In this document: positions 1 through 64,000 of the stretch, piece after piece
Numbering within the stretch: position 1 is the first letter of the stretch
Layout: each line of letters begins with the position of its first letter
Source: Candidatus Eiseniibacteriota bacterium
Lineage (GTDB): Bacteria > Eisenbacteria > RBG-16-71-46 > DASYSL01
Assembly: GCA_031431875.1 (NCBI GenBank)
Contig: JANPEF010000011.1
Span: forward strand, 407-64,406
Direction of reading: 5' to 3'
DNA length: 64,000 nucleotides
The notes under the pieces: generated by a model
Told to the model about the DNA's origin: nothing
What the model saw: the letters and a program-made list of their open reading frames with translations, nothing else
The model's database searches: none
Translations under genes and position numbers: made by a program

Positions 1-432
1 GCGGGCGGTGTCGCGCAGCTGGCGATGGTGGCGCCACGACTGGGCGACCGTGCGATCACCGCCGTATACAAGGGCAATGGTCGACTCTTCGGGAGCATCT
101 CGGCCACGGGCGTCCACCACGTGATCGCGCCCGTTTCGGTGGACGTCCCCGCGGTTGCGACGCTCACGCTCAGGCTCGAGGGTGTCCGCCCGAATCCGAC
201 GGTCGCGGGCCGCATGGCGGTCACGTTCGTGCTGCCGGTGGCGGGGCCGGCCCGACTCGAACTCGTGGACGTTGCTGGCCGCCGGGTCGCGCAGCTCGAG
301 GTCGGGTCGCGCGGCGCGGGGCGGCACGTCGTCAACCTCGCGGAGGGACGTTCACTCCCTTCCGGGATTTATCTTGTGAGCCTGGCGCAGGGCGGCGTCC
401 GGCGCACCGCGCGGGTGATTGTCCTCGACTAA
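1..432 (+). CDS. 3' end of a secreted protein; only the C-terminal FlgD-Ig-like sorting-type domain is in the window
   Basis: The frame is open from the window edge to a stop at 430-432. The tail motif is PNPTVAGRMAVTFVLP...LELVDVAGRRV...GIYLVSL...RVIVLD. The same domain architecture recurs on three other secreted proteins in this window. Confidence 0.55.
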   Translation, partial: AGGVAQLAMVAPRLGDRAITAVYKGNGRLFGSISATGVHHVIAPVSVDVPAVATLTLRLEGVRPNPTVAGRMAVTFVLPVAGPARLELVDVAGRRVAQLEVGSRGAGRHVVNLAEGRSLPSGIYLVSLAQGGVRRTARVIVLD

Positions 433-441
433 CCTGCGCGT

Positions 442-2691
442 CTAACGACGGCCACCGCCACCGCGGCCTCCGCCACCGCGGCTTCCGCTGGAGCCCGATC
501 CGCCGCGCGACCCTCCGTACGACGACCGGTTCGCGCCCTGCTGGCGCGCCTGCGCGTCGCGATTGAGGTTCGCGGGCGCGGGACGCGTGCTCGGTTGCGC
601 CGGACGCGTGCTCGGCGTCGCGGGACGCGTTCCCGCCGCCGGCTGCGACGGCCGCGTGGCTGCGCCGCCCTGCGAGGACTTCCATTGCCCGTTGTCGCGC
701 GACTGCCAGCCGTCGGACGTCTGCCGGTGCACGTTGCCGTCACGGTCGGCGTAGACGTTGTTGGGTCCTTTCGCCACGCGGTCGGCCTTCTGCCGGCTTG
801 CGTCGCGCTGCTTCGCCGCGGGCGCGACGCGATCGCGTGTGCCGGCATTGTTGTAGAGACTGTTCGCCGGGCGCGTCGCCACGCCGGCGCCACCTGCGCC
901 GTAGGGAGTGGGCCGTGCGCCGGGGTGTCCGTAGCCGGGCCCGCCGTAACCCGGACCGCCATACCCGGGCCGATGACCCGGCGGGTAATACGGCGGACGA
1001 TATCCACCGGGCGGGTAGCAACCGGGCGGACGATAGTATCCCCCCGGCGGATAGCCCGGACGATAGTAGCCGCCGTAGCCACCGCCGAACGACATGCCGA
1101 CCGACATGAAGCCCACGCTGTAGCTGAATCCCATCGACCAGCCGTACCACGGGTTGTAACCGACGTGCATGCCCCACGTCGGGTGGTAGGGGTAGTAGCC
1201 GCCCGGCCCCCAGTACGGCGGATAGTGCCAGCCCGTGCCGTAGATCGGGGTTCCGTACCATGGGTAGGACCACATGTACCCCGGGGTGTAGCCGACGTAG
1301 ACGACGCTCGGGGTCGACTCGTACACGGTGACGTACGTCACGTTGTAGACGGGCTCCGACGGCGGGATCTTCTTGATCTCCTCGCTCGGGATGCTGTCGG
1401 CGATCGCCCACGGACCGGTGGCCGATCCCGAGACGAACCACACCGCGTTGTCGCAGGCGTAGTACTTCCCGTCGACGCGAAGGATCTGCGACGACGTATT
1501 GGTCGCGTACTCGACCTTCGTGCCGGTGACGCTCTTGAACTGCGGCGTGCCGTCGTACTTCGCCTCGAACTTCGCCGTGCTGCGATCGATCGCCGCGGTC
1601 TGCGGGACTTGCGCGTCGAGCATCGCCTCCTCGGCCTCGGGCGTCCCCGCGACGGAGACGCGTGCGCCGGCCAGGTCCGACTCCGGTGGAATGTCCTTGA
1701 AGCTCACCGGGAGCTGGTCCGGGCGCACGATGGCCCACGGCCCGTCGAGCGCGCGCGCCGCGAACCAGCGACCCGAGATGAGGACGAACACGCGGTCCGA
1801 AGCGACCTCGCGCACGACGGGGGTCTCCGAGTTCGCGATGTACAGGAGCTCGCCCTTGCCGATCGGCGTCCACGAGGGTTTCCCGTCGGTCGCGATCAAC
1901 TCGGTCGGCTCGGTCGCGACGACGATGCGCGGCGGCTTTGCGGGCGCGGGCGCCGACGAGGTGTCGGGCGGCACGAGCTTCGTGATCGTCTCCGGTGGCT
2001 TCGCGCCGGATGTCCACGGACCCTTCGGATCGCGGGCGCTGTACCAGAACTCTCCGCCGCCCAGCCAGTAGGTGCCGCTGGACTTGTCCTTGATCACCGC
2101 GAAGGTTGCGTTGGCAACCTGCTGCAGGTTCGAGTTCGGGATGTCCACGCCGCGCGGCTCGCCGTCGTACAGCAGGAGCTCGGCCAGCTCCTCGACGAAG
2201 ACGATCTTCGGCGGATCCTGCTTGAGGCCCTCGAGGCTCTGCTGTTCGAGCTCGGCCGTGGCCAGCGAGGCCGTGAGCCGCTCGAGCGAGATCGGGAGCA
2301 CGAGGTCCTTCCACAGCGTCGTCAGGTAGGCGGAGAGCTCCTGTTCGCCCTTCGCCGAGCTCTCCGGCCAGCGGGCCTTTGTGACGACGATGTCGCGGAC
2401 GACCGAAGTCTCCGCATCGCGGTCGGTCTCGACGCGGGAATTGAACCAGAAGACGCCGAACACGGGGGCGGACTTGCCGGGACCCAGCAATGAAAGCGCA
2501 GCGCGGCCCTGCAGGAGGTTCCCGCTGAACTTCTCGGGCTGCGGCTGGTACACGGTGAAGACGCCCTTGTCCGTCTTGATCTCGCGCGGCCAGGTGTTGT
2601 CGGTGGCGATCGCGGGCAGGACCAGGAGCAGGAGGGCGGAGAGGGCCAGCAGGCCCGGGGTGAAGCGCCGCAGCGATGCGGACATGGGCAC
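442..2691 (-). CDS. secreted hypothetical protein (749 aa) with a Gly/Tyr/Pro-rich low-complexity C-terminal tail
   Basis: N-terminal signal peptide MPMSASLRRFTPGLLALSALLLLVLPAIA. A globular N-terminal region of ~480 aa is followed by GYYRPGYPPGGYYRPPG..GYGGPGYGGPGYG repeats and TRPATPSTRPAQPSTRPAP repeats. Confidence 0.6.
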   Translation of the reverse strand: MPMSASLRRFTPGLLALSALLLLVLPAIATDNTWPREIKTDKGVFTVYQPQPEKFSGNLLQGRAALSLLGPGKSAPVFGVFWFNSRVETDRDAETSVVRDIVVTKARWPESSAKGEQELSAYLTTLWKDLVLPISLERLTASLATAELEQQSLEGLKQDPPKIVFVEELAELLLYDGEPRGVDIPNSNLQQVANATFAVIKDKSSGTYWLGGGEFWYSARDPKGPWTSGAKPPETITKLVPPDTSSAPAPAKPPRIVVATEPTELIATDGKPSWTPIGKGELLYIANSETPVVREVASDRVFVLISGRWFAARALDGPWAIVRPDQLPVSFKDIPPESDLAGARVSVAGTPEAEEAMLDAQVPQTAAIDRSTAKFEAKYDGTPQFKSVTGTKVEYATNTSSQILRVDGKYYACDNAVWFVSGSATGPWAIADSIPSEEIKKIPPSEPVYNVTYVTVYESTPSVVYVGYTPGYMWSYPWYGTPIYGTGWHYPPYWGPGGYYPYHPTWGMHVGYNPWYGWSMGFSYSVGFMSVGMSFGGGYGGYYRPGYPPGGYYRPPGCYPPGGYRPPYYPPGHRPGYGGPGYGGPGYGHPGARPTPYGAGGAGVATRPANSLYNNAGTRDRVAPAAKQRDASRQKADRVAKGPNNVYADRDGNVHRQTSDGWQSRDNGQWKSSQGGAATRPSQPAAGTRPATPSTRPAQPSTRPAPANLNRDAQARQQGANRSSYGGSRGGSGSSGSRGGGGRGGGGRR
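880..1090 (-). repeat. coding low-complexity repeat (Gly/Tyr/Pro-rich; degenerate cggacgatagta-type units)
   Basis: Repetitive ccgggcgg/acgatagta units are visible in the DNA. They translate to the YYRPGYPPGG repeats of the 442..2691 protein. Confidence 0.5.
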
Positions 2692-2926
2692 GCTCCATGG
2701 GGTCGCGGGAAAGGAATCGGAGATTCGGCCGCAGTGTAGGGTGTTTCCTTTCCGGAGTCATCGGGCGCAACATCCTCGCTGCCGTCGACGTCGCGATCGA
2801 CGGCCCACTCGGCCTCGGGGTGGCGTCGGGGCGGGACAGGGTCTAATATGTGGGTAATCCACGCGCATCCCACCTGACCGGCTCTCCACGGGCAGGGGAC
2901 CTGCATCCTCGATCTCGGAGCCACGA

Positions 2927-4540
2927 ATGTCCTGTCCCCCGGTCCCTGCCGCCCTTCTGACCCTCGGGCTTGTTCTCGTCGCGGTCCGCGACTCCGGAGC
3001 CCAGTGCATCCTCGCCAATCCCAGCTTCGAGCTGGTCGGCTCGGCCGGCCAGGTCTTCGGGGGCTGGAGCCAGTTCGGTCCGGTGGGCTCGACGACGAAC
3101 GCGCCGCACGGCGCCAGGGCCGCCCGCATCACCGGCCCGAATACCGGCAACTGGGACGTCGCAGGCTACTGGCAGCAGCAGACCACGACGCCGGGCCGGC
3201 GCTGGGCGGCGTCGGTGCGCGGCTGGCACTCGCCCGCGAAGCCGCTGACCGGGGGGGCGAAGGCGATCCTCAACATCGAGTGGCGCAACTCGGGCGGGGG
3301 ACTGATCAGCTACGAGTCGCACACCGTTGCCGGTTCGTCGACGCCGCTCGACGTGATCCAGGACTTCTCCGTCGAGAGCGCGCCGGCGCCCGCCGGCACC
3401 GTGGCGGTGCGCATCCTGCTCGGCGCGCTTCAGGGCCCGACCGACGCGACGCCCGACGTGTTCTTCGACCAGGTGCGCTTCGAGGACCTGGGGCCGCCGC
3501 CGCTGGCCGCCGCGCAGTGGGGCGACTTTCCAGGAGGGCGCTCCGTCGCGTTCAGCGGCCGCAACTGGCGCGTCAAGGGACCCGGATTCTACGGCCCCGG
3601 ACCGAACCTGTTCTCCGACGGCACAGCCAACCTGTGGGTCGACCTCAATGACCAGATGCACCTGACGGTGAAGCAGGTCAGTAGCCAGTGGTACAGCACC
3701 GAGGCCGTGCTCGAGGAGGTCCTCGGCTACGGCGACTATATCTTCACGACGGTCGGTGACCTCGACACGCTGCATCCGAGCGTCGTCTTCGGGCTCTTCA
3801 TCTGGCAGTACGGGCCGTGCTACGACGGCGCGTACCTGTGGTGGAATCCCTACAACGAGATCGATGTCGAGTTCAGCCGCTGGGGCAACCCGGCGAGCGA
3901 CCTCGGCCAGTTCGTCGCCCAGCCGTACGACTATCCCGGGAACATCCATCGCTTCCCGGCGACGTTCAGCCCGGGCGAGCGCACCAGCCACGCGTTCCTC
4001 TGGATGCCCGATCGCGTCGAGTACCGCAGCTGGCGCGGCGGGCCGAACGACGAGTCCCCCGGGAGCCTGATCCGCGCGTGGACCTATGCGGGGCCGCACA
4101 TCCCGCGACCCGAGATCCCACGCGTGCACGTCAACCTGTGGCGGGCCGCCGGGACGCCGACGACCACGCAGGAGGTCGTCCTCGAGGCGTTCACGTTCAA
4201 GCAGCCGTGCTTCGATCCGCCGTGCATCGTCGGTGTGCCCGATGACCCGGCGGGCGACGCGGCTGTCGGCGACGTCGCGCGCGCGTGGCCGAACCCGTTC
4301 AACGCCAGCACCACGATCCGCTACGTGTTGCCTGCTCCGGGAGAGCGCGACCTCGCGATCTACGACGTCGCCGGTCGGCACGTGCGTTCACTGGCATCGG
4401 GCACGGTCGTGGCCGGCGAGCAGCAGGCGGTGTGGGACGGGCGGGACGACGCGGGGAATCGCGTCTCGCCGGGTGTCTACCTGTACCGGCTGCGCACGGA
4501 CAGCGGCGTGCAGAGCCGCCGCGTCGTCTACCTGCGCTGA
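2927..4540 (+). CDS. secreted CBM4/9-like + GH16-like (ExDxE) beta-glucanase-like protein with C-terminal FlgD-Ig-like domain
   Basis: Signal peptide. An ANPSFE motif typical of CBM4_9 N-termini. NEIDVEFSRWG resembles the GH16/XET EIDFEF catalytic strand. The C-terminus WPNPFNASTTIRYVLP...IYDVAGRHV...WDGRDDAGNRVSPGVYLYRL is a FlgD-Ig-like tail. Confidence 0.6.
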   Translation: MSCPPVPAALLTLGLVLVAVRDSGAQCILANPSFELVGSAGQVFGGWSQFGPVGSTTNAPHGARAARITGPNTGNWDVAGYWQQQTTTPGRRWAASVRGWHSPAKPLTGGAKAILNIEWRNSGGGLISYESHTVAGSSTPLDVIQDFSVESAPAPAGTVAVRILLGALQGPTDATPDVFFDQVRFEDLGPPPLAAAQWGDFPGGRSVAFSGRNWRVKGPGFYGPGPNLFSDGTANLWVDLNDQMHLTVKQVSSQWYSTEAVLEEVLGYGDYIFTTVGDLDTLHPSVVFGLFIWQYGPCYDGAYLWWNPYNEIDVEFSRWGNPASDLGQFVAQPYDYPGNIHRFPATFSPGERTSHAFLWMPDRVEYRSWRGGPNDESPGSLIRAWTYAGPHIPRPEIPRVHVNLWRAAGTPTTTQEVVLEAFTFKQPCFDPPCIVGVPDDPAGDAAVGDVARAWPNPFNASTTIRYVLPAPGERDLAIYDVAGRHVRSLASGTVVAGEQQAVWDGRDDAGNRVSPGVYLYRLRTDSGVQSRRVVYLR

Positions 4541-7500
4541 GGGTCCGGCGCAGTCACGCGCACGTCGATCCGCACGATCTCGCCGCTGCGCCCGAGCAAC
4601 GCCTGGCTCTCCTCGATCGTGAGCCGGTCGCCCGGGCGGGGCTCGGCAGCGCCGCCGCGCATGGTGACGCGAATCGTGCCGTTGCCCTCGCCCTGCTCGT
4701 AGACGACGGGCACCTGGCAGAACGTGAAGGCGAGGGACCCCGCGGGGACTGCGATCGCGTTCGCCGCACCGGCCACGTCGATGCACGAGAAGGTCGAAGC
4801 CTCGGCCAGGTACTCCCCGGCCGGGAGCATCGTCGGCGCGAAGCGCACGAGGCCGCCCTCGACCCGCACGCCGAGCTCGCCGAAGCGCGTGAGAATCTCC
4901 TCCTTCACCTGGCCCGTCATGCCCGGCTGCTGCGCGCCGGCGTGACGCGGCGTGTGTGAATACGGGTCGGTGGGGAATGCGCCGTACTCGGCGGGCGTGC
5001 GCGCGTACCCCAGCCCGCCACGGATTCGCTCGTAGGCCTCGCGGAGCGCCGCGCGGACGTCCGGTGCCGCGCCCGCGTCGTTCGCCCGCCCGACCAGCTC
5101 CTGCACGGCAAGCAGCAGCTTGGCGACCATGTGCCAGTAGATGCAGCCCAGGCCCTCGTAGCCGTACATCGTGCCCGAGCGACCGGTGAACGAGTGGTGG
5201 TGGAACACCGCTTCGAACGCGTCGAGCACCGCCGCGCGATCCCGTGCCACTGCGTCGCGCCACGGCTCCTGTGCGGCCAGCCGATCGAGCGCTGCCGCCA
5301 CCTCGCGCGCGTTCGTGAAGTCGGCATGGAAGCGGCATGCGCCCTGCGCATCTCTGGCCACGATCGATCGCTCGCCGGCGGCGACGAACGCGGCCAGCAG
5401 AGGCACGCTCCGGACGCACGCCTCGGGGATCACGTTGCGCTCGAGGAACGTGGGCAGCGCGCGCTCAGGGTAGAGCAGGAGGCTCTTCTGGTCGGCGCGG
5501 TACAGTGGGCCGGCAAACATCGTCTCGAGCAGCGTGACTGCCTCGGCCGGGTCGACGAGCCCCGAACCCAGGGCCGCGACCTGTCCCTCGAGCATCACGT
5601 CGAGACGGTGCAGGGCGGCCCCGTCGCCCGTGTCGCCCACGGCGCTCAGCGCCAGCAGGTTGTAGGCGTGATAGAGCCCGTCGGGCCGGCGGTTGGCGCG
5701 GATCGCGTGATCGATCCACTCCCGCGCCAGGCTGCACAGTGCGAGAACGTCGCCAGAGTGCAGCAGCGTCGGCGCGCCGAGCCCGTGGCGGTCGACCCTC
5801 GTCCGATAGGTCTCGAAGGCGCGGCCCAGCGCGTCCATCACCAGGCGCCGATCTCGATCATCGAGCGTCGGCACGGCGAGCAGTCCGCGGTGCGCGATGA
5901 GGATGCCGCCGATCGCACGAAACCAGACCTCGACCGCGCCCGAGACCGGGCACGATAGGTCGGCGCGCTGCGCCAGCAGATCATCGAGGACGCCGAGGTG
6001 CCGGCGGAGCTGGTACACGGTGACCATCGACAGCCCATCGCCCACGAGCGCGTTGTTCGCGTCGTTCCACTCGGGCCGCTGCGTGTTCATCCAGATGCCG
6101 CCGTCGGGCACCAGGTTCGACAGCTTGGACAGCACCGGGACGAGCAGCTTCTCGAGCAGGTTGACGCGCAGCACCGCCCCGTCGCCGTCGGTGACCAGCT
6201 TGCCGTCGCTGCCCAGCGCCGCGACACGCGCGTCGACGCGCGCCGCGACGTCGGTGGCGAAAGTGATCGTCGCGCGCGGGTCCGCGACGATCGCGGCGTA
6301 AGGCTCAAGCCGGTAGGGCACGTCGGCATAGCTGAAGATCGCGCGATCGAGCAGTGCGGCGAGCGTGCCGGGCGCGAAGCGCTCCTGCGCCTCGAGCAGC
6401 CGCGACAGGTAGACGATCTGGTGGTCGCCCCAGTAGCCGAGGCCGCTCCACGGGTGGTGCGGATCGATCACCTCCCAGTCGATGCCGTCGCGCGTGATGC
6501 GGTACGGATTGAAGCCGTCGGTGGTCGATGCGTTGACGAAGCGCGCGATCATCCCCGGCAGGAAGCCCGGGAAGCTGAGGCCGAGCGCCTCCCAGTTCTG
6601 GAAGATGTCGCGCCAGTTGCCCTCGTAGCGCAGCGCGCGGCTGCCGGTTTCGTCACGGACCTCGATGCGGAAGCGATTCCACGGCCGGCTCGGATCGCCG
6701 TGGCGGCGGCCGAAGTAGAGCGGCAGGTACTCGAGGCTCGCGCGCTCCAGGTCGGCGTCGCCGCTCGCTGCGGACCACGCAGCGAGTTCGCGGATCGTGA
6801 TCGTGGCCGGCAGCGCGCGGAGCCGCTCCTCGTGGCGCGCGGCCAGCGGCCGGTTGCGCGCGTGCAGGTAGGTTGCGAAGTCCGCCGCGGGCACGTCGTG
6901 GCCGTGATCGAAGACGCCCCCGCGCATGGTGTTGAACAGCACGTTCGCCTGGTGGTGCGCGGTCGACACGGCGTGGGCGGTGAGCTGGAGCCCGTCCGCG
7001 CTCGCGACGATGCGCCGCAGGTTCTCCATCGCGCGGTCGAGGCTCTCCTCGATGATTCGGTCGAGATCCTCGCCCGAGGCGAGGCGGGCCCGCAGCGCGC
7101 CCAGCTCGACGTGGCCGAGGCCAACGTCGGCCACGAGGTGCCAGCGCCGCTGCGTGCGCGGGGCGAGCGTGAAGGAGGCGTGCGCGAGCACGTTGCCGCG
7201 CAGCCCGGTGAGAAGCGGCGGCTCGACTCGCGGCTCGCCGCGGCGGAAGGCCGCGATCGCGTCGAGCGACAGCGCGATGCGCGGGCGCGTCAGCCCGAAA
7301 GTCCACGCGACGTTGGCACGCAGGTGCTCGGCGGCCTCCGGCCGGTCGGTGATCCGCGAGGTGAGCGAGAACAGCACGAGCCCCGTTTCCGGGTCGCGAT
7401 CGGTCTGCTTGTAGGCGTCGACGAGCGAACTCGACTGCTGGTAGAGCGCGAGCGGAGCGCCGTGCGGCAGGACGTTGCGCAGTCCGTCGAGGACGTCGAC

Positions 7501-8001
7501 GGAGACCTCGGCCGCGCCCAGGTTCGACACGACCGCGGTGCGCACCCAGCCGAACTCGTCGCCGGCCGACCAGCGGTAGCGGAATCCGAGCTGGAGCCCG
7601 TGGTGGATCTCCTCGAACACGATGCGGTTGCCGAGGACGTTCTTGTAGAGGTTGCGCTCGAGTTGCTGGTTCTCGCCGGCGGGCTCGGCGAAGGGCTGCC
7701 ACAGGACGCCCTCACCGGCGCCGTGTCGCACGCGCAGCAGCGTGATCGGGCCCGTATGGTGATGCGCATCGTGCAGGTGGTCGACGGTCTCGTACGGAAA
7801 GAGGCTGCCGTCGGGATCGACGCGTCCGGCCGCCAGTCCGCCGGCGGAGGAGAGGAACATCCACAGGTCGGTGTCGCTGGGGATGCTCATCAGGAACGGC
7901 GGCATCCGGTCGAAGCCGGCGATCCGGTAGTATGGCTCGCCATCGAGCGACGTGAAGGCACCGGTCGGCAGCGGCGGGGCCTCCGGGCGCTCCGTGCTCA
8001 T
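4528..8001 (-). CDS. large (1157 aa) putative (alpha/alpha)6-barrel glycoside hydrolase/phosphorylase (possibly GH94/GH149/GH161-like beta-glucan phosphorylase)
   Basis: The ORF track extends to 8649, but the upstream 216 codons overlap the GH17 gene. An ATG at 7999-8001 overlaps the GH17 stop (ATGA). Motifs NWRDIFQNWEALG, WNDANNALVGDG and GYWGDHQIVYL are suggestive of (alpha/alpha)6 glycosidase/phosphorylase folds. The family call is a guess. Confidence 0.5.
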   Translation of the reverse strand: MSTERPEAPPLPTGAFTSLDGEPYYRIAGFDRMPPFLMSIPSDTDLWMFLSSAGGLAAGRVDPDGSLFPYETVDHLHDAHHHTGPITLLRVRHGAGEGVLWQPFAEPAGENQQLERNLYKNVLGNRIVFEEIHHGLQLGFRYRWSAGDEFGWVRTAVVSNLGAAEVSVDVLDGLRNVLPHGAPLALYQQSSSLVDAYKQTDRDPETGLVLFSLTSRITDRPEAAEHLRANVAWTFGLTRPRIALSLDAIAAFRRGEPRVEPPLLTGLRGNVLAHASFTLAPRTQRRWHLVADVGLGHVELGALRARLASGEDLDRIIEESLDRAMENLRRIVASADGLQLTAHAVSTAHHQANVLFNTMRGGVFDHGHDVPAADFATYLHARNRPLAARHEERLRALPATITIRELAAWSAASGDADLERASLEYLPLYFGRRHGDPSRPWNRFRIEVRDETGSRALRYEGNWRDIFQNWEALGLSFPGFLPGMIARFVNASTTDGFNPYRITRDGIDWEVIDPHHPWSGLGYWGDHQIVYLSRLLEAQERFAPGTLAALLDRAIFSYADVPYRLEPYAAIVADPRATITFATDVAARVDARVAALGSDGKLVTDGDGAVLRVNLLEKLLVPVLSKLSNLVPDGGIWMNTQRPEWNDANNALVGDGLSMVTVYQLRRHLGVLDDLLAQRADLSCPVSGAVEVWFRAIGGILIAHRGLLAVPTLDDRDRRLVMDALGRAFETYRTRVDRHGLGAPTLLHSGDVLALCSLAREWIDHAIRANRRPDGLYHAYNLLALSAVGDTGDGAALHRLDVMLEGQVAALGSGLVDPAEAVTLLETMFAGPLYRADQKSLLLYPERALPTFLERNVIPEACVRSVPLLAAFVAAGERSIVARDAQGACRFHADFTNAREVAAALDRLAAQEPWRDAVARDRAAVLDAFEAVFHHHSFTGRSGTMYGYEGLGCIYWHMVAKLLLAVQELVGRANDAGAAPDVRAALREAYERIRGGLGYARTPAEYGAFPTDPYSHTPRHAGAQQPGMTGQVKEEILTRFGELGVRVEGGLVRFAPTMLPAGEYLAEASTFSCIDVAGAANAIAVPAGSLAFTFCQVPVVYEQGEGNGTIRVTMRGGAAEPRPGDRLTIEESQALLGRSGEIVRIDVRVTAPDPQRR

Positions 8002-9155
8002 GGCCGCGGCGCTCCGCCCAGCGCCGGTTTCGGCGTCCGGTCGGCGCGGTACAGGCCCCAGTGCTTCTCGACCTCGGCGGGATCGCCGCCGCCCTTCCAG
8101 TTCTCGTCGAAGGCCTCGAACACGAACGTCGGGATGCGCTCGCGCTCGACCCACGCGTTGAGCTCGTCGAAGAAGACCTTCTGCTCCGCCTCGCCGAGCC
8201 GGCCCTTCATCAACTTGCCCTGGTCGCCCAGGTCGTTCCGTTGCGTGGCCCAGCCAACCTCGCCGAGGATCACGGGCCGTTCCGGCTGCGCCGTGCGGAT
8301 CGAGGCGAGGGTCCGCTCCGTCCACCCCACCGCGTCCTCGAGCTGGATCCCGTTCCACAGCGGGTGCATGTGGGTCGTCACGAAATCCACCTCGCGCGCC
8401 ACGTCGCCGCTCTCGGGCTTGTTCCAGAAGTTGAAGTCGTCGGCCGTCGTCACGGGCAGGCTGGTGCGCGCGCGGACCTGGCGCAGGGCGGCGATCAGCG
8501 TGGCCGGCGGGCTGCGATGCCCGGACCAGGACACCTGTGTCTCGTTGCCGACGCAGACGGCGAGGACGATCGCCGGGTACTGCCGGGCCAGGCGCACCGC
8601 GGCGTCGATCTCGCGCTGGTTCGCCATCGAGTCCACGGGATCGATCCACAGGCCCAGCATCACCTTCATCGGGCGGCGCTCCGCATCGATGATCACCATC
8701 AGGCTCTCGGCAGGGCCCTGCGCCTGGTACACGCGGAGCAGACTCCAGTGCTTCGCCATCAGGTCGAGATCCTCGCGCAGATCGCGGCGCGATGGAGAGG
8801 CGCCGCCCGGGCGCTGCCCGTCGCGGTGGGGACCGTAGGCGACCGCGTTGCCGATCCAGCGTTCGCCGTCGAAGGGGCGGAATGGACGCACCACGAACGG
8901 CTCCTCGCGGGCGAAGGCCGTCGCGCCCGCAGCCACGGAGGCGGGCACGACTGCGGGCACGGCTGTAGGCACGGAGGCGGAGGTGGCCGGCTTCGGTGCG
9001 CCGGCGCAGCCAGCGACGACGCCGAGCACGAGGACCGCACCGAGTGCCGCTCTCAGGTCGCGCGCGGGGCGCACGAGAAATGCGCCCCGGGAAACCCGGG
9101 GCGCATCCTCGATCTTCGTGGCGCAGGATGCCCTGCGGCAGGCGGCCATGCTCAC
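7998..9155 (-). CDS. glycoside hydrolase family 17-like beta-1,3-glucanase/transglycosylase, secreted
   Basis: Signal/lipoprotein-like N-terminus. AVCVGNE (acid/base GNE) and ILGEVGWAT (GH17 nucleophile motif [LIV]-x-E-x-G-W). HWGLYRADRTPK at the C-terminus as in GH17 enzymes. Confidence 0.65.
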   Translation of the reverse strand: MSMAACRRASCATKIEDAPRVSRGAFLVRPARDLRAALGAVLVLGVVAGCAGAPKPATSASVPTAVPAVVPASVAAGATAFAREEPFVVRPFRPFDGERWIGNAVAYGPHRDGQRPGGASPSRRDLREDLDLMAKHWSLLRVYQAQGPAESLMVIIDAERRPMKVMLGLWIDPVDSMANQREIDAAVRLARQYPAIVLAVCVGNETQVSWSGHRSPPATLIAALRQVRARTSLPVTTADDFNFWNKPESGDVAREVDFVTTHMHPLWNGIQLEDAVGWTERTLASIRTAQPERPVILGEVGWATQRNDLGDQGKLMKGRLGEAEQKVFFDELNAWVERERIPTFVFEAFDENWKGGGDPAEVEKHWGLYRADRTPKPALGGAPRP

Positions 9156-9156
9156 C

Positions 9157-10569
9157 TCACGGCAGGAGCAGCATGGGGCGCGACTGCCGGCCGGCGGGCG
9201 TCGTCACGACGTACTGGTAGATGCCCGTCGCCGCCGCAACTCCGCTCGACATGCGGCCGTTCCACGACACCACGTGCGTACCGGCTTCGAGTGATCCCTG
9301 GTACAGGTTCGCGATCCGTCGCCCGGCCAGGTCATGGACCGTGACGTCCACCTTGCCCGCGCTGGCCAGCGTGAAGCTGATCCGCGTCGTGCCCGAGAAC
9401 GGGTTCGGCACGTTCTGCGCGAGCTCGATGGCGTGCGCCGGAGCCGACGCCACGTCGACCGTCCCGAGGTTGCGGAAGCCGACGTCGTCGATCCACATCG
9501 CGCCGCCCTGCAGCGTGGGCGAGAAGAAGAGGATGTAGGCGGACGCCGTCACGGTGCCGGCCGGGGCGACCGCCGTGACCGTGTGCCGGGTCCACGTCCC
9601 CAGGGGCGCGGTGTTGTCGAGGATCACCGTTTCTCCGGTGCCGATCTCCACGTTCGCGGCGTCCTTGTAGACGATGCGGGCGAGAACGTAATTGTCGTTC
9701 GTTCCGGTGATGGGGTCGTTGTAGCGGCACGACGTGAGCGCGTTCACGTCGAGCTCCCAGAGCTGGTTCTCGGACCCCGCGGTCGTCTGGAACAGGCCCG
9801 ACGGTGCGGCGGGAGCGAAGGTCGAGAACAGCTTGGCGCTGCCCGTCGGGGTGCGCAGCACCGGCACCTGCGCCTCGGGGAAGACGTTGCCGAACGTGGT
9901 CCAACCGGTGAGGCCGGTGCCAAAGCTCGGATTGGCGAGCACGTTGGGCTGCACGACCGTCGCGGATTCGTCGAACGAGGTGTCGTCGACGAAGACCGCG
10001 CCGCCATCGCAGGCCGGCTGCAGGTAGAGGAACAGCGCTTCGACGCGGACCGCGCCGGCGGGGGCGAGGGCCGATACGGAGAACGCGTTCCACTGCCCGG
10101 TGATCGCGTTGCCGTCCCCGATCACGACCTCGTTCGACGAGAGCTCGTTGCCACCGACGGCCGCGTCGAAGAACGCGATCTTCGCGAGCATCCGGTTCTT
10201 CGAGCAGGTGGTCGTGCCCGGGATGGGGTCGGCGGCGGCGATGTATGAGTAACCGCTGAGGGTGTACGTCTTTCCGGCCGTGGGGGTGAACCCCTGTCCG
10301 AAGCCCCCGACATTGAACTGGCCTCCCGGGCAGTTGATGAATCCGCCGAACGTCTTCGACGCTGCGCCACCCGTGCGGATGATGTTGTCGCCGCCCGGGA
10401 GCGAGAGCTGGACGCCGGCTCCGAACGTGAACCAGCCGTTATAGGAGCCCGCGCCGGTCTCGAAACCGGGGTTGGCCAGCAGATTCGCAGCGGTTGCCGA
10501 GGATGCACCTGTGGCGGACGCGAAGACGATCGTCCCCAGGAGCGAGAGACTTGCCAGAAACTGCTTCAT
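9157..10569 (-). CDS. secreted protein with two CBM4/9-like (LANPGFETG / LANPSFGTG) modules and a C-terminal FlgD-Ig-like domain
   Basis: Start re-assigned to the ATG at 10567-10569 (MKQFLASLSLLGTIVFASATGA signal peptide). A GGAGGA RBS lies directly upstream. The tail is VPNPFSGTTRISFTL...VHDLAGRRI...WNGRMSSGVAAATGIYQY. Confidence 0.7.
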   Translation of the reverse strand: MKQFLASLSLLGTIVFASATGASSATAANLLANPGFETGAGSYNGWFTFGAGVQLSLPGGDNIIRTGGAASKTFGGFINCPGGQFNVGGFGQGFTPTAGKTYTLSGYSYIAAADPIPGTTTCSKNRMLAKIAFFDAAVGGNELSSNEVVIGDGNAITGQWNAFSVSALAPAGAVRVEALFLYLQPACDGGAVFVDDTSFDESATVVQPNVLANPSFGTGLTGWTTFGNVFPEAQVPVLRTPTGSAKLFSTFAPAAPSGLFQTTAGSENQLWELDVNALTSCRYNDPITGTNDNYVLARIVYKDAANVEIGTGETVILDNTAPLGTWTRHTVTAVAPAGTVTASAYILFFSPTLQGGAMWIDDVGFRNLGTVDVASAPAHAIELAQNVPNPFSGTTRISFTLASAGKVDVTVHDLAGRRIANLYQGSLEAGTHVVSWNGRMSSGVAAATGIYQYVVTTPAGRQSRPMLLLP

Positions 10570-10683
10570 CCGATCCTCCTCGGCCGACCCGTGGTCGCGC
10601 CGCAATCCATGTGCAAGTGGATGTCTGAGATTCTTCGGAATTGTGGGCGGGACCTGGGAGCTTCGCCCGGGACAGACGGAGGC

Positions 10684-10729
10684 TTGACAGGACCGAGGGC
10701 AGAATACACTATGTTCGGCAGGCGAACAA
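10684..10729 (+). promoter_or_regulatory. sigma70-like promoter (TTGACA ...TACACT) with an adjacent 6-bp inverted repeat TGTTCG-gcagg-CGAACA (candidate operator) upstream of the oppF-bgl operon
   Basis: A perfect -35 hexamer at 10684-10689 and a -10-like hexamer ~15-17 nt downstream. The palindrome at 10713-10729 sits between the promoter and the GTG start at 10754. Confidence 0.4.
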
Positions 10730-10753
10730 AGTCTCTTTCGGGGAGGGAAATCG

Positions 10754-11761
10754 GTGCGGCCAGATACTCGTGAGTCCCCTCGGCCCCCCCTGCTCGAACT
10801 GCGGGGCGTCGGCAAGACCTTCCCCCCGCGGGGCTACTTCGGCCGCGGCTCCAGGACCGTCGCCGCCCGGGATGTCTGCTTCCAAGTCGATCGGGGACAA
10901 GCTGTTGCCCTCGTCGGTGAGTCCGGGAGTGGCAAGAGCACCCTGGCCCGCCTGGTCCTCCGCCTCGATGCTCCCGACGGGGGCGAGATCCGATTGGACG
11001 GGGAGGATGTGCTCGTCCGCGAGCCCCGGCAGGCCTCCCTCGGCTACCGCCGCCGGGTCCAGATGGTCTTCCAGGATCCCTTCGGATCGCTCAATCCCGC
11101 GCACACGGTGGGCCATCACCTGGCCCGCCCGCTGCTGCGCCACCGCCGGGCGACAGAGGGCGAGGTACGTTCCCGCGTGGCCGACCTCCTGCGTACGGTC
11201 GAGCTCGAGCCGGCCGAGGAGTTCGCGGACCGGCACCCGTATGAGCTTTCGGGCGGGCAGCGGCAACGCGTCGCCATCGCGCGCGCGCTCGCCGTCGAAC
11301 CGGACCTGCTCGTCGCCGACGAGCCAACCTCGATGCTGGACGTCTCGATCCGCATGGGGATCCTCAACCTCCTCCTGCGTCTCAAGCGCGAACGCCAACT
11401 CGCCATCCTGCTCATCACCCACGATCTCGCATCGGCGCGCTACCTGGCCGATCGCGTGCTCGTCCTCTATCGCGGTCGTGTCGTCGAGGACGGTCCGAGC
11501 AATGCGGTGGTGCAGGACCCGAAGCACCCGTACACCCGGGCGCTGCTGGCCTCGATCGCCGAGGTCGACGGAGTCGCGCCGACCACGGCGCGTGCGGTCG
11601 AGAACGTCGCCCCGGCGGGCGACGTCGGGTGCCCCTTTGCGCCGCGCTGTTCCGAGGCGTTCGACTCCTGCCGGACCACCGATCCCGCACCGCGGGACGT
11701 GGACGACCGAAGCGTTCGCTGCCACCTCTACCCTGCGAACGCTCCTGCGTCCGCCAACTGA
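10754..11761 (+). CDS. oppF: Opp/Dpp-family ABC transporter ATP-binding protein (OppF/DppF-like)
   Basis: Walker A GESGSGKST, an LSGGQRQRVAIARAL signature, and the C-terminal oligopeptide-ABC extension with a CPFAPRC motif. GTG start with a GGGAGGGA RBS. Confidence 0.85.
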   Translation: MRPDTRESPRPPLLELRGVGKTFPPRGYFGRGSRTVAARDVCFQVDRGQAVALVGESGSGKSTLARLVLRLDAPDGGEIRLDGEDVLVREPRQASLGYRRRVQMVFQDPFGSLNPAHTVGHHLARPLLRHRRATEGEVRSRVADLLRTVELEPAEEFADRHPYELSGGQRQRVAIARALAVEPDLLVADEPTSMLDVSIRMGILNLLLRLKRERQLAILLITHDLASARYLADRVLVLYRGRVVEDGPSNAVVQDPKHPYTRALLASIAEVDGVAPTTARAVENVAPAGDVGCPFAPRCSEAFDSCRTTDPAPRDVDDRSVRCHLYPANAPASAN

Positions 11762-11772
11762 TCGGTCCGCTC

Positions 11773-13158
11773 ATGCACGAGTTTCCCAAGGGCTTTCTCT
11801 GGGGCGTCGCCACCTCCGCCGCGCAGATCGAAGGCGGCGTTCACGAGGGCGCACGCGGCGAGTCGATCTGGGATCGCTTCGCCGCGACGCCCGGGAAGAT
11901 CACCGACGGATCGGATCCGGGCATCGCCTGCGATCACTTCCACCTGTGGCGGGAGGACATCCGCCGCATGCAGTGGCTGGGGATCGGCGCCTACCGCTTC
12001 TCCATCGCCTGGCCGCGGATCCTGCCGACCGGCCGGGGCCGGGTCTCGGACGCCGGCCTCGACTTCTACGACGCGCTGGTCGACGGGTTGCTCGCCGCAG
12101 GAATCCGTCCTTTCGTCACGCTGAACCACTGGGACCTGCCGCAGGCGCTGCAGGACCGTGGTGGCTGGGGCTCGCGCAGGACTGCAGACGCGTTCCTCCA
12201 CTACACGACTGCAGTGTCCCGGCGCCTCGGTGATCGCGTCCGCCACTGGGTCACGCACAACGAACCGTGGTGCATCGCGACGCTCGGCCATGAGGAAGGA
12301 CACCACGCCCCGGGACACCTCGATCCGGCGGAGGGTCTGCGCGCCGCGCACCACCTGCTGCTCTCGCACGGACTCGCCGTGCAGGCGCTGCGTCAGAACG
12401 CAGCGGGGGCCGAGGTCGGGATCGTGCTCAACCTGACGCCGGCGCGGCCAGCGACAGAGTCCGCGGCCGACGTCGATGCGGCGCGGCGCGTGGACGGCCT
12501 GCTCAATCGCTGGTACCTCGATCCTCTGTTCCGCGGCGACTATCCCGCGGACGTGGTGGCCGACCGGGTCCGCCGGGGTCACCTGGCCGCCGGGGAACTG
12601 CCGTTCGTGCGTCCAGGGGACATGGCGACGATCGCCGCGCCGCTCGACTTCCTCGGCATCAACTACTACAGCCGGGTGACCGTGCGGGCCGGCGCCGACG
12701 GCGAGCCGGTCCAGGTGCGCACCGTGCCCGAGGGCGAACTCACCGACATGGGTTGGGAGGTTCAACCCGACGGACTCCACGATCTCCTGGTCCGGATCGA
12801 TCGCGAGTACCATCCAGGGACGATTTACATCACGGAGAATGGTGCGGCCTACGCCGACGGCCCGGATGCCACGGGACAGGTTGCGGACGTGCGGCGCATC
12901 GAGTTTCTGCGCAGCCATCTCCGCGCGGCGCAGCGGGCGCTGGCGAACGGCGTGCCGCTCGCCGGATACTTCGCCTGGTCGCTGCTCGACAACTTCGAGT
13001 GGGCGCACGGCTACAGCAAGCGATTCGGCCTCTACTGGGTCGACTTCGCAACGCAGGAACGCATTCCCAAGGAGAGCGCGTACTGGTATCGCGACGTCGT
13101 CGCCGCCGGCTCGCTCCTGGTCGCCGACCCGTCCCACGCCTCGAGGAGGATGCCGTGA
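11773..13158 (+). CDS. GH1 beta-glucosidase
   Basis: FPKGFLWGVATSAAQIEGG N-terminal signature, a THNEPW acid/base motif and an ITENGAAY nucleophile motif. Start re-assigned to the ATG at 11773, just after the oppF stop. Confidence 0.9.
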   Translation: MHEFPKGFLWGVATSAAQIEGGVHEGARGESIWDRFAATPGKITDGSDPGIACDHFHLWREDIRRMQWLGIGAYRFSIAWPRILPTGRGRVSDAGLDFYDALVDGLLAAGIRPFVTLNHWDLPQALQDRGGWGSRRTADAFLHYTTAVSRRLGDRVRHWVTHNEPWCIATLGHEEGHHAPGHLDPAEGLRAAHHLLLSHGLAVQALRQNAAGAEVGIVLNLTPARPATESAADVDAARRVDGLLNRWYLDPLFRGDYPADVVADRVRRGHLAAGELPFVRPGDMATIAAPLDFLGINYYSRVTVRAGADGEPVQVRTVPEGELTDMGWEVQPDGLHDLLVRIDREYHPGTIYITENGAAYADGPDATGQVADVRRIEFLRSHLRAAQRALANGVPLAGYFAWSLLDNFEWAHGYSKRFGLYWVDFATQERIPKESAYWYRDVVAAGSLLVADPSHASRRMP

Positions 13159-16100
13159 GCTCGATTCGTTCCCTGATCTCCCGGGCGGGGCTGCACCTCG
13201 CCGTCGCGTCCACCTGGCTGGTCCTTGCCCCTCCGGCTGCGCGCGCCCAGGGGGCGCCCGCACCGGTTTCAGCCGTGTCCACGGTGCGCGTGGTGAACGA
13301 CTCCGCAGGCTCGCGGCTGCAGGTGGACGGCCGCGACTTCATGGTCCACGGCATGAACTGGGACTACGTTCCGATCGGCCAGAACTACTCCTATGACTTC
13401 TGGGGCCAGCCGGACGACCTGATCAAGGCCGGGCTCGCCCGCGAGATGCCGCTGCTCAAGGCGATGGGCGTGAACGCGATCCGCATGTACGTGGGGATTC
13501 CGCCCCGCTGGGTGCGCTACATCCACGAGCAGTACGGCATCTACACCGTGCTCAACCACCCGATGGCGCGCTACGGCTACACGCTCGAAGGCACCTGGCT
13601 GCCGAACACCGACTATTCGAATCCGCAGCTGCGCGCCGCGGTGTCGGCCGAGATCTACGCCCTGGTCGACTCGTTCAAGGACACCCCGGGACTGCTCATG
13701 TGGCTGCTCGGCAACGAGAACAACTACGGGCTGACCTGGTCGTCGTTCGAGATCGAGGCGCTGCCCAAGGGCGAACGCGACACGGCGCGCGCCCGTTATC
13801 TGTACTCGCTGTACGGCGAGATCATCGACGGCGTCAAGGCGCGCGATCCCCGGCGCCCGGTGGCGATGGCCAACGGCGACCTCCAGTACATCGACCTCAT
13901 CGCCGAGGAGTGCAAGGGTCTCGACGTGCTCGGCACCAACGTCTATCGCGGCATCTCGGCGCGCGACCTGTTCCAGGTCGTGAAGGACAAGCTCGGTGTC
14001 CCCGTGCTCTTCACCGAGTTCGGCGCGGACGCCTGGAACGCGCGCGAGATGCGCGAGGACCAGGTGGCGCAGGCGCACTACCTCATCGGCCAGTGGCGCG
14101 AGATCTACGAGCAGTCGAGCGGCAAGGGCAAGGTGGGGAACGCGATCGGCGGCCTCGTCTTCCAGTGGAGCGACGGCTGGTGGAAGTACGGCCAGGAGAG
14201 CCGCCTCGACGTCCACGACACGCACGCCTCGTGGCCCAACGGCGGGTACGTCGAGGACTTCGTCGAGGGCGAGAACAACATGAACGAGGAGTGGTGGGGC
14301 ATCTGCGCCAAGGGACCGGTCGACAGCCGCGGGTTGTTCGAGCTCTACCCGCGTGCCGCCTACTTCGCGCTGCAGCGCGCCTTCCGCCTGCCGCCATACG
14401 CGCCCGCGACGGACCTCGCCGCGATCACGGCGCACTTCGACGCGATCCAGCCATCGTCGGTTGCGCTCGAGGCGCGCGGCAGCAGTGCCAGTCGTGCCGT
14501 CGATGAACTGAAGCGCATCCGCGTCAAGAGCCTGCGCCTGCAGTTCGAGACCGTCAACACGGGTGGCGTGAACATCAGCACGCCCGAGACGGGAGCGCCG
14601 ACCGACCCGCCACCGGCGTTCCTGGGCTTCGACCAGATGCAGTCGTACTACGCCGAGATCGAAGCCCGCCCGGCGCCCAACGTGACCGGCACGGTGACCA
14701 TCAACGTGCTGGGCAGCGTGCCGGGAAACGCGATCAACGAGATCTTCTACGAGAACCGCGGCCGGCCGCGCATCGCGCAGATCGATGGCCAGCCGGTCCA
14801 GCTCAACGGCATCGAGCGCACGAAGGTCTACCAGGCCGGCATCTCGTGGGAAGAGCCGTGGTTCCAGCTCGATGCCTTCTATCGCACGGGCCACTACCAC
14901 TGGGGTTACGAGGGCGACTTCTTCGGCCTGTACCGCGAGGCGAACTACGGCGAAAACGTCGACATCTACAACGGCGAGGCGCCGGTCGGCTTCGAGATCG
15001 CCGGACGCAAGACGTTCGACGGGCTGAAGTTGGCGTTCGGCCCGCAGGTGTGGTGGGGCGCGAACCCGCTGGTCATGCTCAAGTATCGCCGTCGCATCGG
15101 CAACATCGATGCCACCGGCATGTACAGCAACGAGCTCGCTTCGCAATCGTCGGCCACCAGCTCGGCCGCGATTCCGATTCCGCCCACGCGGCGCGCCACG
15201 CTGGGCCTGGCCACGAAGCGCGGCCCGTGGGGCGTCGAGGTCGGTGGCATCTGGGCCGGCTCGACCAAGGTCGGCGACACCTTCCAGATCGCCGAGGAGA
15301 ACCCCGACGGCACCTATCGCGTCCTCGAGGACCGGATCATCGACGGTGACACGTTCGGCGCCAAGGCCAAGGTGACGATGCAGCAGGGCCGCTGGAACTG
15401 GTACGCGCAGGGCGCCCGCATGGGTCTCGTCGCCGACGGCGGGCCGACCGCGACGATCACCTACACCGGCTGGCACCTGAAGGACACCGGCTCGGGCAAC
15501 CAGACGAACTTCCTGACCGGCGCGGCCTACAACCTGGGCAAGTTCCAGGTCGGGCCGAACTTCCTGTGGCAGAAGCCGATCATCGGACCGGTGCCGTCGA
15601 CCGTTCCCTCGCCGGGCCGTCCGCGCAACGTGCTCGAGGATCCGTTCGCCGTGCGCAGCAACCGCGAGACCGTGGCCGCCGAGATCCTGATCGGCTACGA
15701 TCCCACACCGGGCACGTGGATGTGGGCGTGGGACAACGACCTGCGCGAGGACGCGAAGGTGGCCGCCAGCCTCGGCTTCATCTTCCGCCACCTGCCGACC
15801 ACGATGGACGCCGCCATCGGCATCCTGGGGGATGGCTCGACGACGTTCGCGTTCCCGGCCGCGACGCCGCCGCGCGACCTGTGGGAGCTGCGCGCCCGCG
15901 TCATCTCGAAGACGCAGCCGGACATGCGCATCGCGGCCACCGCCTACGCCGGCACCGGCGAGCCGAACGGCGACAGCCAGCGTCTCATCCACCGCTACGG
16001 ACTCGACGGCCGCATCGCGTACAAGGAGATGGCGTTCGGGACCTACGCGAAGTTCAACGACTGGGGACCGTACGACTATCACCGTGACGGCAACAGCACG

Positions 16101-16337
16101 TTCCCCGTGCAGCTCATGGGCGATCTCTCGCACACCCTGGGAATGCCGCGCTGGTTCGGAAATCCGCAGACGCGCCTGGGCATGCGAGGACTCTGGCGCA
16201 CGCTCGATGTGTACTCGCCGCGTTACTGCCCCGGGACGGTGATCGACGCGGCGGGGAACACGGTGTGTGATCCGAGTGCGCCGGGCGGGAACGGGCGCGA
16301 GTGGGAGATCCGCACCTACATCCACCTCGCGATGTAG
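13155..16337 (+). CDS. secreted clan GH-A TIM-barrel glycosidase domain fused to a ~600 aa beta-strand-rich C-terminal domain of unknown function
   Basis: GTG start overlapping the GH1 stop (GTGA), with a GAGGAGGA RBS. Signal peptide VSSIRSLISRAGLHLAVASTWLVLAPPAARAQG. LLGNENNY (acid/base) and LFTEFGADAW (nucleophile). The C-terminal half is rich in aromatic and alternating hydrophobic residues (GWHLKDTGSGNQTNFLTGAAYNLGKF...). Confidence 0.6.
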   Translation: MSSIRSLISRAGLHLAVASTWLVLAPPAARAQGAPAPVSAVSTVRVVNDSAGSRLQVDGRDFMVHGMNWDYVPIGQNYSYDFWGQPDDLIKAGLAREMPLLKAMGVNAIRMYVGIPPRWVRYIHEQYGIYTVLNHPMARYGYTLEGTWLPNTDYSNPQLRAAVSAEIYALVDSFKDTPGLLMWLLGNENNYGLTWSSFEIEALPKGERDTARARYLYSLYGEIIDGVKARDPRRPVAMANGDLQYIDLIAEECKGLDVLGTNVYRGISARDLFQVVKDKLGVPVLFTEFGADAWNAREMREDQVAQAHYLIGQWREIYEQSSGKGKVGNAIGGLVFQWSDGWWKYGQESRLDVHDTHASWPNGGYVEDFVEGENNMNEEWWGICAKGPVDSRGLFELYPRAAYFALQRAFRLPPYAPATDLAAITAHFDAIQPSSVALEARGSSASRAVDELKRIRVKSLRLQFETVNTGGVNISTPETGAPTDPPPAFLGFDQMQSYYAEIEARPAPNVTGTVTINVLGSVPGNAINEIFYENRGRPRIAQIDGQPVQLNGIERTKVYQAGISWEEPWFQLDAFYRTGHYHWGYEGDFFGLYREANYGENVDIYNGEAPVGFEIAGRKTFDGLKLAFGPQVWWGANPLVMLKYRRRIGNIDATGMYSNELASQSSATSSAAIPIPPTRRATLGLATKRGPWGVEVGGIWAGSTKVGDTFQIAEENPDGTYRVLEDRIIDGDTFGAKAKVTMQQGRWNWYAQGARMGLVADGGPTATITYTGWHLKDTGSGNQTNFLTGAAYNLGKFQVGPNFLWQKPIIGPVPSTVPSPGRPRNVLEDPFAVRSNRETVAAEILIGYDPTPGTWMWAWDNDLREDAKVAASLGFIFRHLPTTMDAAIGILGDGSTTFAFPAATPPRDLWELRARVISKTQPDMRIAATAYAGTGEPNGDSQRLIHRYGLDGRIAYKEMAFGTYAKFNDWGPYDYHRDGNSTFPVQLMGDLSHTLGMPRWFGNPQTRLGMRGLWRTLDVYSPRYCPGTVIDAAGNTVCDPSAPGGNGREWEIRTYIHLAM

Positions 16338-16352
16338 TCGGCCGGGTGGCGG

Positions 16353-17318
16353 CTACTTCGCCACATGGCACGCCGCGACGTGGCCCGGAGCGAACTCGCG
16401 CAACTCCGGCGTCTCCACCCGGCAGCGCTCGATCGCGAGCGGGCAACGTGGGTGGAACCGGCACCCCGCCGGCGGGTTCTCGAGGCTCGGCGGCGCGCCC
16501 GGAATGCCGACCCGGTCGTGTCCCGTGTCGTGGATTCCCGGGAACGAGCGCAGCAGGCCCTGCGTGTACGGGTGCCGTGCCGAGTTGCGCAACCCGGCGA
16601 CCGGCCCCAATTCGACCAGCCGCGCGCTGTAGAACACCGCCACCCGATCCGAGAACTGCAGCATGCGCGCCAGGTCGTGCGTGATGAACAACACGGAGAA
16701 GCCGAGCCGCTGGTGGAGCGCGCGGATCTGGACCAGGATCTCCTGCTCGACGATCACGTCGAGCGCGGTGGTCGGCTCGTCGAGAATCAGCAGCGCGGGC
16801 TCGAGCGCGAGCGCCAGCGCGATGCACACGCGCTGCCGCATGCCTCCCGACAGCTGGTGCGGGTAGCTGTCCAGTCGGTCGGGCGGCATGCCGACCATCG
16901 CGAAGAGCTCGCCGGCGCGGGCACGCGCCGCGCCGCGCGACGCAAAGTCGTGCGCCAGCATCGTGTCGATGATCTGCTCCCCCACGGTGAGCACGGGATT
17001 CAGGGCGTCCATGGCGCTCTGGAACACGATCGCCACGCGCTTCCAGCGCAACTCGCGGAGTTCCGCCTCATCGGCCGCGAGGAGGTCGCGCCCCTCGAGC
17101 AGGACCTGGCCGCGCGAGATCACCGCGGGGGATGGCAGGATGCGAAGGATCGCCTGCGCCAGCGTCGACTTGCCGCTGCCCGATTCGCCGGCGATGCCCA
17201 CGATCTCGCCCCGTCCCACGTCGAACGAGACCCCATCGACCGCCCGCACGAGGCCGCGATCGGTGACGTAGTCGACGCAGAGGTCGCCAACGGAGAGCAG
17301 GGGCTCAGTCACGGTCAC
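16353..17318 (-). CDS. oppD: Opp/Dpp-family ABC transporter ATP-binding protein (OppD/DppD-like)
   Basis: GESGSGKSTLAQAIL Walker A, an LSGGMRQRVCIALAL signature, and a C-terminal CRFHPRCP motif. Confidence 0.85.
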   Translation of the reverse strand: MTVTEPLLSVGDLCVDYVTDRGLVRAVDGVSFDVGRGEIVGIAGESGSGKSTLAQAILRILPSPAVISRGQVLLEGRDLLAADEAELRELRWKRVAIVFQSAMDALNPVLTVGEQIIDTMLAHDFASRGAARARAGELFAMVGMPPDRLDSYPHQLSGGMRQRVCIALALALEPALLILDEPTTALDVIVEQEILVQIRALHQRLGFSVLFITHDLARMLQFSDRVAVFYSARLVELGPVAGLRNSARHPYTQGLLRSFPGIHDTGHDRVGIPGAPPSLENPPAGCRFHPRCPLAIERCRVETPELREFAPGHVAACHVAK

Positions 17319-18246
17319 GCACCACGGGCGTCGAACGCGTCGGGGTCCGACCCCGGGCCGCCAGGTGGGCGCGCCATGCCCGTTCCATCTGCAGCCGCGG
17401 ATTCGTGATCTCGTCGAAGCCGGAGTTGAGCAGGGTCAGGCCGAAGCCCACGAGAGCGACGCAGAGCCCGGTGGGCACGAACGTCCACCACGCCCCGGTC
17501 AGGAGCGCGGAGTCGTTCTGCGACCAGTAGAGGTTCGTCCCCCAGGTGAACGCCGAGACGTCGCCGAGGCCGAGGAACTCGAGGCCCACCTGGGCGCCGA
17601 TGGCGTACACGGTGCTGCCGATCACCTGCGCCACGAGCAGCGACATCATGTTGGGCAGGATCTCGCGCGTGATGATGTTGAACGGCGACTCGCCGGCGAC
17701 GACCGCCGCCGCCACGAAGTCGCGCCGGCGCAGGGCCAGAGCCTGCGAGCGCAGCACGCGCGCGTTCCAGGCCCACCCCGTGACCACGAGCACGAACCCC
17801 AGCGTGAGCGGCCCCGATGGCAGGTAGGCGGCGATGACGATGGCCAGCGGGAGCCCCGGCAGGACCAGGAACACGTTGAAGATCACCGAGAGGAGCGCGT
17901 CGACACGGCCGCCGAAGTAGCCAGCCGTGACGCCCACGAGCGCCCCGATGAGCACCACCGCAAGGCCGACCGCGAAGCCGATGGCGAGCGAGACGCGGGT
18001 GCCGACGACAAGTTGGGCGAGCACGTCCTGGCCCTGCCCGTTCGTGCCGAGCCAGTGCGCCCCCGAGGGTGATTGCAGCGGCACGCCGACCAGCGCATCC
18101 GGGGCGCCGACGAGCCACGGGCCGACGATCCCGACGAGGACGAACCCGGCGATCAGCGTCGCGCCGATCGACGCCTTGCGATCGCGCCGGATCGCATGCC
18201 ACCAGGCGGTGATGCCTGTGGCGCGGGTTGCGCGCGGGCCGCTCAT
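17305..18246 (-). CDS. oppC: Opp/Dpp-family ABC permease (OppC/DppC-like)
   Basis: The track ORF extends to 19179 but overlaps oppB. An ATG at 18244-18246 overlaps the oppB stop (ATGA). Six predicted transmembrane segments and an EAA-like loop (ALALRRRDFVAAAVVAGESP). Confidence 0.85.
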   Translation of the reverse strand: MSGPRATRATGITAWWHAIRRDRKASIGATLIAGFVLVGIVGPWLVGAPDALVGVPLQSPSGAHWLGTNGQGQDVLAQLVVGTRVSLAIGFAVGLAVVLIGALVGVTAGYFGGRVDALLSVIFNVFLVLPGLPLAIVIAAYLPSGPLTLGFVLVVTGWAWNARVLRSQALALRRRDFVAAAVVAGESPFNIITREILPNMMSLLVAQVIGSTVYAIGAQVGLEFLGLGDVSAFTWGTNLYWSQNDSALLTGAWWTFVPTGLCVALVGFGLTLLNSGFDEITNPRLQMERAWRAHLAARGRTPTRSTPVVRDRD

Positions 18247-19223
18247 GACGACTCCCTGGTACGCGGATCGAGCCACAGGAGCGCCAGGTCGACCAGCCAG
18301 TTCGCGCCCAGCACGGCGAGCGTGATGACGAGGAAGATGCCTTGCATGAGCGGATAGTCCTGGTTGCGTACCGCCTGCACCAGCAGGTAGCCCTGGCCAG
18401 GATAGGAGAACACGATCTCGGTCAGCAGCGATCCGCCGAGGACGAACCCGAGCGCCATGCCGAAGCCGGTGACGCTGGGCAGGAGGGCGTTGCGCGCGGC
18501 GTAGCGCAGCATGACCTGCGAGGGCGGGAGGCCCTTGGCGCGGGCCAGGTTGACGTAGTCCGAGCCGAGCACCGCGATCATCGTGTTGCGCATCGACAGC
18601 AGCCAGCCGCCGAGCGTTGCCAGGACCACCGTGCCGATGGGCAGCGCGGCGTGGCGAACCACGTCGGCGAGAAAGGTGAAGGTGAAGCCGGGCGTGAGAT
18701 CGTCGCCATAGGCGTGCCCCAGCGGGAACCAGCGCAGCGTGAAGCCCAGGACGTAGAGGGCGAGCATGGCGAGCCAGAAGTAGGGGAACGCGCCGATGAA
18801 CACCAGCGTCGAAGGCAGCCAGGTGTCGAGCCAGCCGCGGCGCTGCCAGGCGGCGACGGCGCCGAGCAGCGTGCCGATCGCGAAGCTCACGATCAGCGCC
18901 GTGCCGGCGAGGAACACCGTCCACACGAGGCCGGTGCCGATGACCTGCGACACCGGTGACGGAAAGTAGGCGATCGAGATGCCGAAGTCGCCGCGCAGCA
19001 CGTGGCCGAGGTAGGTGACGTACTGGACGAGGAGCGGCGCGTCGGTGAGCCCGAAGGTTTCGCGCAGGGCCAGCATGGCCTCGGGCGCGAGGCGGCCGCG
19101 AAAGCGGGCGAACAGCGCCGTCGCGGGATCGCCCGGCATGAGGCGCGGAAGGAAGAAGTTGAGCGTCAGCGCCGCCCACGCCGCGAACACGTAGAATCCG
19201 AGTCGCTGGAGGATGTAGGGCAA
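18243..19223 (-). CDS. oppB: Opp/Dpp-family ABC permease (OppB/DppB-like)
   Basis: MPYILQRLGFYVFAAWAALTLNFFLPRLMPGDP N-terminus typical of DppB/OppB. Polytopic membrane protein. Confidence 0.85.
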   Translation of the reverse strand: MPYILQRLGFYVFAAWAALTLNFFLPRLMPGDPATALFARFRGRLAPEAMLALRETFGLTDAPLLVQYVTYLGHVLRGDFGISIAYFPSPVSQVIGTGLVWTVFLAGTALIVSFAIGTLLGAVAAWQRRGWLDTWLPSTLVFIGAFPYFWLAMLALYVLGFTLRWFPLGHAYGDDLTPGFTFTFLADVVRHAALPIGTVVLATLGGWLLSMRNTMIAVLGSDYVNLARAKGLPPSQVMLRYAARNALLPSVTGFGMALGFVLGGSLLTEIVFSYPGQGYLLVQAVRNQDYPLMQGIFLVITLAVLGANWLVDLALLWLDPRTRESS

Positions 19224-19232
19224 ACTCGCCTC

Positions 19233-20906
19233 CTAGCGTGGCGTGAGGGTGGTGAGGACGAGCAAGAGCTCGCCCCGGTCAAACTTGTTCGGCGACGGAT
19301 CCGCGTAGGGATGGTCCGCCGCGGGGAAGCCATCGAATCGACTCGTGTTGTACTCCGCCCACGACGGGTTTGGATACAGCGGAATTGCAGGCGCCTCGCT
19401 GACGAAGACCCGCTGCAACTCGACGCACAGCGCCCGCTGCTTCGTTGGATCGGCTTCGCGCTCGAACGCGGCGAGCCCGCGGTCGGCCGCGGGGCTGCCG
19501 TAGCGGTGCCAGTTGCCCATCGCCGCGACGCCGACGGGGCTCACCGTCGCCGAGGCCATGAGCCAGCGGTAGAACGAATAGGGCGTCGGACCCTCGAACG
19601 ACCAGCCGAGCGTGAGGTCGAAGTTCCCCTCCTGGACGCGCTGGAACCAGGCGCTGAAGTCGTAGGTGCGCACCGTCGCGTCGACGCCGAGGGACTGCAG
19701 GTCGCGGGCGATCACCTGCGCGGCGCGAACCCAGTCGGACCAGCCGGCGACCGACAGCACCTCGTAGCGCAGGGGCTTGCCGTCGGGGAGACGGCGCATC
19801 CCGTCCGCGCCGCGCACCAGGCCCGCCGCGTCGAGCAGGCGCCCGGCGGCGGCCGGGTCGTGGCGAACCCAGTCGCCGGCCGCGACGGCCGCGGAGTCGC
19901 GCCACGCGGCATAGGCGTCGCTGAGGCCCGTGGCGTCGGCGGGTCGCGAGTAATGGTGCAGCGCCACGTCGACCATCAACGTCCGGTCGATCGCCATGCT
20001 GAACGCCTTGCGCACGCGCACGTCGTCGAACGGCGCGCGCCTCGTGTTGGCGTACAGGAAGATGCTGCTGCCGGTGAGCGGGAACCAGTAGCGATGATGC
20101 TCCGGGTTCCGACCGACGAAGACACGGTCGACGGCGGGAATGAAGTTCCCGGCCCAGTCGGCCTCGCCGAAGACGAGGGCCAGGTTCGCGCGATCGTTCG
20201 ACGGGTAGGCGGGGCAGCGGATGGCGTCGAAGTGCGGCTCGCCGGGGCGCCAGTAGCGGGGATTCCGGCCGAGTTCGTAGACCTGGTTCTGGAAGACGCG
20301 GACCTCGGTGAAGGGTCCGGTGGCGACCGGGTTCTCGTTCGCGAAGGCCACCGGATCCGCCACCGTGCTCCACACGTGGCGGGGCACGATCTGCTGGGCG
20401 ACGATCTCGTCGAAGCCGGGGATGAACACCCGCTGGAAGCGGAAGGCGACGGTGCGCTCGTCCACTGCATCGACCGCCGAGAGGAAGCCCCAGAGGCCGC
20501 GCCGATCGAGGGCGGGATGGCGCTTGAGCAGGTCGAAGGTGAACGCCACGTCGCGGGCGTCGAACGGCCGGCCGTCCGACCACAGCACGCTGTCACGCGT
20601 GGTCAGTTGCAACACGAGGTTTCCCTCGGTCCAGGCGTGGCCGACGGCGAGCCACGGCACGTACTCGGAGCGCTGGCTGTTGAACACGTACAGCGGTTCG
20701 TAGATCCCGGCCAGCGTGGGCCAGCGGGCCGACGTCGCGGTGGTCAGCGGATTGAAGTTGCGGATCCACGAGGCCTGCTGTTCCTGCGAGACGACGAGCA
20801 CCCCGGCCGGGGCCCGCGGTACGTCGCGGGCGCAGGCGACCGCCCCGAGCGCGGCGAGCGCGAACGCGAGGCGCGCCCACGGGGGCGGCGGCGCTGCAGC
20901 GATCAC
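19233..20906 (-). CDS. ABC transporter substrate-binding protein, family 5 (OppA/DppA-like). The genomic context suggests a beta-gluco-oligosaccharide ligand.
   Basis: Signal peptide. ~557 aa with SBP_bac_5-like composition. It heads the SBP-oppB-oppC-oppD operon, 10 bp upstream of oppB. Confidence 0.75.
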   Translation of the reverse strand: MIAAAPPPPWARLAFALAALGAVACARDVPRAPAGVLVVSQEQQASWIRNFNPLTTATSARWPTLAGIYEPLYVFNSQRSEYVPWLAVGHAWTEGNLVLQLTTRDSVLWSDGRPFDARDVAFTFDLLKRHPALDRRGLWGFLSAVDAVDERTVAFRFQRVFIPGFDEIVAQQIVPRHVWSTVADPVAFANENPVATGPFTEVRVFQNQVYELGRNPRYWRPGEPHFDAIRCPAYPSNDRANLALVFGEADWAGNFIPAVDRVFVGRNPEHHRYWFPLTGSSIFLYANTRRAPFDDVRVRKAFSMAIDRTLMVDVALHHYSRPADATGLSDAYAAWRDSAAVAAGDWVRHDPAAAGRLLDAAGLVRGADGMRRLPDGKPLRYEVLSVAGWSDWVRAAQVIARDLQSLGVDATVRTYDFSAWFQRVQEGNFDLTLGWSFEGPTPYSFYRWLMASATVSPVGVAAMGNWHRYGSPAADRGLAAFEREADPTKQRALCVELQRVFVSEAPAIPLYPNPSWAEYNTSRFDGFPAADHPYADPSPNKFDRGELLLVLTTLTPR

Positions 20907-21730
20907 GACCCGGACCGGTACACCCGGACCCAGTCGACGAGCATCGTCTGGGGGAACACCGTGCTCTCATCGGGCGGGCCCACGAAGTTGCCGCCGACTG
21001 CGACGTTCAGGATCATGAAGAAGGGATGGTCGAACACCCAACGCCCGCCGGCGGGGAGGTCGGCCGGCGTGAGCACGCGGTAGACGACGTCGTCGACGAA
21101 CCAGGTGATCCGGCTCTCGCTCCACTCGACCGCGAAGACGTGGAAGTCGTCGTTGAAGTTGGCGCCCGGCAGCGTGTACCGCGTCCCCACCGAGTTGCCG
21201 CCCGAGTAGCCGGGTCCGTGGATGGTGCCGAGGATGACGTTCGGCTCCTGGCCGCGGTACTCCATGATGTCGATCTCGCCGCAGGTGGGCCAGCCAACCG
21301 TGCCGAAGTCGTTGCCGAGGGCCCAGAACGCGGGCCAGATGCCCTGTCCGATCGGCAGCTTGATCCGTGCCTCGAACCGCCCGCGCGCCTGCTCGAAGAG
21401 CCCGCGCGTGTTGATCCGCGCCGACGTGTACTCGGACTCGAGGTAGTTCTCCTCGCGGGCGATGATCGCCAGGTTTCCCGCACCGTCGAGCGACGCGTTC
21501 TGCGGGCGCGCCGTGTCGTACTCGAGTTGCTGGTTACCCCAGTCGGTGCCGATGTCGAAGCGCCAGCGCGCCGGGTCGGGGGACTGGCCCGCAGCTCCTT
21601 CGAACTCGTCCTGCCAGGCGAGGGTCCACTCCAGCGGCACCGGGTCGGTGGCGCCGCTGCGGCAGCCGGTGAGCGCGAGGAGGAGGGCGAACAGGAGCCA
21701 GGGTCGAGCGTCGCCCCTGCGTGCGGTCAT
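20903..21730 (-). CDS. GH16 laminarinase-type endo-beta-1,3-glucanase, lipoprotein
   Basis: Lipobox LLLALTGC. A GEIDIMEY catalytic motif (GH16 ExDxxE with beta-bulge). WPAFWALG and ILNVAVGG motifs conserved in GH16 laminarinases. Confidence 0.85.
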   Translation of the reverse strand: MTARRGDARPWLLFALLLALTGCRSGATDPVPLEWTLAWQDEFEGAAGQSPDPARWRFDIGTDWGNQQLEYDTARPQNASLDGAGNLAIIAREENYLESEYTSARINTRGLFEQARGRFEARIKLPIGQGIWPAFWALGNDFGTVGWPTCGEIDIMEYRGQEPNVILGTIHGPGYSGGNSVGTRYTLPGANFNDDFHVFAVEWSESRITWFVDDVVYRVLTPADLPAGGRWVFDHPFFMILNVAVGGNFVGPPDESTVFPQTMLVDWVRVYRSGS

Positions 21731-22980
21731 GCGATCTCCGCGGTCGGTGTGGCGAGATTGAAGTGACGGGAGTCGGCGAGTGCCGATTGGAGGACGAGCG
21801 TGGCCGCTCCGATGGCCCCGGCGCGCGGGCCCAGCTCGCTGACCTGAATCGCCGAGGCCGAGAATGCGCTGAGCAACGTGCGGCGACTGACCGTCTCGCG
21901 CAGGGGCTCGAGCAGGATCTCGCCGAGCCGCGCGATGCCGCCGCCGAGGATGACGCGGGCGGGATTGAGGAGGTTGAGCACGTCGGCGACGGCGATGCCG
22001 AGGTTCTCCGCCGCTTCGACCACGACCTGCAGGGCGATCGGGTCGCCGGCAAGTGCCGCGTCCTCGATCGCGGTGATCGTGGGCTCGGTGTCGGCAAGCA
22101 TGCTGTCCGGATCACGCGCGAGCAACTCGCGGGCGCGGGCAACCAGCGCCGGGGCACCGATCAGTGTGGCGAGGCAGCCGCGCAGGCCGCAGATGCACAG
22201 CGCGCCGTGCGGGTCGATGGCAACGTGACCGATCTCGCCGGCGGTGCCTCTGGCGCCGCGGTAGATGTTGCCCGCGATGATGTGGCCCGAGCCGATGCCG
22301 GTCGCCAGCTTGATGTAGGCGAAGTCGTCGATGCCGCGGCCCGCTCCCCACCACTGCTCGGCGAGCGCCCCGAGGTTCGCGTCGTTGTCGACCATCAGCG
22401 GTGCGCCGAAGCGCTGTGAGAGGACCTGGAGTCCGCCGCGTCCGGACCACGCGGGGAGCACGAGCTCGGACAGGTGGTCGGGGTCCGTCGGGTCCACGGG
22501 GCTGGGCACGGCGACGCCGATGCCGACCAGGCGCTGCGACTCGTCAGCTCCCGCGGCCAGCGCGTCCTGGCAAAGCTCGATCATCAGCGCGCGGGTTCCC
22601 CTGGGATCCGTGCGCACGGCATGGTGGCGGTGCTCCCACGCGAGCACGCGCCCCCGCAGGTCCGTGAGCGCGACGGCAATGTGCGTCGCGCCCATCTCGA
22701 CGCCCAGGATGACGCACGCACCGTCCTGGAAGCGCAGCACGATCGGCCGGCGGCCGCCGCGCGAGGGACCGGTGCCGACTTCGGCGACCAGCCGGGTGAG
22801 CAGCAGGCCGTCGACGATCTCGGAAACCGTCGACCGCGAGAGCTCGGCCCGGCGGGCGATCTCGGCGCGCGAGATCTCGCCCTCCCGCCAGATGCGGCGC
22901 AGCACCGAGTCGGAGAGGCGCCGCCGCCGCGCGGCACCGGAGTGACGCGCTCGCTTTCCCAGGAAGCCGGACTTCATCAT
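21727..22980 (-). CDS. ROK-family transcriptional regulator (NagC/XylR-like) with an N-terminal wHTH
   Basis: Start re-assigned to the ATG at 22978-22980, overlapping the upstream stop (ATGA). HTH RRIWREGEISRAEIARRAELSRSTVSEIVDGL. ROK glycine-rich motifs and a CxCGxxGC zinc motif (CICGLRGCLA). Confidence 0.8.
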   Translation of the reverse strand: MMKSGFLGKRARHSGAARRRRLSDSVLRRIWREGEISRAEIARRAELSRSTVSEIVDGLLLTRLVAEVGTGPSRGGRRPIVLRFQDGACVILGVEMGATHIAVALTDLRGRVLAWEHRHHAVRTDPRGTRALMIELCQDALAAGADESQRLVGIGVAVPSPVDPTDPDHLSELVLPAWSGRGGLQVLSQRFGAPLMVDNDANLGALAEQWWGAGRGIDDFAYIKLATGIGSGHIIAGNIYRGARGTAGEIGHVAIDPHGALCICGLRGCLATLIGAPALVARARELLARDPDSMLADTEPTITAIEDAALAGDPIALQVVVEAAENLGIAVADVLNLLNPARVILGGGIARLGEILLEPLRETVSRRTLLSAFSASAIQVSELGPRAGAIGAATLVLQSALADSRHFNLATPTAEIA

Positions 22981-24416
22981 CGGTGGAAGTAGACGTTGTC
23001 GACGTACACGGTGCTCGCGTCGCTGGAGAGGATGAGCTGCGCCACGTGGCCACGCGTCGTCAGGCCGGTGAAGCTCTCCAGCGGGATGTCGAGGTCGGAC
23101 CAGACCCCGGTCCGGAACGCCGGGGTGGTCCCGCCGTTGAAGCTCAACTCCTGTTCCCGGTCGTCGCCGCCGCCGAAGACGCCGTTGGCCCCGAAATCGA
23201 CCAGCTTGATCCGGCAGATCGCCCCGCCCGAGGCCCACACGTCGAGATGGACGTGGGTCATCGCGGTGGCATCGATGGGCAGCGACGTGAACTCGATACC
23301 CGCGTACGTGAGGTTCGAATAGGCCTTCGTGTCGTTGCCGGCGATCTGCACATCCGACACGTCCGCCAGATCCCACGTTGCCGACCAGGTGTCGACGGGC
23401 CGGTTCACGTACGAGTTGCTGAACAGCGAGATCACGTCGGCCGCCGGCCGCGTTGGAACCGGCGCCGCGTCGGGGGGCAGCGCCGAAGCGTTCACAGTCA
23501 GCACACCGACCGCGGGGATGGTCCCGAGGCGGGCCGTGATTTCGGTCCGGCCGGCCCTGTAGACCCGGACGATGCCCTGGTCGACCTGCGCCACGGAGTC
23601 GACCGACGTGGCGTAGTCGAACCAGGCCGGCATGTGCTCGACGATCTGGTTCGCCCCGCCGACGTCGAACGTCGTGCGCGTCCCTTGCACCGGGAAGGAC
23701 GCCCCGGCGAAGGCGCCGACGAGACGCGACTGCAGCCCGGGCCGAGGGTTCGAGATGGTGTCGACGGTCTCGAACATGATGTCATCAAACCACAACGTGT
23801 AGCCCGAGCCCGCCTCGGGACCCTCGGCGAAGAAGAACATGCCTCGCTCGGCGCGGAGCACTCCGGTCAGGGGGATCGGGATCGTGTACTTGGTCCAGGC
23901 CGTCGTGAGGGGAATCGCGGCCCACCGCACCTCGTACTTCGAGGTCCCCGTGTTGTCGTTGCCGAGTCCGGCCACGTCGAGCGTCGCGGTCCGGCTGGCC
24001 CTGGCCCAGAAGGTCAGCGCGTTGTAGCCGGAGGGATCGCGGGCCTGCACGGTCGTGAACGCGCCGCCGGCGTAGCCGCCGGCCGGATCGCTGGGCCCCG
24101 GGACGCTCACCTTGAGGGAGGAGGTGCCCAGGTGCGAGACGGTGCCGTCGACCGTCACCGCCGTCACCTTCGATCCGGCGAACGCCTGGTAGCCGACTCC
24201 GTCGCCATACGCGTCGAGAAAGACGATCGGATCGGCATTTCCTGGAGCGAGTCCAAGGTCCGCGGTGTCGTGACCGCAGCCGGCCATCGCGACGGTGAGC
24301 GCCGCAGCCGCGGCGAGCAGGAGGAACGTGTGTCTCGGCGTCACGGCATGCCTCCGGCTGGGGCGAGGTTCGGCGCCCGACACCCCCGAGAACCGCGTGA
24401 AATGGGCGAAATCCAT
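22977..24416 (-). CDS. surface lipoprotein with beta-sandwich/CBM-like domains; candidate glycan-binding protein of the locus
   Basis: Lipobox LTVAMAGCG. No catalytic motifs. Located between the ROK regulator and the NHL protein. The exact start is uncertain (ATG at 24416, or an internal GTG/ATG near 24350). Confidence 0.5.
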   Translation of the reverse strand: MDFAHFTRFSGVSGAEPRPSRRHAVTPRHTFLLLAAAAALTVAMAGCGHDTADLGLAPGNADPIVFLDAYGDGVGYQAFAGSKVTAVTVDGTVSHLGTSSLKVSVPGPSDPAGGYAGGAFTTVQARDPSGYNALTFWARASRTATLDVAGLGNDNTGTSKYEVRWAAIPLTTAWTKYTIPIPLTGVLRAERGMFFFAEGPEAGSGYTLWFDDIMFETVDTISNPRPGLQSRLVGAFAGASFPVQGTRTTFDVGGANQIVEHMPAWFDYATSVDSVAQVDQGIVRVYRAGRTEITARLGTIPAVGVLTVNASALPPDAAPVPTRPAADVISLFSNSYVNRPVDTWSATWDLADVSDVQIAGNDTKAYSNLTYAGIEFTSLPIDATAMTHVHLDVWASGGAICRIKLVDFGANGVFGGGDDREQELSFNGGTTPAFRTGVWSDLDIPLESFTGLTTRGHVAQLILSSDASTVYVDNVYFHR

Positions 24417-24671
24417 CTTTGTTCAGACGACGAACAAAGTATGCGGCGGCGGCCCGAGGCTGTCAAGCGGCTCGCACCCGGGATCCCGTGCCTGGGCAGC
24501 CGCACGCCGATCGCACTCGACTCATGGGGCCGAACTCGCGGCGCGCGACCAGCGACCCGTGCTCGGATTCACGATGACCGGCGGCGGAGCGGAAACTCTA
24601 GCCTTCCGCCGACGGCTGGCCGGAGTAGACTCGTTACGGATTTCGGGAATCATGCTCTGTCTCTGGAGGGA

Positions 24672-25640
24672 ATGATCGTGCTCGGGAAGCTGGGATTTCT
24701 CCTGCTCTGCTGCGTCGCATTCGCCGTTCCTGCCGCGGCCCAGCCGCCGACCTATCTCTACTCGATTCCGAGCGCCGGCCGGTGGTGGGAGATCCACCAG
24801 ATGGTGCAGCATCCCGACGGGCGCGTGTTCATCGCCGCCGGGCAGACCAACCGGGTTCTCGTCTATGACGAGAACGGCGCATACCAGGCGCAGTTCGGCG
24901 CCAGCGGGACGGGCCTCGGACAGTTCCACGTGACCGGGGGAATCGCCATTGCGGCGGATGGCTCGATCTTCGTCGCCGACCAGTCCAACCACCGGGTCCA
25001 GAAATTCTCGTCCGCCTTCGCACCGCTGGCCGCGTGGGGCACGCTGGGGACCGGCCCGGGGCAGTTGTGGTACCCGACGAACCTGGCGATCTCGCCGGAC
25101 CAGTCGCAACTCTATGTCGTCGAGTACTACGGAAATCGCGTGAGCGTGTTCGACTTGAACGGAGTGTTCCTCGGCAGCTTCGGCACGGGGGGAACCGGCG
25201 ACGGCCAGTTCGATCATCCCTGGGGCATCGCAGTCGACGGCGCGGGAAGCGTGCTCGTCTCCGACCAGTTCAATCACCGCATCCAGCGCTTCTCCGGGGC
25301 GGGAGCGTACCTGACGCAGTTCGGCCTGCCCGGCAGCGGGCCCGGACAGTTCAAGAATCCGGTCGGGATGGGCTTCGACTCGAAGGGCGATCTCTTCGTC
25401 TGCGACCAGTTGAACAATCGCATGCAGCAGTTCACGCCGGGCGGCTCGTTCCTCACCGAGTGGGGCACGTACGGCGGCGCCCCGGGCCAGTTCTACAACA
25501 ACTGGGCCGTGCTCGCCCTCGCCAACGAGAACGTCTGGGTGGCGGACACGTACAACCACCGCATCCAGGTCTTCGGCTTCATTCCCACGGCCGCCGTACC
25601 TGCGACCTGGGGCGGGATCAAGCACCAGTACCGCGAATAG
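24672..25640 (+). CDS. secreted NHL-repeat (six-bladed beta-propeller) protein
   Basis: ATG at 24672 with a GGAGGG RBS. The 885-aa track ORF is a read-through of the opposite strand. Signal peptide MIVLGKLGFLLLCCVAFAVPAAA. Six repeats of the type xxxPxGIAVDxxGxxxVxDxxNxRIQxF. Confidence 0.8.
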   Translation: MIVLGKLGFLLLCCVAFAVPAAAQPPTYLYSIPSAGRWWEIHQMVQHPDGRVFIAAGQTNRVLVYDENGAYQAQFGASGTGLGQFHVTGGIAIAADGSIFVADQSNHRVQKFSSAFAPLAAWGTLGTGPGQLWYPTNLAISPDQSQLYVVEYYGNRVSVFDLNGVFLGSFGTGGTGDGQFDHPWGIAVDGAGSVLVSDQFNHRIQRFSGAGAYLTQFGLPGSGPGQFKNPVGMGFDSKGDLFVCDQLNNRMQQFTPGGSFLTEWGTYGGAPGQFYNNWAVLALANENVWVADTYNHRIQVFGFIPTAAVPATWGGIKHQYRE

Positions 25641-25684
25641 AATGAACGGCCCGTCGCCGCTGCGGGCTCGGGCGGATTGACAGG

Positions 25685-25713
25685 CGCGCGGGACCGAGAG
25701 TAGGGTCCCGCGC
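25685..25713 (+). other. GC-rich hairpin (11-bp stem CGCGCGGGACC / GGTCCCGCGCG, 7-nt loop) abutting the GTG start of the MTase-PIG-L gene
   Basis: Perfect inverted repeat seen in the sequence. No downstream T-tract. It could be a terminator for the NHL gene or a translational/transcriptional control element. Confidence 0.4.
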
Positions 25714-27162
25714 GTGCGTGCCGCAACGAATCCGGACGACCTGCTGCGTCTGCTCGACGCGTTCCCTCCTGTCATCCCTTCCCGCATTCTCGTCTTCGGT
25801 CCCTTCGCCATCCCGATCTCCGAGGCCCTGCGCGCGCGCGGTCACGTCGTCGTTGCCGGCGTGATTCAGGCGCGCGAGCCGGCGCTCGCCGACGGCACGC
25901 GCCCGCCACCGGGCTCGTTCGATGTCATCGTCGCGGCGGGCCTGCTCGAGGATCTGTCCTGGGATCGCTGGGCATTGCAGCAGATGCACCGCTGGCTCTC
26001 GCCGGACGGCCGACTGCTCGTGACCGCGCCGAATCTATGGAGCCCGCTCGCGCTCGCCGACCCGCGCTACGTCGCCGGCAAACTCGCCAAGCAGTGGCCG
26101 AAGGTGCTGCGCCGCCTGGGCCGCACCCCGGCGCCCGCGCGAGATCCCGCGCGTCCCGTCAGGCGCGCCTACGACGTGCGACGGCTGCGCGGCATGCTCG
26201 AGCAACTCGGCTTCGCGGTGGAACGAGCCTCGCTGGGAGGACTCGGCAGCGAACACATCCTGTGGGCGCGTCGTCAGCCCGGTGTGTTCGGTCTCGCCCC
26301 CGAGCGACCGTTTCCCGATCCCGTTGCGCACCACGCGCGCTTCGACCGGGAGCACCGTGACCTCGGCCGCATCCGCGACGCCTGGCTCGCGGCGCAGCCT
26401 GGGCCCGCCGCGGGGGTGCCCGCGCAGGCCCCGCGCGAGCTCGTGCCCGGTGAGTACGCCGGCGCCGAAGTGCTCGTTCTCGCCCCGCACCCCGATGACG
26501 AGATCATCGGTTGCGGCGGCACGATCGGGCTGCTCGCCCGGGCCGGCGCGCGGGTGACGGTCGTCCAGGCGACGGACGGTTCGGCCTCGGCCGCCTTCGT
26601 CGACGAGCCCGAGGCGGTCCGCCGGCAGGTGCGGCTCGACGAGGCGACCGCGGTCGCCCGCGCCGCGGGGATCGCCCGCACGATCTTCTGGCGTGAGGAC
26701 AACCAGGCGTTCGTCTACCGGCCCGAACTCGTCACGCGACTTCGCGGCATCCTCGAGGAAGTCGATCCGGCACTCATCTTCGTTCCGTTCATCACGGACA
26801 TCCACGCGGATCACGTGCTGCTCGCCCGCATTCTCGCCGAAGCACTCGAGGGGTGGGACCGGCCGCACACCCGGGTGTTGGGTTACGAGATCTGGAGCCG
26901 CGTTCCGGCCAACGCGTGGTGCGACGTGACCGCGATCATGCCCGAGCTGCTGGAGTGGATCCTGCTCTACGAGACCGCGATGAAGGTCGACGACTTCGTG
27001 CACGCCTGCGCGGCGCGCGATTACGCCAACGCGCTCACGTTGTCGGGGCGCGCCGGGTTTGTCGAGGCGTTCCACGCCGGCGGCGTGGCGGCCTTTCGGG
27101 ACCTCGTGAATCGCGCCGCAGGGTCTGCTACGATCGGCTCTCTCCGAAGCTCCACATCCTGA
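25714..27162 (+). CDS. fusion protein: N-terminal class I SAM-methyltransferase-like domain + C-terminal PIG-L/LmbE-family N-deacetylase
   Basis: GTG start. N-terminal ILVFGPF...FDVIVAAGLLEDL...GRLLVTAPN (MTase-like). C-terminal LVLAPHPDDEIIGCGGT (PIG-L AHPDDE signature) and a downstream His/Asp-rich region (ITDIHADH). Confidence 0.6.
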   Translation: MRAATNPDDLLRLLDAFPPVIPSRILVFGPFAIPISEALRARGHVVVAGVIQAREPALADGTRPPPGSFDVIVAAGLLEDLSWDRWALQQMHRWLSPDGRLLVTAPNLWSPLALADPRYVAGKLAKQWPKVLRRLGRTPAPARDPARPVRRAYDVRRLRGMLEQLGFAVERASLGGLGSEHILWARRQPGVFGLAPERPFPDPVAHHARFDREHRDLGRIRDAWLAAQPGPAAGVPAQAPRELVPGEYAGAEVLVLAPHPDDEIIGCGGTIGLLARAGARVTVVQATDGSASAAFVDEPEAVRRQVRLDEATAVARAAGIARTIFWREDNQAFVYRPELVTRLRGILEEVDPALIFVPFITDIHADHVLLARILAEALEGWDRPHTRVLGYEIWSRVPANAWCDVTAIMPELLEWILLYETAMKVDDFVHACAARDYANALTLSGRAGFVEAFHAGGVAAFRDLVNRAAGSATIGSLRSSTS

Positions 27163-27179
27163 ACCCCGAGGGGGAACGA

Positions 27180-27482
27180 GTGCCGCCCGCGATCACCGCC
27201 GAGTCCATCGCCGAGAGTGTGTCCCGTGCCATCGCCGCGCACAACGCGAGCGAGGGAACCGCCATCCCAGCGGCCGCCGACACCGCCCTGCTGGGCGAGG
27301 GTGGCGCCGTCGACTCGCTGGGTCTCGTGCGGCTGGTGATGACCGTCGAGCGCCAGGTCGAGGATGACTTCGGCGTGTCGCTGTCGCTGACCGACGAGAA
27401 GGCGATGTCGCAGCGGAACAGCCCGTTCCGGACGGTGGGCACGCTGACCGCCTACATCGGCTCGTGCCTCGCGCAGCCGTGA
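27180..27482 (+). CDS. acyl carrier protein (stand-alone, ~100 aa)
   Basis: GTG start with a GAGGGGGAA RBS 18 nt after the upstream stop. A phosphopantetheine attachment motif GGAVDSLGLVRLVM and an acidic helix II. Confidence 0.7.
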   Translation: MPPAITAESIAESVSRAIAAHNASEGTAIPAAADTALLGEGGAVDSLGLVRLVMTVERQVEDDFGVSLSLTDEKAMSQRNSPFRTVGTLTAYIGSCLAQP

Positions 27483-28186
27483 CGACGAAGTCGCGCACCA
27501 TCTTCATCACGGGCACGCGCAAGGGCATCGGCCGGTTCCTGGCCGAGCACTACGTCGCGCAGGGCCATCGAGTCGTCGGCGTGAGTCGCGAGGCGCCCGA
27601 TTGGACGCTCGCCGGCTACCGCCACTTCCGTGCCGACGTCGCGGACGAGGCGATGATGCGCGGTGTCTTCCACGAAGTCCGACGCGACTACGGCGGGCTC
27701 GACGTGCTGATCAACAACGCCGGGATCGCCTCGATGAACCACGTCCTGCTGACGCCCATGAAGACGCTCGAGTCGATCTTCTCGACCAACGTGTTCGGGA
27801 CCTTTCTCGCCTGCCGCGAGGGCGCGCGCCTGATGATCGCCGCGAAGCGCCCCGGCCGTATCGTCAACTTCGCGACCGTGGCGACGCCGCTGCGGCTCGA
27901 GGGTGAGGCCGTGTACGCCGCGTCCAAGGCCGCGGTCGAGAGCCTGACCCGCGTCCTCGCCCGCGAACTGGCCGAATACGGGATCACCGTCAACGCGGTC
28001 GGACCCACCCCGGTCGAGACCGACCTCATCCGCTCCGTCTCGAAGGAGAAGATCGCGGCGCTGCTCGCCCGCCAGGCCGTGCCGCGGCTCGGCGAGATGC
28101 GCGACATCGCGAACGTGATCGACTTCTTCATTCGGGAGGAAAGCGACTTCGTCACGGGGCAGGTGGTCTACCTCGGGGGCGTGTAG
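27479..28186 (+). CDS. SDR-family oxidoreductase (FabG-like 3-oxoacyl-ACP reductase fold)
   Basis: TGxxxGIG Rossmann motif (ITGTRKGIGRFLA), NNAG, and a YAASKAAVESL catalytic YxxxK. A GTG start overlaps the ACP stop. An alternative GTG lies at 27464. Confidence 0.85.
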   Translation: MTTKSRTIFITGTRKGIGRFLAEHYVAQGHRVVGVSREAPDWTLAGYRHFRADVADEAMMRGVFHEVRRDYGGLDVLINNAGIASMNHVLLTPMKTLESIFSTNVFGTFLACREGARLMIAAKRPGRIVNFATVATPLRLEGEAVYAASKAAVESLTRVLARELAEYGITVNAVGPTPVETDLIRSVSKEKIAALLARQAVPRLGEMRDIANVIDFFIREESDFVTGQVVYLGGV

Positions 28187-29532
28187 TGCCCCTCGACTTC
28201 CTGACCGAAGTCAGCCGCGAGTTCGCAGACGGGGAAGCGATCGTCGATCGCGATCGTGCGGTGACGTATCGCGCGCTCGCCGCGGCGATCGCCGCAGCCC
28301 GGGTCCGCCTCGCCGCTGCGGGGATCGGCGCCGGCGCGGTTGTCGCCCTCGAGGCCGACTATTCGGCGTCGGCGATCGCGATGCTCCTTGCCCTGTTCGA
28401 ATCCGGTGCGATCGCGGTGCCGCTCGCCCCGGTCCCGGGGACGCGCAATCCCACGCTGCGCGAGCTCGCGCAGGCCGAGTGGCGCGTCACTGCGTCCGGC
28501 GACGGGGGGGACGAGGCGCGGATCGAGTCGACCGGAGTCGTCGCGGCGCATCCGCTCTACGCCGAGCTGCGAGCCCGCGGGGTGCCGGGCCTCGTGCTCT
28601 TCACCTCGGGCTCGACCGGCGAGCCGAAGGCCTCCGTGCACGACGGCGAGAGGCTGCTGCGCAAGTACCGGACCCGGCGCCGCGGCCGGCGAACCCTGCT
28701 GTTCCTGCTCTTCGACCACATCGGCGGCGTCGACACGCTGCTGCAGGTCCTGGCCAACGGTGGCACGGCGATCATTCCCGCCGATCGCACGCCGGAAAGC
28801 GTCTGCGCCACGATCGAGCGCCACTGCGTCGAGGTGCTTCCGGCCGCGCCCAGCTTTCTCGCCATGCTGCTGTTGAGCGAGGCCCACCTGCGCCACGATC
28901 TCTCGTCGCTGCGCTGGATCACGTACGGCGCCGAGGTCATGCCGCAGGCCACGCTCGACCGGGTGGCCCGTGTGTTTCCGCAGGCCACGCTGCTGCAGAA
29001 GTACGGCATCACCGAGGTGGGCACGCTGCGCTCGAGGTCGCGAGCGAACGACTCGCTGTGGGTGAAGGTCGGCGGCGATGGTTTCGCCACCCGCGTCGTC
29101 GATGGCAGGCTCGAGATCAAGGCCGAGTCGAGCATCCTCGGTTACCTGAACGCGCCTTCGCCGTTCACCGCCGACGGCTGGTTCATCACCGGCGACGCGG
29201 TGGAGGTCGATGGCGAGTACCTGCGCATCCTGGGAAGGGTCTCGGATCTCATCAATGTCGGCGGTCGCAAGGTCTATCCCGCCGAGGTCGAGGGCGTGAT
29301 CCTCGAACTCGACGAGATCGCCGAGGCTGCGGTCCTCGGCGAAGCGCACCCGTTCACCGGGCAGGTCGTCGTCGCGCGCGTCGTGCCGCGCGGGCCGACC
29401 GAACCACGCGCCCTCGAACAGCGTGTCCGCGCCCACTGCCGGGCCCGCCTCGAGTCGTACAAGGTTCCGGTCAAGGTCCTCGTCTCCACCGGGTCGCTGC
29501 ACTCGGAGCGACAGAAGACGACGAGGCGCTGA
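28186..29532 (+). CDS. AMP-dependent synthetase/ligase (short acyl-CoA/acyl-ACP synthetase-like, 448 aa)
   Basis: AMP-binding motif LFTSGSTGEPKA, YGITEVG and a GWFITGD motif. It follows the ACP and SDR in the same orientation with 1-nt overlap. Confidence 0.8.
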   Translation: MPLDFLTEVSREFADGEAIVDRDRAVTYRALAAAIAAARVRLAAAGIGAGAVVALEADYSASAIAMLLALFESGAIAVPLAPVPGTRNPTLRELAQAEWRVTASGDGGDEARIESTGVVAAHPLYAELRARGVPGLVLFTSGSTGEPKASVHDGERLLRKYRTRRRGRRTLLFLLFDHIGGVDTLLQVLANGGTAIIPADRTPESVCATIERHCVEVLPAAPSFLAMLLLSEAHLRHDLSSLRWITYGAEVMPQATLDRVARVFPQATLLQKYGITEVGTLRSRSRANDSLWVKVGGDGFATRVVDGRLEIKAESSILGYLNAPSPFTADGWFITGDAVEVDGEYLRILGRVSDLINVGGRKVYPAEVEGVILELDEIAEAAVLGEAHPFTGQVVVARVVPRGPTEPRALEQRVRAHCRARLESYKVPVKVLVSTGSLHSERQKTTRR

Positions 29533-29538
29533 GGCACC

Positions 29539-30411
29539 ATGGCGACCGTGCGCGCAGCCATGCCGGCGGATTTTGCTGCGATCCACCCGTTGCTTCTCGA
29601 TTTCGCCAACTCCGCGATGACACGCGAGGACTGGCGCCGCATGCTGTTCGACCCGCCGTGGCCCGTCGAGGAGCCGACCCGCGGCTACCTCCTCGAGGAC
29701 GGCGGGCAAGCCGTGGGATTCCTCGGCACGATCTTCAGCGCGCGCGACGTGCGCGGGACGCTGCGGCGATTCTGCAACCTGTCGAGCTGGGTCGTGCGCG
29801 AGGACTACCGGGCGTCGAGCTTGCAGCTGCTCCTTCCCGTGCTCGGCTTGCGCACGCATACCATCGTCAACCTGAGCGCGTCGGCCCGGGCGCACGAGAT
29901 CTTTCGCGGGCTCGGCTTCCGCCCGCTCGAGGATCGACAGGTGCTGCTGCCGCCGATCGCGCGAATCGCCGACCTCGTCGCCTGGCCCGGCGCGCAGGTC
30001 ACCACCGACTTCGCCGCGATCGCCGCGGCGCTGGATCCGGCCGGCCGACGGATCGCCGTGGAGATGGTGGACACGCGCGCCGCGCAGGTCCTGATTCGCC
30101 GGGGCACCCGCTCGTGCCACGCGATCGCGGTCAGGAGCCCGTGGAAGCGGGGGCTCTTCCTCGCCCACGTCCAGTACGCCAGCGACTGGGAACTGCTGCT
30201 CGAGTGTGTTCCGCAGGCGACCGCCGGATTCTTCCCGCGACTCCGCACCGTCGGCCTGCGCGTCGACGGTCGGCGCATCGCGGGCCCCGTGCCGCAGTTC
30301 GGCGTGATGCGCCCGCTGGCGCTTCCCACCCTGTATCGCCCGGCCGAATCCGATCTTTCTCCGAACGATGTCGACGGGCTGTACACGGAGCTGGTGCTGC
30401 AACGCTGGTAG
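29539..30411 (+). CDS. GNAT-fold acyltransferase-like protein (candidate N-acyltransferase / N-acyl amino acid synthase-like)
   Basis: 290 aa. The N-terminal half is GNAT-like (GYLLEDGGQAVGFLGTIF.). It is the last gene of the MTase/PIG-L-ACP-SDR-ligase cassette. The family assignment is weak. Confidence 0.5.
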   Translation: MATVRAAMPADFAAIHPLLLDFANSAMTREDWRRMLFDPPWPVEEPTRGYLLEDGGQAVGFLGTIFSARDVRGTLRRFCNLSSWVVREDYRASSLQLLLPVLGLRTHTIVNLSASARAHEIFRGLGFRPLEDRQVLLPPIARIADLVAWPGAQVTTDFAAIAAALDPAGRRIAVEMVDTRAAQVLIRRGTRSCHAIAVRSPWKRGLFLAHVQYASDWELLLECVPQATAGFFPRLRTVGLRVDGRRIAGPVPQFGVMRPLALPTLYRPAESDLSPNDVDGLYTELVLQRW

Positions 30412-30583
30412 CGGGGACGGGGACGACTGCGCCCGATCCCCGGCTGTCGTGGAATTGACGCTTGATTCGTCCGCTCGGCGTCAAACCTTGCCCCGTCCAT
30501 CTTGTCGCCGCCGCCGGGGCGAGCCTACCCTCGTCGGCACGCGGGCATCCCCGTCCGCGGCCCGACCCGAGGGAGATAAGCCG

Positions 30584-31888
30584 ATGCACCCCGACCTCGA
30601 TTCATCCCGCCTGGATTCCGCAACCCGCGTCGGCCTGCTGCTCGACGTCTCGCGCAGCGTGCATGGCACGCTCGAGCTGGACGAAGTGCTCGAACGATTG
30701 CTCTGCGCCGCCGGCCATGTCGTCGCGTTCGATGCGGGCGGTATTTTCGTGCTGCGCGACGGCCTGGTGGTCGACCGCGGCGTCCCGGCCGGGCCGATGA
30801 TCGCCAGCTTTGCACGCCGTGGTTACGATTCGGGCCCGCGGGGGCGCGATCCGGTCCTCAACCACGGCGGTGGCATCACCGGGCATGCGATCCTCCAGGG
30901 CGAGGTGGTCCGCGCGCCCGACGTGCGCGCCGATGCGCGTTATGTCGAGGCTCGCGCTCGCACGTGCTCCGAGATCGCCGTGCCGATCGTGCGCGGCGGC
31001 CGGGTCATCGGTGCGCTCAACCTGGAGAGCGATCGGCTCGACGCGTTCGTCGACACCGACGTCGAGACGCTGGGATTCTTCGCCGAGGCCGCGGGGATCG
31101 CGATCGAGAACGCTGTCCTGCACGCGCGCCTGCTCGCGGGCGAGCGCTTCGAGTCGCAGATGCGGCTCGCCCAGGAGGTGCAGTCGCGCCTGCTGCCGAC
31201 CGAGCCGCCCGTGGTTCCCGGCTACGACCTGGCGGGCCGCTGCATCCCGACGCTGCGCATCGGCGGCGACTACTATGACGCGATTCCGTCGAGCGACGGC
31301 CGGCTCACGCTCGTCGTGGCCGACGTGGCGGGCAAGGGCGTCGCCGCAGCGCTCGTCATGGCCGCGTTTCGTGCGTTGCTGCGCAGCCGGCTCGATGCGG
31401 GCGGGTCGCTGTCCGAGGTCGTCGCCGATGTGAACCGTGCGCTGCCCGATTCGCTGGCCGGGGTCGTGTTCGTCACGGCGTTCGTGGCGCGGCTCGACCC
31501 GGCGAGTGGCACGCTGGCCTACGTCAACGCGGGGCATAATCCACCGTTCGTCGTGCGCGATCCGGCGGGCGATGTCCGCGGCAACGCGACGGAATGGCTG
31601 GAGCGCGGCGGGCCGTTGCTCGGCGTGTTCCCCGCCGCGCGCTACGAGGAGGGGGTGACCAGGCTGGGACCCGGCGACCTGCTCGTGCTCTACACCGACG
31701 GTGTCGTCGAGTGCGCCGATCCCGCGCGCAGCGACTTCGGTGCGGAACGGCTGGCAACCGTTGCGGCCCGGCTGCGCCGGCGGAGCGCACCCGAGCTGAT
31801 CCGCGACATCGTCCTGCTCACCCGCGAGTTCTCGGGGGCGGTCGAGTACGACGACGACTTCACGATCGTCGCGCTCCGGCGGGAGTGA
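30584..31888 (+). CDS. GAF-domain + PP2C-type (SpoIIE/RsbU-like) serine phosphatase
   Basis: ATG at 30584 with a GGGAGA RBS. GAF region with RAPDVRADARYVEARARTCSEIAVPIVRGGRVIGALNLES. PP2C motifs GGDYYDA, VVADVAGKGVAAAL and YTDGVVE. Confidence 0.8.
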   Translation: MHPDLDSSRLDSATRVGLLLDVSRSVHGTLELDEVLERLLCAAGHVVAFDAGGIFVLRDGLVVDRGVPAGPMIASFARRGYDSGPRGRDPVLNHGGGITGHAILQGEVVRAPDVRADARYVEARARTCSEIAVPIVRGGRVIGALNLESDRLDAFVDTDVETLGFFAEAAGIAIENAVLHARLLAGERFESQMRLAQEVQSRLLPTEPPVVPGYDLAGRCIPTLRIGGDYYDAIPSSDGRLTLVVADVAGKGVAAALVMAAFRALLRSRLDAGGSLSEVVADVNRALPDSLAGVVFVTAFVARLDPASGTLAYVNAGHNPPFVVRDPAGDVRGNATEWLERGGPLLGVFPAARYEEGVTRLGPGDLLVLYTDGVVECADPARSDFGAERLATVAARLRRRSAPELIRDIVLLTREFSGAVEYDDDFTIVALRRE

Positions 31889-32047
31889 ACAAGGCCGTCC
31901 GGCGGGGGGAGCCAGCCGGACGGCCCGGTGCGGCACCGCCAGCAGCGGGCCGCAGGTTCGATTTCGAGGGTATGGCGCAAGCATCGCCCGCGGGAGCGTC
32001 TTCCGGCCAAGACATCGTTTGTATGGTTGTGATAGTCTCAGGCGATC

Positions 32048-32992
32048 ATGAACCTGACCCCGATCGCGCTCACCCTCCGCCAGCTCCAGTACGCCGTGGC
32101 CGTCGCCGATGCGCGCAACTTCCGTCGCGCCGCCGAGCGCTGTGCCGTCTCGCAGCCTGCGCTGTCGGCCCAGCTTGCCGCGCTCGAGGCGACGCTCGGA
32201 GCCCGGCTGTTCGAACGCGGCCGCAGCGGCGTGCTGATCACCGCGGCCGGCGAGGACCTGGTCGCCCGCGCCCGCCGCGTCCTCCTCGAGGTCTCCGACC
32301 TGGCCGCCGCCGCCGAGCGCCATCGCGACCCGCGCGCGGGCACCCTGCGCATCGGCGTCATCCCGACGATCGGGCCGTACATCCTCCCGCTGGCGGCGCC
32401 GCGGCTGCGGGCGGCGTTTCCGCGCGCGGCGTTCGTGTGGATCGAGGACAAGACCGACGTGCTGCTCGCTCGCCTGGCGCACGGTGAACTCGAGGGCGCG
32501 CTGCTGGCGCGAGTCGCGAGCGTCGAGGCGTTCGCGCTGGCCGAGGTCGGCGTCGATCGGTTCGTCCTCGCCCTGCCGCCCGGCCACGGGTTGGCCCGCG
32601 GCAAGGCGCCGGTGAAGCCGGCGGAGCTCGCCGGGGAGCACGTGCTGCTGCTCGATGACGGCCACTGCTTCCGCGACCAGGCGCTGGCCTACTGCGCGGG
32701 CGCCGGCGCCCAGGAACTGGGCTACCGCGCCACCAGCCTGCCGACGCTCGTGCAGATGGTCGCCGGGGGGGCCGGCGTGACACTGCTACCCGAGATCGCG
32801 GTCGAGGCCGAGCGCGCCCACGCCGACCTGACCATCCGCAGCTTCGCGCCGCGTGAGCCCGCGCGCACCGTGGTCCTCGCCTGGCGCGCAAACTCGCCCG
32901 TAGCCTCGACGCTGGCGCAGGTGGCCGCGGAGATTCGCGACGTGTGGCCCGTACCGCGCGGCCCGCGCCGAACGGCGGCGTCCGCGACTTGA
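32048..32992 (+). CDS. oxyR: LysR-family redox regulator OxyR
   Basis: Strong similarity to E. coli OxyR along its whole length, as recalled from memory. HTH FRRAAERCAVSQPALSAQLAALE, GVIPTIGPYILP, and both redox cysteines conserved (DGHCFRDQALAYCAGAGA corresponds to C199/C208). Confidence 0.8.
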   Translation: MNLTPIALTLRQLQYAVAVADARNFRRAAERCAVSQPALSAQLAALEATLGARLFERGRSGVLITAAGEDLVARARRVLLEVSDLAAAAERHRDPRAGTLRIGVIPTIGPYILPLAAPRLRAAFPRAAFVWIEDKTDVLLARLAHGELEGALLARVASVEAFALAEVGVDRFVLALPPGHGLARGKAPVKPAELAGEHVLLLDDGHCFRDQALAYCAGAGAQELGYRATSLPTLVQMVAGGAGVTLLPEIAVEAERAHADLTIRSFAPREPARTVVLAWRANSPVASTLAQVAAEIRDVWPVPRGPRRTAASAT

Positions 32993-33068
32993 CCGCGCGC
33001 TCCCGCAGGCCGATCCTGCCGGGAACGCGATTCCCGCTCACCCCACGCTTTCCCTTCGGGAGACATCC

Positions 33069-34121
33069 ATGCTCGTTCGTCGCCTCGGCCGGAGCGGCCT
33101 CAAGGTGTCCGCCCTCTCGCTCGGTTCGTGGACCACGTACGGCGGTTCGGTCGACGACGCCGCCACCACGCGCATCGTCCGCCACGCCTTCGAGCGCGGC
33201 ATCCACACGTTCGACACCGCCGACGTGTACGTCCGCGGCGAGGCCGAGCGCGCGCTGGGCAAGGCGCTGGCCGGGGTGCCGCGCGAGCAGGTCGTGATCG
33301 CCACCAAGTGCATGGGACGGGTGTGGGATGGGCCGCTGGGCGCCGGCCTGTCGCGCAAGCACATCTTCGACGCGTGCGAGCAGAGCCTGCGGCGCCTCGG
33401 CGTCGACTACATCGACCTCTACCAGCTGCACGCGCCCGACAAGGACGCGCCGCTCGAGGAGACGCTGCGCGCCTGCGAGGACCTGGTGCGCGCCGGCAAG
33501 GTGCGCTACGTCGGCTACTCGAACTACGACCGCAGTGCGCCGCTCGATCGACAGGTGCTCGAGCTGCAGCTGAAGCGCGGCTGGGACGTCATGGTCTCGA
33601 GCCAGCCGCGGTGGAGCCTGGTCGATCGTCACATCGAGAAGGCGCACGTGCCGCTGTGCCGCAAGTGGGGCGTGGGGCTGCTCGTCTACTCGCCGCTGGC
33701 GCAGGGCGTGCTGACCAACAAGTATGCCGGTGGTGCGACGCCGGCCGGCAGTCGCGCGGCGTCCAAGTTCGCGCACTTCCTCACCCAGGAGAAGGCGCTG
33801 ACGCCCGAGAACGTGGCCGCCGCAGAGCGCCTTGCCGCGTGGTGCGCGAAGTCGGGTGCGGGCACGCCGGCGCAGGTCGCGCTGGCCTGGGTGCTGCGCC
33901 ACCCCGAGGTGTCGAGCGCGATCATCGGCGCGACGAGCGAGGCGCAGATCGACGAGAACGTGAAGGCGTGCGAGCTCGAGCTGTCGGCGGCGCAATGGCG
34001 TGAGGTCGAGGCGGCGATCGCCGGCCGGGACGCGGCGGCAGCAAAGGCGCCGCAGGCTACGGCTCCGCGGAAATCTCCGAAAGCGCGCGCCGGGCGCGCA
34101 ACTGCACCTCGCCGGCCTTGA
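33069..34121 (+). CDS. aldo/keto reductase (Tas/YdhF-like AKR)
   Basis: LGRSGLKVSALSLGSWTTYG, FDTADVY, IATKC and a catalytic tetrad context. The low-complexity Ala/Pro/Arg C-terminal tail may be read-through. Confidence 0.8.
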   Translation: MLVRRLGRSGLKVSALSLGSWTTYGGSVDDAATTRIVRHAFERGIHTFDTADVYVRGEAERALGKALAGVPREQVVIATKCMGRVWDGPLGAGLSRKHIFDACEQSLRRLGVDYIDLYQLHAPDKDAPLEETLRACEDLVRAGKVRYVGYSNYDRSAPLDRQVLELQLKRGWDVMVSSQPRWSLVDRHIEKAHVPLCRKWGVGLLVYSPLAQGVLTNKYAGGATPAGSRAASKFAHFLTQEKALTPENVAAAERLAAWCAKSGAGTPAQVALAWVLRHPEVSSAIIGATSEAQIDENVKACELELSAAQWREVEAAIAGRDAAAAKAPQATAPRKSPKARAGRATAPRRP

Positions 34122-34683
34122 GGCGCGCGTCGTCGTAGGAGCCCCGCTCGCGGGCCGCAATCGCCTGGGACCAGGCGACACGCGCCGCCGAGAGTTCGTC
34201 GCGGGCCCGGGCGACGTCGTCGATGCCGACACCGGCAGGCCGCGGCGCCGGGGGCGTCAGGCGCTCGATCGCGGCGTCGACGTCCTGCAGCCGGGCGGCG
34301 ATCGCCGCATTCGTCGAGTCCCACTCGGCGCGTGAGGTCTCGGTGCGGATGCTGATCTCCTCGGAGAGGCGTTCGATCTCGGCGGGCAGCGCGCTGGTCG
34401 CCGTGAAGACGGTGACCCAGTCCCCCTCCTTCGCCGCGGTCCGCGCCCGCGCGAGTTCCGCCTCGATCACGGCGGCGCGTTCCGGCGCCAGGGCGCGCGC
34501 CTTCGGGCGGACCTGCGCGTAGGCCGCCTCGACCGTGGCGACCGCCTGCTCGCCGGGCCCGCGATCGGAGGCGCAGCCCGACAGCAGGGCGACCAGCACG
34601 AGCGCGACGGCCGCGGGGCTGCGACCGGGGGGAACGGGGCGGGGGGGAACGCGGCGGGAAAGCATTGCACCATGGTTGCTCAA
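34057..34683 (-). CDS. hypothetical lipoprotein (coiled-coil/Ala-rich)
   Basis: Lipobox LVALLSGCAS. It overlaps the AKR tail by ~65 nt, so one of the two ends is probably mis-assigned. Weak. Confidence 0.4.
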   Translation of the reverse strand: MSNHGAMLSRRVPPRPVPPGRSPAAVALVLVALLSGCASDRGPGEQAVATVEAAYAQVRPKARALAPERAAVIEAELARARTAAKEGDWVTVFTATSALPAEIERLSEEISIRTETSRAEWDSTNAAIAARLQDVDAAIERLTPPAPRPAGVGIDDVARARDELSAARVAWSQAIAARERGSYDDARLKAGEVQLRARRALSEISAEP

Positions 34684-34803
34684 ACCGGCCCATAGCGCAC
34701 GCGACTTCTGCGTGTGTCCGCGACGGCCCGACCGTTAGACTGACGAGGCGCCGCGTTCCGCCTGCCCGCGGATCGGGGCGCAGGGTCCCAACCCCGGAGT
34801 CCC

Positions 34804-37800
34804 ATGATGGATCGCGGCACCGCGCTCGGGCCGTACGTCGTCGTCGACCGCCTGGGCTCCGGCGGGATGGGCGATGTCTACCGCGCGCACGACGCACGCC
34901 TCAACCGTGACGTGGCGCTCAAGCTGCTGCCCCGCGAGTTCGCGCGCGACCCGGACCGGCTCGTCCGCTTCCGCCAGGAAGCGCTGCACCTCGCCGCGCT
35001 CAACCATCCGAACATCGCCACCATCCACGGCTTCGAGGAAGGCGAGGGCGAGACCAAGTTCCTCGTCCTCGAGCTGGTCGAGGGGCGCTCGCTCGCCGAT
35101 CGCATCGCCGACGGTCCGCTGCCGCCCGAGGAGGCGCTCGCCATCGCGGCGCAGATCGCCGAGGCGCTCGAGGCCGCGCACGAGCGCGACGTCATTCACC
35201 GCGATCTCAAGCCGGCAAACGTCATGCTGGGCCCGCGCGGGCGGGTCAAGGTGCTCGACTTCGGGCTTGCCATGGGACGCCGCGCGGGTGGTGCCGCCAA
35301 GCAGGTGGAGCAGGCCGGTGGTCACGTCGATCTCGATGCGCTCACGCAATCGCCCGACGGCGCGACGATGGCGCCGCTCGCCCCCGTCACCATGGTCGGC
35401 GGCACGAGTGCTGGCAGCTCGGACTCGGCCGAGGGCACGCCGGGTTACATGTCGCCCGAGCAGATCGTCGCCGGCGCGCAGGACGCGCGCACCGATGTGT
35501 TCGCGTTCGGGGCGCTGCTCTACGAGGCGCTCACCGGCGTGCCCGCGTTCCCCGGCGCAAACGTGGGCGAGATGCTGCGCGCCACGCTGGAGAAGGAGCC
35601 GGCGTGGGAACGCCTGCCCGAGAAGCTGTCGCCGCGCATTCGAACCCTGCTCACCGGCACGCTCGAGAAGAACATGGCGCGGCGGCCCGACTCGATCCAC
35701 GCCCTGCGGGTCGAGATCGAGGACGTGCTCGGCATCCGCCGCGCGGCCGCGCTCCGTGCGGGCGAAGCCGCCGCGATCGCCAACAACCTGCCGCAGTTGC
35801 TCACCAGCTTCGTCGGCCGCGACGCCGAGCTCGTCGCGTGCGGGGTGCTGCTGGCGAAGACGCGCATTCTCACGCTCACGGGCTTCGGCGGCAGCGGCAA
35901 GACCCGGCTCGCGCTCGAGCTCGCTTCGCGTGCGCTGGCCGAGTACCCGGACGGCGTGTGGTTTGTCGACCTGGCACCGCTGCGGGATGCGTCGCGCCTC
36001 GAGGCCACGGTCGCCGCCGCGATCGACGTGCGCGAGGAGCCGGGGCGCTCGCTCACCGAGGCGCTGCTCGAGCGCCTGCGTGGGCGGCGCGCGCTGGTGC
36101 TGCTCGACAACTGCGAGCACCTGCTCGCGCCCGCGGCCGCGCTGGTCGGCATCCTGCTGCGCGCCTGCGCCGAGCTGACCGTGCTCGCCACCAGTCGCGA
36201 GGCGCTTGGCGTCGACGGCGAGACCGTCCACCCCGTGCCCACGCTCGGCTTGCCCGGCGCGGAGCTCACCGGCGGGGCGGCCGCGTTCGAGGGCTTCGAA
36301 GCGGTGCGGCTCTACGTCGAGCGGGCGCGGCAGGTGGTGCCCGACTTCGCGCTCACCGACGTGAACGCGGCGATCGTCGGCGAGATCTGCCGCCGCCTCG
36401 ACGGGATTCCGCTCGCGCTCGAGCTGGCGGCGGCGCGCGCCCGCGTGCTCGGCGTCGAGCAGATCCTGGCCAAGCTCGACGATCGCTTCCGCCTGCTCAC
36501 CGGCGGGAGCAAGAGCGCGCTGCCGCGCCAGCAGACGCTGCGGGCCACCATCGAGTGGAGCTACGAGATGCTCGCCCCGCACGAGCAGGCGTTCTTCCGC
36601 CGGCTCGCCGTGTTCGCCGGCGGCTGGTCGCTGGAGGGAGCGGTCGCCGTGGTCGAGGCGGACGCGGACGAGTTCGACGTCCTCGACCTGCTGACCCTGC
36701 TGGCGGACAAGTCGCTGGCCGTCGTCGACCGCACCGTGCCCGACCGGCCGCGCTATCGCTTTCTCGAGTCGGTGCGCCAGTTCGCGCTCGAGCGCCTGCG
36801 CGAGACCGACGAGGAGCCGGCGCTGCGCGATCGCCATCTCGCGCACTTCCTCGGGCTGGCCGAGCAGGCCGAGACCGAACTCACCGGTCCGCGCCAGGGC
36901 CAGTGGTTCGCCCGGCTCGATGCCGACGGCGAGAACCTGCTCGCCGCGCTCACCGCCTCGCGCTCGCTGCCGGGCGGTCCGGATCGCGGCGTGCGGCTGG
37001 CCGGCGCGGTGGCGCGCTTCTGGTCGGCGCGCGGGCGCTATGTCGTCGGCCTGCGCGCGCTGACCAGCGCGCTCGAGGTGCAGGCCGCGGCGAAGGCGAA
37101 GGCGGGCGACACCACGCCCGACCCCGCGCGCGGCAAGGCGCTGGTGCGCGCCGGCGGGCTCGCGCTGTACCTGTGCGACCTCGAGACGGCGGCGCCGCCG
37201 ATCGACGAGAGCCTCGCCATCTACCAGGCGCTCGGGGACAAGAAGGGGGTGGCGCGCGCTTTCGCAGCGCGGGCCACGCTGGCGGCATTCCGCGGTGAAC
37301 TCGGCGAGTCGAGGCAGTTCGGGCTGTCGAGCCTCGAGATCTACCGCGAGATCGGCGAGGCGCGGGGGATCGCCGTCACGCTGCACAACCTGGGCTATCT
37401 CGCGCTCCTCCAGGGGAACTGGAACGAGGCCGAGCCGCTCTATGCGGAATCACTGCACCTGATGCGAGGGGTGGGGGACCGGGAGCACATGGCCCTGACT
37501 CTGGCCGACCTGGCGATCACCTCGCGCGGGCTGGACCAGGAGGACAAGGCCCGCGGGGAGCTGGCCGAGGCCTTCGACCTGGTCCAGGAGGTGGCGGCCA
37601 AGCGCGAGGGGGCCTATGCGCTCGAGGCCGCCTCCGCGCTCGCCGAGAGCGGCGACGACTTCTCCCGGGCGGCGCGCTATGCGGGTGCGGCCAAAGCACT
37701 TCGCGAGGCGATCGGCTCGCCACTGGTGCCCATCGAGCAGCGCGATCGCGACGTCCGAGCGGCCCGGGTGATGGCGGCCCTGGGTGGTCCAGCCTTCGCC

Positions 37801-37890
37801 GAGGCCACCGAGGGGGGGCGGGCCCTGGCATTCGAGGCCGCGGTGACCGAGGCACGGGACTGGCTGGCCGCGGCTCCTGCCGGGGCCTGA
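34804..37890 (+). CDS. Ser/Thr protein kinase fused to an NB-ARC/AAA (STAND) ATPase and TPR repeats
   Basis: Kinase subdomains GSGGMGDVYRA, VALK, HRDLKPAN, DFGLA and GTPGYMSPE. Then Walker A LTGFGGSGKTRLA, Walker B ALVLLDNCEH, and a C-terminal TPR-like region (ARAFAARATLAAF, VTLHNLGYLALLQGNW). Confidence 0.85.
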   Translation: MMDRGTALGPYVVVDRLGSGGMGDVYRAHDARLNRDVALKLLPREFARDPDRLVRFRQEALHLAALNHPNIATIHGFEEGEGETKFLVLELVEGRSLADRIADGPLPPEEALAIAAQIAEALEAAHERDVIHRDLKPANVMLGPRGRVKVLDFGLAMGRRAGGAAKQVEQAGGHVDLDALTQSPDGATMAPLAPVTMVGGTSAGSSDSAEGTPGYMSPEQIVAGAQDARTDVFAFGALLYEALTGVPAFPGANVGEMLRATLEKEPAWERLPEKLSPRIRTLLTGTLEKNMARRPDSIHALRVEIEDVLGIRRAAALRAGEAAAIANNLPQLLTSFVGRDAELVACGVLLAKTRILTLTGFGGSGKTRLALELASRALAEYPDGVWFVDLAPLRDASRLEATVAAAIDVREEPGRSLTEALLERLRGRRALVLLDNCEHLLAPAAALVGILLRACAELTVLATSREALGVDGETVHPVPTLGLPGAELTGGAAAFEGFEAVRLYVERARQVVPDFALTDVNAAIVGEICRRLDGIPLALELAAARARVLGVEQILAKLDDRFRLLTGGSKSALPRQQTLRATIEWSYEMLAPHEQAFFRRLAVFAGGWSLEGAVAVVEADADEFDVLDLLTLLADKSLAVVDRTVPDRPRYRFLESVRQFALERLRETDEEPALRDRHLAHFLGLAEQAETELTGPRQGQWFARLDADGENLLAALTASRSLPGGPDRGVRLAGAVARFWSARGRYVVGLRALTSALEVQAAAKAKAGDTTPDPARGKALVRAGGLALYLCDLETAAPPIDESLAIYQALGDKKGVARAFAARATLAAFRGELGESRQFGLSSLEIYREIGEARGIAVTLHNLGYLALLQGNWNEAEPLYAESLHLMRGVGDREHMALTLADLAITSRGLDQEDKARGELAEAFDLVQEVAAKREGAYALEAASALAESGDDFSRAARYAGAAKALREAIGSPLVPIEQRDRDVRAARVMAALGGPAFAEATEGGRALAFEAAVTEARDWLAAAPAGA

Positions 37891-38138
37891 TCACGCAAGC
37901 CCAAGCGGGCACGCAGTTTTCGGTTGCGTGACGCGCCACGATCTGTCACGATTCTCCCGGCTCCTCCTCCCGGGGTTCCCGTCACTCGGATGTGACGTTT
38001 TCACGTCCTGTGGTGGTGGACTCCGTTGGTCCCGGCTCCTTCCCCCGTCGGGCCGATGGTTCTCAATGGGTCCCTTTCCTTTCAGCCGCGTCGCGTGTGC
38101 GTCGGGTCAACCGTCGCCGCCGGCCATCGAGGTGCTTC

Positions 38139-38825
38139 ATGAAGAAAACGGCGATCGCGTTCCTCCTCGGAATGTTCGCCCTGAACGCTGGGCTCGCTCC
38201 GGCGGCCGGCGCCACGGATATTCTCTTCGACTATGTCGGGTTCGACTACGAGTCGCCGAATCCCGATCCGGGTCAGTTCGGAGAGCTGGGCGCTGGCTAC
38301 GTGAGCCTCGGGGAGGTGCCGGTTCTCTATGCGCCCCTCGTGTTCAACGTTTTGGTGAACGAGTATACCTACGTGATTTCGGGCCTGACCGCGGTGAATC
38401 GCCAGTCGGTCGGCCCCTTCATCATCGTCGACTACGCGGGCGGCGCCCTCGATCTGTACGAGGATTCGCGCACGCTCGGCACGCTCGCGGACTACGGGAT
38501 CAACCCGCCCAACGCGACCGCACCGCCGACGTTCAACGACGGCACGCACATGCTGGCCGGCACGCTCTCGAGCTTCCGCTTCGTGTTCAACACGGTCGAC
38601 AACTCGGGCAGCTTCGAGGCCAACTATCAGGCCACCGGCGGCGCGCAGCTGGCGAACATCCCGCTGAACAAGCGCTCGGGCTGGACCTTCTCCGGCGCCA
38701 CCTCGAACGCGCTCAACATTCCGCAGGGCTACGCGCACCAGATCGACGGCCAGGTTCTCGTGGAGGAAGTTGTCCCCGTGAATGATGCGTCGTGGGGTCG
38801 TCTGAAGGCCAACTATCGCAAGTAG
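38139..38825 (+). CDS. secreted hypothetical protein, paralog A (228 aa)
   Basis: ATG at 38139 (MKKTAIAFLLGMFALNAGLAPAAGA signal peptide). Shares DYGINPPNATAPPTFNDGT and a C-terminal WGRLKANYRK with the next gene. Confidence 0.6.
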   Translation: MKKTAIAFLLGMFALNAGLAPAAGATDILFDYVGFDYESPNPDPGQFGELGAGYVSLGEVPVLYAPLVFNVLVNEYTYVISGLTAVNRQSVGPFIIVDYAGGALDLYEDSRTLGTLADYGINPPNATAPPTFNDGTHMLAGTLSSFRFVFNTVDNSGSFEANYQATGGAQLANIPLNKRSGWTFSGATSNALNIPQGYAHQIDGQVLVEEVVPVNDASWGRLKANYRK

Positions 38826-38867
38826 TCGTTGCTTTCGGAGCGATCCGAAGCTCATGGGGGTGCACCG

Positions 38868-39566
38868 ATGAATCACTGGAAAACGCGCATCATCACCGGG
38901 CTGGCTGCTCTCGCTTTTGCCGCGACGGCCCATGCCGGCCCCTCGATCGACTGGGATCCGATCTTCCTCTACGGTCCTCCCAGCTCGACGTTCAACAATC
39001 AGCCTCTCGGCAACGCGCTCAGCGGGGTCGGGACGGTCAGCAAGTTCGACGCGCCGTTCGGCTTCCTCGATGCGAGCGACCCGACAAAGGAATACACGAT
39101 CTACCTGTACGGGCTGACGTCGCAGGGCACGAGCACCATTGGCGCCCCGGGGCTGCAGTTCTACACGACGAACTATTCGGGCGGCACGATCGAGGTCTAC
39201 GAAGACCTCTCGCCCGATCACAACTACGGCATCAACCCGCCCAACGGCACGGCCCCGTCGACGTTCATCGACGGCACCCTGCTCCTCAAGGGCAACTTCA
39301 CGCGCTTCATCGTCCAGACGAACGACTTCACGCAGTTCCAGGTCGGAAATGCGGAAGGCGACATCAGCTGGACGAGCGGCTCGCTCTACAACCTCACGTT
39401 CGCGGGTGGCCAGCCCTGTCCGGGCCTGTTCACCGGTGGCCTGACGTGGCGGACGAGCGTGCTCATTCCGGGTTACCTCTTCCGGCATGATGGCAAGATC
39501 GACCTCAACTGCCCGGTGCCCGCCGAGAGCTCGACGTGGGGCAAGGTGAAGGCGCAGTACCGGTAA
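38868..39566 (+). CDS. secreted hypothetical protein, paralog B (232 aa)
   Basis: ATG at 38868 (MNHWKTRIITGLAALAFAATAHA signal peptide). NYGINPPNGTAPSTFIDGT, C-terminal WGKVKAQYR. Tandem duplicate of 38139..38825. Confidence 0.6.
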   Translation: MNHWKTRIITGLAALAFAATAHAGPSIDWDPIFLYGPPSSTFNNQPLGNALSGVGTVSKFDAPFGFLDASDPTKEYTIYLYGLTSQGTSTIGAPGLQFYTTNYSGGTIEVYEDLSPDHNYGINPPNGTAPSTFIDGTLLLKGNFTRFIVQTNDFTQFQVGNAEGDISWTSGSLYNLTFAGGQPCPGLFTGGLTWRTSVLIPGYLFRHDGKIDLNCPVPAESSTWGKVKAQYR

Positions 39567-39620
39567 CAGCGCGAAGCGCTAGGGTGTGCAGCTCCATGCA
39601 CACCGAGCGAGATCGAACCA

Positions 39621-39660
39621 GGGGCGGCTCCGGCAACGGGGCCGCCCCTTCGTTCGTTCC
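39621..39660 (+). terminator. rho-independent terminator-like hairpin (GGGGCGGC-12 nt loop-GCCGCCCC) followed by TTCGTTCGTTCC
   Basis: An 8-bp perfect GC stem at 39621-39648 directly downstream of paralog B. A second 7-bp palindrome GTGTGCA..TGCACAC lies at 39584-39602. Confidence 0.55.
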
Positions 39661-39690
39661 CTGGCATGCGTGTGCTAGCTTGCTTGCGCC

Positions 39691-40953
39691 ATGAACGTTC
39701 CCCATGTCGTCATCCTCGGCGGCGGCTTCGGCGGTCTCTACGCCGCCCGCGCCCTCGCGGGCGCGCCCGTGCGCGTCACGCTGGTCGATCGGCGGAACCA
39801 CCACGTCTTCCAGCCCTTGCTCTACCAGGTCGCCACCGCCGGCTTGTCCGCGCCCGACGTCGCCGCGCCGATCCGCTCCATCCTCCGGCACCAGCGCAAC
39901 GCGACCGTCCTGCTGGCCGAGGGGCGCTCGATCGATCCGACCGCCCGCACCGCAACCATCGAGGCGCCTGAAGCGCGGCCGCTGTCGTATGACTTCCTGA
40001 TCGTCGCCACGGGCTCGACGCACTCGTACTTCGGCCACGACGAGTGGGCGCGGTTCGCGCCCGGGCTCAAGGACATCGAGGACGCGTTCGAGGTGCGCAG
40101 CCGTATCCTGCTCGCGTTCGAGCGCGCCGAGTCCGCGCGCGACGAGGCCGAGCGGCGGCGCGCGCTCACCTTCGTCATCGTCGGCGGGGGCCCGACCGGC
40201 GTCGAACTGGCCGGCGCGATCGGCGAGATCGCACGGCACACGATGGCGCGCGACTTTCGCAACTTCGACCCGGCCAGTGCGCGGATCCTGCTCGTCGACG
40301 GCTCGGACCGCGTGCTGCCCGCGTACCCCGCGGTGAGCTCGCGCGACGCGGCGCGCCTGCTCGCCGATCGCGGCGTGGAACTCGTGCTCGGCGCGCGTGC
40401 GACCAGCGTCGACGCGGTCGGAGTGACGCTCGACGGATCGCGCCGCATCGAGGCGGGGACGGTGCTGTGGGCTGCGGGAGTGGCGTCGTCGCCGCTGGCG
40501 CGCGACCTCGGCGCGCCGCTCGATCGCACGGGGCGCGTGCTGGTGGCGGCGGACCTGTCGGTGCCGGGACACCCGGAGATCTTCGTCGTGGGGGACCTGG
40601 CGGCGGTGCCGGCCGGCGAGGGGTTCCTGCCGGGCGTGGCGCAGCCGGCGATCCAGGGCGGGAGGCAAGCCGCGGCGAACATCGTGCGGCGCGTGCGCGG
40701 CGAGCCGACGGGGTCGTTCCGCTACAAGGACCTGGGCACGATGGCGACGATCGGGCGGCGGGCCGCGGTGGCGCAGGTGGGCGGCCGGACGTTCTCGGGC
40801 TACCCGGCGTGGCTCCTGTGGGTCTTCATCCACATCGTGTGGCTGATCGGCTTCCGCAACCGGGTGATCGTGATGTTCGAGTGGGCGTGGGCCTACTGGA
40901 CGTGGGGTCGCGGCGCGCGGGTCATCCTCGATCGGAAGGCGTGGCCATCGTGA
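39691..40953 (+). CDS. ndh: type II NADH:quinone oxidoreductase (NDH-2)
   Basis: VVILGGGFGGLYAARAL dinucleotide-binding motif, a second GxGxxG (FVIVGGGPTGVELAGA), GDLAAVP, and a C-terminal membrane-anchoring amphipathic segment. Confidence 0.85.
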   Translation: MNVPHVVILGGGFGGLYAARALAGAPVRVTLVDRRNHHVFQPLLYQVATAGLSAPDVAAPIRSILRHQRNATVLLAEGRSIDPTARTATIEAPEARPLSYDFLIVATGSTHSYFGHDEWARFAPGLKDIEDAFEVRSRILLAFERAESARDEAERRRALTFVIVGGGPTGVELAGAIGEIARHTMARDFRNFDPASARILLVDGSDRVLPAYPAVSSRDAARLLADRGVELVLGARATSVDAVGVTLDGSRRIEAGTVLWAAGVASSPLARDLGAPLDRTGRVLVAADLSVPGHPEIFVVGDLAAVPAGEGFLPGVAQPAIQGGRQAAANIVRRVRGEPTGSFRYKDLGTMATIGRRAAVAQVGGRTFSGYPAWLLWVFIHIVWLIGFRNRVIVMFEWAWAYWTWGRGARVILDRKAWPS

Positions 40954-41128
40954 TAAAATGTTGCGTGACAATACGTTATGGATGACACTCTTGAAGTGTT
41001 AGCCCGTGGCTCGCGGATGGCTAAATTTAGTAAACCTACCAACATCGGCTCATTTGTCTCTGGTGTCTCATCGTGTCGTGAGTTAGATTTACTCCAATGG
41101 CTAAAAATAGCCTTGGAGGTGAATCGAC

Positions 41129-42349
41129 ATGAACTTACGACAGGAGTTCTCCAACCCGTTCCGCCCGGGAGCGGGACACATGCCGCCCTACCTCGCCGGC
41201 CGCGAGGCTGAGAAGCTCGAGTTTTTGAGGCTCCTCGAGCAGAAGGTGATTCTCGAGAATCTCGTCCTCACCGGTCTGCGTGGGGTTGGCAAGACGGTCC
41301 TTCTGGAGACCTTCAAGCCACTCGCACTGCAGAAGGGCTGGCAGTGGGTCGGAACTGATCTCTCGGAGTCCGCGAGTCTCGATGAGGAAAGCATTGCTCT
41401 CCGTCTTCTGACTGATCTCTCCTTGGCGACTTCGTCGTTCCGCATCCGCGGGGAGGCGCGACCAAAGATCGGACTTGGCGCAGTCAAAGAGCCGTTCGAG
41501 CGGGCGATGGACTACCCATTGCTGCACTCGATCTACTCCGCAACTCCAGGACTGGTCTCGGACAAGCTCAAGAGCGTGTTGGAGTTCGTCTGGACCCAAA
41601 TCCAGGGTGCCGGGAGTCGGGGCATCGTCTTCGCCTATGACGAGGCGCAGAATCTGTCCGATCATGCCGCCAGGGGTGAGTATCCGATGTCGTTGCTCCT
41701 GGACGTCTTCCAGTCGATCCAGCGCAAGGGTGTGCCATTCATGCTTGCCTTGACGGGACTTCCGACGCTGTTTCCCAAGCTTGTTGAAGCGCGAACGTTC
41801 TCAGAGCGCATGTTCAACGTAGTGAATCTCGACAAGCTCGATCAGGAAGACACCGAGAAGGCGATTCGAGAACCGATGGCGAATCATCCAATCAAGCTCT
41901 CCGACGATGCCGTCAGCGCTATCGCCGAGCTCAGCGCTGGCTACCCGTACTTCATTCAGTTTGTATGTCGCGAATGCTATGACATCTGGATTGCGAGCGC
42001 CGCTTCGGGTCAGCCGCTTCCCGAGATCCCGGTGAGGGCGTTGCTCCGCAAGCTCGACTCGAACTTCTTCGCGGGCCGATGGGCCAAGGCGACGGATCGT
42101 CAGCGCGACCTGCTGGGAGTAATTGCATCGCTGAAGTCTGCAGCGGGGGAGTTTACCGTTCAGGAGATCGTGGAGACGTCGAAGTCCGGACCGGGAAAGG
42201 CGTTTACCGCGAGTCATGTCAGCCAAATGCTCGCAACGCTTGGAGATGCTGGGCTCGTCTACAAGAACAGGTGGGGAAAGTACTCGTTCGCCGTTCCACT
42301 GTTCGACAAGTTCATTCGACGCCAGATTGAGCCCTCGTCAGAGAACTGA
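41129..42349 (+). CDS. orphan AAA+/STAND-like ATPase (AAA_16/arch-ATPase-like N-terminus, probable C-terminal winged helix) on a low-GC island
   Basis: NPFRPGAGHMPPYLAGREAEKLEFLRLL followed by Walker A LTGLRGVGKTVLL and Walker B IVFAYDEAQNL. Local GC is clearly lower (~50-57%) than the ~70% flanks. An AT-rich promoter region lies at 40954-41128, with a GGAGGTG RBS. Confidence 0.7.
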   Translation: MNLRQEFSNPFRPGAGHMPPYLAGREAEKLEFLRLLEQKVILENLVLTGLRGVGKTVLLETFKPLALQKGWQWVGTDLSESASLDEESIALRLLTDLSLATSSFRIRGEARPKIGLGAVKEPFERAMDYPLLHSIYSATPGLVSDKLKSVLEFVWTQIQGAGSRGIVFAYDEAQNLSDHAARGEYPMSLLLDVFQSIQRKGVPFMLALTGLPTLFPKLVEARTFSERMFNVVNLDKLDQEDTEKAIREPMANHPIKLSDDAVSAIAELSAGYPYFIQFVCRECYDIWIASAASGQPLPEIPVRALLRKLDSNFFAGRWAKATDRQRDLLGVIASLKSAAGEFTVQEIVETSKSGPGKAFTASHVSQMLATLGDAGLVYKNRWGKYSFAVPLFDKFIRRQIEPSSEN

Positions 42350-43347
42350 CCTGGCCCCGGGTCCAGCGGGTGAGATGCCCACTTCCGCGGCAGCATTTGC
42401 CGGCGCCCGCCGCCGCGCCTCGTTCGCCGCGATCAACTCGGCGAGCACGGCCTTCTGCAGGTGCAGGCGGTTCTCGGCCTGGGCGAGGATCACGCTCTGC
42501 GGGCCGTCCATCACGGCGTCGGTCACTTCTTCCCCGCGGTGCGCCGGCAGGCAGTGCATGAACAGGGCATCGGGCGCAGCCAGCGCCATCAGCGCCTCGT
42601 TCACCTGGTAGCCCGCAAACGACACGCGCCGCCACGCGGCCTCGTCCTCCTGGCCCATGCTCGTCCACGTGTCGGTATAGACGACGTCGGCGCCGCGCGC
42701 GGCCTCCTTGGGATCGCGCACGCGGCGGATGCCGCCCCTGGCGCGCGACTCCGCGGCGAGGAACAGGCCGCCGTCGGGCTCGAAGCCGTCGGGCGTGGCG
42801 AACGTCAGCGCGAAGCCGAAGATCGTCGCCGCCTCGATCCACGAGTGGAGCACGTTGTTGCCGTCGCCCACCCACGCCACCTTGAGCGTGTCGAGGTCGC
42901 GTCCCGCGCGCCACAGCGTGTAGAGATCGGCCAGGATCTGGCACGGGTGCGAGTGGTCGGTCAGCGCGTTGATCACCGGCACCGTCGAATGCGTGGCCAG
43001 GTCGGTGACGAGCTTGTGGGTGAACGTGCGAATGACGATCGCGTCGCACATCCCGGAGATCACGTGCGCCACGTCGGGAACGCTCTCGCGGCCGTGCGCC
43101 GAGACCTCGGCCATGCCCAGGTCGATCGCATCGCCGCCCAGCTCGTGCATGCCGACGGTGAAGGACACGCGCGTGCGCAGCGACGGCTTGTGGAACACGA
43201 GTGCGGCCGTGCGTCCGGCCAGCGGCCTGGGCGCATGCCGCGTTCGGCGGTGAGCCCGCAACAGCTCGGCCTGCTGGAACAGCGTCAGCACGAATGCGCG
43301 GTCCAGGCCGATGAGGTCGATCAGGTGCGCCGGAACGACGTGGTTCA
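42338..43347 (-). CDS. argF: ornithine carbamoyltransferase
   Basis: Carbamoyl-P site SLRTRVSF, HPCQ, ornithine-binding DTWTSMGQE, and HCLPAHRGEEV. GTG start at 43345-43347. The track ORF extends further upstream into the GNAT gene. Confidence 0.85.
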
Positions 43348-43957
43348 CGCAGGCTCCTTCACGGGTGGACCGACGGGTGGACCGACGGCGGCGGCATCGG
43401 CGATGGCCGGCGCGTGGCCGGGCGGCATGGCCACGAGCGGGACGCTCCACGCCCGCACGGTCTCGCGGGCGCGCTCGATCGCGCCGGGCGCCAGCTCGAT
43501 CTCGACCGCGATCTCGTCGCAGGCATGACGGCGCGGGCATGCCACGCAGTCGGTCCACACCTTGCGCGGCATCGACTCGCGCTGCGCCACCGAGAATCCC
43601 ACCCGCTCGAAGAACTTCACCTCGCGGGTGAGGGCGATGACGCGGCCCAGCCCCAGCTCGCGCGCGTCGTCGAGCACGCGCTCGACGAGGATGCGGCCCA
43701 GGCCCTGCCCGTGTGCCTCGGGGCGAACCGCGAGCGAGCGCACCTCGCCCAGGTCGTCCCACAGCACGCGCAGGGCCGCGCAGGCGACGACGCGATCGTC
43801 CGCGTCGAGCGCGACGTGGAACTCGCGCACCGAGCGGTAGAGCTCGCCCGTCGAGCGCGGCAGCAGCGAGCCGTCCTCGACGTAGCCCGCCATCACACCG
43901 GCGATGCCGGGGATGTCGGCCACGGTGGCGCGGCGGATCCGGGGGGTGACGGAGGTC

Positions 43958-43965
<8 letters not shown>
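43345..43965 (-). CDS. GNAT-family N-acetyltransferase embedded in the arg operon (short ArgA-like N-acetylglutamate synthase candidate)
   Basis: GNAT motifs RSLAVRPEAHGQGLGRILV and ALTREVKFFERVGF. Positioned between argG and argF, overlapping both. Confidence 0.65.
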
Positions 43966-45210
<1,245 letters not shown>

Positions 45211-45214
<4 letters not shown>

Positions 45215-46479
45215 GAGGTCTTCGTCTCCTCGAGGCGGGTGAGGGCACGGTCGAGGCAGGCGATCGCCTCGGCGATCGTCGCCTCGTCCACGTCGAGCGG
45301 CGGCAGGACGCGCAGGGCGCGCTCGCCGCCGCGCACCAGCAGCAGCCCTTCGGCGCGCGCCGCCTCGACCAGGTCCTTCGGGCCGAACACGGACTCGGGA
45401 GCGAGCTCGATGGCGGCCAGCAGGCCGAGGCCGCGCGACTCGCTCACGCTCTTCGGGTGCGCGTTGACGATCACCTTCAGGGCGGCCTGCAGCGTCTTGC
45501 CGCGGCGGCGCACGCGGGCGAGGAACGACTTCTTGAGCACGCGCTCGACCACCCACAGGCCGGCGGTCGTGGCGATCGGGTTGCCGCCGAACGTCGTGCC
45601 GTGGACGCCGGGGGCGAGGCCCTCGGCCGCCCTGGCGTTGAGCAGCACCGCCGCGAGCGGTAGCCCGCCGCCCAGCGCCTTCGACAGCACGGTGATGTCG
45701 GCCCGCACGCCGAAGTGTTCGGCGGCGAGGAACCGCCCGGTGCGCCCGGTCCCGCACTGCACCTCGTCGAAGACCAGCAGCGCGCCCACCTCGTCGCAGC
45801 GCTTGCGCACGGCGGCGAGGAAGCCCTTCGGCGCGACGACCGCGCCAGCCTCGCCCTGCACCGGCTCGACCAGCACCGCGCAGGTGCCCTCGTCGATGCC
45901 CTCGGCCAGCGCCTTCGCGTCGCCAAAGGGCAGGAAGCGCACGCCCGGGATCAGCGGTTCGAACGGCGCGCGGTACGCCGGGTTCCACGTCGTCGACAGG
46001 GCGAAGCCCGTGCGGCCGTGGAAGCCGCCGGTGAAGGCGACGATGCCACGCCCCGGCTTCTCCGCCACGTGGGCCCGCACGCGCGCGAACTTGAGCGCTG
46101 CCTCGACGCCTTCCGTGCCCGAGTTGCAGAAGAACACGTGCTCGTAGCCCGTCGCCGACTGGAGGACGCGGGCCAGCGCGATGCCCGGCTCGTGGGCGAA
46201 CAGGTTCGAGACGTGGCCGAGCGTCTTCATCTGCTTCGCCACCGCGGTGGCGAGCCCGCGCGGTGCGTGGCCGAACGCGTTGACGGCGATGCCGCAGGTG
46301 AAGTCGATGTAGGTGCGCCCGGCGCGATCCTCGACGCGCGCGCCCTGGCCGCGCGCGAGCGCGAGGCGGGGGAGCGGATAGACCGGCGCCAGCAGGCCGG
46401 GCTCCTCGTGGGCCAGCGCCGGGTTCGCCCCCGGGGCGGCGGCGGCGAGCGGGGTCGTCGTGTCGAGCTCAGCGGCCAT
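45211..46479 (-). CDS. argD: acetylornithine aminotransferase (class III PLP)
   Basis: YIDFTCGIAVNAFGH, FFCNSGTEGVEAALK, DEVQCGTGRTGRF, and the PLP lysine context LSKALGGGLPLAA. ATG at 46477-46479. Confidence 0.85.
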
Positions 46480-47317
46480 GGGCCGATTCCTCCGTCGATT
46501 CGTTCGCTGCCTTCGGCTCGGTGGGCGGCATGGCGGCGACGATGCACGTCCCGTACGGCCCTTCCTCGCCCGCAATCAGGCGTGCCAGCGTTCCGGCGCC
46601 CGTCCACTCTGCAATCCACGCGTTCGGCGTGCCGCCATCGACGGCCGCCGCGGCGGCCTGCAACTTGGGCTGCATCCCTCCCGTCACTTCGCCGCCGGCG
46701 AGTGCGCGATCGAGCGCCGCACGGTCGAGCGCGCGCACGACCCGGCCGCCGAGCACGAGGCCCGGCGTGTCCGACAGCAGCACCAGCGTGGACGCGCCCA
46801 GCGCCGGTGCCAGCGCGGCGGCGATGTCGTCGGCGTTCAGGTTGAGCAGCGCGCCATCCCGAGCCGCCCCGATGCTCGAGACGACCGGCGTGCGGCCCGC
46901 CGCGAGCAGCGTAGCCAGCAGCGTCGCGTCCACGTCCGTCACCGTGCCCACCGCGCCGAGCGCCGCCGCGTCGGCATGGCGCACGACGCGCACGATGCCG
47001 CCGTCGAGTGCGGCGAGGCCCACCGCGTCGACGCCGCGGGCGCGCAGCCCGGCGACCAGGCGCTTGTTGGCCAGCCCGGCCAGCACCGCCGTGGCCACCT
47101 CGAGCGTCGTCGGGTCGGTGACGCGGCGGCCCTCGTGGAAGCTCGCCTTGAGGCCAAGGCGGGCACTCCACGCCGTGACCTCGGCACCGCCGCCGTGGAC
47201 GACGACCGCCCGGCCGGCCAGCGCGACAAGGTCTGCGGCGAGCCCGTCGATCGCGCCGCTCGCCTCGAGTGCGCGGCCGCCCAGCTTGACGACGACCGGT
47301 GCGGTCGCCGCGATCAC
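46469..47317 (-). CDS. argB: N-acetylglutamate kinase
   Basis: VVKLGGRA..., VVVHGGG, and LNLNADDIAAALA motifs of the amino-acid kinase family. A GTG start overlaps the argC stop. Confidence 0.85.
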   Translation of the reverse strand: MIAATAPVVVKLGGRALEASGAIDGLAADLVALAGRAVVVHGGGAEVTAWSARLGLKASFHEGRRVTDPTTLEVATAVLAGLANKRLVAGLRARGVDAVGLAALDGGIVRVVRHADAAALGAVGTVTDVDATLLATLLAAGRTPVVSSIGAARDGALLNLNADDIAAALAPALGASTLVLLSDTPGLVLGGRVVRALDRAALDRALAGGEVTGGMQPKLQAAAAAVDGGTPNAWIAEWTGAGTLARLIAGEEGPYGTCIVAAMPPTEPKAANESTEESAHGR

Positions 47318-48342
47318 CACGCCCTCCCGTGGCGCGGCAGCGCCGTCGTCTCGGGCCAGCCGAGCATGAGGTTCAGGTTCTGCAGGGCCTGGGTCGCCGC
47401 GCCCTTCGACAGGTTGTCGATCGCCGCGGTGGCGAGCAGGGTCGTGCCGTCGAACAGCGTGGTCACCTGCACGTCCACCCGATTGGAGCCGCGCACCGCG
47501 CGCGTCTCGGGCCACGTCCCCGCCGGCAGCAGGCGCACGAACGGCTCGGCATCGTAGCGCGCGGCATACAGCGAGCGCAGCTCGCCCTCGGTCGTCGCCC
47601 GGGTGAGCGGCGCCTGCGCAGTGAGCAGGATGCCGCGCGCCATCGGCACCAGCTGCGGCGCGAACGCGACGCGCGCGCCGGGGGCGCCGAACGCCGCGAG
47701 CGTACGCGCCATTTCGGCAACGTGGGCGTGCTCCGTGCCCACCTTGTAGAACGCGGCGCCGCCGTCGAGCTCGACGAACTGCGTGCGCGGTGACGAGGCC
47801 CGGCCCGCGCCGCTCGCTCCCGAGATCGCGACGACGGTGACGTCGCCCGCGAGCAGGCCCGCGGTGGCAGCTGGCAGCAGCGCCAGCGCGGCGCCGGTCG
47901 GGTAGCAGCCGGGGTTGGCGATCCGCGTCGCGCCGGTCAGCAAGTGCCGAAACGCCTCGGGCAGGCCGTAGACGTAGCCCGCCGAGCCGTCCCGGTGATC
48001 GGACGACAGGTCGACGATGCGCGCGGGGGTGGCGGCAAGCGCGGGCCGTTCTGCGGCGAGCGTGCGCCATGCCCCGTGCGGCAAGGAGGTGACGAGCGTA
48101 TCGGCGGCCCCGTCCTCGAGCAGGGTCGCGATCCCGTCGAGGTCGACGACAGGGGCGAGCCCTTCTGCGCGGGGATCGAGGCCGGGATCGAAGTCCCCGG
48201 CCGCGCGACCGACGGCATCGCGCGAGCCGAGGGCGACGACGGTCACGCCCGGGTGCGACTCGGCCAGGCGCACGAACTCGGCGCCGGCATAGCCGGACGC
48301 GCCGAGGACGGCGACCCTGGCGTGGACGGGCGGGGCGCTCAT
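47314..48342 (-). CDS. argC: N-acetyl-gamma-glutamyl-phosphate reductase
   Basis: VAVLGASGYAGAEFVRL NAD-binding motif and an active-site Cys in IANPGCYPTG. ATG at 48340-48342 with a GGAGGA RBS, overlapping the argR stop. Confidence 0.85.
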   Translation of the reverse strand: MSAPPVHARVAVLGASGYAGAEFVRLAESHPGVTVVALGSRDAVGRAAGDFDPGLDPRAEGLAPVVDLDGIATLLEDGAADTLVTSLPHGAWRTLAAERPALAATPARIVDLSSDHRDGSAGYVYGLPEAFRHLLTGATRIANPGCYPTGAALALLPAATAGLLAGDVTVVAISGASGAGRASSPRTQFVELDGGAAFYKVGTEHAHVAEMARTLAAFGAPGARVAFAPQLVPMARGILLTAQAPLTRATTEGELRSLYAARYDAEPFVRLLPAGTWPETRAVRGSNRVDVQVTTLFDGTTLLATAAIDNLSKGAATQALQNLNLMLGWPETTALPRHGRAW

Positions 48343-48896
48343 CCTCCAGCCACGCCGTTCGTCGCGGCGAAGCCTTCCAGGTGCTTCTTCAGGCGCCGCG
48401 CACACGCGGCGTCCTTGAGGACCACGAGCAGCGTGTCGTCCCCGGCGACCGATCCGAGCATGCCGTCGAAGCCGAGCAGGTCGATCGCCCGCCCGACGCC
48501 GTTGGCGTGCCCCGGCGGCGTGCGCACGATCGCCAGGTTCTGCGCCACCTCGACCCCGTTGACGAACGCCTGCAGGTCGAGCCGCTGGCGCGCCCGGTCG
48601 AACGCCTCGACCGCCGGCGTCGGCAGCTCGTAGGCGGCCTGGCCGTCCGCACCCGGGCGCTTGCCGGCGCCGAGGTTGCGGAGGTCGCGCGACAGCGTGG
48701 CCTGCGTCACCGGCAGTCCCTCCTTGGCCAGGGCCCTGGCCAGCGCCTCCTGGCTCGTGTACCGGCGCTCCGAGAGCAGCCGGGCGAGCACGGTGAGGCG
48801 GCGAGTCCTGGTCACGCGGACGACCTCCGTGGGGGCGGCGAGACCGCTGGTCCCCGAGACGACGACGGCCGGCGCCCCTGCGCCGGCCGAGTGCAT
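48339..48896 (-). CDS. argR: arginine repressor ArgR
   Basis: wHTH YTSQEALARALAKEGLPVTQATLSRDLRNLG and a C-terminal oligomerisation/arginine-binding domain (GDDTLLVV). The true start is probably an internal GTG near 48810. The 48896 ATG lies inside the operator palindrome. Confidence 0.8.
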   Translation of the reverse strand: MHSAGAGAPAVVVSGTSGLAAPTEVVRVTRTRRLTVLARLLSERRYTSQEALARALAKEGLPVTQATLSRDLRNLGAGKRPGADGQAAYELPTPAVEAFDRARQRLDLQAFVNGVEVAQNLAIVRTPPGHANGVGRAIDLLGFDGMLGSVAGDDTLLVVLKDAACARRLKKHLEGFAATNGVAGG

Positions 48897-48962
48897 TTAA
48901 ATGCATCAAGCTGAATAATCTGTCACCGGCCACGGGGGCGCAATGGAAAAATGCACCCCGCT
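48885..48962 (+). promoter_or_regulatory. ARG-box-like operator region: perfect 14-bp palindrome TGCATTTAAATGCA plus flanking TGAATAAT / AAAAATGCA half-sites upstream of argR-argCBDG
   Basis: AT-rich patch in otherwise 70% GC DNA. The palindrome at 48891-48904 resembles the TGAAT-w4-ATTCA ARG box. It lies in the divergent interval between argR and the HD-GYP regulator gene. Confidence 0.5.
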
Positions 48963-49037
48963 GGCGGCGGCGGCAGCCAGCGCGTAGGATGCCCGGGAGC
49001 GACCCGCGACGCGACATCCCCGAGGAGGCAAGCCGCC

Positions 49038-50075
49038 ATGGAAGCCCAGCCGACGCGTGACTTCGAGCCCACGACCTACCGCGGCGCCGGTGCCGGCGCC
49101 GGGCGGATCCTGGTGGTCGACGACGACGAGCAGGTCCGCTACCTGCTGCGTTACCTGCTGTCCCACGAGGGGTTCGAAGTCGACGACGCCGCGACCGCCG
49201 ACGAGGCGTTCGACCGCCTCTCGGCCGACGTGCCCGACGTCATCCTGCTCGACCTGCACCTGTCGGGCCGCTCGGGGCACGACGTCGTCCCGCGGCTGCG
49301 CAGCGACACGCGCACGCGCTTCGTGCCGGTCGTCATGATCACCGGTGGCGCCACGCGCAAGGACAAGCTCGACGCGATCTCGGCCGGCGTGACCGACTTC
49401 CTGGGCAAGCCGTTCGACGGCGAGGAGCTGGTGGCGCGCGTGCGGAACCTGGTCCGCCTCAAGCGCTTCACCGACGCGTTCGAGGAGGCGCAGGAGGTGA
49501 TCGTCGCCCTGGCCGGCACGATCGACGCGCGCGATCCCTACACCGCGGGCCACAGCGAGCGCGTCTCGTACTACGCCGAGATGCTGGGCAAGACGATCGG
49601 CCTGTCGTTCGAGGAGCAGAAGGTGCTGCACTTCGGTGGGTTGTTCCACGACATCGGCAAGATCGCCATTCGCGACGACGTTCTGCTCAAGCCAGGCAAG
49701 CTCACACCCGAGGAGTTCAAGGAGATCCAGCGCCACCCGGTGGCCGGGCGCGAGCTGCTCAAGGGCATGCGCACGATCGAGGCCGCGATGCCCATCGTGT
49801 ATCACCACCACGAACGCTTCGACGGCTCGGGCTATCCCGAGGGGCGGATGGGGGACAACATCCCGCTTCTCGCCCGCGTCGCCTCGGTGGCCGACGTGTA
49901 CGACGCGTTGACGACGAGCCGGCCCTACCGCGCGGCGATGACCCGCAGCGAGGCGCTCGAGGTGATGGAGAAGGAGAAGGCGAAGGGCTGGTGGGACCCG
50001 ACCCTGTTCGACGAGTTCCGCGCCGCGCTCGGGGCGCTGCCCGAGGGCTTCCTGCCGGGCGGCGAGGAGGCGTGA
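49038..50075 (+). CDS. response regulator with HD-GYP phosphodiesterase output domain (RpfG-like)
   Basis: REC domain (ILVVDDDE...DVILLDLHL, phospho-Asp context). HD-GYP motifs HDIGK and HHERFDGSGYP. ATG at 49038 with a GAGGAGG RBS. Confidence 0.85.
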   Translation: MEAQPTRDFEPTTYRGAGAGAGRILVVDDDEQVRYLLRYLLSHEGFEVDDAATADEAFDRLSADVPDVILLDLHLSGRSGHDVVPRLRSDTRTRFVPVVMITGGATRKDKLDAISAGVTDFLGKPFDGEELVARVRNLVRLKRFTDAFEEAQEVIVALAGTIDARDPYTAGHSERVSYYAEMLGKTIGLSFEEQKVLHFGGLFHDIGKIAIRDDVLLKPGKLTPEEFKEIQRHPVAGRELLKGMRTIEAAMPIVYHHHERFDGSGYPEGRMGDNIPLLARVASVADVYDALTTSRPYRAAMTRSEALEVMEKEKAKGWWDPTLFDEFRAALGALPEGFLPGGEEA

Positions 50076-50233
50076 CGCTCCGCAGTCGCCCGGTGCGTTG
50101 CATTCCGCACGCCGTGGCGGCGCGGCGAGGCGCCCGCAGGCCCGATGCAATCCGGACCGCGGAACGCTAGACTGTCTGGACGCAAGTCCGGCCCCGGGGA
50201 GGCCGATCATCTTCTCAGGGAGGACCTTCGCTC

Positions 50234-52414
50234 ATGAGCCCGCTGCCGCGCATCCTTCGCTCGCCCCTTCTCGCCGCACTCGCCGCGACGGGTCTGCTCG
50301 CCACTCAAGCCGGTGCGACGACCACGCTCTCCGTTCAGCGCATCGCCACCGGCCTGATCCGGCCGGTGGTCGTGACCTCGCCCCCGGGCGACTCGCGGCT
50401 GTTCATCGTCGAGCAGCGTGGCACCGACCAGTGCGGGCGGATCAAGATTTACAAGAACGGCGCGGTCCTGCCGATCCCATTCCTCACCACCGCACCGCTG
50501 GCGACCGGCAACGAACAGGGGCTCCTCGGGCTGGCATTCCCGCCCGACTTCGCGACCAGCGGCGTGTTCTACATCAACTACACGAGTGCAGGCGGGGCGG
50601 GCACGACGCGGCTGGCGCGCCACCACGTCTCGATGGGCAATCCCGACCGCGCCGACTCGCTGGGCGAGGTGTTCTTCAGCCTGACGCAGCCGTACACCAA
50701 CCACAACGGTGGCTATCTCGGTTTCGGGCCCGACGGATACCTGTACGTCCCGCTCGGCGACGGCGGGGACGCGGGCGATCCGGGCGACCGGGCGCAGAAC
50801 CTGAACTCGTACTTCGGCAAGATCCTGCGCCTCGACGTGAGCGGTGCGACCGGCTACACGGTGCCGCCGTCCAATCCGTACGTCGGCATCGCCGGCACCC
50901 TGCCCGAGATCTGGTCGTTCGGCCTGCGCAATCCGTTCCGCTGCAGCTTCGATCGCCTGACCGGGGACCTGGTCATCGGCGATGTCGGCCAGTTCACGTG
51001 GGAGGAGATCGACTTCGCCAAGGCACCCGACCGCGGGCGCGGCGTGAACTACGGCTGGAAGTGCTGGGAAGGCAATCATTCCTACGGCATCAGTACAACC
51101 ACGCCCTGTCTCTCGTGCTCGCAGAACTCCTGCTTCGTCTTCCCGTCGTTCGAGTACGACCACGGGGCCGGGCGCTGCTCGGTCACCGGCGGCTACGTCT
51201 ACCGCGGTTGCGCCATCCCGGACCTGCAGGGCACGTACCTCTTCGGCGACTACTGCGGCGGGCAGCTCTACACCGGCCGCTTTGCCGGGGACCAGCTGAC
51301 CGGCGTCACCGATCGCAACGCGGAGCTCGTGGCGGGAACGGGGTTCACCATCGACCAGGTCTCGAGTTTCGGCGAGGACGCCTTCGGCGAGCTCTACATC
51401 TGCGACCTGGGCGGCCAAGTCTACAAGATCGTCCCGCGCACCGCCGTGGCCGAGGCCGACCAGCCCGTGCTCAGCGTGCTCACGTCGTCCGGCGACGTCC
51501 TCGGCGCGAGCGCACCCGGCAACGCGCACCTGCCCGACATCGTCCCGTACGCGGACGCGGGAAGCCGGATCGCCGGCGCGGGATTCCTGCGGAACGCGCA
51601 ACCACGCGGGTGCGCCGACTTCGCCGGTGGATGCCTGACGGCCCCGCTGCGCCTGGGCACGTGGGACCTCGATGTCACTTCGTGCGTCGATCCCGACAGC
51701 GTGACGCTGACGCGCACGTTCACGTTCACCAATCGGGCGATCGGGGCGCAGGCGCTTTCGTTCCGCGACGTGATCGCCCCGTGGCTCGACGGCGACGACG
51801 ACACCGCCGCGACGTTCGAGCCGGCGACCGGCGACCAGAGCGGGCTGCTCGTGCAGTTCGACAGCGATGCGCCGACGCAGTACCTCCGCCATCGGGGGTT
51901 CGCCGTCGGGGCGACGATCAGCCAGGACGTGGCTGCGAAGGCCGCGGTCGAGGCGCGCGTCGCGGCGGACCAGCCGCTCTCGGGCGCGCTCGAGGCCGGG
52001 CCGACGCGGCTGGCGCTGGCCCTGGGCTTCGACTTCGGGACGATCGCACCGGCCGCGAGCGCGACCGCCACGGTGGTGACGCGCCTCACGCCGACGGCGC
52101 CGCTGGGGTTCGATCCGCCGGATCCGCTGCCGTTCGACGGCCGCCTGCTGCGCATCGCGGGCGCGATGCCGTTTCGCGGTGCGCTGGCGTTCACGCTCGT
52201 GCTGCCCGTCGACGGCGCGGTGCGCCTCGCGGTGTACGACGGGCGCGGGCGGCTCATCCGCACGCTGCACGACGGTCCGCTCACGGCGGGCCGCCGCACC
52301 CTGTCGTGGGACGGTCGCGACGCGCGTGGCGCCGACACGGCGGCCGGTCTCTACTTCGTGCGCGCGACGACCCCGGTGGGCGAGGAATCCCTGCGCGCCG
52401 TGCGCGTGCGCTGA
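50234..52414 (+). CDS. secreted PQQ-type soluble glucose/sorbosone dehydrogenase-like beta-propeller with a C-terminal FlgD-Ig-like domain
   Basis: Signal peptide. GSDH-family motifs EQGLLGLAFPPDF, HNGGYLGFGPDGYLYV and NYGWKCWEG. The tail is FTLVLPVDGAVRLAVYDGRGRLIRTL...WDGRDARGADTAAGLYFV. Confidence 0.7.
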   Translation: MSPLPRILRSPLLAALAATGLLATQAGATTTLSVQRIATGLIRPVVVTSPPGDSRLFIVEQRGTDQCGRIKIYKNGAVLPIPFLTTAPLATGNEQGLLGLAFPPDFATSGVFYINYTSAGGAGTTRLARHHVSMGNPDRADSLGEVFFSLTQPYTNHNGGYLGFGPDGYLYVPLGDGGDAGDPGDRAQNLNSYFGKILRLDVSGATGYTVPPSNPYVGIAGTLPEIWSFGLRNPFRCSFDRLTGDLVIGDVGQFTWEEIDFAKAPDRGRGVNYGWKCWEGNHSYGISTTTPCLSCSQNSCFVFPSFEYDHGAGRCSVTGGYVYRGCAIPDLQGTYLFGDYCGGQLYTGRFAGDQLTGVTDRNAELVAGTGFTIDQVSSFGEDAFGELYICDLGGQVYKIVPRTAVAEADQPVLSVLTSSGDVLGASAPGNAHLPDIVPYADAGSRIAGAGFLRNAQPRGCADFAGGCLTAPLRLGTWDLDVTSCVDPDSVTLTRTFTFTNRAIGAQALSFRDVIAPWLDGDDDTAATFEPATGDQSGLLVQFDSDAPTQYLRHRGFAVGATISQDVAAKAAVEARVAADQPLSGALEAGPTRLALALGFDFGTIAPAASATATVVTRLTPTAPLGFDPPDPLPFDGRLLRIAGAMPFRGALAFTLVLPVDGAVRLAVYDGRGRLIRTLHDGPLTAGRRTLSWDGRDARGADTAAGLYFVRATTPVGEESLRAVRVR

Positions 52415-52422
52415 GCCGCCCG

Positions 52423-53187
52423 ATGGCGATCACCGACGCGGCCCGGGCGTGGCTCAAGCGTGCCCTCGGGCGCTTCATTCCCGCCACCGCCGTCGTCGAG
52501 GAATGGGAGTGGTACGCGCGCAACCACGCGCGCGGGCCGAGCCGGGCCGATGGCAACCTGGGGGACGAGTGGAACACACCCGCGGTGATCGGGGCGGACG
52601 TCGACGCGGCGCGCCTGGTGGCGCACCTCGACGAACAGGTCTTCGCGCCGTTCCTCGAGCCGCTCACGCCGATCGGGACCCTGCTCGAGATCGGCGCCGG
52701 CGGCGGCCGCTTCACGGCGGTCCTTGCGGACCGCGCCACGTTGGTGCTCGCCGGTGACGCCGCGCCCACCATGCTGGCCTTGCTGGCGAAGCGCTTCGGC
52801 GACCGGCCCGGCGTCCGACCGCTGCTGCTCGATGGGCGCACGCTCGCCGGCGTGGCCGATGGCGGCGTGGACGCGGTCTTCTCCTACGACGTGTTCGTCC
52901 ATCTGCCCGCGTGGGACACGTTCAACTACCTGCGCGAGATTCACCGCGTGCTGCGGCCGGGCGGCCGGGCGATCGTCCACCACGGCAACGCGCTTTCGGA
53001 TCTGGGGTGGAAGAAGTTCGCCGCCGACGCCGAGCGGGAGCGCCAGGGGCTCCCGTCGGCCGGACGGTTCCCGGCGATGACTCCGGCGCTGATGGCGACA
53101 ATGGTTTCGCGCGCCGGGCTCACGCTCGTGCGCAGCGAGGAAGGGATCGTGCGCCGCGACGCGATCGCGCTGATCGAAAAAAGCTGA
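52423..53187 (+). CDS. class I SAM-dependent methyltransferase
   Basis: ATG at 52423, 9 nt after the upstream stop. Motif I LLEIGAGGGRFT and a motif post-I acidic residue. The 1029-aa track ORF is an artefact. Confidence 0.7.
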   Translation: MAITDAARAWLKRALGRFIPATAVVEEWEWYARNHARGPSRADGNLGDEWNTPAVIGADVDAARLVAHLDEQVFAPFLEPLTPIGTLLEIGAGGGRFTAVLADRATLVLAGDAAPTMLALLAKRFGDRPGVRPLLLDGRTLAGVADGGVDAVFSYDVFVHLPAWDTFNYLREIHRVLRPGGRAIVHHGNALSDLGWKKFAADAERERQGLPSAGRFPAMTPALMATMVSRAGLTLVRSEEGIVRRDAIALIEKS

Positions 53188-53997
53188 TCAGCGTCCCGCC
53201 CCGAAGTCCCATTCCCAGGCGAGAATCGCCTGCCACGATCCGTCGGACTTCAGCGTGACTCCCTGGTCGAGTTGCAGGGAGCGACTGATTGTCTGGGCGA
53301 GACCGAGCGTTGCTTCGAACGCGGTTTCGGGACCGCCCGGCTCGCCTGCGTCGCCGTCCTCCCCGGGAGCCGGCGCCTCGCCGCGGAGGGGACCGACCGG
53401 GAGCGCGGCGAGAAACTCACCGGTCAGGTCGAGGACCGGGCTGGCGTGCCAGGCGCCGGCGAGCGAGATCTGCAGGTCGTCGCGGAGCAAGCCCTCGGAA
53501 GGCAGGCCAGCGCGCGTGTACCGAAGGTCGAGGCCCGCGTCGGCCGGAATGAACTCCTTGTTCACGAGCAGTCCGAGGAGCACGTCGCTGCCACCCGAGC
53601 CGAACTCCTCGTGGCTGGCGGTCGACCATTGCACCCCGGCCTCGAGCGCCACCGCGGGCCGGTAGCGTCGCTCGGAGACGAACTCGTAGTTCATCGTCGT
53701 TTCCAGGTCGTCGAATCCGCGCAGCGTCTCGCCCTCCGCCGGTCGCAGGGCGAGCCACGTGGGTTCCGCAGTGAAGGCGAGCCGCGGCGTGATCGCGAGT
53801 TCGACGAGGAAGGGGAGGCCGTACTCGGTCTGCCCGGAGTCGGACTGGATCTCGAAGCCGGAGCCGATCAGCAGTCCGACCCCCGGCCCGCGGGTGCGCG
53901 TTGCCTGGACGATCTTCGCCGATACCGGTGCGGTCCCCAGGCCGAGGAGAATGGCGATCGTGCCGCCGCAGGTGAGGCGTCGCCACGCCGGCTTCAC
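53188..53997 (-). CDS. small outer-membrane beta-barrel-like protein (MetA-pathway/transporter-like family candidate)
   Basis: A GTG start at 53995-53997 overlaps the upstream stop (GTGA). Signal peptide VKPAWRRLTCGGTIAILLGLGTAPVSA. Alternating amphipathic beta-strands and a C-terminal aromatic-rich end (AILAWEWDFGAGR). Confidence 0.5.
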   Translation of the reverse strand: MKPAWRRLTCGGTIAILLGLGTAPVSAKIVQATRTRGPGVGLLIGSGFEIQSDSGQTEYGLPFLVELAITPRLAFTAEPTWLALRPAEGETLRGFDDLETTMNYEFVSERRYRPAVALEAGVQWSTASHEEFGSGGSDVLLGLLVNKEFIPADAGLDLRYTRAGLPSEGLLRDDLQISLAGAWHASPVLDLTGEFLAALPVGPLRGEAPAPGEDGDAGEPGGPETAFEATLGLAQTISRSLQLDQGVTLKSDGSWQAILAWEWDFGAGR

Positions 53998-54713
53998 GGC
54001 GGACCCATCGACACGAGGACCGTGACTTCCTTCGTGGCCGCGCGCGCCCGCACGAGCCCGACGCCCCGGGCATACCACTTGCGATCCGTGCCGGACTCGA
54101 GCATCGACCACTCCTTGGTCTGCACACAACCGGCAAACGCGCCGAGCGGTACGATCACCGAGTCGCTCACCGAGACGACCTGCGCCCGATCCTCCGCAAT
54201 CCCGCGCGCATAGCCGTGTCGGTAGTCGGGCATGCCGGGAGCGGGAGTGGCCGGCATGATGACTCCGGGCTCGGCGCGGTCGATGCCCGCCTCCCACGAG
54301 CCCTCGCGATCGACGCGATCTCCGCGCAGGAACTCCCGCGCATCCTCGCCAAAGATCCACACGTTGCCCGCCCGATCCTGCGCGTACCACGTCACGGTCT
54401 CCTGGGTGAGCTTTCCCTTCTCGTGGACGCGCTCGCGGACCGCGACGCAGGCGACACCGAGGATCCCGTGGGACTCGGCGAGGACGAGGGTCTCGATCTC
54501 GCTGACCTGCTTGCCCTGCTGTTCGACGAAGCGGAACACGGTTCCTGGCGGGAGGGGAAAGTACGGGTGGTCCACCCCGGTGACGTAGTCCGCCGCCGCA
54601 AACGAGGCTGCGTGCTCGCTCGGCTGCGGGGCGGCCTGCGGCCGCGCCGGGTCGGGCACGGAGATGGCCAGAAATGAGAGCGCGGTCAGGATCGTGAGTG
54701 GCATCGGACGCAT
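53994..54713 (-). CDS. secreted hypothetical protein with a WYAQD...VW.FGED domain (paralogous to the N-terminal domain of 57034..58395)
   Basis: ATG at 54711-54713 with a GGAGG RBS. Signal peptide MRPMPLTILTALSFLAISVP. Its domain is shared with the lipoprotein on the other side of the two-component system. Confidence 0.55.
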   Translation of the reverse strand: MRPMPLTILTALSFLAISVPDPARPQAAPQPSEHAASFAAADYVTGVDHPYFPLPPGTVFRFVEQQGKQVSEIETLVLAESHGILGVACVAVRERVHEKGKLTQETVTWYAQDRAGNVWIFGEDAREFLRGDRVDREGSWEAGIDRAEPGVIMPATPAPGMPDYRHGYARGIAEDRAQVVSVSDSVIVPLGAFAGCVQTKEWSMLESGTDRKWYARGVGLVRARAATKEVTVLVSMGPP

Positions 54714-54759
54714 GGGGCGCCTCCCTTCAACTCGAGGATGACCACCCCGGATGAGAGGA

Positions 54760-56196
54760 TCATGAGATCGGCTCGAGCTTCCGCGGGACGCCCGCGCGCG
54801 GCACCTCGAGCGTGCAGATGAACTCGCCGCCCGGCTCCGATCGCAGTTCGACGCCCAGGCCGAGGGCTCCCGCGATCCGTTGCACCAGGGAAAGCCCCAG
54901 CCCGTGGTGCCCGCCGTCGGCGCCCCGCGCCCGATCGCCGCGGACAAAGCGCGCAAACAGCTGGGGAATCTCCGCCTGCGAAACGGTCGCGCCGGTGTTG
55001 GCGACGCGCAGGATCACGCCATCCTGCGCGGCGAGGACGTCGACACTCACCCGCCCGCCGGGGTCCGCATGCGAGATCGCGTTGTCGAGCAGGTTGCGGA
55101 TCGCCGTCCCGAGGAGTGCGGCATCCGTGAGCACCGGCGCGGTCGCTGCGAACGACTGCCGAACGTCCAGGCGCCGCGCCACCGCCCGCGCCAGCAGCGG
55201 CGCCAGGCTGTCGCGCGTCAGCGCCGCGACGTCGGTCGGCGCGGCTTCGGCGGTCACCAGCCCCGCATCGAGCCGGGCGAGCTGCAGGAGCGTGTGCACC
55301 AGGTGTTGCATGCGGAGGGTCATCGCGAGCGCTTCGCGCAGGGTCTCCTCGTAGCGCTCAGCGGCACGCGGACGCGACAGCTCGACCTCGAGCGAGCTAC
55401 GGAGCCCGGCGAGCGGCGTCCGCAGCTCGTGGGCGATGTCCGCACTGAACGTCCGCTCCCGCTCGAAAGCCGCATGGAGCCGCTCGAGCAATTGGTTCAG
55501 CCGGCGCACGACCGGCCGGAGTTCGTCGGGTGCGCCCGGCGAACCCAGCGGTCGCGTGAGATCGTCGGCGCGCAGCGCGTCGATCTCGCCGGCAAGTCGA
55601 TCGAGCGGTCGCAGGCTGTGTCCGACAATGCCGTTGAGGATCAGGAGCGTGAGAAGCGCGGCCGCCAGGCCGATGACGACGAACAGGACGTGCAGGCGGC
55701 TCATCAGCCGCTCGACGCCGGAGAGGTCGCGGCCCAGGGAGAGTTCGACGACCGGGCCCCGCGGAATCGGCCCGAGATCGGGGTCGACCCGGGCGACGAA
55801 TCGCGCGTGGTAGGTGCGCAATCGCCGACCGTCCTCCATCCGCTCGAATCCCATGACCTCCTCGCCGACGGCCGTGCGCGGTCGCGCCAGCTTCACCGCC
55901 GCAAGGCTCGGCGAGCGATAGAGGGTCCCGGCCTCGACACGCCACACTTCGAGGAAGCTCGTTCCGCCCGCCGGCCCGAAATCGCCCATCTCCAGTTCCA
56001 CGAAGCCGAGTTCCAGGCCCTCCTCCGCCAGCTCGACCGTGGAGGCGACCCAGCGGCCGCGTTCCCGCAGCGATCGATCGAGATCGTCGAGGAGCACGCT
56101 GCGCACCCCCCGATCCGTCGCGAAGCCCGCCGCAGTGAACGCCGCCAATGTCCCGAGGATCATTCCTGCGCGAAGCGTCCCGCGAATCGAACTCAC
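54760..56196 (-). CDS. sensor histidine kinase (periplasmic sensor, HAMP, HisKA, HATPase_c)
   Basis: Two transmembrane segments. H-box SADIAHELRTPLAGL, N-box LLDNAISH, and G-boxes DGGHHGLGLSLV. Confidence 0.85.
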   Translation of the reverse strand: MSSIRGTLRAGMILGTLAAFTAAGFATDRGVRSVLLDDLDRSLRERGRWVASTVELAEEGLELGFVELEMGDFGPAGGTSFLEVWRVEAGTLYRSPSLAAVKLARPRTAVGEEVMGFERMEDGRRLRTYHARFVARVDPDLGPIPRGPVVELSLGRDLSGVERLMSRLHVLFVVIGLAAALLTLLILNGIVGHSLRPLDRLAGEIDALRADDLTRPLGSPGAPDELRPVVRRLNQLLERLHAAFERERTFSADIAHELRTPLAGLRSSLEVELSRPRAAERYEETLREALAMTLRMQHLVHTLLQLARLDAGLVTAEAAPTDVAALTRDSLAPLLARAVARRLDVRQSFAATAPVLTDAALLGTAIRNLLDNAISHADPGGRVSVDVLAAQDGVILRVANTGATVSQAEIPQLFARFVRGDRARGADGGHHGLGLSLVQRIAGALGLGVELRSEPGGEFICTLEVPRAGVPRKLEPIS

Positions 56197-56876
56197 GACT
56201 CCTCCTCGTGCTCGGCGAGGACGTAGCCCATGCCGCGTCGCGTGTGGATCACGCGGGTGGCCCCTCCGTCCTCGAGCTTGCGGCGCAGGTAACCCACGTA
56301 GACGTCGACCACGTTGCTGCTGTGCTCGCTGGCGAAGTCATACACGCGTTCCTCGATTTCCTCGCGGGTGATGACCGATCCGGGGCGCGCGGCCAGCACT
56401 TCGAGGATTCCGTATTCCCGCGCCGTCAGCTCGATGACCCGGCCCTTTCGGCGGACCGAGCGGGCGACGGTGTCGATCTCGAGGTCGCCGATCCGCACGC
56501 AGGGGGACGTCTGTTCGTAGCGACGGCGCAACAGCGCGCGCACGCGGGCGAGCAGCTCGGCGAACGCGAACGGTTTGACCAGGTAGTCGTCGGCGCCGTT
56601 GTCGAGGGCGGCGACGCGGTCACGAACCGCGTCCCGGGCCGTGAGGATGAGGAGACGACTCGGGCAGCGCTGCTCGCGCAGTCGCTCGAGGATGGTGAGA
56701 CCATCCATGCCGGGGAGCATGACATCGAGCACGATCGCGTCGTAGGCGCCGGTCTCGGCGAAGGCCAGGCCCTGCGTGCCGTCGGCGACCTCGTCGACGG
56801 CAAAGCCCGCCTCACGGAGGCCCCGCGCGATGGAGCTGCGCAGTGGAGAGAAGTCTTCGACGACCAGGATGCGCAT
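56193..56876 (-). CDS. OmpR-family response regulator
   Basis: REC domain (MRILVVEDF...LDVMLPGMDG) and a winged-helix trans_reg_C (LTAREYGILEVL...RGMGYVL). Overlaps the kinase start (ATGA). Confidence 0.9.
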   Translation of the reverse strand: MRILVVEDFSPLRSSIARGLREAGFAVDEVADGTQGLAFAETGAYDAIVLDVMLPGMDGLTILERLREQRCPSRLLILTARDAVRDRVAALDNGADDYLVKPFAFAELLARVRALLRRRYEQTSPCVRIGDLEIDTVARSVRRKGRVIELTAREYGILEVLAARPGSVITREEIEERVYDFASEHSSNVVDVYVGYLRRKLEDGGATRVIHTRRGMGYVLAEHEEES

Positions 56877-57033
56877 ACGACGAGGATAGGGGAGGGCGTT
56901 CCCGGCCCGCCAGCCCGATCGCGAAAAGTCTCATCGTCCTCTCACTTCGTGGGCGCAATCTCGGTTGTGCCGGAGTGGCTCGCAAGCGCCATTGCCCGGG
57001 CGGAATCCACCACGAGGCAAGCAGGAGGAAACC

Positions 57034-58395
57034 ATGAAAGCTGCTGGAATCACGTTTCTCGTCGCAGCCCTGATTACGGGTGCGACCGGCTGTTCCGAGA
57101 GTCCGCTGACGATGAATCGTGCCGATCTGGGACTCGCCCCCGCCAAGGGTCGCGGACCGACGGTCCCGGGGGGCGGGGATTGCGGCGATCTGCCGACGGC
57201 ACCGCTCGAACAGCGCGTCGATCTCTACGTCCCTACGTTCGCGCGTCCGACGGCCGTGACGAATCCGCTGTTCCCGATCGCCAGTCTCGAGCGCACGCTG
57301 CTACTCGGAAAAGTCGACGGGGCGGACTTCCGTGTCGAGGCGACACTGCTCTCGCGCACCCGGTCGATCAGCGCCGATGGCCGAACGGTGGAAGCGCTGG
57401 TGTCCCAGTACGTCGCGTGGATCGACGGGCGAATCGAGGAGGTGGCGATCGATTGGTACGCCCAGGACGACCAGGGTGCCGTGTGGTACCTCGGTGAGGA
57501 CGTCTTCAATTACGAGGATGGGCGCGTCGCCGACACGGACGGGACGTGGCTCGCCGGGCGCGATGGCCCGATGGCGATGATCATGCCGGCGGCGCCCCGG
57601 GCCGGCGATGCGTGGCGCCCCGAGAACATCTGCGGCTTCGTCTTCGAGGAGGTCACGGCGACTGCAACCGGGGTCACGGTTGCGGGCCCGGTGGGTCCGG
57701 TCGTGGGTGCGCTGGTCACGCGCGAGCTGCACATGGACGGATCGTTCGAGGACAAGACGTTCGCCCCGGGGTATGGCGAGTTCTCGACCGGATCCGGGGG
57801 GAATCTCGAGGCGCTCGCGCTGGCGATCCCGATCGATGCCGCATCCGGGTCGACCCCGGTCGAGCTCGAACGGATCGAGGAGGCGACGGAGGAGATCTTC
57901 CGCGTCGCGCGGACCGGAGACTGGGCCGTCGTGGCGGCGCTCGTCACCGACGTCGACGCCGCGTGGAGCGCGCTCCGTGCGCAGGGCGCCCCCGGGATGA
58001 TCGCCGCTGAAATGGACGCCCGCGTCGCTGTGTTGGTGGCCGCGTCGGGCGGCCACGATGCGGCGGCGACGCGCCAGGCGAGTATCGCCGTGGCGCGCAG
58101 CGGGCTCGACCTCGCCTTGCGCTATGAGCCGCGCCACGAAGTCGATCTCGATCACATCGAACTGTGGGCCCGCCAGCTCGTGCTCGACACGGCCGCGCGC
58201 AATCGCGCGGGAGCCCTGAGCGATCACGTCTCGATCAAGCTCGTCCGCGAACGGCTGTCGCGTCCGCTCGACCGCGATCTCGCCGTCCGGATCGACGCCG
58301 TCGAGGCGGCGGCGCGCTCCGGGGACGCCGACGCGGCGGCTGCCGCGGTCGAGCGGCTGCAGGAGTCGAGGGCAGGCGGATCCGCTCGCAAGTGA
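57034..58395 (+). CDS. lipoprotein of unknown function. N-terminal domain paralogous to 53994..54713. C-terminal Ala-rich helical region.
   Basis: ATG at 57034 with an AGGAGGA RBS. Lipobox LITGATGCSES. Shared motif AIDWYAQDDQGAVWYLGEDVFNYEDGR versus TVTWYAQDRAGNVWIFGEDAREFLRGDR. Confidence 0.6.
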   Translation: MKAAGITFLVAALITGATGCSESPLTMNRADLGLAPAKGRGPTVPGGGDCGDLPTAPLEQRVDLYVPTFARPTAVTNPLFPIASLERTLLLGKVDGADFRVEATLLSRTRSISADGRTVEALVSQYVAWIDGRIEEVAIDWYAQDDQGAVWYLGEDVFNYEDGRVADTDGTWLAGRDGPMAMIMPAAPRAGDAWRPENICGFVFEEVTATATGVTVAGPVGPVVGALVTRELHMDGSFEDKTFAPGYGEFSTGSGGNLEALALAIPIDAASGSTPVELERIEEATEEIFRVARTGDWAVVAALVTDVDAAWSALRAQGAPGMIAAEMDARVAVLVAASGGHDAAATRQASIAVARSGLDLALRYEPRHEVDLDHIELWARQLVLDTAARNRAGALSDHVSIKLVRERLSRPLDRDLAVRIDAVEAAARSGDADAAAAAVERLQESRAGGSARK

Positions 58396-58518
58396 GTCGG
58401 TGCGAACGGGTGCCGGGCGGACTTGTTCCGCCCGGTGCCTCGTTCCGCACGCCGGGCGCCAGAAGTTCACCTCGAGGTCGGCAGCCACGATCGGGCCGGT
58501 CGCGACGACTGGAATCCG

Positions 58519-58934
58519 TCAGCGAGCTGCGGCGGTCGCCAGTTCCCGCACGCGCTTCAGGTGCGCTGCGGTCAGGGGCACGATCGACAATCGCGTGATG
58601 CGGATGAGGTCCGTCGTGGCGAGCAGCGGATCGGCGCGGAACGCGGCGAGCGGCACGGGCGCGGGGAGCGCGGCGTCGGCTGCGAGGTCGACGACCACGA
58701 GCTTCGGATCGTCGTGCGCGGGATCGGGGTAGGGGGCGCGGACGACCTTCGCCAGGCCGACGGCGCGCTTCTCGTTTCCGGTGTGATAGACGACGACCGC
58801 ATCACCCACCTTCACCGCACGCAGGTGGATGAGCGCGGTGGCGTTCCTCACGCCGTCCCAGCGCACGACCTTCTTCGCGCGCAGGTCGTCGAACGAGAAC
58901 TCGGAGGGTTCGGTCTTGAACAGCCAGGCAGCCA
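58519..58934 (-). CDS. EVE (PUA-like) domain protein
   Basis: Putative GTG start (VAAWLFKTEP). The EVE signature is WLFKTEPSEFSFDDL...VRWDGVRNATA...GDAVVVYHTG. It sits 19 nt downstream of rnd. Confidence 0.6.
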
Positions 58935-58952
58935 CGATTGCGCCGTCCGGGC

Positions 58953-60140
58953 TCAGCGCGGCTCGGCGTGGACGTGGCCGGTGTCGGCGTCGATCCGCAG
59001 CGTGGCGCGTCCCTCGAGGAAGGCGACCAGCTCGTCGCCGATCAGGTCGCGACGCCAGCCGGCGAGCAGCAGCGGCGCGTGCTCGCGGCGGCGGCGGCTG
59101 TCCTTGCCGTCCTTGCCCTCGCGGACGGCGTCGATCAGCGCGGCCAGGTCGGCGCGCGTGCCGAGGTAGGACGGCGCGATCTCGTGCTCGAGCGCGCGGG
59201 CGCGCAGGACGACCTCGAGCAGGTCGACGGTGATCGAGAAGCGATCGTCCTCGGCGCGCACCGGGTCGAGGCGCGGACAATCGTCGTCGGCGACGGCCAG
59301 CCCGCGCCGCACGGCTTCGACGAGCCCGGGGCCGGAGCGTGCCAGCTCCCGCGGGTGCAGCGTGCGCAGGGGCTTGAGGTCGTCGGGCTTCCTGGGCGAG
59401 CGGCGCGCGATCTCGACCAGCGTCTCGTCGGCCACGATGCGGCCGCGCGGTTCATCGCGACGCTGCGCCTCCTCCTCGCGCCACATCGCGAGTTCGCGCA
59501 GGAGGGCGAGGCCGCGGCGGTCGAGCGAGCGCATGCGCGAGATCCGCAGCCACAGCGTCTGCGGGTCGCGCTCGTAGGTCTCCTTGTCCTCGTAGTGCAC
59601 GACTTCCTCGCGCAACCATTCGTTGCGGCCGCGCTCGGTGAGGCGGGTCCACAGCCCGGCCCTGAGGTCGTGCAGGTAGCGGACGTCGTCGAGCGCGTAG
59701 TCGACCTGCGCCTTGGACAGCGGCCGGATCGACCAGTCGGTAATCGTCTCGCCCTTCTTCACGCGCTTGCCCAGCATGCGCCCGATCAGGTTGGCGTACC
59801 CGATCTGGTCGCCCATGCCGATGAGCGCCGCGGCGACCTGGGTGTCGAACACGTTGCGCGGCAGGAGGCCCGAGCGGGCGAACACGATCTCCATGTCCTG
59901 GGCGCCGGCGTGGACGATCTTCTCGACCGCTGGATCGGCGACGAGGTCCCACAGCGGACCGAGTTCGGGCAGGGCGAGGGGATCGATGAGGAGGGGCCGG
60001 TCGGGGAGCGAGACCTGGACCAGCTGCAGCTTGGGCCGGTAGGTGCGCTCGCGCTGGAATTCCATGTCGAGGCCGAACGTGCCGTGGGCACGCAGCTCGG
60101 CGACGAGCGACACGAGTTCGGGTGTGGTGGTGATGAACAT
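58953..60140 (-). CDS. rnd: ribonuclease D (DEDDy 3'-5' exonuclease + HRDC)
   Basis: Exo motifs FGLDMEF (Exo I), VHAGAQDMEIV (Exo II), and YALDDVRYL (Exo III with Tyr). A C-terminal HRDC-like region. Confidence 0.85.
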   Translation of the reverse strand: MFITTTPELVSLVAELRAHGTFGLDMEFQRERTYRPKLQLVQVSLPDRPLLIDPLALPELGPLWDLVADPAVEKIVHAGAQDMEIVFARSGLLPRNVFDTQVAAALIGMGDQIGYANLIGRMLGKRVKKGETITDWSIRPLSKAQVDYALDDVRYLHDLRAGLWTRLTERGRNEWLREEVVHYEDKETYERDPQTLWLRISRMRSLDRRGLALLRELAMWREEEAQRRDEPRGRIVADETLVEIARRSPRKPDDLKPLRTLHPRELARSGPGLVEAVRRGLAVADDDCPRLDPVRAEDDRFSITVDLLEVVLRARALEHEIAPSYLGTRADLAALIDAVREGKDGKDSRRRREHAPLLLAGWRRDLIGDELVAFLEGRATLRIDADTGHVHAEPR

Positions 60141-60197
60141 GGGATGGAGACGGTCGAGGCGCGACCCGTCGGGCCGCGCCTCGGTATCCGTCCGGCT

Positions 60198-61829
60198 CTA
60201 CTCCTCTTCCTTCGCCTGGCGCTCGCGGGCCCGGCGGAATGCATCCGCGAACACACTGTCGGCCGGGGGACCGTCGCCGCGCGGTTCGTTCTGGCTCGAG
60301 CTCCAGCGCACCTCGGTGCGCGGACCGCTGCTGGCGCTGCCGAAGCCGCCCCGCGGACCGCGGAACTCGCCCCCGCGATCGCCGCCGCCCGTGCGGCCAC
60401 CGCCGCGCCCGGCGCCACCGCCGCGGCTATCGCCACGAGCGCCTTCGCCACGATCCCGGCCGCCGCCACCACCAGCGCCGCCACGGCCGCCGCGGCTACC
60501 ACCGCCACCGCCGCCGCCACCTCCACGCTCTCCGCGCTCGCCACGTTCGCCACCGCGTTCGCCACCGCGTTCGCCGACCATCTCGTAGCCGCCGGCGGGC
60601 TCGTCGAACGACGGCGCCTCGAGGGCGGCGATGCTCAGCGAAATGCGCTTTGCCGCGGGGTCGATGCGCGTGACCTTGGCTTCCACTTCCTGTCCGATCG
60701 AGACGACGTCCTTGGGGTGGACGACGCGACGTCGCGCCAGCTGCGAGACGTGCACGAGGCCGTCGACGCCGGGAAAGATCTCGACGAATGCGCCGAAGTC
60801 CATGACCCGGAGGACCGGGCCCTTGACCACGTCGCCTTCCTTGATGCGCGTCTCGAGCGTCGACCACGGATCGGCCTCGGCCGCCTTGATCGAGAGCGAG
60901 ATGCGCTCCTTCTTGCCCTCGCCCAGGTGCTCGAGCTTGAGGACCTTGACGTGGACCTTTTGGCCGATCTGCAGCACCTCGGACGGATCGCCGACGCGCT
61001 TGTGCGAGATCTCCGAGACGTGGACGAGCCCCTGGATGCCGCCGATGTCGATGAATGCGCCGAACGGCAGGAGCCGCGTCACCGCGCCCTCGAACGACTG
61101 GCCGGGAGCCAGCCCGCCGCGCACATCCTCGGCCTGCTTCGCGCGCTCGCCCTTGAGCAGCGCCTTGCGCGACAGCACGACGCGGCGGCCCTTCTCGGCC
61201 ACGTCGAGGACCTTGAACTGCATGGTCTGGCCGACGTACTGCGAGCCATCGCCGACCGGGCCCATGTCCATCTGCGAGAACGGGCAGAAGCCGCGCACGC
61301 CGCCGAGCATGATCTCGAAGCCGCCGGAGTTCGTGCCCTTGACCCGGCCCTCGACCGGCGTTTCGCTCTTCTGGGCGTCGATGAGGACCTGCAGGTTCGC
61401 GTCGACCCGCTTGACCACGAGCGCGAGCGTCACCTGTCCGTCGATCGAGGTGACGGTGGCGTCGATCGTGTCGCCCACCTTCTTCGTCACGTTGCCGTCG
61501 TCATCCTTGATGTGCCCGATCCCGAGCGCGCCCTCGGCACGACCGCCGAAGTCGATGAACGCCGCGTCGGTGGTGATGGAGACGATCTTCCCCTTCACCT
61601 TGTCGCCCACCTTCGTTTCCTTCCCCGCGGCCGCACCCCCTGCGTCGGTCGCCGCGAGCATCGCGGCGAACTCGCTCGACGCCGGAGCGTCGTCGTCGGC
61701 CAGCGGCACGGATGCCGGTTCGGCCGGAGCGGGGGTAGCCGGCGTCTCCGCGGCGGGAGACGACGACTGAACGGCGTCCGACGAGACGTCGTCGGACGAG
61801 GTGGCGGAATCGATGGGCTGCTCGTGCAT
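60198..61829 (-). CDS. S1-domain RNA-binding protein (ribosomal protein bS1-like, four S1 domains) with an acidic N-terminal extension and a C-terminal RGG/Gly-Arg-rich tail
   Basis: Repeated S1 motifs (GKIVSITTDAAFIDFG, GRVKGTNSGGFEIMLGG, GAVTRLLPFGAFIDIGG, GPVLRVMDFGAFVEIFPG). The tail is GERGGERGGERGERGERGGGGGGGGGSRGGRGG. Confidence 0.8.
   Translation of the reverse strand: MHEQPIDSATSSDDVSSDAVQSSSPAAETPATPAPAEPASVPLADDDAPASSEFAAMLAATDAGGAAAGKETKVGDKVKGKIVSITTDAAFIDFGGRAEGALGIGHIKDDDGNVTKKVGDTIDATVTSIDGQVTLALVVKRVDANLQVLIDAQKSETPVEGRVKGTNSGGFEIMLGGVRGFCPFSQMDMGPVGDGSQYVGQTMQFKVLDVAEKGRRVVLSRKALLKGERAKQAEDVRGGLAPGQSFEGAVTRLLPFGAFIDIGGIQGLVHVSEISHKRVGDPSEVLQIGQKVHVKVLKLEHLGEGKKERISLSIKAAEADPWSTLETRIKEGDVVKGPVLRVMDFGAFVEIFPGVDGLVHVSQLARRRVVHPKDVVSIGQEVEAKVTRIDPAAKRISLSIAALEAPSFDEPAGGYEMVGERGGERGGERGERGERGGGGGGGGGSRGGRGGAGGGGGRDRGEGARGDSRGGGAGRGGGRTGGGDRGGEFRGPRGGFGSASSGPRTEVRWSSSQNEPRGDGPPADSVFADAFRRARERQAKEEE
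60290..60600 (-). repeat. coding tandem repeat (12-nt units gccaccgcgttc/gccacgttc) encoding the GERG/RGG tail
   Basis: Visible DNA periodicity: ctcgccacgttcgccaccgcgttcgccaccgcgttcgcc. Confidence 0.5.
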
Positions 61830-62088
61830 TGGAATCCTCAGGGAGAGATCGTCGGTAGCGGGAGCCTTGGAGGGCAGTCAGACGCTCAAGACTAACAGGA
61901 TCGGCGCGGTTTAGAAAGCCCCGCCGGGGGGTCTCCCCGGAATGCGATCGCCCCCGGTCGGCCGGTGCCCGGCCGGAGGTTCGACCTGAAACGCCCCGGC
62001 GGGGGAAGCTTTCCCCCGGCCGATTCCCCTTGCTAGACTGCGCTCTCGATCGCCTCGTCGTGTTCGGCCCCGCTCTCCGGAGACTCGC

Positions 62089-64000
62089 ATGCCCGTCACC
62101 ACGCCTGCCCTCAAGACCGTCCATCCCGCCGCGCGCAACGGCGGCCGTGCGTTCACCGCCGAGGACTTGTGGGCCATACCCCGGGTCGGGGCGCCGTCCG
62201 CAGCCCCTGACGGGACCTGGGCCATCGTGCCCGTGACCACGTACGACCTGGAGAAGAACGAGGGGAAGACGCGGTTGTGGATGGTCTCGGCGACGGGCGC
62301 ATTCGAGCCGCGAGCGCTCACCGCGCCGGACACTGCGGCGAGCGCGCCGCGGGTCTCGCCGGACGGTACGCGGGTCGCGTTCCTGCGCAAGAAGGAGAAG
62401 ACCGAGAAGCCGCAGCTCCACGTCCTGCCTCTTGAAGGTGGCGAGGCCGAGAAGGTGACGGACCTGCCGCTCGGCGCGATGGACCCGCGGTGGTTTCCGG
62501 ACGGCAAGCGGATCGCGTTCCTCTCGTCGGTGCTGAAGGGCCACCTGACGCTCGAGGCGACGAAGGCCGAGCTCGAGGTGCGGGAGAAGAACCCGGTGAA
62601 GGCGCACGTCACCGAGGACCGCGTCTACCGCTTCTGGGACACGTGGCTCGACACCGGCGAGGTGCCGCACCTGTTCGTGCTCGACCTCGAGACGCGCCTG
62701 CTCACCGACCTCACGCCCGACTCGACGCGCTGGTGGGACTGGCAGGATCCCGAAGGTCAGTACGACATCAGCCCCGACGGTGCCGAGATCGCGTTCACCG
62801 TCGACACCAGCGCGCCGCCCCACTCGCACGTGCGCTGGGGCCTGTTCACCGTGCCGACCGCCGGCGGTCCCGCGAAGCTGCTCACGCCCGGCCATCCGGC
62901 CGACGACCAGCGCCCGCGCTACAGCCCCGACGGCGCCGCGATCGTCTACGGCGCGCAGACCGAGCCGTTCTTCTACGCCGACCGCGTGAAGCTCATGCGC
63001 TACGACCGCAAGTCCGGCGTGCACACCGAGCTGTGCGCCGGCTGGGATCGCTCCGCCTCGGGCTGGGAGTTCGACGGCCCCGGCCGCATCGTCCTGATCG
63101 CCGAGGACGCTGCGCGTACCAAGGTCTGGCGCGTGGCGGCGACCGGCGGCACCCCTGAGGCGGTGATGCCGAGCGGGGACTCGCACTGCCTCACCGTCGC
63201 GGGCGGAACGCTGTGGTTCACCAACCAGACGCAGGGGCAGCCGACCGAGGTGTGGACGGCGACCGCGAGCGGGGGCGCGAAGGTGGCGACCACGTTCACC
63301 AAGAAATCGCTCGTGGGCCTCGCCTTCGGCGAGGTGCAGGAGTTCGAGTTCGAGGGCGCGCGCGGCGACTCGGTGCAGGCGTACGTGATCCTGCCGCCGA
63401 ACTTCGATGCGAAACAGAAGTGGCCGCTCCTCCACCTGATCCACGGCGGGCCGCACGGCGCGTTCAGCGACCACTTCCACCCGCGCTGGAACGGGCAGGC
63501 GTTCGCCGCTGCGGGGTATGTCGTCCTCATGGTCAACTTCCACGGCTCCACGTCGTGGGGGCAGGAGTTCGCGCAGTGCATCCAGGGGCACTGGGGCGAC
63601 TACCCGATGACCGACATCGAGAACGGCACCGACGCGATGATCGCGACCGGGTACATCGACGCGAAGCGCATGGCAATCACCGGCGGCAGCTACGGCGGCT
63701 ACCTCGTGTCGTGGATCGGCGCGCACACGGATCGCTACGCCTGCATCGTCAACCACGCGGGCGTCTACAACACGCAGGCGCAGTACGCCAGCGACATGAC
63801 GCAGGGCCGGCACAAGGCGTTCGGGGGCGAGCCGTGGGACGGCCTCGACCAGATCGACCGCTGGAACCCGGCGCGTTTCGCGAAGGGCATGAACACGCCG
63901 ATGTTGGTCGTCCACGGCGAGCTCGATTACCGCGTGCCCATCGACCAGGGCCTCGAGTGCTACAACGTGCTGCAGGGGAAGGGCGTGCCGGCGCGACTGG
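62089..64000 (+). CDS. S9-family serine peptidase (acylaminoacyl-peptidase/DPP-like; N-terminal beta-propeller + alpha/beta-hydrolase), 3' end outside the window
   Basis: ATG at 62089. Propeller repeats (SPDGTRVAF, FPDGKRIAF, SPDGAEIAF, SPDGAAIVY). Catalytic Ser motif ITGGSYGGYL and downstream Asp/His context. No stop before the window end. Confidence 0.8.
   Translation, partial: MPVTTPALKTVHPAARNGGRAFTAEDLWAIPRVGAPSAAPDGTWAIVPVTTYDLEKNEGKTRLWMVSATGAFEPRALTAPDTAASAPRVSPDGTRVAFLRKKEKTEKPQLHVLPLEGGEAEKVTDLPLGAMDPRWFPDGKRIAFLSSVLKGHLTLEATKAELEVREKNPVKAHVTEDRVYRFWDTWLDTGEVPHLFVLDLETRLLTDLTPDSTRWWDWQDPEGQYDISPDGAEIAFTVDTSAPPHSHVRWGLFTVPTAGGPAKLLTPGHPADDQRPRYSPDGAAIVYGAQTEPFFYADRVKLMRYDRKSGVHTELCAGWDRSASGWEFDGPGRIVLIAEDAARTKVWRVAATGGTPEAVMPSGDSHCLTVAGGTLWFTNQTQGQPTEVWTATASGGAKVATTFTKKSLVGLAFGEVQEFEFEGARGDSVQAYVILPPNFDAKQKWPLLHLIHGGPHGAFSDHFHPRWNGQAFAAAGYVVLMVNFHGSTSWGQEFAQCIQGHWGDYPMTDIENGTDAMIATGYIDAKRMAITGGSYGGYLVSWIGAHTDRYACIVNHAGVYNTQAQYASDMTQGRHKAFGGEPWDGLDQIDRWNPARFAKGMNTPMLVVHGELDYRVPIDQGLECYNVLQGKGVPARL

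Follow-up and report, generated by a model that had tools for sequence, protein, structure and literature searches.

A gene cluster in a soil-type uncultured Candidatus Eisenbacteria bacterium, at positions 2927-24439 of the 64,000-nucleotide stretch analysed here (the window), is equipped for the use of beta-1,3-glucan, for example laminarin (Table 1). The question arises as to how the glucan would enter the cell. The host is presumably diderm, since its proteins bear T9SS sorting domains, and neither a TonB-dependent receptor nor SusD was found in the window or in annotated relatives. Were it not for the predicted barrel of a single protein, g8, an outer-membrane route would be missing. From family assignments, predicted folds, gene order, overlaps of start and stop codons between neighbours, synteny counts and the conservation of the operators, we consider it likely that this is a chromosomal, ROK-regulated locus for beta-1,3-glucan (laminarin-type) utilisation, with an uptake flow coupled through g8. 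Localisations are predicted throughout.

Gene calls follow a GC3 frame plot and were compared with Pfam, NCBIfam and PDB sequences. They recover most of the inventory that the initial annotation gave for 2927-24416 (GH16, GH17, GH1, a 1157-aa phosphorylase, a ROK regulator, a lipoprotein, and a solute-binding protein with OppBCD), and add a second, OppF-like ATPase absent from that list, g6. The listed ORF 17315-18202 is in the wrong frame for OppC; frame plot and translation give g10 instead. An NHL propeller had also been counted in the locus; it lies outside that range, in a 6.1-kb strain-specific segment that is missing in the closest relative.

Table 1. Features of the locus and its surroundings
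Feature	Positions	Strand	Evidence
g2, secreted 537-aa protein, CBM-like + GH16-like + T9SS sorting domain	2927..4540	+	TIGR04183, FlgD_ig, hhalign
g3, GH149 beta-1,3-(oligo)glucan phosphorylase, 1157 aa, predicted cytoplasmic	4528..8001	-	6HQ6 match, NF058639
g4, GH17 beta-1,3-glucanase/transglycosylase, lipoprotein signal VVAGC	7998..9155	-	6FCG, 4WTP, PF00332
g5, secreted 470-aa protein, two CBM-like modules + T9SS type A C-terminal domain	9157..10569	-	module self-match, TIGR04183
Probable operator 1, 23-bp palindrome CTATGTTC-N7-GAACAAAG	10709..10731	.	divergent g5/g6 intergenic region
g6, OppF-type ABC ATPase (ABC_tran + oligo_HPY)	10754..11761	+	Pfam E 1.3e-33 and 9e-14
g7, GH1 beta-glucosidase, predicted cytoplasmic	11773..13158	+	PF00232 E 3.5e-157, 524 bits, full length
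g8, 1060-aa secreted TIM barrel + predicted outer-membrane beta-barrel	13155..16337	+	AF2, Foldseek
g9, OppD-type ABC ATPase	16353..17318	-	ABC_tran E 5.8e-31, oligo_HPY E 7.9e-19
g10, OppC-type permease	17305..18246	-	frame plot, translation, NCBIfam Opp4C E 1.2e-53
g11, OppB-type permease	18243..19223	-	BPD_transp_1 E 1.2e-37
g12, family-5 solute-binding protein (SBP_bac_5), C-IV oligosaccharide subcluster	19233..20906	-	PDB ranking
g13, GH16 endo-beta-glucanase lipoprotein, lipobox LTGC, catalytic EIDIME	20903..21730	-	PF00722 82.2 bits
g14, ROK-family regulator, N-terminal winged helix	21727..22980	-	ROK E 1.3e-58, MarR-type HTH
g15, 455-aa lipoprotein, GTG start at 24344, lipobox MAGC	22977..24344	-	AF2, Foldseek
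Probable operator 2, perfect palindrome CTTTGTTC-N7-GAACAAAG	24417..24439	.	upstream of g15-g9 operon
NHL propeller, not in locus	24672-25640		within 6.1-kb segment

Enzymes and surface proteins

The assignment to beta-1,3-glucan made in the initial annotation holds: GH149, GH17 and the GH158/157-like domain of g8 belong to beta-1,3-specific families, and they are accompanied by GH16 and GH1. The putative phosphorylase, g3, is a GH149 enzyme, as phmmer matched it over its full length to 6HQ6 (Pro_7066; residues 16-1153, E 1.5e-300) and it scored 1437.6 bits against the NCBIfam equivalog for 1,3-beta-glucan phosphorylase (NF058639, cutoff 1150). The GH17-like protein with GNE and GEVGW motifs, g4, is confirmed by its PDB matches 6FCG (GH17, E 3.9e-21) and 4WTP (E 1.6e-15), and passes Pfam PF00332 (33.4 bits, cutoff 28.2). 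Pfam likewise places g13, read earlier as a laminarinase, in GH16, and g7 in GH1. The GH16 and GH1 families do not separate beta-1,3 from mixed-linkage glucans. Signal peptides are absent from GH149 and GH1, which fits the proposal of phosphorolysis and hydrolysis in the cytoplasm.

Two secreted proteins, g2 and g5, end in T9SS type A sorting domains (TIGR04183, 36.1 and 30.1 bits, cutoff 23; g2 also matches FlgD_ig). In g2, a signal peptide is followed by an N-terminal CBM-like module of about 165 aa and a central GH16-like domain. The two modules of g5, also of about 165 aa, match each other (35% identity, E 7e-22) and are homologous to that of g2 (E 4e-8). Secretion and the pair of homologous modules in g5 were correctly read, but the CBM4/9-like label lacks a threshold-passing match: the g5 modules have no CBM match in Pfam, and the g2 module hits CBM_4_9 weakly, below threshold (E 0.029). 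Nor do Pfam or PDB profiles give the g2 core a significant match to any GH family. Its alignment with GH16 by hhalign (P 0.0016, 168 columns) and the ExDxE motif already noticed (NEIDVEF; E311/D313/E315), invariant in 90 of 91 homologues, point to a candidate clan GH-B, GH16-like domain.

The surface lipoprotein, g15, is recovered as a lipoprotein, and its AF2 model (pLDDT 89) consists of a beta-sandwich, an Ig domain and a second beta-sandwich. Foldseek matched it to BtSGBP-B (7KWB, E 8.9e-8) and to CBM30, CBM11, CBM4-2 and CBM8, and we regard this SGBP/CBM-like predicted fold as that of a candidate surface glycan-binding protein. An identical 455-aa protein is on record (P0121).

The g8 fusion and its genomic context

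The protein described at first as a clan GH-A TIM-barrel enzyme does contain such a barrel (residues ~44-410, after a signal peptide), but that reading missed what is fused to it: helices at 421-451 and a predicted outer-membrane beta-barrel of about 600 aa (455-1059). The AF2 model, built on a 38-sequence alignment, is of moderate confidence (mean pLDDT 72.8, pTM 0.53). Best Foldseek matches are 6PAL (BuGH158, E 4.7e-13), 9P26/9ORO (GH158) and 9G5G (GH157). The putative catalytic residues N187-E188 and E288 align with the NE and E motifs of GH158(Pro) and are invariant in 38 homologues. Because the N-terminal domain has just 14-17% identity to GH158, and sequence scores against GH2 are about equal, its substrate is deduced from fold rank and context. 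On these grounds we predict a GH158/157-like retaining beta-1,3-glucanase, catalytically intact as judged from these residues.

The C-terminal half looks like an outer-membrane channel. Foldseek aligned it with BtuB, PfeA, OprC and FecA at about 2e-8 and with Occ/OpdK/MOMP porins at about 2e-7 (2e-8 to 5e-7 across BtuB, PfeA, OprC and Occ/OpdK, the best structural matches), and dyad-alternating hydrophobicity marks some 20 of the 28 predicted strands. The region is not covered by any Pfam family, and TM-scores against TonB-dependent transporters are low (~0.2-0.35). In contrast to those transporters, g8 lacks both a plug domain and a TonB box region, and neither TonB_dep_Rec nor Plug of Pfam matches it; and what precedes the barrel, unlike in TonB-dependent transporters and large porins, is an enzyme too big to fit inside it. 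The barrel family comprises 459 representative clusters, among them barrels of about 590 aa standing alone, and the g8 family is present in 596 or more species genomes from phyla of the FCB group. One divergent homologue (P0389) carries an additional N-terminal CBM_4_9.

Synteny was counted in those related loci, 43 in all, whose g8 homologue is flanked by 8 kb or more on each side. Beside it stand GH16 (42/43), a g15-like, SGBP-like lipoprotein (40/43) and ROK (38/43), and a g2 homologue adjoins GH149 in 23 of the 43. The inner-membrane transporter, by contrast, varies: 18 loci have the Opp-ABC system, 22 an MFS transporter and none both. All 18 ABC-type loci have g6 together with the other four ABC genes; GH149 is found in 17 of them, and GH3 in 16 of the 22 MFS loci. 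The locus is therefore not built around its ABC importer, as had been proposed; the ABC system is an exchangeable back end, while the GH-barrel fusion, GH16, the lipoprotein and ROK are constant. Nor is the importer accurately called the only transporter, as the predicted barrel of g8 makes it probably not the sole transport component. The protein that joins a predicted glucan-cutting enzyme to this barrel is undescribed, and it is the conserved centrepiece of the cluster.

Importer, regulator and alternative readings

The Opp-type importer is complete (g12, g11, g10, g9 and the OppF-like g6). The genes g13, g12, g11, g10 and g9 abut one another or overlap at their start and stop codons, which places them in a single operon with GH16 and ROK. 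Against the PDB, g12 groups with family-5 sugar binders and not with OppA/DppA, in keeping with the oligosaccharide-type importer first suggested: its match to a Vibrio chitooligosaccharide-binding protein (VhCBP) reaches 1e-85, and those to Thermotoga binders of mannoside and of cellobiose/laminaribiose 1e-55 to 1e-44, versus 1e-23 for NikA and about 1e-12 for DppA/OppA. In the pocket, where conserved peptide-binding residues would have spoken for a genuine peptide binder, N237, W389 and D391 correspond to VhCBP N204, W363 and D365, invariant cluster C-IV residues for sugar stacking and hydrogen bonding, and the peptide-carboxylate residues (DppA R355; OppA R413, H371, K307) are not kept. The picture is mixed at one site: the position of the peptide-amine-binding Asp (DppA Asp408/OppA Asp419) is taken by Glu438, which is invariant and, though acidic, is no Asp. 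The GlcNAc-specific R436/F437 of VhCBP are A/S462 and M463 in g12; VhCBP Trp513, a fourth conserved sugar residue, could not be aligned, Phe542 being a candidate counterpart. We predict beta-1,3-gluco-oligosaccharides as the ligand. The nearest solved relatives of g12 bind chitooligosaccharides.

The ROK regulator, g14, is confirmed with its HTH. The 23-bp palindrome occurs twice in the window against 0.01 matches expected by chance, and is probably the ROK operator, marking both promoter regions. Operator 1 ends 23 nt upstream of the g6 start and overlaps a TTGACA-17-CACTAT promoter-like element found by eye (10684-10712); operator 2 abuts the -10 hexamer of a minus-strand TTGACA-17-CATACT promoter-like site. 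Related loci totalling 1.49 Mb contain the core TGTTC-N7-GAACA 52 times, across phyla and in the corresponding place upstream, with second sites at the same relative place in loci L001, L016, L023, L065 and L079.

In the flow that we propose, glucan would be bound at the cell surface by g15, whose CBM-Ig-CBM build resembles that of a Bacteroides SGBP, and by g2 and g5, exported by T9SS and carrying CBM-like modules, and cut there by the g13 lipoprotein and probably also by the GH16-like domain of g2. Oligosaccharides would pass the outer membrane through, or at, g8; as a glucanase domain and a large beta-barrel share one polypeptide, cleavage and passage would be physically coupled, whichever side of the membrane the enzyme domain may face. 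In the periplasm, g4 may trim or re-arrange the oligosaccharides, and g12 would hand them to the OppBCDF-type importer. Cytoplasmic GH149 would then release glucose-1-phosphate by phosphorolysis, GH1 hydrolysing the rest to glucose. Through the two promoter-overlapping palindromes, g14 may repress three operons (g15 to g9, g6 to g8, and g5 to g3) until released by a sugar.

It is possible, if doubtful, that g8 is simply an outer-membrane-anchored glucanase, its barrel serving as anchor or autotransporter-like display while the sugars enter through general porins or by way of a TonB-dependent transporter whose gene lies elsewhere in the genome. The channel role is putative, helices 421-451 resemble an autotransporter linker, and the extra CBM_4_9 of P0389 suggests that the N-terminal half faces polymer outside the cell. 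However, autotransporter barrels have 12 strands and about 280 aa, whereas that of g8, with roughly 22-28 strands, exceeds known anchors by far; we know of no membrane anchor near its size. Moreover, g8 has no PF03797 match, no annotated locus encodes another outer-membrane transporter, and the stand-alone homologues indicate that the barrel has a function of its own. That the locus serves instead to make or remodel the cell's own beta-1,3-glucan, g8 being an export porin with a trimming hydrolase as in exopolysaccharide systems, seems very unlikely. The layout does recall BcsC, PgaA and PelB, exporters in which a periplasmic domain precedes a C-terminal porin. The second-best structure match of GH17, which would here be a transglycosylase, is a glucanosyltransferase (4WTP), and GH149, here synthetic, is reversible in vitro (PMC5827456). 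Yet no glycosyltransferase or synthase was found in the locus, which does have a binding-protein-dependent ABC importer (MFS in relatives), cytoplasmic GH1/GH3 and a sugar-responsive ROK-type regulator, and its CBM-rich surface proteins are typical of foraging.

Coupled uptake of beta-1,3-glucan also has to be weighed against other substrates. Mixed-linkage beta-1,3/1,4-glucan, cellodextrins or beta-1,6-glucan are an unlikely target, although GH16, GH1 and CBM11/CBM30/CBM4-like folds also occur in mixed-linkage-glucan and cellulose systems, the best NCBIfam model for g13 is an endo-1,3-1,4-beta-glycanase (well under its cutoff), and the ExDxE motif of g2 is what we take to be the lichenase/XTH type. 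Against this, GH149 reaches equivalog level for 1,3-beta-glucan phosphorylase, the GH17 structures matched by g4 are beta-1,3-specific, and g8 finds its best fold matches in laminarin-specific GH158 and in a GH157-laminaribiose complex. We find it hardly credible that the ABC system is a true peptide, nickel or chitooligosaccharide importer merely placed among CAZyme genes: default annotation of family-5 binding proteins with OppBCDF, the chitooligosaccharide binders closest to g12 and Glu438 would favour it, but the importer shares its operon with GH16 and ROK, accompanies GH149 and is replaced elsewhere by a sugar-type MFS, the residues specific for GlcNAc or peptide carboxylate are not kept, and no GH18/GH20 or peptidase gene was found in the locus.

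Comparison with known systems

A peptide-type importer for beta-glucan is an already known arrangement. In Thermotoga, a locus also combines ROK, GH16 and Opp-ABC. The laminarin/beta-glucoside regulon of Thermotoga maritima BglR (TM0032) shares a ROK repressor, palindromic operators of about 23 bp and a beta-glucan operon with ours, and its TM0031 system an Opp-type transporter with a family-5 binding protein of the C-IV subcluster (2O7I/4JSD match g12 at ~3e-46). Its operator, AATTTCTTTCTGAGGAAGATAGA, is unrelated to CTTTGTTC-N7-GAACAAAG, and to our knowledge it has no GH149, T9SS cargo or GH-barrel fusion. The cassette of GH149 and five-gene peptide/Opp-type ABC (COG0747 binding protein, two permeases, two ATPases) is published as the Type I GH149 cluster of Proteobacteria, with the same proposed role in beta-1,3-gluco-oligosaccharide uptake and phosphorolysis and with Thermotoga named as a parallel (Kuhaudomlarp et al. 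2018, PMC5827456). In those clusters the regulator is LacI or AraC, and the lack of an extracellular laminarinase and of any outer-membrane component was remarked on, whereas the Eisenbacteria locus adds ROK, GH16, GH17, GH1, T9SS cargo, the SGBP-like lipoprotein and the GH-barrel fusion.

With the Bacteroides beta(1,3)-glucan utilisation loci (1,3GUL, with SusC/SusD, SGBP-B, GH16, GH158, GH3; PMC7157763) the locus has in common a GH16 lipoprotein at the surface, an SGBP of several domains and an endo-laminarinase of the GH158 type, the likeness being one of fold for g15 (BtSGBP-B) and the g8 N-domain (BuGH158). It lacks the SusC/SusD pair, however, and its GH158-like domain carries a fused beta-barrel of its own and not the Ig domain seen in BuGH158; at the inner membrane, an ABC importer followed by a phosphorylase takes the place of periplasmic GH3 and monosaccharide uptake. 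A parallel is FbGH17B in a Formosa laminarin PUL (FORMB_24740, PMC6246565), where a beta-1,3-glucan hydrolase and a membrane transport module also share one polypeptide and the published rationale for the fusion of MFS to a GH17 exo-glucanase is the coupling of hydrolysis to uptake. In FbGH17B an inner-membrane 12-helix MFS precedes a C-terminal GH17, whereas in g8 an N-terminal GH-A (GH158-like) domain precedes a predicted outer-membrane-type beta-barrel.

Gene organization and related loci

Given the G+C content of the window (about 70%), a mechanical ORF list is full of spurious frames. Genes were called from third-position GC and frame plots, and their starts were picked by frame transition, RBS and start/stop overlap. 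The region comprises 15 genes in four transcription units (see table), and within these units most adjacent genes share a 4-nt overlap or abut, which argues for their co-transcription. One listed ORF, at 17315-18202, was discarded as a wrong frame: its translation is rich in Arg, Pro and Ala and has no Pfam match, and the frame plot places the true OppC gene (g10) at slightly different positions. The start of g15 was set at the GTG at 24344, because an identical 455-aa protein is on record.

Features of the glucan locus and of its surroundings (window coordinates)
Feature	Coordinates	Strand	Remarks
g1	442-2691	-	749-aa secreted protein, beside the locus
g2	2927-4540	+	own transcription unit
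g5, g4, g3	10569 to 4528	-	transcription unit
Operator site 1	10709-10731		palindrome with one mismatch
g6, g7, g8	10754 to 16337	+	transcription unit
g8	13155-16337	+	1060-aa protein
g10	17305-18246	-	OppC gene
g15, g14, g13, g12, g11, g10, g9	24344 to 16353	-	transcription unit
g15	22977-24344	-	455-aa lipoprotein
Strain-specific segment	24357-30440		6.1 kb
Operator site 2	24417-24439		perfect palindrome
NHL propeller	24672-25640		inside the 6.1-kb segment
PIG-L deacetylase/methyltransferase fusion	25714-27162		inside the 6.1-kb segment
SDR	27368-28186		inside the 6.1-kb segment
AMP-binding enzyme	28186-29532		inside the 6.1-kb segment
290-aa protein without family match			inside the 6.1-kb segment
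Ser/Thr kinase-AAA-TPR protein	34804-37890		1028 aa
Lower-GC stretch	37900-42400		GC 0.65 vs 0.70-0.73
Two ORFs without family match	37992-38825, 38829-39566		in the lower-GC stretch
NDH-2-like oxidoreductase			in the lower-GC stretch
AAA_16 ATPase	41129-42349		in the lower-GC stretch
Arginine biosynthesis cluster	42338-48896	-	ArgR repressor gene at its upstream end
GSDH-like protein	50234-52414	+	726 aa

The nearest genome match is a Candidatus Eisenbacteria MAG (L001), in which the g8 protein is 97% identical. It is collinear with the window from 6020 to 24356, at 95% nucleotide identity, and jumps from there to window position 30441, so that the 6.1 kb in between are specific to the present strain. 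The flanks are 95% identical on both sides; this segment looks like a strain-specific insertion or deletion beside the operator.

For comparison, we took 43 related loci in which the g8 homologue has 8 kb or more of sequence on both sides. A GH16 gene is found in 42 of them, g15 in 40 and the ROK regulator in 38, and from these counts the conserved core consists of g8, GH16, g15 and ROK. Inner-membrane transporters are distributed otherwise: 18 loci carry an Opp-type ABC cassette and 22 an MFS transporter, the two never occur together, and three loci lack both. GH149 is found with the ABC cassette in 17 of 18 cases, and GH3 with the MFS transporter in 16 of 22. There are two back ends that can replace each other, and the ABC importer, accompanied by GH149 and GH1, is one of them. 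The annotated Eisenbacteria locus has the gene order of the window; the one from Gemmatimonadota contains g8, two GH3, an MFS transporter, GH16, ROK and a CBM/Big_2 protein; and within the one from Krumholzibacteriota there is no inner-membrane transporter. Neither the 64-kb window nor the annotated related loci contain SusC/SusD or a TonB-dependent receptor, and the locus thereby differs from a Sus-like PUL of Bacteroidota, with its adjacent SusC-like transporter and SusD-like genes.

The gene inventory of the initial annotation is largely confirmed, except for the NHL propeller, which it had counted as part of the locus and which falls in the 6.1-kb segment absent from L001. Its description of the region as a beta-1,3-glucan locus with a sugar-type Opp importer also stands, but the importer, around which the locus was said to be built, does not belong to the conserved core.

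The g8 family: a putative glucanase-barrel fusion

Pfam returns only a weak GH2_C match for g8, within its first 300 residues. The protein nevertheless belongs to a large family, with more than 5,500 homologues at E<=1e-5, the best 120 of which are 62-87% identical over their full length. Relatives occur in at least 596 species-representative genomes, with hosts annotated as Eisenbacteria, Gemmatimonadota, Krumholzibacteriota, Zixibacteria, GN15, Ignavibacteria and Fibrobacteraceae; family members are about 1050 aa long and remain 60-70% identical across phyla. The AlphaFold2 (AF2) model, built from a 38-sequence alignment (pLDDT 72.8), predicts three parts: residues ~44-410 form a TIM barrel and 421-451 two helices, and some 28 long antiparallel strands follow from 455 to 1059.

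When the model is compared with the PDB by Foldseek, beta-1,3-glucanases come first: the BuGH158 endo-laminarinase (E 4.7e-13), GH158(Pro) and a GH157-laminaribiose complex, the identity of the N-terminal domain to the GH158 matches being 14-17%. At the sequence level, phmmer gives this domain 5.9e-5 to 9ORO (GH158) versus 4.8e-7 to a GH2. In an alignment with GH158(Pro), residues N187-E188 and E288 fall on its GNE and TEFG motifs; they correspond to N136, E137 and E220 of BuGH158, and are invariant in the 38 sequences. As judged from alignment and model, the domain displays the clan GH-A pattern, with a predicted Asn-Glu acid/base after beta4 and a Glu nucleophile after beta7. The C-terminal Ig-like domain of BuGH158 is missing from the AF2 model of g8, which has the helices and the barrel instead.

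The question arises as to what this C-terminal half might be. Foldseek matches it with probability 1.0 to the barrels of TonB-dependent transporters (BtuB, PfeA, OprC and FecA, ~2e-8) and of 18-strand porins (~2e-7), and in about 20 of the 28 strands predicted, hydrophobicity alternates (dyad pattern) as it does in membrane beta-strands. The resemblance to BtuB or FecA could suggest a TonB-dependent transporter of the SusC type, in which a plug domain and TonB box come before a 22-strand barrel. However, g8 has no Plug or TonB_dep_Rec match, and its N-terminus is a TIM barrel in place of the plug domain. In a type Va autotransporter, a C-terminal barrel of 12 strands and ~250-300 aa (PF03797) would be expected; that of g8 spans ~600 aa and has no Pfam match at E up to 10. 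As both the plug domain and an autotransporter-type barrel are absent, we take g8, with moderate confidence, to be a glucanase joined to a predicted outer-membrane barrel. That the barrel may in addition be a sugar uptake channel is a more tentative reading of the same model.

Used alone as a query, the barrel retrieves 459 representative clusters, most of them with the same N-terminal GH-A domain. Stand-alone g8-type barrels of ~590-615 aa also exist (P0280, P0281 and P0286), in which no Pfam domain is found. One variant, a 1218-aa homologue (P0389), has an extra N-terminal CBM_4_9 and is laid out as CBM_4_9, GH-A TIM and barrel.

Beta-1,3-glucans such as laminarin constitute major pools of carbon, and their passage through the outer membrane is poorly understood outside Bacteroidota and Proteobacteria. 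It is possible, although we would not yet favor it, that the g8 family is the outer-membrane entry device of a Sus-independent mode of glycan utilization, acting with the GH16 lipoprotein, the SGBP-like lipoprotein, and ROK with its conserved operator. This front end would be common to Eisenbacteria, Gemmatimonadota, Krumholzibacteriota, Zixibacteria, GN15, Ignavibacteria and Fibrobacteres-type genomes, and would be combined with either Opp-ABC, GH149 and GH1 or MFS and GH3 as alternative back ends. If so, g8 would define a new class of enzyme-channel fusion, the outer-membrane equivalent of SusC/SusD plus the surface glycosidases of Bacteroidota. The family, with GH16, the glycan-binding lipoprotein and ROK, offers a candidate, open to testing, for how Gemmatimonadota, Eisenbacteria and their relatives might take up glycans by a non-Sus route. 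In function, g13, g15 and the enzyme domain of g8 have their closest counterparts in the Bacteroides 1,3GUL, which, however, uses SusC/D. In a literature search of limited scope, which is no proof of novelty, we found no description of a glycosidase fused to an outer-membrane barrel; the only transporter-CAZyme fusion that this search brought up is the inner-membrane MFS-GH17 protein of Formosa (PMC6246565).

The importer, its binding protein and the enzymes

Genes g12, g11, g10, g9 and g6 encode a complete Opp/Dpp-type ABC importer, made up of a family-5 SBP, a pair of permeases, and two ATPases that carry oligo_HPY tails. Among PDB entries, the binding protein g12 is closest to Vibrio chitooligosaccharide-binding proteins (1e-85 to 1e-80), and then to Thermotoga mannoside-binding proteins (1e-55 and 2e-44) and the cellobiose/laminaribiose-binding protein (2O7I/4JSD, 3e-46); NikA (1e-23) and DppA/OppA (~1e-12) rank behind these sugar binders. 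To examine the pocket, g12 and 13 relatives were aligned with the Vibrio protein VhCBP and with DppA and OppA of E. coli MG1655. In VhCBP, Asn204, Trp363, Asp365 and Trp513 are completely conserved across the sugar subcluster (C-IV), and Arg436 and Phe437 recognize N-acetyl groups (PMC8449061). The counterparts of the first three, N237, W389 and D391 of g12, are invariant in the 14 family members; Phe542 is invariant as well, but is only a candidate counterpart of Trp513, which fell outside the aligned part.

The ranking would by itself suggest a chitooligosaccharide as ligand. However, the g12 family has A/S462 and M463 throughout in place of the Arg436/Phe437 pair, and chitin enzymes are absent, so that we discard this reading. 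Peptides are the other ligands to be considered for an Opp/Dpp-type system. The initial annotation had taken the pocket as the place where its sugar reading could fail, and the residues give a mixed picture: N237, W389 and D391 are kept, and the residues that hold the peptide carboxylate (R355 in DppA; R413, H371 and K307 in OppA) are not, g12 having at these positions K377 (variable among family members: K/T/S/R/H), a gap, Y381 and L316. On the amine side, in what is a low-identity alignment, the position of the peptide-amine Asp (DppA D408, OppA D419), which is His in VhCBP, is occupied by an invariant and still acidic Glu438. We reject the peptide reading on the grounds of operon structure, synteny and the missing carboxylate binders. 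In our reading of these residues, g12 is probably a sugar binder that is not specific for chitin, and its ligand would be the one that the genetic context indicates.

The enzymes define this context. Over its full length (residues 16-1153 against 43-1173), g3 matches the crystallized Pro_7066 (6HQ6) with a phmmer E of 1.5e-300, and it scores 1437.6 bits against the NCBIfam equivalog NF058639 (cutoff 1150); by its similarity to Pro_7066/EgP1, it is classified as a GH149 beta-1,3-glucan phosphorylase. The g4 product belongs to GH17 (6FCG, E 3.9e-21; 4WTP, E 1.6e-15) and has a lipobox, g7 belongs to GH1 (E 3.5e-157), and g13 is a GH16 lipoprotein (PF00722, 82.2 bits for a cutoff of 22), whose EIDIME sequence fits the ExDxxE catalytic motif. 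We consider with high confidence that the locus serves the catabolism of beta-1,3-glucan and that its Opp importer is of the sugar type.

Two further proteins, g2 and g5, have signal peptides and T9SS type A C-terminal sorting domains (TIGR04183, 36.1 and 30.1 bits, respectively; cutoff 23). Two homologous modules of ~165 aa make up part of g5 (mutual match E 7e-22), with no Pfam match at E up to 10, and a module of this same family is found at the N-terminus of g2 (E 4e-8), its match to CBM_4_9 being sub-threshold (E 0.029). The core of g2 contains the motif ExDxE (NEIDVEF), conserved without change in 90 of 91 homologues, and hhalign compares it with the GH16 family at P 0.0016 and a probability of 16%. 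Since this core has no Pfam match even at E 10, and the g2-family profile has zero matches in the PDB, g2 can be called GH16-like only hypothetically. Sequence searches of the PDB with g2, g5 and g15 returned FlgD-Ig or chance matches only.

The association of an Opp-type importer with GH149, the central idea of the initial annotation, is already in the literature. In the Type I GH149 clusters that Kuhaudomlarp et al. (2018) reported from Proteobacteria, GH149 is found with such an ABC cassette and a LacI/AraC regulator, and the authors pointed to the laminarin system of Thermotoga; these clusters were noted to have neither extracellular laminarinase nor outer-membrane transporter (PMC5827456). 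As in a Type I cluster, g3 lies beside a COG0747-type SBP, two permeases and two ATPases (g12, g11, g10, g9 and g6), whereas the ROK regulator, GH16, GH17, g2 and the g8 barrel are particular to the present locus. The locus is an extended version of the Type I GH149 cluster in a different phylum, and extends this published cluster type to a candidate phylum.

Putative operator, g15 lipoprotein and neighboring genes

The regulator g14 combines a ROK domain (E 1.3e-58) with an N-terminal winged helix (MarR-type HTH). Both promoter-bearing intergenic regions contain a 23-bp palindrome, CTTTGTTC-N7-GAACAAAG, of which 0.01 matches were expected by chance in the window, where two are found. In 1.49 Mb of related loci, its 10-base core is found 52 times, distributed over 44 of the 84 loci, and is located just upstream of the head gene of the g8-containing operon, whichever gene this is, and also upstream of g15. 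Flanking bases outside the searched motif are conserved as well, giving the consensus CACT(T/A)TGTTCG-N5-CGAACAAAGT. Site 2 lies directly against the -10 hexamer of a promoter-like TTGACA-17-CATACT, and site 1 overlaps TTGACA-17-CACTAT, which was read by eye and is below the scanner's threshold. In sequence terms, this layout is that of a repressor operator. Thermotoga ROK repressors, including the laminarin/beta-glucoside regulator BglR, use 23-bp palindromes (PMC3553997), and by analogy we infer that g14 would bind those found here.

A simple scan scores site 1 (10712-10728, or to 10737 with a T-rich tail) as a hairpin resembling an intrinsic terminator. We reject this interpretation, because the palindrome is upstream of genes on both sides and its two-half-site motif is conserved in 44 loci; it could in principle act in RNA as well as in DNA. 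As a putative operator, the 23-bp palindrome provides a regulon marker, usable for finding more members of the system in genomes.

The AF2 model of g15 (pLDDT 89) consists of a beta-sandwich, an Ig domain and a second beta-sandwich. Foldseek relates it to the Bacteroides SGBP-B from a beta-glucan locus (7KWB, E 8.9e-8), as well as to CBM30, CBM11, CBM4-2 and CBM8, so that its predicted architecture is that of a surface glycan-binding protein. Homologues of g15 (P0122-P0240) are mostly ~810 aa long, with three tandem copies of the C-terminal beta-sandwich module of ~150 aa; g15 itself and a few other 455-aa homologues have one copy. At the equivalent position, a Gemmatimonadota locus (L082) has a 1326-aa CBM11/Big_2 protein. 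Two related loci (L081, 6840-7484; L086, 5994-6632) contain, between the g5-like gene and the next operon, a conserved gene of ~212 aa that has no Pfam match and is absent from the window.

On the other side, g1 has zero matches in Pfam, NCBIfam and PADLOC, and was not found beside the locus in 80 related loci. The C-terminal third of its product is extremely rich in Gly, Tyr, Pro and Arg, with GYYRPPG-type repeats and a GGGRGGGGRR tail at the end.

The rest of the window is ordinary chromosome, with arginine biosynthesis and ArgR, kinases, two-component systems, ribosomal protein S1, RNase D and peptidases. For neighboring genes without assignment, the matches in PADLOC were limited to generic kinase domains; this includes the genes of 34804-42400, where the lower-GC stretch follows the kinase-AAA-TPR gene. 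The arginine cluster encodes OTCase, a GNAT protein, a 451-aa protein without assignment, acetylornithine aminotransferase, an amino-acid kinase and a semialdehyde dehydrogenase, and several of its listed ORFs have spurious long N-terminal extensions. The GSDH-like (glucose/sorbosone dehydrogenase) protein ends with a FlgD_ig/T9SS-type C-terminal domain; it is probably another T9SS cargo, positionally unrelated to the glucan locus.

Follow-up and report, generated by a model that had tools for sequence, protein, structure and literature searches.

A candidate five-gene cassette for carrier protein-dependent exchange of the N-acyl group on an amino sugar

Introduction

Nod-factor N-acylation involves NodB, a CE4 deacetylase, NodA, an acyl-ACP-dependent N-acyltransferase, NodF, a dedicated ACP, and NodC, a GT2 enzyme. 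In glycopeptide tailoring, the acyltransferases of the teicoplanin and A40926 enzyme pairs (e.g., Dbv21) take their acyl group from acyl-CoA and are members of a different family from the acyltransferase described here. The tetronate module of Vibrio cholerae O1 N-acylates perosamine, with WbeL as its AMP-ligase-like enzyme, and works without a deacetylase because the amine of perosamine is already free when this sugar is synthesised. The gene set of the module comprises VC0248-VC0252 (rfb/wbeK-O) (PMC3441752). In Porphyromonas and Tannerella, the Wbp/Vim linking-sugar pathway includes VimE (CE4), VimA (GNAT/FemAB-like), and WbpS (AsnB-like) (Veith et al. 2020, PMC7468200). Finally, the exosortase-A (PEP-CTERM) EPS trio, which is functionally uncharacterised, consists of an acyl-CoA ligase (TIGR03098), a PLP decarboxylase (TIGR03099), and an ACP.

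Here, we describe a five-gene cassette, found in a 64-kb window (the whole stretch of DNA analysed) of the genome of an uncultured bacterium, probably a member of Eisenbacteria, whose arrangement appears to be undescribed, as the original prediction had stated. With moderate confidence, we propose that it directs a cytoplasmic N-acyl swap on an amino sugar, in which a HexNAc precursor would be de-N-acetylated, re-N-acylated in an ACP-dependent manner, and used to decorate a surface glycan. This proposed chemistry resembles that of NodB/NodA/NodF, LpxC/LpxD, and VimE/VimA.

Results

The cassette occupies positions 25714-30411 and consists of five closely packed genes on the + strand, an arrangement borne out by GC3 frame analysis and by identical, independent gene calls in four additional assemblies that contain this sequence. 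A gap of 17 nt separates the first gene from the ACP gene, the ACP and SDR genes overlap by 4 nt (GTGA) or, with an alternative SDR start, by 19 nt, the SDR and ligase genes overlap by 1 nt, and 6 nt lie between the ligase gene and the last gene. All five of the originally predicted domain assignments hold, based on families, motifs, predicted structures, and profile alignment, and the cassette contains no ketosynthase, as had also been claimed.

The first gene (25714..27162) encodes a 482-aa protein in which a helical linker joins an N-terminal class-I methyltransferase-like domain (about aa 1-190; PF13489, 29 bits) to a C-terminal PIG-L/LmbE domain (about aa 250-470; PF02585, 82 bits). The PIG-L half carries the expected PHPDDE and HADH motifs, and its closest structural relatives are enzymes acting on diacetylchitobiose, the BshB-like BC1534, MshB, and enzymes acting on glycopeptide pseudoaglycones. 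This domain is the predicted de-N-acetylase of a HexNAc glycoside. Structure comparison supports the methyltransferase fold of the N-terminal half, but the SAM loop is degenerate and lacks GxGxG, so that a functional SAM methyltransferase is unsupported, and this half is probably non-catalytic in the window copy.

The second gene (27180..27482) has a GTG start preceded by GAGGGGGAACGA and encodes a divergent stand-alone ACP of 100 aa, with insertions after helix II and before helix IV and the phosphopantetheine serine within AVDSLGL. It scores below threshold against PF00550 (12.9 bits; cut-off, 20.8) and reaches E=0.0017 against the NCBIfam AmcB ACP, and most of its best PDB sequence matches, at E>=0.1, are carrier proteins. 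Profile alignment with hhalign against the ACPs of related loci gave E=2e-5 and 77% probability with the serine in register, the DSxG serine is kept in 7/7 carrier proteins compared, and the protein takes the position held by bona fide ACPs in other variants. Thus, the dedicated ACP of the original prediction fails its Pfam check yet is backed by the aligned serine; the evidence for this assignment is weaker than that for the deacetylase, SDR, ligase, and acyltransferase.

The third gene (27479..28186) encodes an SDR of 235 aa (240 aa with the start at 27464) with strong Pfam matches (PF13561, E=7e-47; PF00106, E=1e-44), the motifs TGTRKGIG and YAASK (TGxxxGIG/YxxxK), and nearest solved structures that are all FabG (E about 1e-37). 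It is predicted to act on the 3-oxo/3-hydroxy group of an ACP-bound acyl chain, although its substrate could instead be the sugar, and the source of a 3-oxoacyl substrate is speculative because no ketosynthase is present. The fourth gene (28186..29532) encodes a compact AMP-forming ligase of 448 aa (PF00501, 125 bits; PF13193, 54 bits) that contains the motif LFTSGSTGEPKA, retains the C-terminal Lys, and has 4-chlorobenzoate-CoA ligase, FadD13, and MenE as its nearest PDB entries (E 1e-26 to 1e-21). This enzyme is the predicted loader of the carrier protein.

The last gene (29539..30411) encodes a 290-aa protein, referred to here as F290, for which neither Pfam nor NCBIfam gives a match, even at E=10. 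Its AlphaFold model (pLDDT 94.8) nevertheless displays a high-confidence tandem-GNAT fold, so that the terminal GNAT of the original prediction stands on structure but not on HMM evidence. Since the canonical GNAT Q/RxxGxG/A motif is absent, a transferase function is drawn from the fold and the genomic context. The nearest folds include Eis-like enzymes (Acetyltransf_9), N-myristoyltransferase (NMT), and Naa enzymes; sequence identity to the Eis-like enzymes and NMT is 8-14%, and unlike the Eis-like GNATs, F290 lacks a C-terminal SCP2-like domain and a CoA-binding glycine motif. The F290 family is large, widespread, uncharacterised, and unnamed, comprising some 2,700 clusters at 50% identity.

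NMT, Eis, and the Naa enzymes are protein N-acyltransferases, and in many loci the PIG-L gene is next to genes for secreted NHL, FG-GAP, or Kelch proteins that bear sorting-type tags at the C terminus. In the window, the gene directly upstream of the PIG-L gene (24678..25640, + strand) encodes a secreted, ScyF-like NHL-repeat beta-propeller (NHL matches in Pfam; NF035926 ScyF, E=4e-85, below cut-off) that starts with a signal-peptide-like segment and ends in the tag ATWGGIKHQYRE, and tagged NHL genes also adjoin the PIG-L gene in loci L013, L019, and L048/L049. These observations could point to F290 acylating a protein, such as the neighbouring beta-propellers, or acting as an O-acyltransferase while PIG-L works independently on a glycan, but we give this reading very little weight, less than any other considered here. 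In our preferred reading of an N-acyl swap on an amino sugar, the NHL-repeat gene is a possible accessory to the cassette.

Gene neighbourhoods link F290 to carrier proteins, unlike Eis-like tandem GNATs and NMT. Among 19 non-redundant F290 loci flanked on each side by at least 3 kb of sequence, a carrier-protein gene lies nearby in 16, a carrier loader (AMP-ligase or FkbH) in 17, and a sugar N-deacetylase (PIG-L or the unrelated CE4) in 17; no ACP was detectable in 3/19 and no deacetylase in 2/19. The five genes are co-conserved in relatives: the order ACP-SDR-ligase-F290 is repeated in at least 12 distinct loci of Eisenbacteria type (F290 identity, 44-83%), where the gene for the PIG-L fusion adjoins it on varying sides and strands. 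In some F290 loci, CE4 (PF01522) substitutes for PIG-L, and in some variants the place of the AMP-ligase is taken by an FkbH domain (TIGR01686, E=2e-94), an enzyme type known to load ACPs; these non-orthologous replacements leave the module logic unchanged. The absence of signal peptides from the CE4 partners is in keeping with chemistry in the cytoplasm. Additionally, a natural fusion protein, P0346, joins a PKS-DH region, a PP-binding domain (940-1002), and F290 (1030-1309), with a CE4 gene adjoining. The predicted scheme of GlcNAc-type deacetylation and ACP-dependent re-acylation is therefore supported by this fusion and by the linkage of F290 to a carrier, a loader, and two deacetylase families.

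A module swap was also observed between two syntenic polysaccharide loci (GT2, 81% identity; YfhO, 60%; GT1_4, 72%; AsnB, 71%; Wzx, 69%). One of them, L005, carries F290-ACP-SDR-ligase-LuxE-LuxC, whereas in the other, L027, a single Eis-like Acetyltransf_9 GNAT, with no significant hhalign similarity to F290, lies directly 3' of the PIG-L gene in place of the F290 module. LuxE/LuxC-like genes occur in L018 and L044 as well, which together with L005 form variant B. On the basis of the ACP::F290 fusion, the synteny, and this module swap, F290 is predicted to be an acyl-ACP-dependent N-acyltransferase.

The combination of a GNAT fold, an ACP, and an acyl-ACP-synthetase-like ligase recalls the FeeM/NAS arrangement, and the ACP of L007 resembles an ornithine-lipid-pathway model (NF052616, E=2e-13, below cut-off). 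The original prediction had drawn on fee-type N-acyl amino acid synthases, in which case F290 would acylate an amino acid from ACP to yield a signalling or membrane lipid, with the PIG-L protein either unrelated or an amidase. However, neither F290 of the window nor any of 48 relatives shows PF13444 (NAS/OlsB) similarity, the OlsH/OlsI pathway enzymes are unrelated, the unit loaded by FkbH, the loader in some variants, is glyceryl and not a fatty acid, and F290 consistently occurs with two unrelated sugar-deacetylase families and glycan genes. We consider this interpretation highly improbable.

Many F290 relatives lie within polysaccharide loci, including those of cultured Paludibaculum and of Sinorhizobium meliloti pSymB. 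The genes there encode glycosyltransferases, Wzx, WecG, an O-antigen-ligase family protein, UDP-sugar dehydrogenases, AsnB-like amidotransferases, and GT-C/YfhO proteins, arguing against the secondary-lipid or signalling role that had been favoured. The window itself contains no glycosyltransferase, flippase, or sugar-nucleotide genes over its 64 kb; the cassette neighbours beta-glucan utilisation genes and regulators. Location in a known LPS or capsule locus, raised as a point against the original prediction, thus holds in spirit for the relatives, whose polysaccharide loci are uncharacterised, but in the window no glycosyltransferase adjoins the cassette.

PIG-L enzymes are known to act on small or lipid-linked GlcNAc glycosides, and for this reason the acceptor may be something other than a precursor of a polysaccharide. 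The same deacetylation and ACP-dependent N-acylation could instead be directed at a free small glycoside or glycolipid, such as a GlcN-inositol/GlcN-phosphatidylinositol-like lipid or a mycothiol/bacillithiol-like metabolite, giving an N-acyl-glucosaminyl lipid or metabolite. Consistent with this, the structures nearest to the PIG-L domain belong to enzymes of small glycosides, and MshD, which functions in the mycothiol pathway, likewise has a tandem-GNAT architecture. In the window and most type-A loci, the cassette has neither a glycosyltransferase nor a Wzx gene beside it, and a CDP-alcohol phosphatidyltransferase gene lies directly downstream of F290 in L016. In contrast, Wzx, several glycosyltransferases, and O-antigen-ligase-like genes clearly mark the loci of other F290 variants as polysaccharide loci, neither inositol nor cysteine-ligase genes were observed, and in L009 and L020 the cassette adjoins a small GT2 resembling the polyprenyl-phosphate sugar synthases AglJ, PpgS, and ArnC. 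A small-glycoside or glycolipid acceptor is judged unlikely.

Discussion

In the favoured pathway to a surface glycan, the PIG-L domain, whose enzyme family, fold, and catalytic motifs are established, would de-N-acetylate a glycoside of a HexNAc, probably GlcNAc; the most likely acceptor is a precursor linked to a nucleotide or to polyprenyl phosphate. The AMP-ligase would adenylate a carboxylic acid and load it as a thioester onto the dedicated carrier; the gene order, the replacement of the ligase by FkbH, and the ACP::F290 fusion suggest loading on ACP rather than CoA. The SDR may then tailor the ACP-bound acyl group, plausibly converting, for example, acetoacetyl to 3-hydroxybutyryl, and F290 would pass this group from the carrier to the amine that deacetylation has exposed on the sugar. 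This would yield an N-acyl amino sugar on an exopolysaccharide, an O-antigen-like polymer, or another glycoconjugate, with the remaining steps encoded outside the window.

As in the Nod system, cytoplasmic GlcNAc de-N-acetylation would be followed by acylation of the amine from a dedicated carrier, not CoA. Some F290 variants share the CE4 deacetylase type of NodB, whereas the window uses PIG-L and, unlike the Nod system, has no NodC-like synthase. F290 and NodA have no detectable sequence relation (no PF02474 match for the window protein or relatives), and loading would be by AMP-ligase or FkbH rather than through the NodE ketosynthase route. LpxC and LpxD of lipid A biosynthesis have folds unrelated to the cassette enzymes.

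With the Wbp/Vim pathway, the cassette would share a deacetylase that strips the 2-N-acetyl and a GNAT-type enzyme that installs another N-acyl group (seryl or glycyl for Vim). Some F290 loci (L005, L008) also carry genes for AsnB-like amidotransferases and genes of the Wbp type, and genes for secreted proteins bearing C-terminal sorting domains lie nearby, a further likeness. However, the window deacetylase is PIG-L and VimE is CE4, F290 is unmatched by the VimA-type model TIGR03019 because it has no NCBIfam match, and, unlike in F290 loci, an acyl carrier protein is not named for the Vim pathway by Veith et al. (PMC7468200).

Links to the PEP-CTERM trio are found among the relatives. On S. 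meliloti pSymB, an F290 homologue lies directly 5' of genes annotated as this trio, with a CE4 deacetylase nearby, the P0346 fusion is located in a PEP-CTERM-type EPS locus, and the L007 ligase scores 448 bits against TIGR03098. The window ligase, at 124 bits against a cut-off of 592, belongs to a separate compact subfamily, and the window has an SDR but contains no decarboxylase or exosortase. The V. cholerae O1 module likewise combines a dedicated ACP, an AMP-ligase-like enzyme, reductases, and an acyltransferase, and it builds an unusual short hydroxy-acyl group that becomes attached to a surface polysaccharide through one of its amino sugars.

Gene organization of the cassette

Because the G+C content of the window is approximately 70%, raw ORF lists were full of spurious frames. 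Third-position GC analysis resolved five plus-strand genes where the original prediction had placed them, and the same five genes were present in independent gene calls for four other assemblies of the same sequence, confirming that they are co-oriented and tightly packed. In order, they encode a fusion of a methyltransferase fold to a PIG-L domain (MT-PIG-L; 25714-27162, 482 aa), a divergent carrier protein (27180-27482, 100 aa), a classical SDR (27479 or 27464 to 28186, 235 or 240 aa), a compact AMP-forming ligase (28186-29532, 448 aa), and F290 (29539-30411, 290 aa), a member of an unnamed family. The first two genes are separated by 17 nt and the last two by 6 nt, the carrier-protein and SDR genes overlap by 4 nt (GTGA), and the SDR and ligase genes overlap by 1 nt; this layout is that of a translationally coupled operon. 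A simple scan of 25300-30900 revealed no sigma-70 promoter or intrinsic terminator above shuffled expectation. In its longest form, the ORF of the GAF-SpoIIE (PP2C) phosphatase located downstream (30368-31888) overlaps the end of F290; gene callers on sister contigs place its start at the position corresponding to 30584 (434 aa), preceded by a GGGAGA ribosome-binding site, and since this leaves a 172-nt gap after F290, the phosphatase is probably a separate transcription unit. We have high confidence in both the gene calls and the folds of the cassette.

F290 belongs to a large unnamed family with a GNAT fold

A structural model of F290 built on 48 homologues was very confident (pLDDT 94.8) and displayed the GNAT alpha/beta fold, supporting the original assignment, although the protein has no match in Pfam at E<=10 or in NCBIfam at E<=1. 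Among the 48 relatives, PF00583 produced marginal matches in 10 (best E=0.003), while the F290 domain of one multidomain homologue, P0346, scored 26.0 bits against a cut-off of 20.7 in the test with sequence models of the GNAT clan. Inspection did not find the CoA pyrophosphate-binding motif A (Q/R-x-x-G-x-G/A) after beta4 in F290; the segment following strand 74-86, whose register was inferred from secondary structure rather than superposition, reads VVREDYRASSLQLL, has no glycines, and contains the nearly invariant R91 and S94. The invariant residues of F290 comprise R69, W84, D279, E284, and those of its DGLYTE tail.

It had also been proposed that F290 might be a fee-type N-acyl amino acid synthase, but PF13444 (NAS/OlsB) matched neither the window protein nor the 48 family members at E<=0.1, and this proposal is not supported. 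PF02474 (NodA) gave no Pfam match in F290 or its 48 relatives, and by the Pfam and NCBIfam scans F290 does not belong, at the sequence level, to the NodA, NAS/OlsB, or FemAB/VimA-type families. A search of PDB sequences with an HMM of 48 F290 members returned one chance match only. Comparison of the F290 profile with an Acetyltransf_9 protein from another locus (L027) was not significant (hhalign, probability 3%), so that the possible evolutionary link between F290 and Eis-like GNATs is a structural one.

A word-indexed search recovered 86 relatives of F290, all unnamed or annotated as "hypothetical", and a profile search of 1.84 billion representatives returned 2,715 clusters at E<=1e-3, of which 774 reached E<=1e-30; single-domain proteins of ~285 aa account for nearly all of the clusters. 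Among species-representative genomes the carriers are mostly Candidatus Eisenbacteria, with others in Vulcanimicrobiota, Rhodospirillales, Anaeromyxobacteraceae, and Myxococcales MAGs. The closest homologue is 83% identical, and its synteny with the window extends beyond the cassette, which makes an Eisenbacteria origin of the window probable. Two F290 loci from cultured bacteria lie in uncharacterised polysaccharide loci: L031, on pPfer1 of Paludibaculum fermentans, where the homologue is annotated as a "GNAT family N-acetyltransferase", and L032, on pSymB of Sinorhizobium meliloti ml28 (1131747-1160571), one of many S. meliloti pSymB replicons that carry a homologue annotated as a "hypothetical protein". 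The homologue of P. fermentans P105 is IRI77_RS37755, and that of S. meliloti ml28 is U8C41_12520. Our literature search found no paper characterising such an ACP/deacetylase/N-acyltransferase system, in keeping with the original view that the arrangement is undescribed.

Carrier protein, reductase, and ligase

The product of 27180-27482 is below the cut-off for PF00550 (12.9 bits versus a gathering score of 20.8; E=0.14) and for the NCBIfam ACP models (E 0.0017-0.13), and although most of its top PDB sequence matches are ACPs or PCPs, they are insignificant. The residues V44-D45-S46-L47-G48, within AVDSLGL, are invariant among 7 carrier-protein orthologues; in HMMER alignments with PDB ACPs the serine falls on their DSLD serine, and alignment of a carrier profile to ACPs encoded in other F290 loci (hhalign, E=2e-5) likewise superimposes the serine. 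The DSL-motif serine is thus found where helix II begins, matching its position in known carrier proteins. The prediction of an ACP therefore fell short in the Pfam search and held up with respect to the conserved serine. An ornithine-lipid lead, taken from the name of an ACP model, was dropped, as the OlsH/OlsI pair, consisting of a GH3-like synthetase and an alpha/beta-hydrolase, bears no relation to the cassette proteins.

The SDR scored 160 bits with PF13561 and 153 bits with PF00106, and both the TGxxxGIG cofactor motif and the YxxxK catalytic motif are visible. Its nearest solved relatives, the top PDB matches, are all FabG, as anticipated; because it is below every NCBIfam FabG equivalog cut-off, we refer to it as FabG-like rather than FabG. 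Such an enzyme might instead act on the sugar, as a 4-ketoreductase or epimerase, but its match to the Epimerase Pfam is weak and its best structural-sequence neighbours are all FabG, and for these reasons we retain a role for the SDR on an acyl-ACP.

The ligase was likewise as predicted, matching PF00501 (125 bits) and PF13193 (54 bits), with an intact P-loop of the TSGSTGxPK type (LFTSGSTGEPKA) and the C-terminal catalytic lysine kept in the ERQK tail of all orthologues from loci arranged like the window (type A, below). Among solved structures, its closest homologues are aryl or fatty acyl-CoA ligases (E ~1e-26), and the type-A motif FLLFDHIGG could equally be that of an acyl- or an aminoacyl-activating enzyme, so that substrate specificity is not deducible from the nearest PDB entries or motif comparison. 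With TIGR03098, the NCBIfam model for exosortase-A-associated acyl-CoA ligases, the window ligase scored 124 bits against a cut-off of 592; the ligase of another F290 locus (L007) scored 448 bits, and TIGR03098 is the annotation of the S. meliloti ligase adjoining F290.

A PIG-L deacetylase domain fused to a methyltransferase fold with a degenerate SAM loop

The two halves of MT-PIG-L fared differently. Residues ~250-470 have the PIG-L/LmbE fold and match PF02585 above the gathering score (82 bits), as predicted. Across 46 homologues P258-H259-P260-D261-D262, H364, and H367 are invariant, providing the metal-binding/catalytic (A/P)HPDDE and HxxH residues, and the PHPDDE, TDGS, and HxDH motifs of the deacetylase do not vary. 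Residues ~1-190 adopt the predicted Rossmann-like methyltransferase fold and weakly match SAM methyltransferase models (PF13489, 29 bits), but the glycine-rich SAM-binding motif I (E/DxGxGxG) was not found in MT-PIG-L; the window protein has RILVFGPFAIP at this position, and the consensus for the family, LxLGxxA, contains just one glycine. Lacking this loop, the N-terminal domain is probably inactive as a methyltransferase in the window protein. Strong methyltransferase profiles persist in a few distant homologues (P0142 and P0180).

F290 is encoded alongside a carrier protein, a loader, and a sugar N-deacetylase

To survey gene neighborhoods, the window and partner proteins were mapped onto 66 loci, and counts were taken from 19 non-redundant loci in which F290 is flanked in each direction by 3 kb or more. 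A carrier-protein gene lies within 6 kb of F290 in 16 of the 19 loci, a loader (an AMP-ligase or FkbH protein predicted to charge the carrier) within 6 kb in 17, and a deacetylase within 8 kb in 17; an ACP or loader occurs together with a deacetylase in 16. Based on these frequencies, the conserved core consists of loader, carrier, F290, and sugar N-deacetylase. The partnership of a sugar N-deacetylase with a dedicated ACP, as for NodA, takes the form of PIG-L plus ACP in the window and, in relatives, of CE4, a deacetylase family unrelated to PIG-L, plus ACP.

Five arrangements were distinguished. Type A, in which ACP-SDR-ligase-F290 is adjoined by MT-PIG-L on either side or strand, comprises the window, L009, L013-L015, L017, L019, L020, L038-L040, L042, L048/49, and L065, and this recurrence bears out the co-conservation originally expected. 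Type B (L005, L018, L044, and L063) has F290-ACP-SDR-ligase-LuxE-LuxC with PIG-L. Type C (L010-12, L021-23, and L054/55/59) contains genes for an ATP-grasp protein, a flavin monooxygenase, a glyoxalase, a large protein, a 75-aa carrier, F290, and CE4; the large protein has an FkbH domain (TIGR01686, E=2e-94, above cut-off). Type D (L007) is ligase-ACP-F290-CE4, and type E (S. meliloti, L032) has F290, a TIGR03098 ligase, a TIGR03099 decarboxylase, and an ACP, with CE4 further on. That the loader and deacetylase roles are each filled by non-homologous families would be hard to explain unless the four activities lie on one pathway.

Two further observations bear on this partnership. In P0346 (1,310 aa), PKS dehydratase domains are followed by a strong PP-binding domain (940-1002) and then F290 (1030-1309), and its gene is adjoined by a CE4 gene and PEP-CTERM-type EPS export genes; the direct fusion of F290 behind an ACP is most simply explained if F290 draws its substrate from that ACP. 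Furthermore, L005 and L027 are syntenic polysaccharide loci (identities of 81% for GT2, 60% for YfhO, 72% for GT1_4, 71% for the AsnB-like protein, and 69% for Wzx), but where L005 has F290-ACP-SDR-ligase-LuxE-LuxC, L027 instead has one Eis-like Acetyltransf_9 gene, presumably encoding a CoA-dependent enzyme, directly after the PIG-L gene. The same PIG-L and Acetyltransf_9 pairing occurs in L028. The swap between L005 and L027 implies that the ACP module is interchangeable with a simple GNAT N-acyltransferase beside the same deacetylase. Taken together, we consider it probable that F290 is an acyltransferase that depends on an acyl carrier protein and acts in partnership with a sugar N-deacetylase.

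Predicted acceptor and acyl group

In F290 relatives the surrounding genes encode Wzx flippases, GT1, GT2, GT4, and WecG transferases, UDP-sugar dehydrogenases and epimerases, AsnB-like amidotransferases, a YfhO GT-C enzyme, MBOAT, and an O-antigen-ligase-family protein. The original prediction would have been undermined had the cassette belonged to a known LPS or capsule locus; no glycan gene was found near it in the Pfam-annotated flanks of the window, whereas in L005, L007, L010, L011, L031, L032, and L067 it does lie among glycosyltransferase, flippase, and polymerase genes, in loci without a characterised product. Upstream in the window are beta-glucan utilisation genes (GH16, GH17, GH2-like, ROK, and an ABC importer), and downstream are the GAF-PP2C phosphatase, a LysR regulator, an aldo-keto reductase, and a Ser/Thr kinase. 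The acceptor pathway of the window cassette may thus be encoded elsewhere in the genome. Alternatively, the acceptor may be a small glycoside or glycolipid, which would account for a cassette with no glycan gene nearby; given the surroundings in relatives, we regard this main rival as unlikely. A surface-glycan destination is likely for the family and less certain for the window cassette.

In L009 and L020 the small GT2 adjoining the cassette, and in L005 and L027 the GT2 that accompanies YfhO, are similar to polyprenyl-phosphate sugar synthases (AglJ, PpgS, and ArnC), and this similarity suggests a lipid-linked HexNAc substrate. No signal peptides were detected in F290, the ACP, the PIG-L protein, or CE4 partners, indicating that the chemistry is cytoplasmic. 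With respect to the acyl group, the cassette pairs a FabG-like SDR with no ketosynthase, and a reasonable guess is that a directly loaded 3-oxo acid would be reduced on the carrier by the SDR, for instance acetoacetyl to 3-hydroxybutyryl. The FkbH family loads a glyceryl unit onto ACP. The presence of LuxE/LuxC in type B, FkbH in type C, and PLP decarboxylases in L017 and the S. meliloti F290 loci indicates that different variants install different short, functionalised acyl groups. We also noticed that the trio of ATP-grasp, flavin (Lys/Orn-type) monooxygenase, and glyoxalase-fold genes is conserved upstream of FkbH-ACP-F290-CE4 in L010-L012, L022, L054, L055, and L059, which hints at a more elaborate acyl substituent, possibly N-hydroxylated or amino-acid-extended.

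Secreted-looking proteins with a shared C-terminal tag

While examining the window, we found that three secreted-looking proteins end in a tag, [ST]WGx[ILV]KxxYR(E/K)-stop: an NHL protein (24678-25640, tag at 25605-25640) and two proteins without a family match (37992-38825, tag at 38790-38825; 38829-39566, tag at 39534-39566). Outside the window the tag occurs in L013 (two genes), L019, L044, and L048/L049, and in L013, L019, and L048/49 it ends NHL-type proteins adjoining the MT-PIG-L gene. The tag looks like an undescribed C-terminal sorting or attachment signal; unlike PEP-CTERM-type signals, it is not followed by a TM helix. The two tagged proteins of unknown family, together with an NDH-2-type oxidoreductase, lie in a region of lower G+C (38001-42000; 0.64-0.65 versus ~0.70). 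The upstream beta-glucan utilisation region (7998-24416) includes GH17-like, GH2-like (1194 aa), and GH16 genes, an oligopeptide-type ABC importer (SBP_bac_5, permease, and ATPase), a ROK gene, and a 455-479 aa protein without a family match.

Irrespective of how the other genes are arranged, a secreted beta-propeller protein adjoins the MT-PIG-L gene in most loci examined. These are of NHL, FG-GAP, or Kelch type, often with a FlgD_ig or Por_Secre_tail-like C-terminal domain (window, 24678-25640; L005, 7298-9754; L027, 7182-8987; L028, 6192-8774; L014, 8959-10665; L029, 4548-6230; L018, 7093-8019; L019, 3375-4349). This adjacency could reflect either functional linkage or the commonness of such proteins in these genomes. 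Several large window proteins (2927-4540, 9157-10815, 50234-52414, and others) carry FlgD Ig-like C-terminal domains (PF13860), which suggests that the source organism may possess a T9SS-like or related C-terminal-domain secretion system. It is conceivable, but in our estimation improbable, that the product of the cassette is a lipid-carried "linking" amino sugar with a special N-acyl group (possibly a hydroxy- or amino-acyl group), and that sorting-tagged exported proteins are covalently tethered to this sugar; candidates for tethering would be the adjoining NHL, FG-GAP, and Kelch beta-propellers, through T9SS-like C-terminal domains or the TWGxIKxxYR-COOH tag. If true, this would constitute an ACP-dependent counterpart of the Wbp/Vim pathway outside Bacteroidota and would give a function to the ligase, ACP, and decarboxylase genes of PEP-CTERM/exosortase loci.

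Comparison with known systems and implications

The logic of the cassette matches that of NodB/NodA/NodF, LpxC/LpxD, and glycopeptide PIG-L/acyltransferase pairs, all known systems that deacetylate and re-acylate. F290 itself is linked with carrier proteins and has no canonical CoA-binding glycine motif. The biochemical strategy is one already known, and the novelty lies in the unnamed, widespread tandem-GNAT family that carries it out, with ACP loading that is modular and an MTase-fold::PIG-L partner that is conserved. The tetronate module of Vibrio cholerae O1 is similar in logic (gene set in PMC3441752), and the closest match among the systems compared is the Wbp/Vim pathway, in which VimE (CE4) removes the 2-N-acetyl group and VimA (GNAT/FemAB-like) adds Ser or Gly (PMC7468200).

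In P. fermentans (L031) the F290 homologue faces an FkbH-like HAD-IIIC gene, while in S. meliloti (L032) it lies directly 5' of "exosortase A system-associated" ligase, PLP decarboxylase, and PP-binding protein genes. To our knowledge, exosortase A is not known from rhizobia, and such "exosortase A-associated" ligase, ACP, and decarboxylase genes, which for about two decades have carried annotations but no function, would acquire a role under our prediction. The N-acyl substituents of amino sugars shape the antigenicity, charge, and phage and immune recognition of bacterial surface glycans, and we know of few cases in which the enzymes installing non-acetyl N-acyl groups are known. Our analysis predicts that ~2,700 F290 clusters, which have no Pfam or NCBIfam model or characterised member, are N-acyltransferases that depend on a carrier protein and act jointly with a sugar de-N-acetylase, and the family reaches cultured, tractable bacteria through S. 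meliloti pSymB and P. fermentans. If confirmed, this would provide a modular ligase/FkbH-ACP-GNAT route for glycoengineering and would improve the annotation of polysaccharide loci in soil phyla, including Eisenbacteria, Vulcanimicrobiota, Acidobacteriota, Myxococcota, and Alphaproteobacteria.

Follow-up and report, generated by a model that had tools for sequence, protein, structure and literature searches.

The window, that is, the whole 64-kb stretch of DNA analysed here, carries a gene for a 406-aa AAA+ ATPase with a winged helix (41129-42349, forward strand; ATG at 41129, TGA at 42349), and the neighbours of this gene are a kinase gene, two paralogues, ndh, argF, a GNAT gene, argG and argD. 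The stop codon of ndh lies at 40951-40953 and AT-rich DNA begins with the very next base, forming an upstream control region of about 175 bp (40954-41128, forward strand). At its other end the ATPase gene meets the convergent argF, an OTCase gene by Pfam, in a 12-nt overlap of the two 3' ends (42338-42349; argF stop codon at 42338-42340), where the argF tail reaches into the cassette. GC was 0.44 over the intergenic 40954-41128, 0.585 over the gene and 0.702 as the mean of the window, and when all 1,396-bp intervals were compared (mean 0.702, sd 0.026) the lowest value, 0.567, belonged to the interval starting at 40951, about 5 sd under the mean. No tRNA was found across the 64-kb window, no integrase among the neighbours of the ATPase gene, and no terminal inverted or direct repeats or target-site duplications flanking the cassette; that is, none of the marks of a site-specific integration island (integrase, tRNA target, flanking direct repeats) was seen at the window locus. 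The earlier note had reported the AT-rich leader, the overlap with the argF stop region and the lack of an integrase and a tRNA, all of which were borne out, and in the sliding-window GC analysis that it proposed, no other 1.4 kb in the whole 64 kb was as low in GC as 40954-42349. Its fall from about 70% to 45-57% GC held as a drop, but the range was slightly low for the coding part (0.51-0.635 in 200-bp intervals). In an alignment with the relative L033, the segment specific to the window spanned about 40947-42407.

The protein was predicted to consist of a nucleotide-binding domain (residues ~40-235), a helical lid (239-319) and a C-terminal winged helix (323-400; 42095-42328, forward strand), which fully cover the 406 aa and include no recognisable effector or sensor domain. 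The strings NPFRPG...AGREAEKLEFL, GLRGVGKTV and VFAYDEAQ, quoted beforehand for the ATPase part of the protein, were all present in the 406-aa ORF, and the earlier call of an AAA+/STAND-like ATPase ending in a winged helix agreed with an AAA_16 match above cutoff, the AF2 model and its fold matches. Pfam AAA_16 (PF13191) matched residues 22-199 of the window protein at 34.4 bits (gathering cutoff 32.6) and matched 40 of 40 family members (E <= 0.01), as a very broad P-loop family whose membership carries no functional meaning; ATPase_2 (PF01637) scored below gathering in the window protein (12.6 bits, cutoff 33.2) and gave no more than sub-cutoff matches in 24 of 40 relatives. The AF2 model (pLDDT 86, pTM 0.79) had fold matches to ATPase_2 proteins and Orc1/Cdc6, and weaker ones to NLR/Avs cores. 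On the forward strand, Walker A GLRGVGKT (G49-T56; 41273-41296) is essentially invariant family-wide and Walker B FAYDE (F168-E172; 41630-41644) is invariant; the invariant residues comprise K55, D171/E172, R222/R227 (candidate arginine finger) and R281 (candidate sensor-2), the finger and sensor-2 roles being assigned by position only. The ATPase is predicted to be catalytically intact, and its dN/dS of 0.05 against the relative L004 shows strong purifying selection. Inside the nucleotide-binding domain, the entropy profile and pLDDT blocks delimit a hypervariable insert (residues 105-137; 41441-41539, forward strand), modelled as a beta-hairpin at lower confidence. The winged helix, whose wing VYKNRWGKYSFAVP is nearly invariant, weakly matched ArsR-type HTH and MCM_C wHTH. 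For the window protein, NCBIfam curated names gave only far-sub-threshold matches, a PDB sequence search (profile search included) returned nothing useful and did not recover Orc/Cdc6 chains, and the exact protein was present in NCBI and Logan without a name.

One reading of such a protein is a lone Avs/STAND-type anti-phage sensor, which would recognise a phage protein, oligomerise, and kill or arrest the cell. Pointing this way, a GxP-like GYP motif is located in the lid, nSTAND6 and nSTAND1 gave weak Pfam matches in a few family members, residues 105-137 could be a recognition surface, and family members occupy moron positions in prophages and, at one locus, adjoin Pycsar-like, E2 and relaxase genes. 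We nevertheless regard this sensor as rather unlikely. Defence STANDs are tripartite, with an effector, an NTPase and C-terminal sensor repeats (PMC13581612). The 406 aa of the window protein hold neither an N-terminal effector nor a C-terminal repeat sensor, no PADLOC model fitted (best PDC-S01, E = 0.044, P-loop only), and the invariant candidate arginine-finger and sensor-2 arginines, which are kept here, suit a classical AAA+/Orc protein better. Nor does the family sit in defence islands: when 142 neighbours from 26 loci were run in bulk against PADLOC and Pfam, a raw tally gave mostly metabolic or housekeeping genes, with isolated defence-type genes only (Pycsar, E2, MTase, DRT-like) and no apparent enrichment of defence genes. 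High conservation across phyla is atypical of sensors that track fast-evolving phage proteins, and the 55-65% identity across phyla is unusually high for a phage-protein receptor.

The control region of the window copy (44% GC) is syntenic with L004 and partly conserved there. It contains box 1, which matches the family palindrome CTAAATTTAG exactly (41021-41030, 108 nt 5' of the start codon) and has no further match at <=1 mismatch in the other 63.7 kb of the window, and box 2, a degenerate CTAAAAATAG with two mismatches (41101-41110, 28 nt 5' of the start codon). Box 2 is a direct-repeat partner of box 1 (ATGGCTAAAnnTAG, 80 bp apart) and is identical in L004; a second relative, L035, has CTAAATATAG at the same position. 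Around box 2 lies a 27-nt imperfect palindrome CTCCAATGGCTAAAAATAGCCTTGGAG (41092-41118, forward strand), which as RNA is predicted to form a hairpin pairing part of the Shine-Dalgarno sequence GGAGGTG (41115-41121, forward strand; 7 nt before the ATG, read from the sequence). The RNA of 41080-41140, which contains it, was predicted at -21.6 kcal/mol (z = -5.2), and the hairpin is found in L004 too (z = -3.2) and absent from L035. Only a sub-threshold Rfam match was obtained in the hairpin region and no Rfam family was assigned at the cassette, and a consensus scan of the window cassette found neither a sigma-70 promoter nor an intrinsic terminator. The window operator is degenerate, with one exact and one two-mismatch box 80 bp apart and a non-canonical half-site spacing, and appears partly decayed.

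In most family members, CTAAATTTAG boxes recur in the upstream DNA at a spacing of exactly 18 bp, an arrangement that can alternatively be read as abutting TTTAG-N8-CTAAA units. Of 41 non-redundant upstream regions, 32 had boxes, 46 in total, where shuffles gave 0.4 +/- 0.6; 21 of 35 successive box pairs were spaced at exactly 18 bp, and, at <=1 mismatch, 34 boxes lay in 7.2 kb of upstream DNA against 1 in 467 kb elsewhere. Among 86 non-redundant upstream regions, the 50 with two boxes spaced at 18 bp gave the symmetric consensus TTAG-N8-CTAAATTTAG-N8-CTAAATTTAG-N8-CTAA, equal to three abutting 18-bp TTTAG-N8-CTAAA units, and the canonical array is 58 bp long and two-fold symmetric. It overlaps the promoter and 5' UTR in most family members; at one locus (L022) the boxes overlap TTGACA-N16-TATACT, and each box includes a -10-like TAAATT hexamer. 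In the reverse test, an exact double box was present on 120 metagenome contigs; 48 of them had a family gene start <=120 nt downstream, as had about 85% of those with >=50% GC. The boxes were absent from distant homologues (~30% identity), among which no common upstream palindrome was found and start sites were ambiguous. A full-text literature search found no description of the family or its operator, and the putative conserved upstream operator is a new finding.

Several other matches were set aside. A looser double 9-mer gave 101 matches in IMG/VR, most of them from viral genomes rich in AT (median GC 0.35), and these were taken as chance; tandem 18-bp arrays in AT-rich metagenome contigs appear unrelated and are possibly eukaryotic repeats; and 25 double-box matches were a coding coincidence inside a sigma-factor gene. 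The exact double box had one match in IMG/VR, which did not adjoin a family gene.

Their co-occurrence suggests that the ATPase binds the boxes. The boxes might instead be bound by another factor, or be a portable promoter- or terminator-like module that merely travels with the gene, which we judge to be unlikely. About 10-13 well-formed arrays stand without the gene, on prokaryote-like contigs (seven named cases) and on phage contigs (four), which implies that the boxes may serve beyond autoregulation or that another factor may bind them; the -10-like hexamer in each box and the missing boxes of the distant homologues fit this too. However, no single host factor is common to eight phyla and their phages, the sole constant companion of the array is the ATPase, whose winged helix is of a DNA-binding type with the wing and recognition helix nearly invariant, the symmetric TTTAG-N8-CTAAA has the geometry of a dimeric wHTH operator, and the solo arrays may be what is left of lost cassettes, or sites acting in trans.

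The family, for which >7,650 matches were obtained, comprises >7,600 proteins of ~405 aa with about 55-66% identity across at least eight phyla, and its hosts include Eisenbacteria, Chloroflexota, Actinomycetota, Thermodesulfobacteriota, Planctomycetota, Spirochaetota and Proteobacteria. It forms one 50%-identity cluster with relatives at 30-50%, has lineage-specific clusters in Solirubrobacterales, Chloroflexota and Thermodesulfobacteriota, and is entered in PHROGs as phrog_6841, 'unknown function'. All-against-all BLAST of the neighbours in 30 loci found no conserved partner gene. The unrelated A. baumannii phages L045 and L042 share only positions 7909-9238 at 85% identity, an interval that opens 92 nt before the start codon and closes 20 nt after the stop codon, a Spirochaetales and a Phycisphaerales locus have 1,319 nt in common at 88% between unrelated flanks, and Solirubrobacterales pairs likewise have a common unit and unrelated flanks. 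Three independent locus pairs show that the transferred unit is ~1.3 kb, made up of the upstream region and the gene. The cassette thus moves as one piece among temperate phages and the chromosomes of different phyla, and in the phages it sits as a moron.

Phage morons are autonomous transcription units located between phage gene modules. The phage copies of the cassette are surrounded by terminase, portal and head genes, and in A. baumannii phages the gene lies between the antiterminator-Q region and the packaging genes, on a backbone 97% identical to that of sequenced Acinetobacter phages without the gene; presence or absence on a conserved backbone, between modules, was found for L042, L045 and L053. 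The cassette resembles a moron in being one lone gene that has a control region of its own and terminators on its flanks, but unlike morons it is also chromosomal in many phyla, far from prophages and between housekeeping genes. Complete MAG chromosomes that carry the gene include OZ240206.1, OZ240207.1 and OY762443.1. The window copy is chromosomal and outside any prophage.

In the lineage of the window, the same gene occupies the same ndh-argF site in L004 and L035. For the window against L035, the ATPase had a dN of 0.15 and ndh one of 0.17, with saturation at synonymous sites; the insertion is old and vertically inherited here. The comparison of the ndh-argF junction recommended in the earlier note also revealed close relatives that have the same synteny and lack the ATPase, with a lipoprotein-like or beta-helix gene between ndh and argF instead, which supports the view that ndh-argF is a variable slot and the ATPase gene an accessory insert. 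At this site in the window, L004 and L035, GC3 of the ATPase was 0.65-0.73 versus 0.93 in host genes, and across the family 34 of 37 loci, 39%-GC hosts included, had an ATPase gene richer in AT than its flanks. GC2 of the family gene is ~0.40 in every host and part of the GC drop is therefore protein-imposed, and GC3 follows host GC3 with a slope of 0.93. Because the insertion is common to three lineages and synonymous sites are saturated, the low GC is a family trait rather than a sign of recent arrival. The initial inference of horizontal acquisition from composition was thus right in that the family is mobile, with units common to unrelated backbones, and wrong in taking low GC as the mark of a recent arrival. 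The same gene at the same place with native composition had been named as a finding that would speak against it: the place is indeed the same in L004 and L035, but their composition is also non-native.

We consider it very unlikely that this is just a host gene, passed on vertically and coding for an ordinary regulator or housekeeping ATPase, and that its low GC comes from amino-acid composition. Its age at the site, its dN/dS, a divergence that parallels ndh, the behaviour of GC2 and GC3 and the lineage-specific clusters would all suit a host gene. Against this, its distribution is patchy, with a different location in nearly every lineage, it is missing from close relatives with the same synteny and found in phages, the 1.3-kb unit recurs at 85-88% on unrelated backbones and across phyla, and GC3 stays 0.2 under host genes despite synonymous saturation.

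Among known systems, the window protein has the same three-domain fold as archaeal ATPase_2 proteins (PF01637; PDB 2qen PABY2304, 2fna SSO1545), with an identity of only 15-17%; in contrast to them, members of the cassette family come from bacteria and phages, are extremely conserved and are tied to an operator array, and we know of no operator-array-like cis element for archaeal ATPase_2 proteins. With Orc1/Cdc6 (PDB 2qby, 2v1u, 1w5s) it shares the AAA+ domain, the lid, the C-terminal winged helix, Walker A/B and the candidate finger and sensor-2 residues, at 10-16% identity and with no sequence-level family match. Of the housekeeping Cdc6/Orc-like factor that the earlier note had named as speaking against its view, the structure applies, as the fold is Orc1/Cdc6-like, and the role does not, as the gene is not housekeeping.

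This likeness raises the idea of a replication initiator with its cognate origin, in which the boxes would be ORB- or iteron-like repeats by an AT-rich unwinding region, a relic of an integrated replicon or still serving one. Full-length fold matches include Orc1/Cdc6 bound to origin DNA, the fixed-phase repeats adjoin an initiator-like gene in AT-rich DNA as in archaeal origins, and plasmids of actinobacteria and sphingomonads carry distant homologues, one of which, at the start of Clavibacter pCI3, directly follows parA-like genes; a further homologue is on a 5.9-kb 'bacteriophage' record. Yet no other replicon part moves with the 1.3-kb unit, the gene-carrying A. baumannii phages already own replication genes, the gene is stable between chromosomal housekeeping genes, and Pfam, NCBIfam and PDB profile searches gave no sequence membership in Orc/Cdc6 families. 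The repeats overlap the gene's own promoter and Shine-Dalgarno sequence, which is the geometry of an operator, and the hosts are bacteria and phages, unlike those of archaeal Orc1/Cdc6. To our knowledge no MCM-type helicase exists in bacteria that an Orc1-like protein could load, which also counts against an origin, and we hold this idea to be highly improbable. A functional analogy exists with autorepressing wHTH regulators and iteron Reps, which likewise have phased repeats over their own promoter and dimer half-sites (TTTAG-N8-CTAAA here); here, in contrast, a complete AAA+ motor is joined to the DNA-binding domain, and there is no sequence or fold relationship to Rep proteins.

We propose that the cassette is an autonomous control region plus one gene (~1.3-1.4 kb) for an autoregulated, ATP-switched DNA-binding protein that takes part in conflicts of phages or mobile elements with their hosts; we place as much trust as doubt in this reading. 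With the nucleotide-binding domain, lid and C-terminal winged helix of archaeal ATPase_2 and Orc1/Cdc6, winged-helix dimers of the ATPase would sit on the TTTAG-N8-CTAAA units, their occupancy would be set by ATP-controlled oligomerisation (three dimers, approximately a hexamer), and the ATPase would repress its own transcription, which would keep its level low and switchable. The pay-off, the most tentative step, may lie in phage or mobile-element conflict rather than in housekeeping, for example if incoming DNA were excluded by sequence- or structure-specific DNA binding. Of the observations collected, those favouring a conflict role are the moron position in phages and the one Pycsar-like-adjacent locus only. 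A defence role is a plausible candidate function, though a weaker one than the earlier note suggested: housekeeping genes make up most of the neighbours, and genes of defence systems or mobile elements are few.

Further, the cassette might be a hitherto unrecognised kind of minimal selfish or immune element, in which an Orc1/Cdc6-like hexamer of three dimers, assembled on its own 58-bp array in an ATP-driven and sequence-specific way, would block the replication or packaging of incoming DNA or promote its own maintenance and spread. This is quite unlikely in our estimate; it would explain the recombinase-free spread of 1.3 kb, the solo arrays and the lasting AT offset, and in its exclusion variant it could be a one-protein system without an enzymatic effector.

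If the proposed autoregulated cassette is real, thousands of bacterial genomes and temperate phages, including Acinetobacter baumannii prophages, would hold the same 'hypothetical ATP-binding protein', which would be a self-regulating Orc1/Cdc6-like DNA-binding motor carrying its own operator along, a bacterial and phage counterpart of the archaeal initiator-like ATPase with adjacent recognition repeats. The 406-aa protein and its 58-bp site would then be a tractable model for the reading of phased repeats by an AAA+/winged-helix protein, and the cassette is a candidate for a new single-gene function in phage-host conflict. It also offers a caution for island detection, as the sharp GC trough of the window reflects a long-kept, family-intrinsic composition and not a recent arrival.

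The low-GC interval that the earlier note placed at 40954-42349, between ndh and argF, is real and is the strongest of the window: the deepest GC minimum among all 1,396-bp windows starts at 40951 (GC 0.567, about 5 sd under the mean). An upstream stretch (40954-41128, GC 0.44) precedes the ATPase gene (41129-42349, 406 aa, GC 0.585), while the window averages 0.702. The open reading frame and its quoted motifs were confirmed, as were the overlap of its 3' end with that of convergent argF (12 nt) and the absence of tRNA genes from the window. No terminator lies between the two genes, and searches for terminal repeats, target duplications and Rfam families found none.

The 406-aa protein barely reached Pfam AAA_16 (34.4 bits, cutoff 32.6), its matches to AAA_22, ATPase_2 and nSTAND6 were all sub-threshold, and NCBIfam, a PDB sequence search and PADLOC gave no meaningful match. 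The AlphaFold2 model, made with 40 homologues, was confident (pLDDT 86, pTM 0.79), with a P-loop domain at about residues 40-235, a helical lid at 239-319 and a C-terminal winged helix at 323-400. Walker A, Walker B, the lid arginine R281, and R222 and R227, located where an arginine finger would be expected, are invariant across the family; the same is true, or nearly so, of the winged-helix wing and of NPFRPGAGHMPPYLAGR, an N-terminal motif, and variation is concentrated in a single insert (residues 105-137). Therefore, the initial call of an AAA+/STAND-like ATPase with a winged helix was correct. The protein is structurally of a known kind, the Orc1/Cdc6, ATPase_2 and STAND-core ATPase group, and its retained arginines fit classical AAA+/Orc proteins better than STAND.

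The palindrome CTAAATTTAG, here called the box, was found upstream of family members from all phyla. At one mismatch or fewer it occurred 34 times in 7.2 kb of upstream DNA versus once in the remaining 467 kb of locus DNA, and 41 non-redundant upstream regions held 46 copies, spread over 32 of them (0.4 +/- 0.6 copies in composition-matched shuffles). Of 35 pairs of successive copies, 21 had a spacing of exactly 18 bp. A box pair so spaced was present in 50 of 86 non-redundant upstream regions, and alignment of their arrays gave the consensus TTAG-N8-CTAAATTTAG-N8-CTAAATTTAG-N8-CTAA, that is, three abutting 18-bp TTTAG-N8-CTAAA units in a two-fold symmetric whole, and the geometry of the unit is that of dimeric winged-helix operators. 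The arrays of contigs L022 and L216 form perfect inverted repeats of 22 and 31 bp, TTGACA-N16-TATACT is overlapped by the L022 array, and the final half-site directly adjoins the Shine-Dalgarno sequence in many lineages. The phased, symmetric and conserved array is tightly linked to the ATPase gene, and this upstream cis element of the family is new; our literature search found no description of the ATPase family or its operator. An origin initiator, which would agree with the protein fold and with repeats adjoining the gene, is highly improbable, as the operator geometry of the array does not fit and no replicon of any kind is present. The window itself carries a degenerate form of the array, with an exact box at 41021-41030 and a second, CTAAAAATAG, 80 bp away at 41101-41110 within a 27-nt palindrome. 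The predicted RNA fold of 41080-41140, which includes this palindrome, pairs some of the Shine-Dalgarno sequence and has a folding energy of -21.6 kcal/mol (z -5.2); the hairpin is common to the window and L004 but not L035, two relatives' loci with the same gene at the same site.

The reverse test, from box to gene, was strong: among 120 contigs from metagenomes that have an exact box pair at array spacing, a family gene started within 120 nt downstream in 48, including about 85% of those with GC of at least 0.5. In another 25 the box pair arises by coincidence within the coding sequence of a sigma-factor gene, which is a caveat for any motif-only search; this is a conserved gene of low-GC marine bacteria (contigs L162, L167, L170 and L185, for example; ...YSKFRGEAKFSTW...). 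One flank was too short to judge in 17, and the other 29 or so were either tandem repeats of AT-rich sequence or solo arrays located in ordinary intergenic DNA, such as downstream of atpC and ahead of a purM-like gene. Well-formed solo arrays of the consensus form, with no ATPase gene nearby, were located at L163:12949-12976, L212:403-430, L233:878-905, L238:2247-2274, L243:482-509, L266:1835-1862 and L216:2224-2251; they could be what is left of lost cassettes, or sites that act in trans. Because they exist, we retain the reading that another factor binds the boxes, though we consider it quite unlikely. Phage contigs L060 (4261-4288), L121 (2460-2486), L129 (minus strand) and L132 (1788-1814) also carry the array with no family gene downstream; a third half-site, CTAATA, is part of it there, in some cases along with a terminator hairpin.

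Of 8,000 scored candidates, more than 7,650 matched the ATPase family, all of them about 400-425 aa long. This very large family forms one dominant cluster in a 50%-clustered library, plus relatives at 30-50% identity. Its named hosts are Candidatus Eisenbacteria (the host lineage of the window and its best match), Chloroflexota, Actinomycetota, Thermodesulfobacteriota, Planctomycetota, Spirochaetota and Proteobacteria. Comparison across lineages gives star-like identities of 55-65%, lineage-specific clusters reach 73-81%, and one pair from different phyla is 91% identical. This distribution contradicts a plain housekeeping regulator, which is very unlikely. Source annotations read 'ATP-binding protein' or 'hypothetical', and PHROGs lists phrog_6841 with 'unknown function'. 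No conserved neighbour gene was found across 30 family loci, and the 142 neighbours at 26 genome loci were mostly metabolic or housekeeping genes (SelA, SHMT, GatB, PGM, histidine biosynthesis), with only isolated defence or IS matches; one locus, in Steroidobacter, is flanked by Pycsar-like and E2 genes and a relaxase. An Avs/STAND sensor, the kind of anti-phage defence that the earlier note had in view, is unlikely, since its defining architecture is missing in the 406-aa protein and both defence-model matches and a neighbourhood signal are lacking. Homologues of about 29% identity are located on Rhodococcus, Arthrobacter, Clavibacter and Sphingobium plasmids. In Clavibacter pCI3 (L036, 1-2582) the homologue directly follows parA-like genes at the start of the record, with a different perfect palindrome of its own, CTGTCAAGATCTGACAG, and GACAAGG-like repeats (1340-1400) just upstream of its Shine-Dalgarno sequence.

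The family was also present on 21 IMG/VR contigs; those inspected were genuine phages that encode terminase, portal and head proteins, and the ATPase is a solitary unit in them. The low-GC examples are temperate phages of Acinetobacter baumannii, with a packaging module 97% identical to those of vB_AbaSI_1, Acba_15 and others; vB_AbaSI_1 has other small genes in the slot that follows antiterminator Q. Among 50,697 deposited phage records there was no DNA-level match to the ATPase gene, and the sole protein homologue was distant (about 28%). Two otherwise unrelated A. baumannii phages had only one segment in common (85% identity), which begins 92 nt ahead of the start codon and ends 20 nt beyond the stop. 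A Spirochaetales MAG (L016) and a Phycisphaerales MAG (L030) likewise had only 1,319 nt in common (88% DNA identity, protein 91%), a stretch that begins 105 nt ahead of the start, ends near the stop and lies between unrelated flanks; either the cassette passed between phyla recently, or one of the MAGs has a binning error. Solirubrobacterales genomes gave the same pattern, with the cassette alone common to them. The mobile unit therefore consists of the control region together with the gene, about 1.3 kb, and the 1.4-kb GC trough of the window equals it in size. Array and gene have thus moved together as one unit between phyla and into phages. Family matches in Solirubrobacterales MAGs at L031:8001-8499 (68% over scattered segments) and L032:8001-8375 (44%, confined to the winged helix) are fragmentary, which suggests decayed copies or domain-only relatives.

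We regard an autoregulated DNA-binding cassette as having about an even chance of being right as a whole. The winged helix would let the ATPase bind the array of its own gene, whose occupancy, and hence autorepression, would be set by ATP-dependent oligomerisation; the cassette may have selective value in phage or mobile-element conflict, the weakest step of the model.

Relatives of the host share the gene order kinase-STAND-TPR gene, two paralogues, ndh, slot, argF, GNAT gene, argG and argD. In the window, L004 (aa identity 95%) and L035 (80%), this slot holds the ATPase. In L033 (6484-7233) and L034 (6297-7220) its occupants are homologous lipoprotein-like genes with no Pfam match, and another contig has a 554-aa beta-helix protein there. 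The slot gene of L033 is GC-depressed (0.61 versus 0.72), and that of L034 is near native composition. At occupied loci the argF tail runs on into the 3' end of the cassette: argF is kept up to ...AANEARRRA (window 42338-42400, minus strand; also L004, L035, L033 and L034), and its tail is 7-15 aa longer where the cassette 3' end codes for it. Between the window and L035, dN was 0.149 for the ATPase and 0.168 for ndh, and synonymous sites of the ATPase were saturated (pS 0.73); dN/dS against L004 was 0.05. The slot is variable in this lineage, residence of the cassette is old, and the ATPase gene is solitary and under strong constraint. Despite saturation, its GC3 is still 0.65-0.73 versus 0.93 for host genes, and in 34 of 37 loci it lay under that of flanking ORFs (median -0.09, p = 2e-7). 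Therefore, the trough marks a lasting property of an accessory, mobile family; the low GC had been taken as a sign of horizontal acquisition, which holds for the family but not as recent arrival. Across the 37 loci GC3 follows host GC3 (slope 0.93) and GC2 is about 0.40 everywhere; part of the trough is imposed by the conserved protein sequence.

The two tandem paralogues (37992-38825 and 38829-39566, plus strand; 277 and 245 aa, 33% identical, GC lower at 0.58-0.67, no Pfam match) are kept in L033 and L034; their common ending, W-G-[RK]-[LV]-K-A-x-Y-R, might be a C-terminus resembling a sorting signal. The gene at 34804-37890 (plus strand) adjoins in all relatives of the lineage. Its product, 1,028 aa long, combines Ser/Thr kinase, AAA_22 (STAND-like) and TPR domains, so that two STAND-like proteins, unrelated by sequence, are encoded within a few kb of each other, this one and the 406-aa ATPase.
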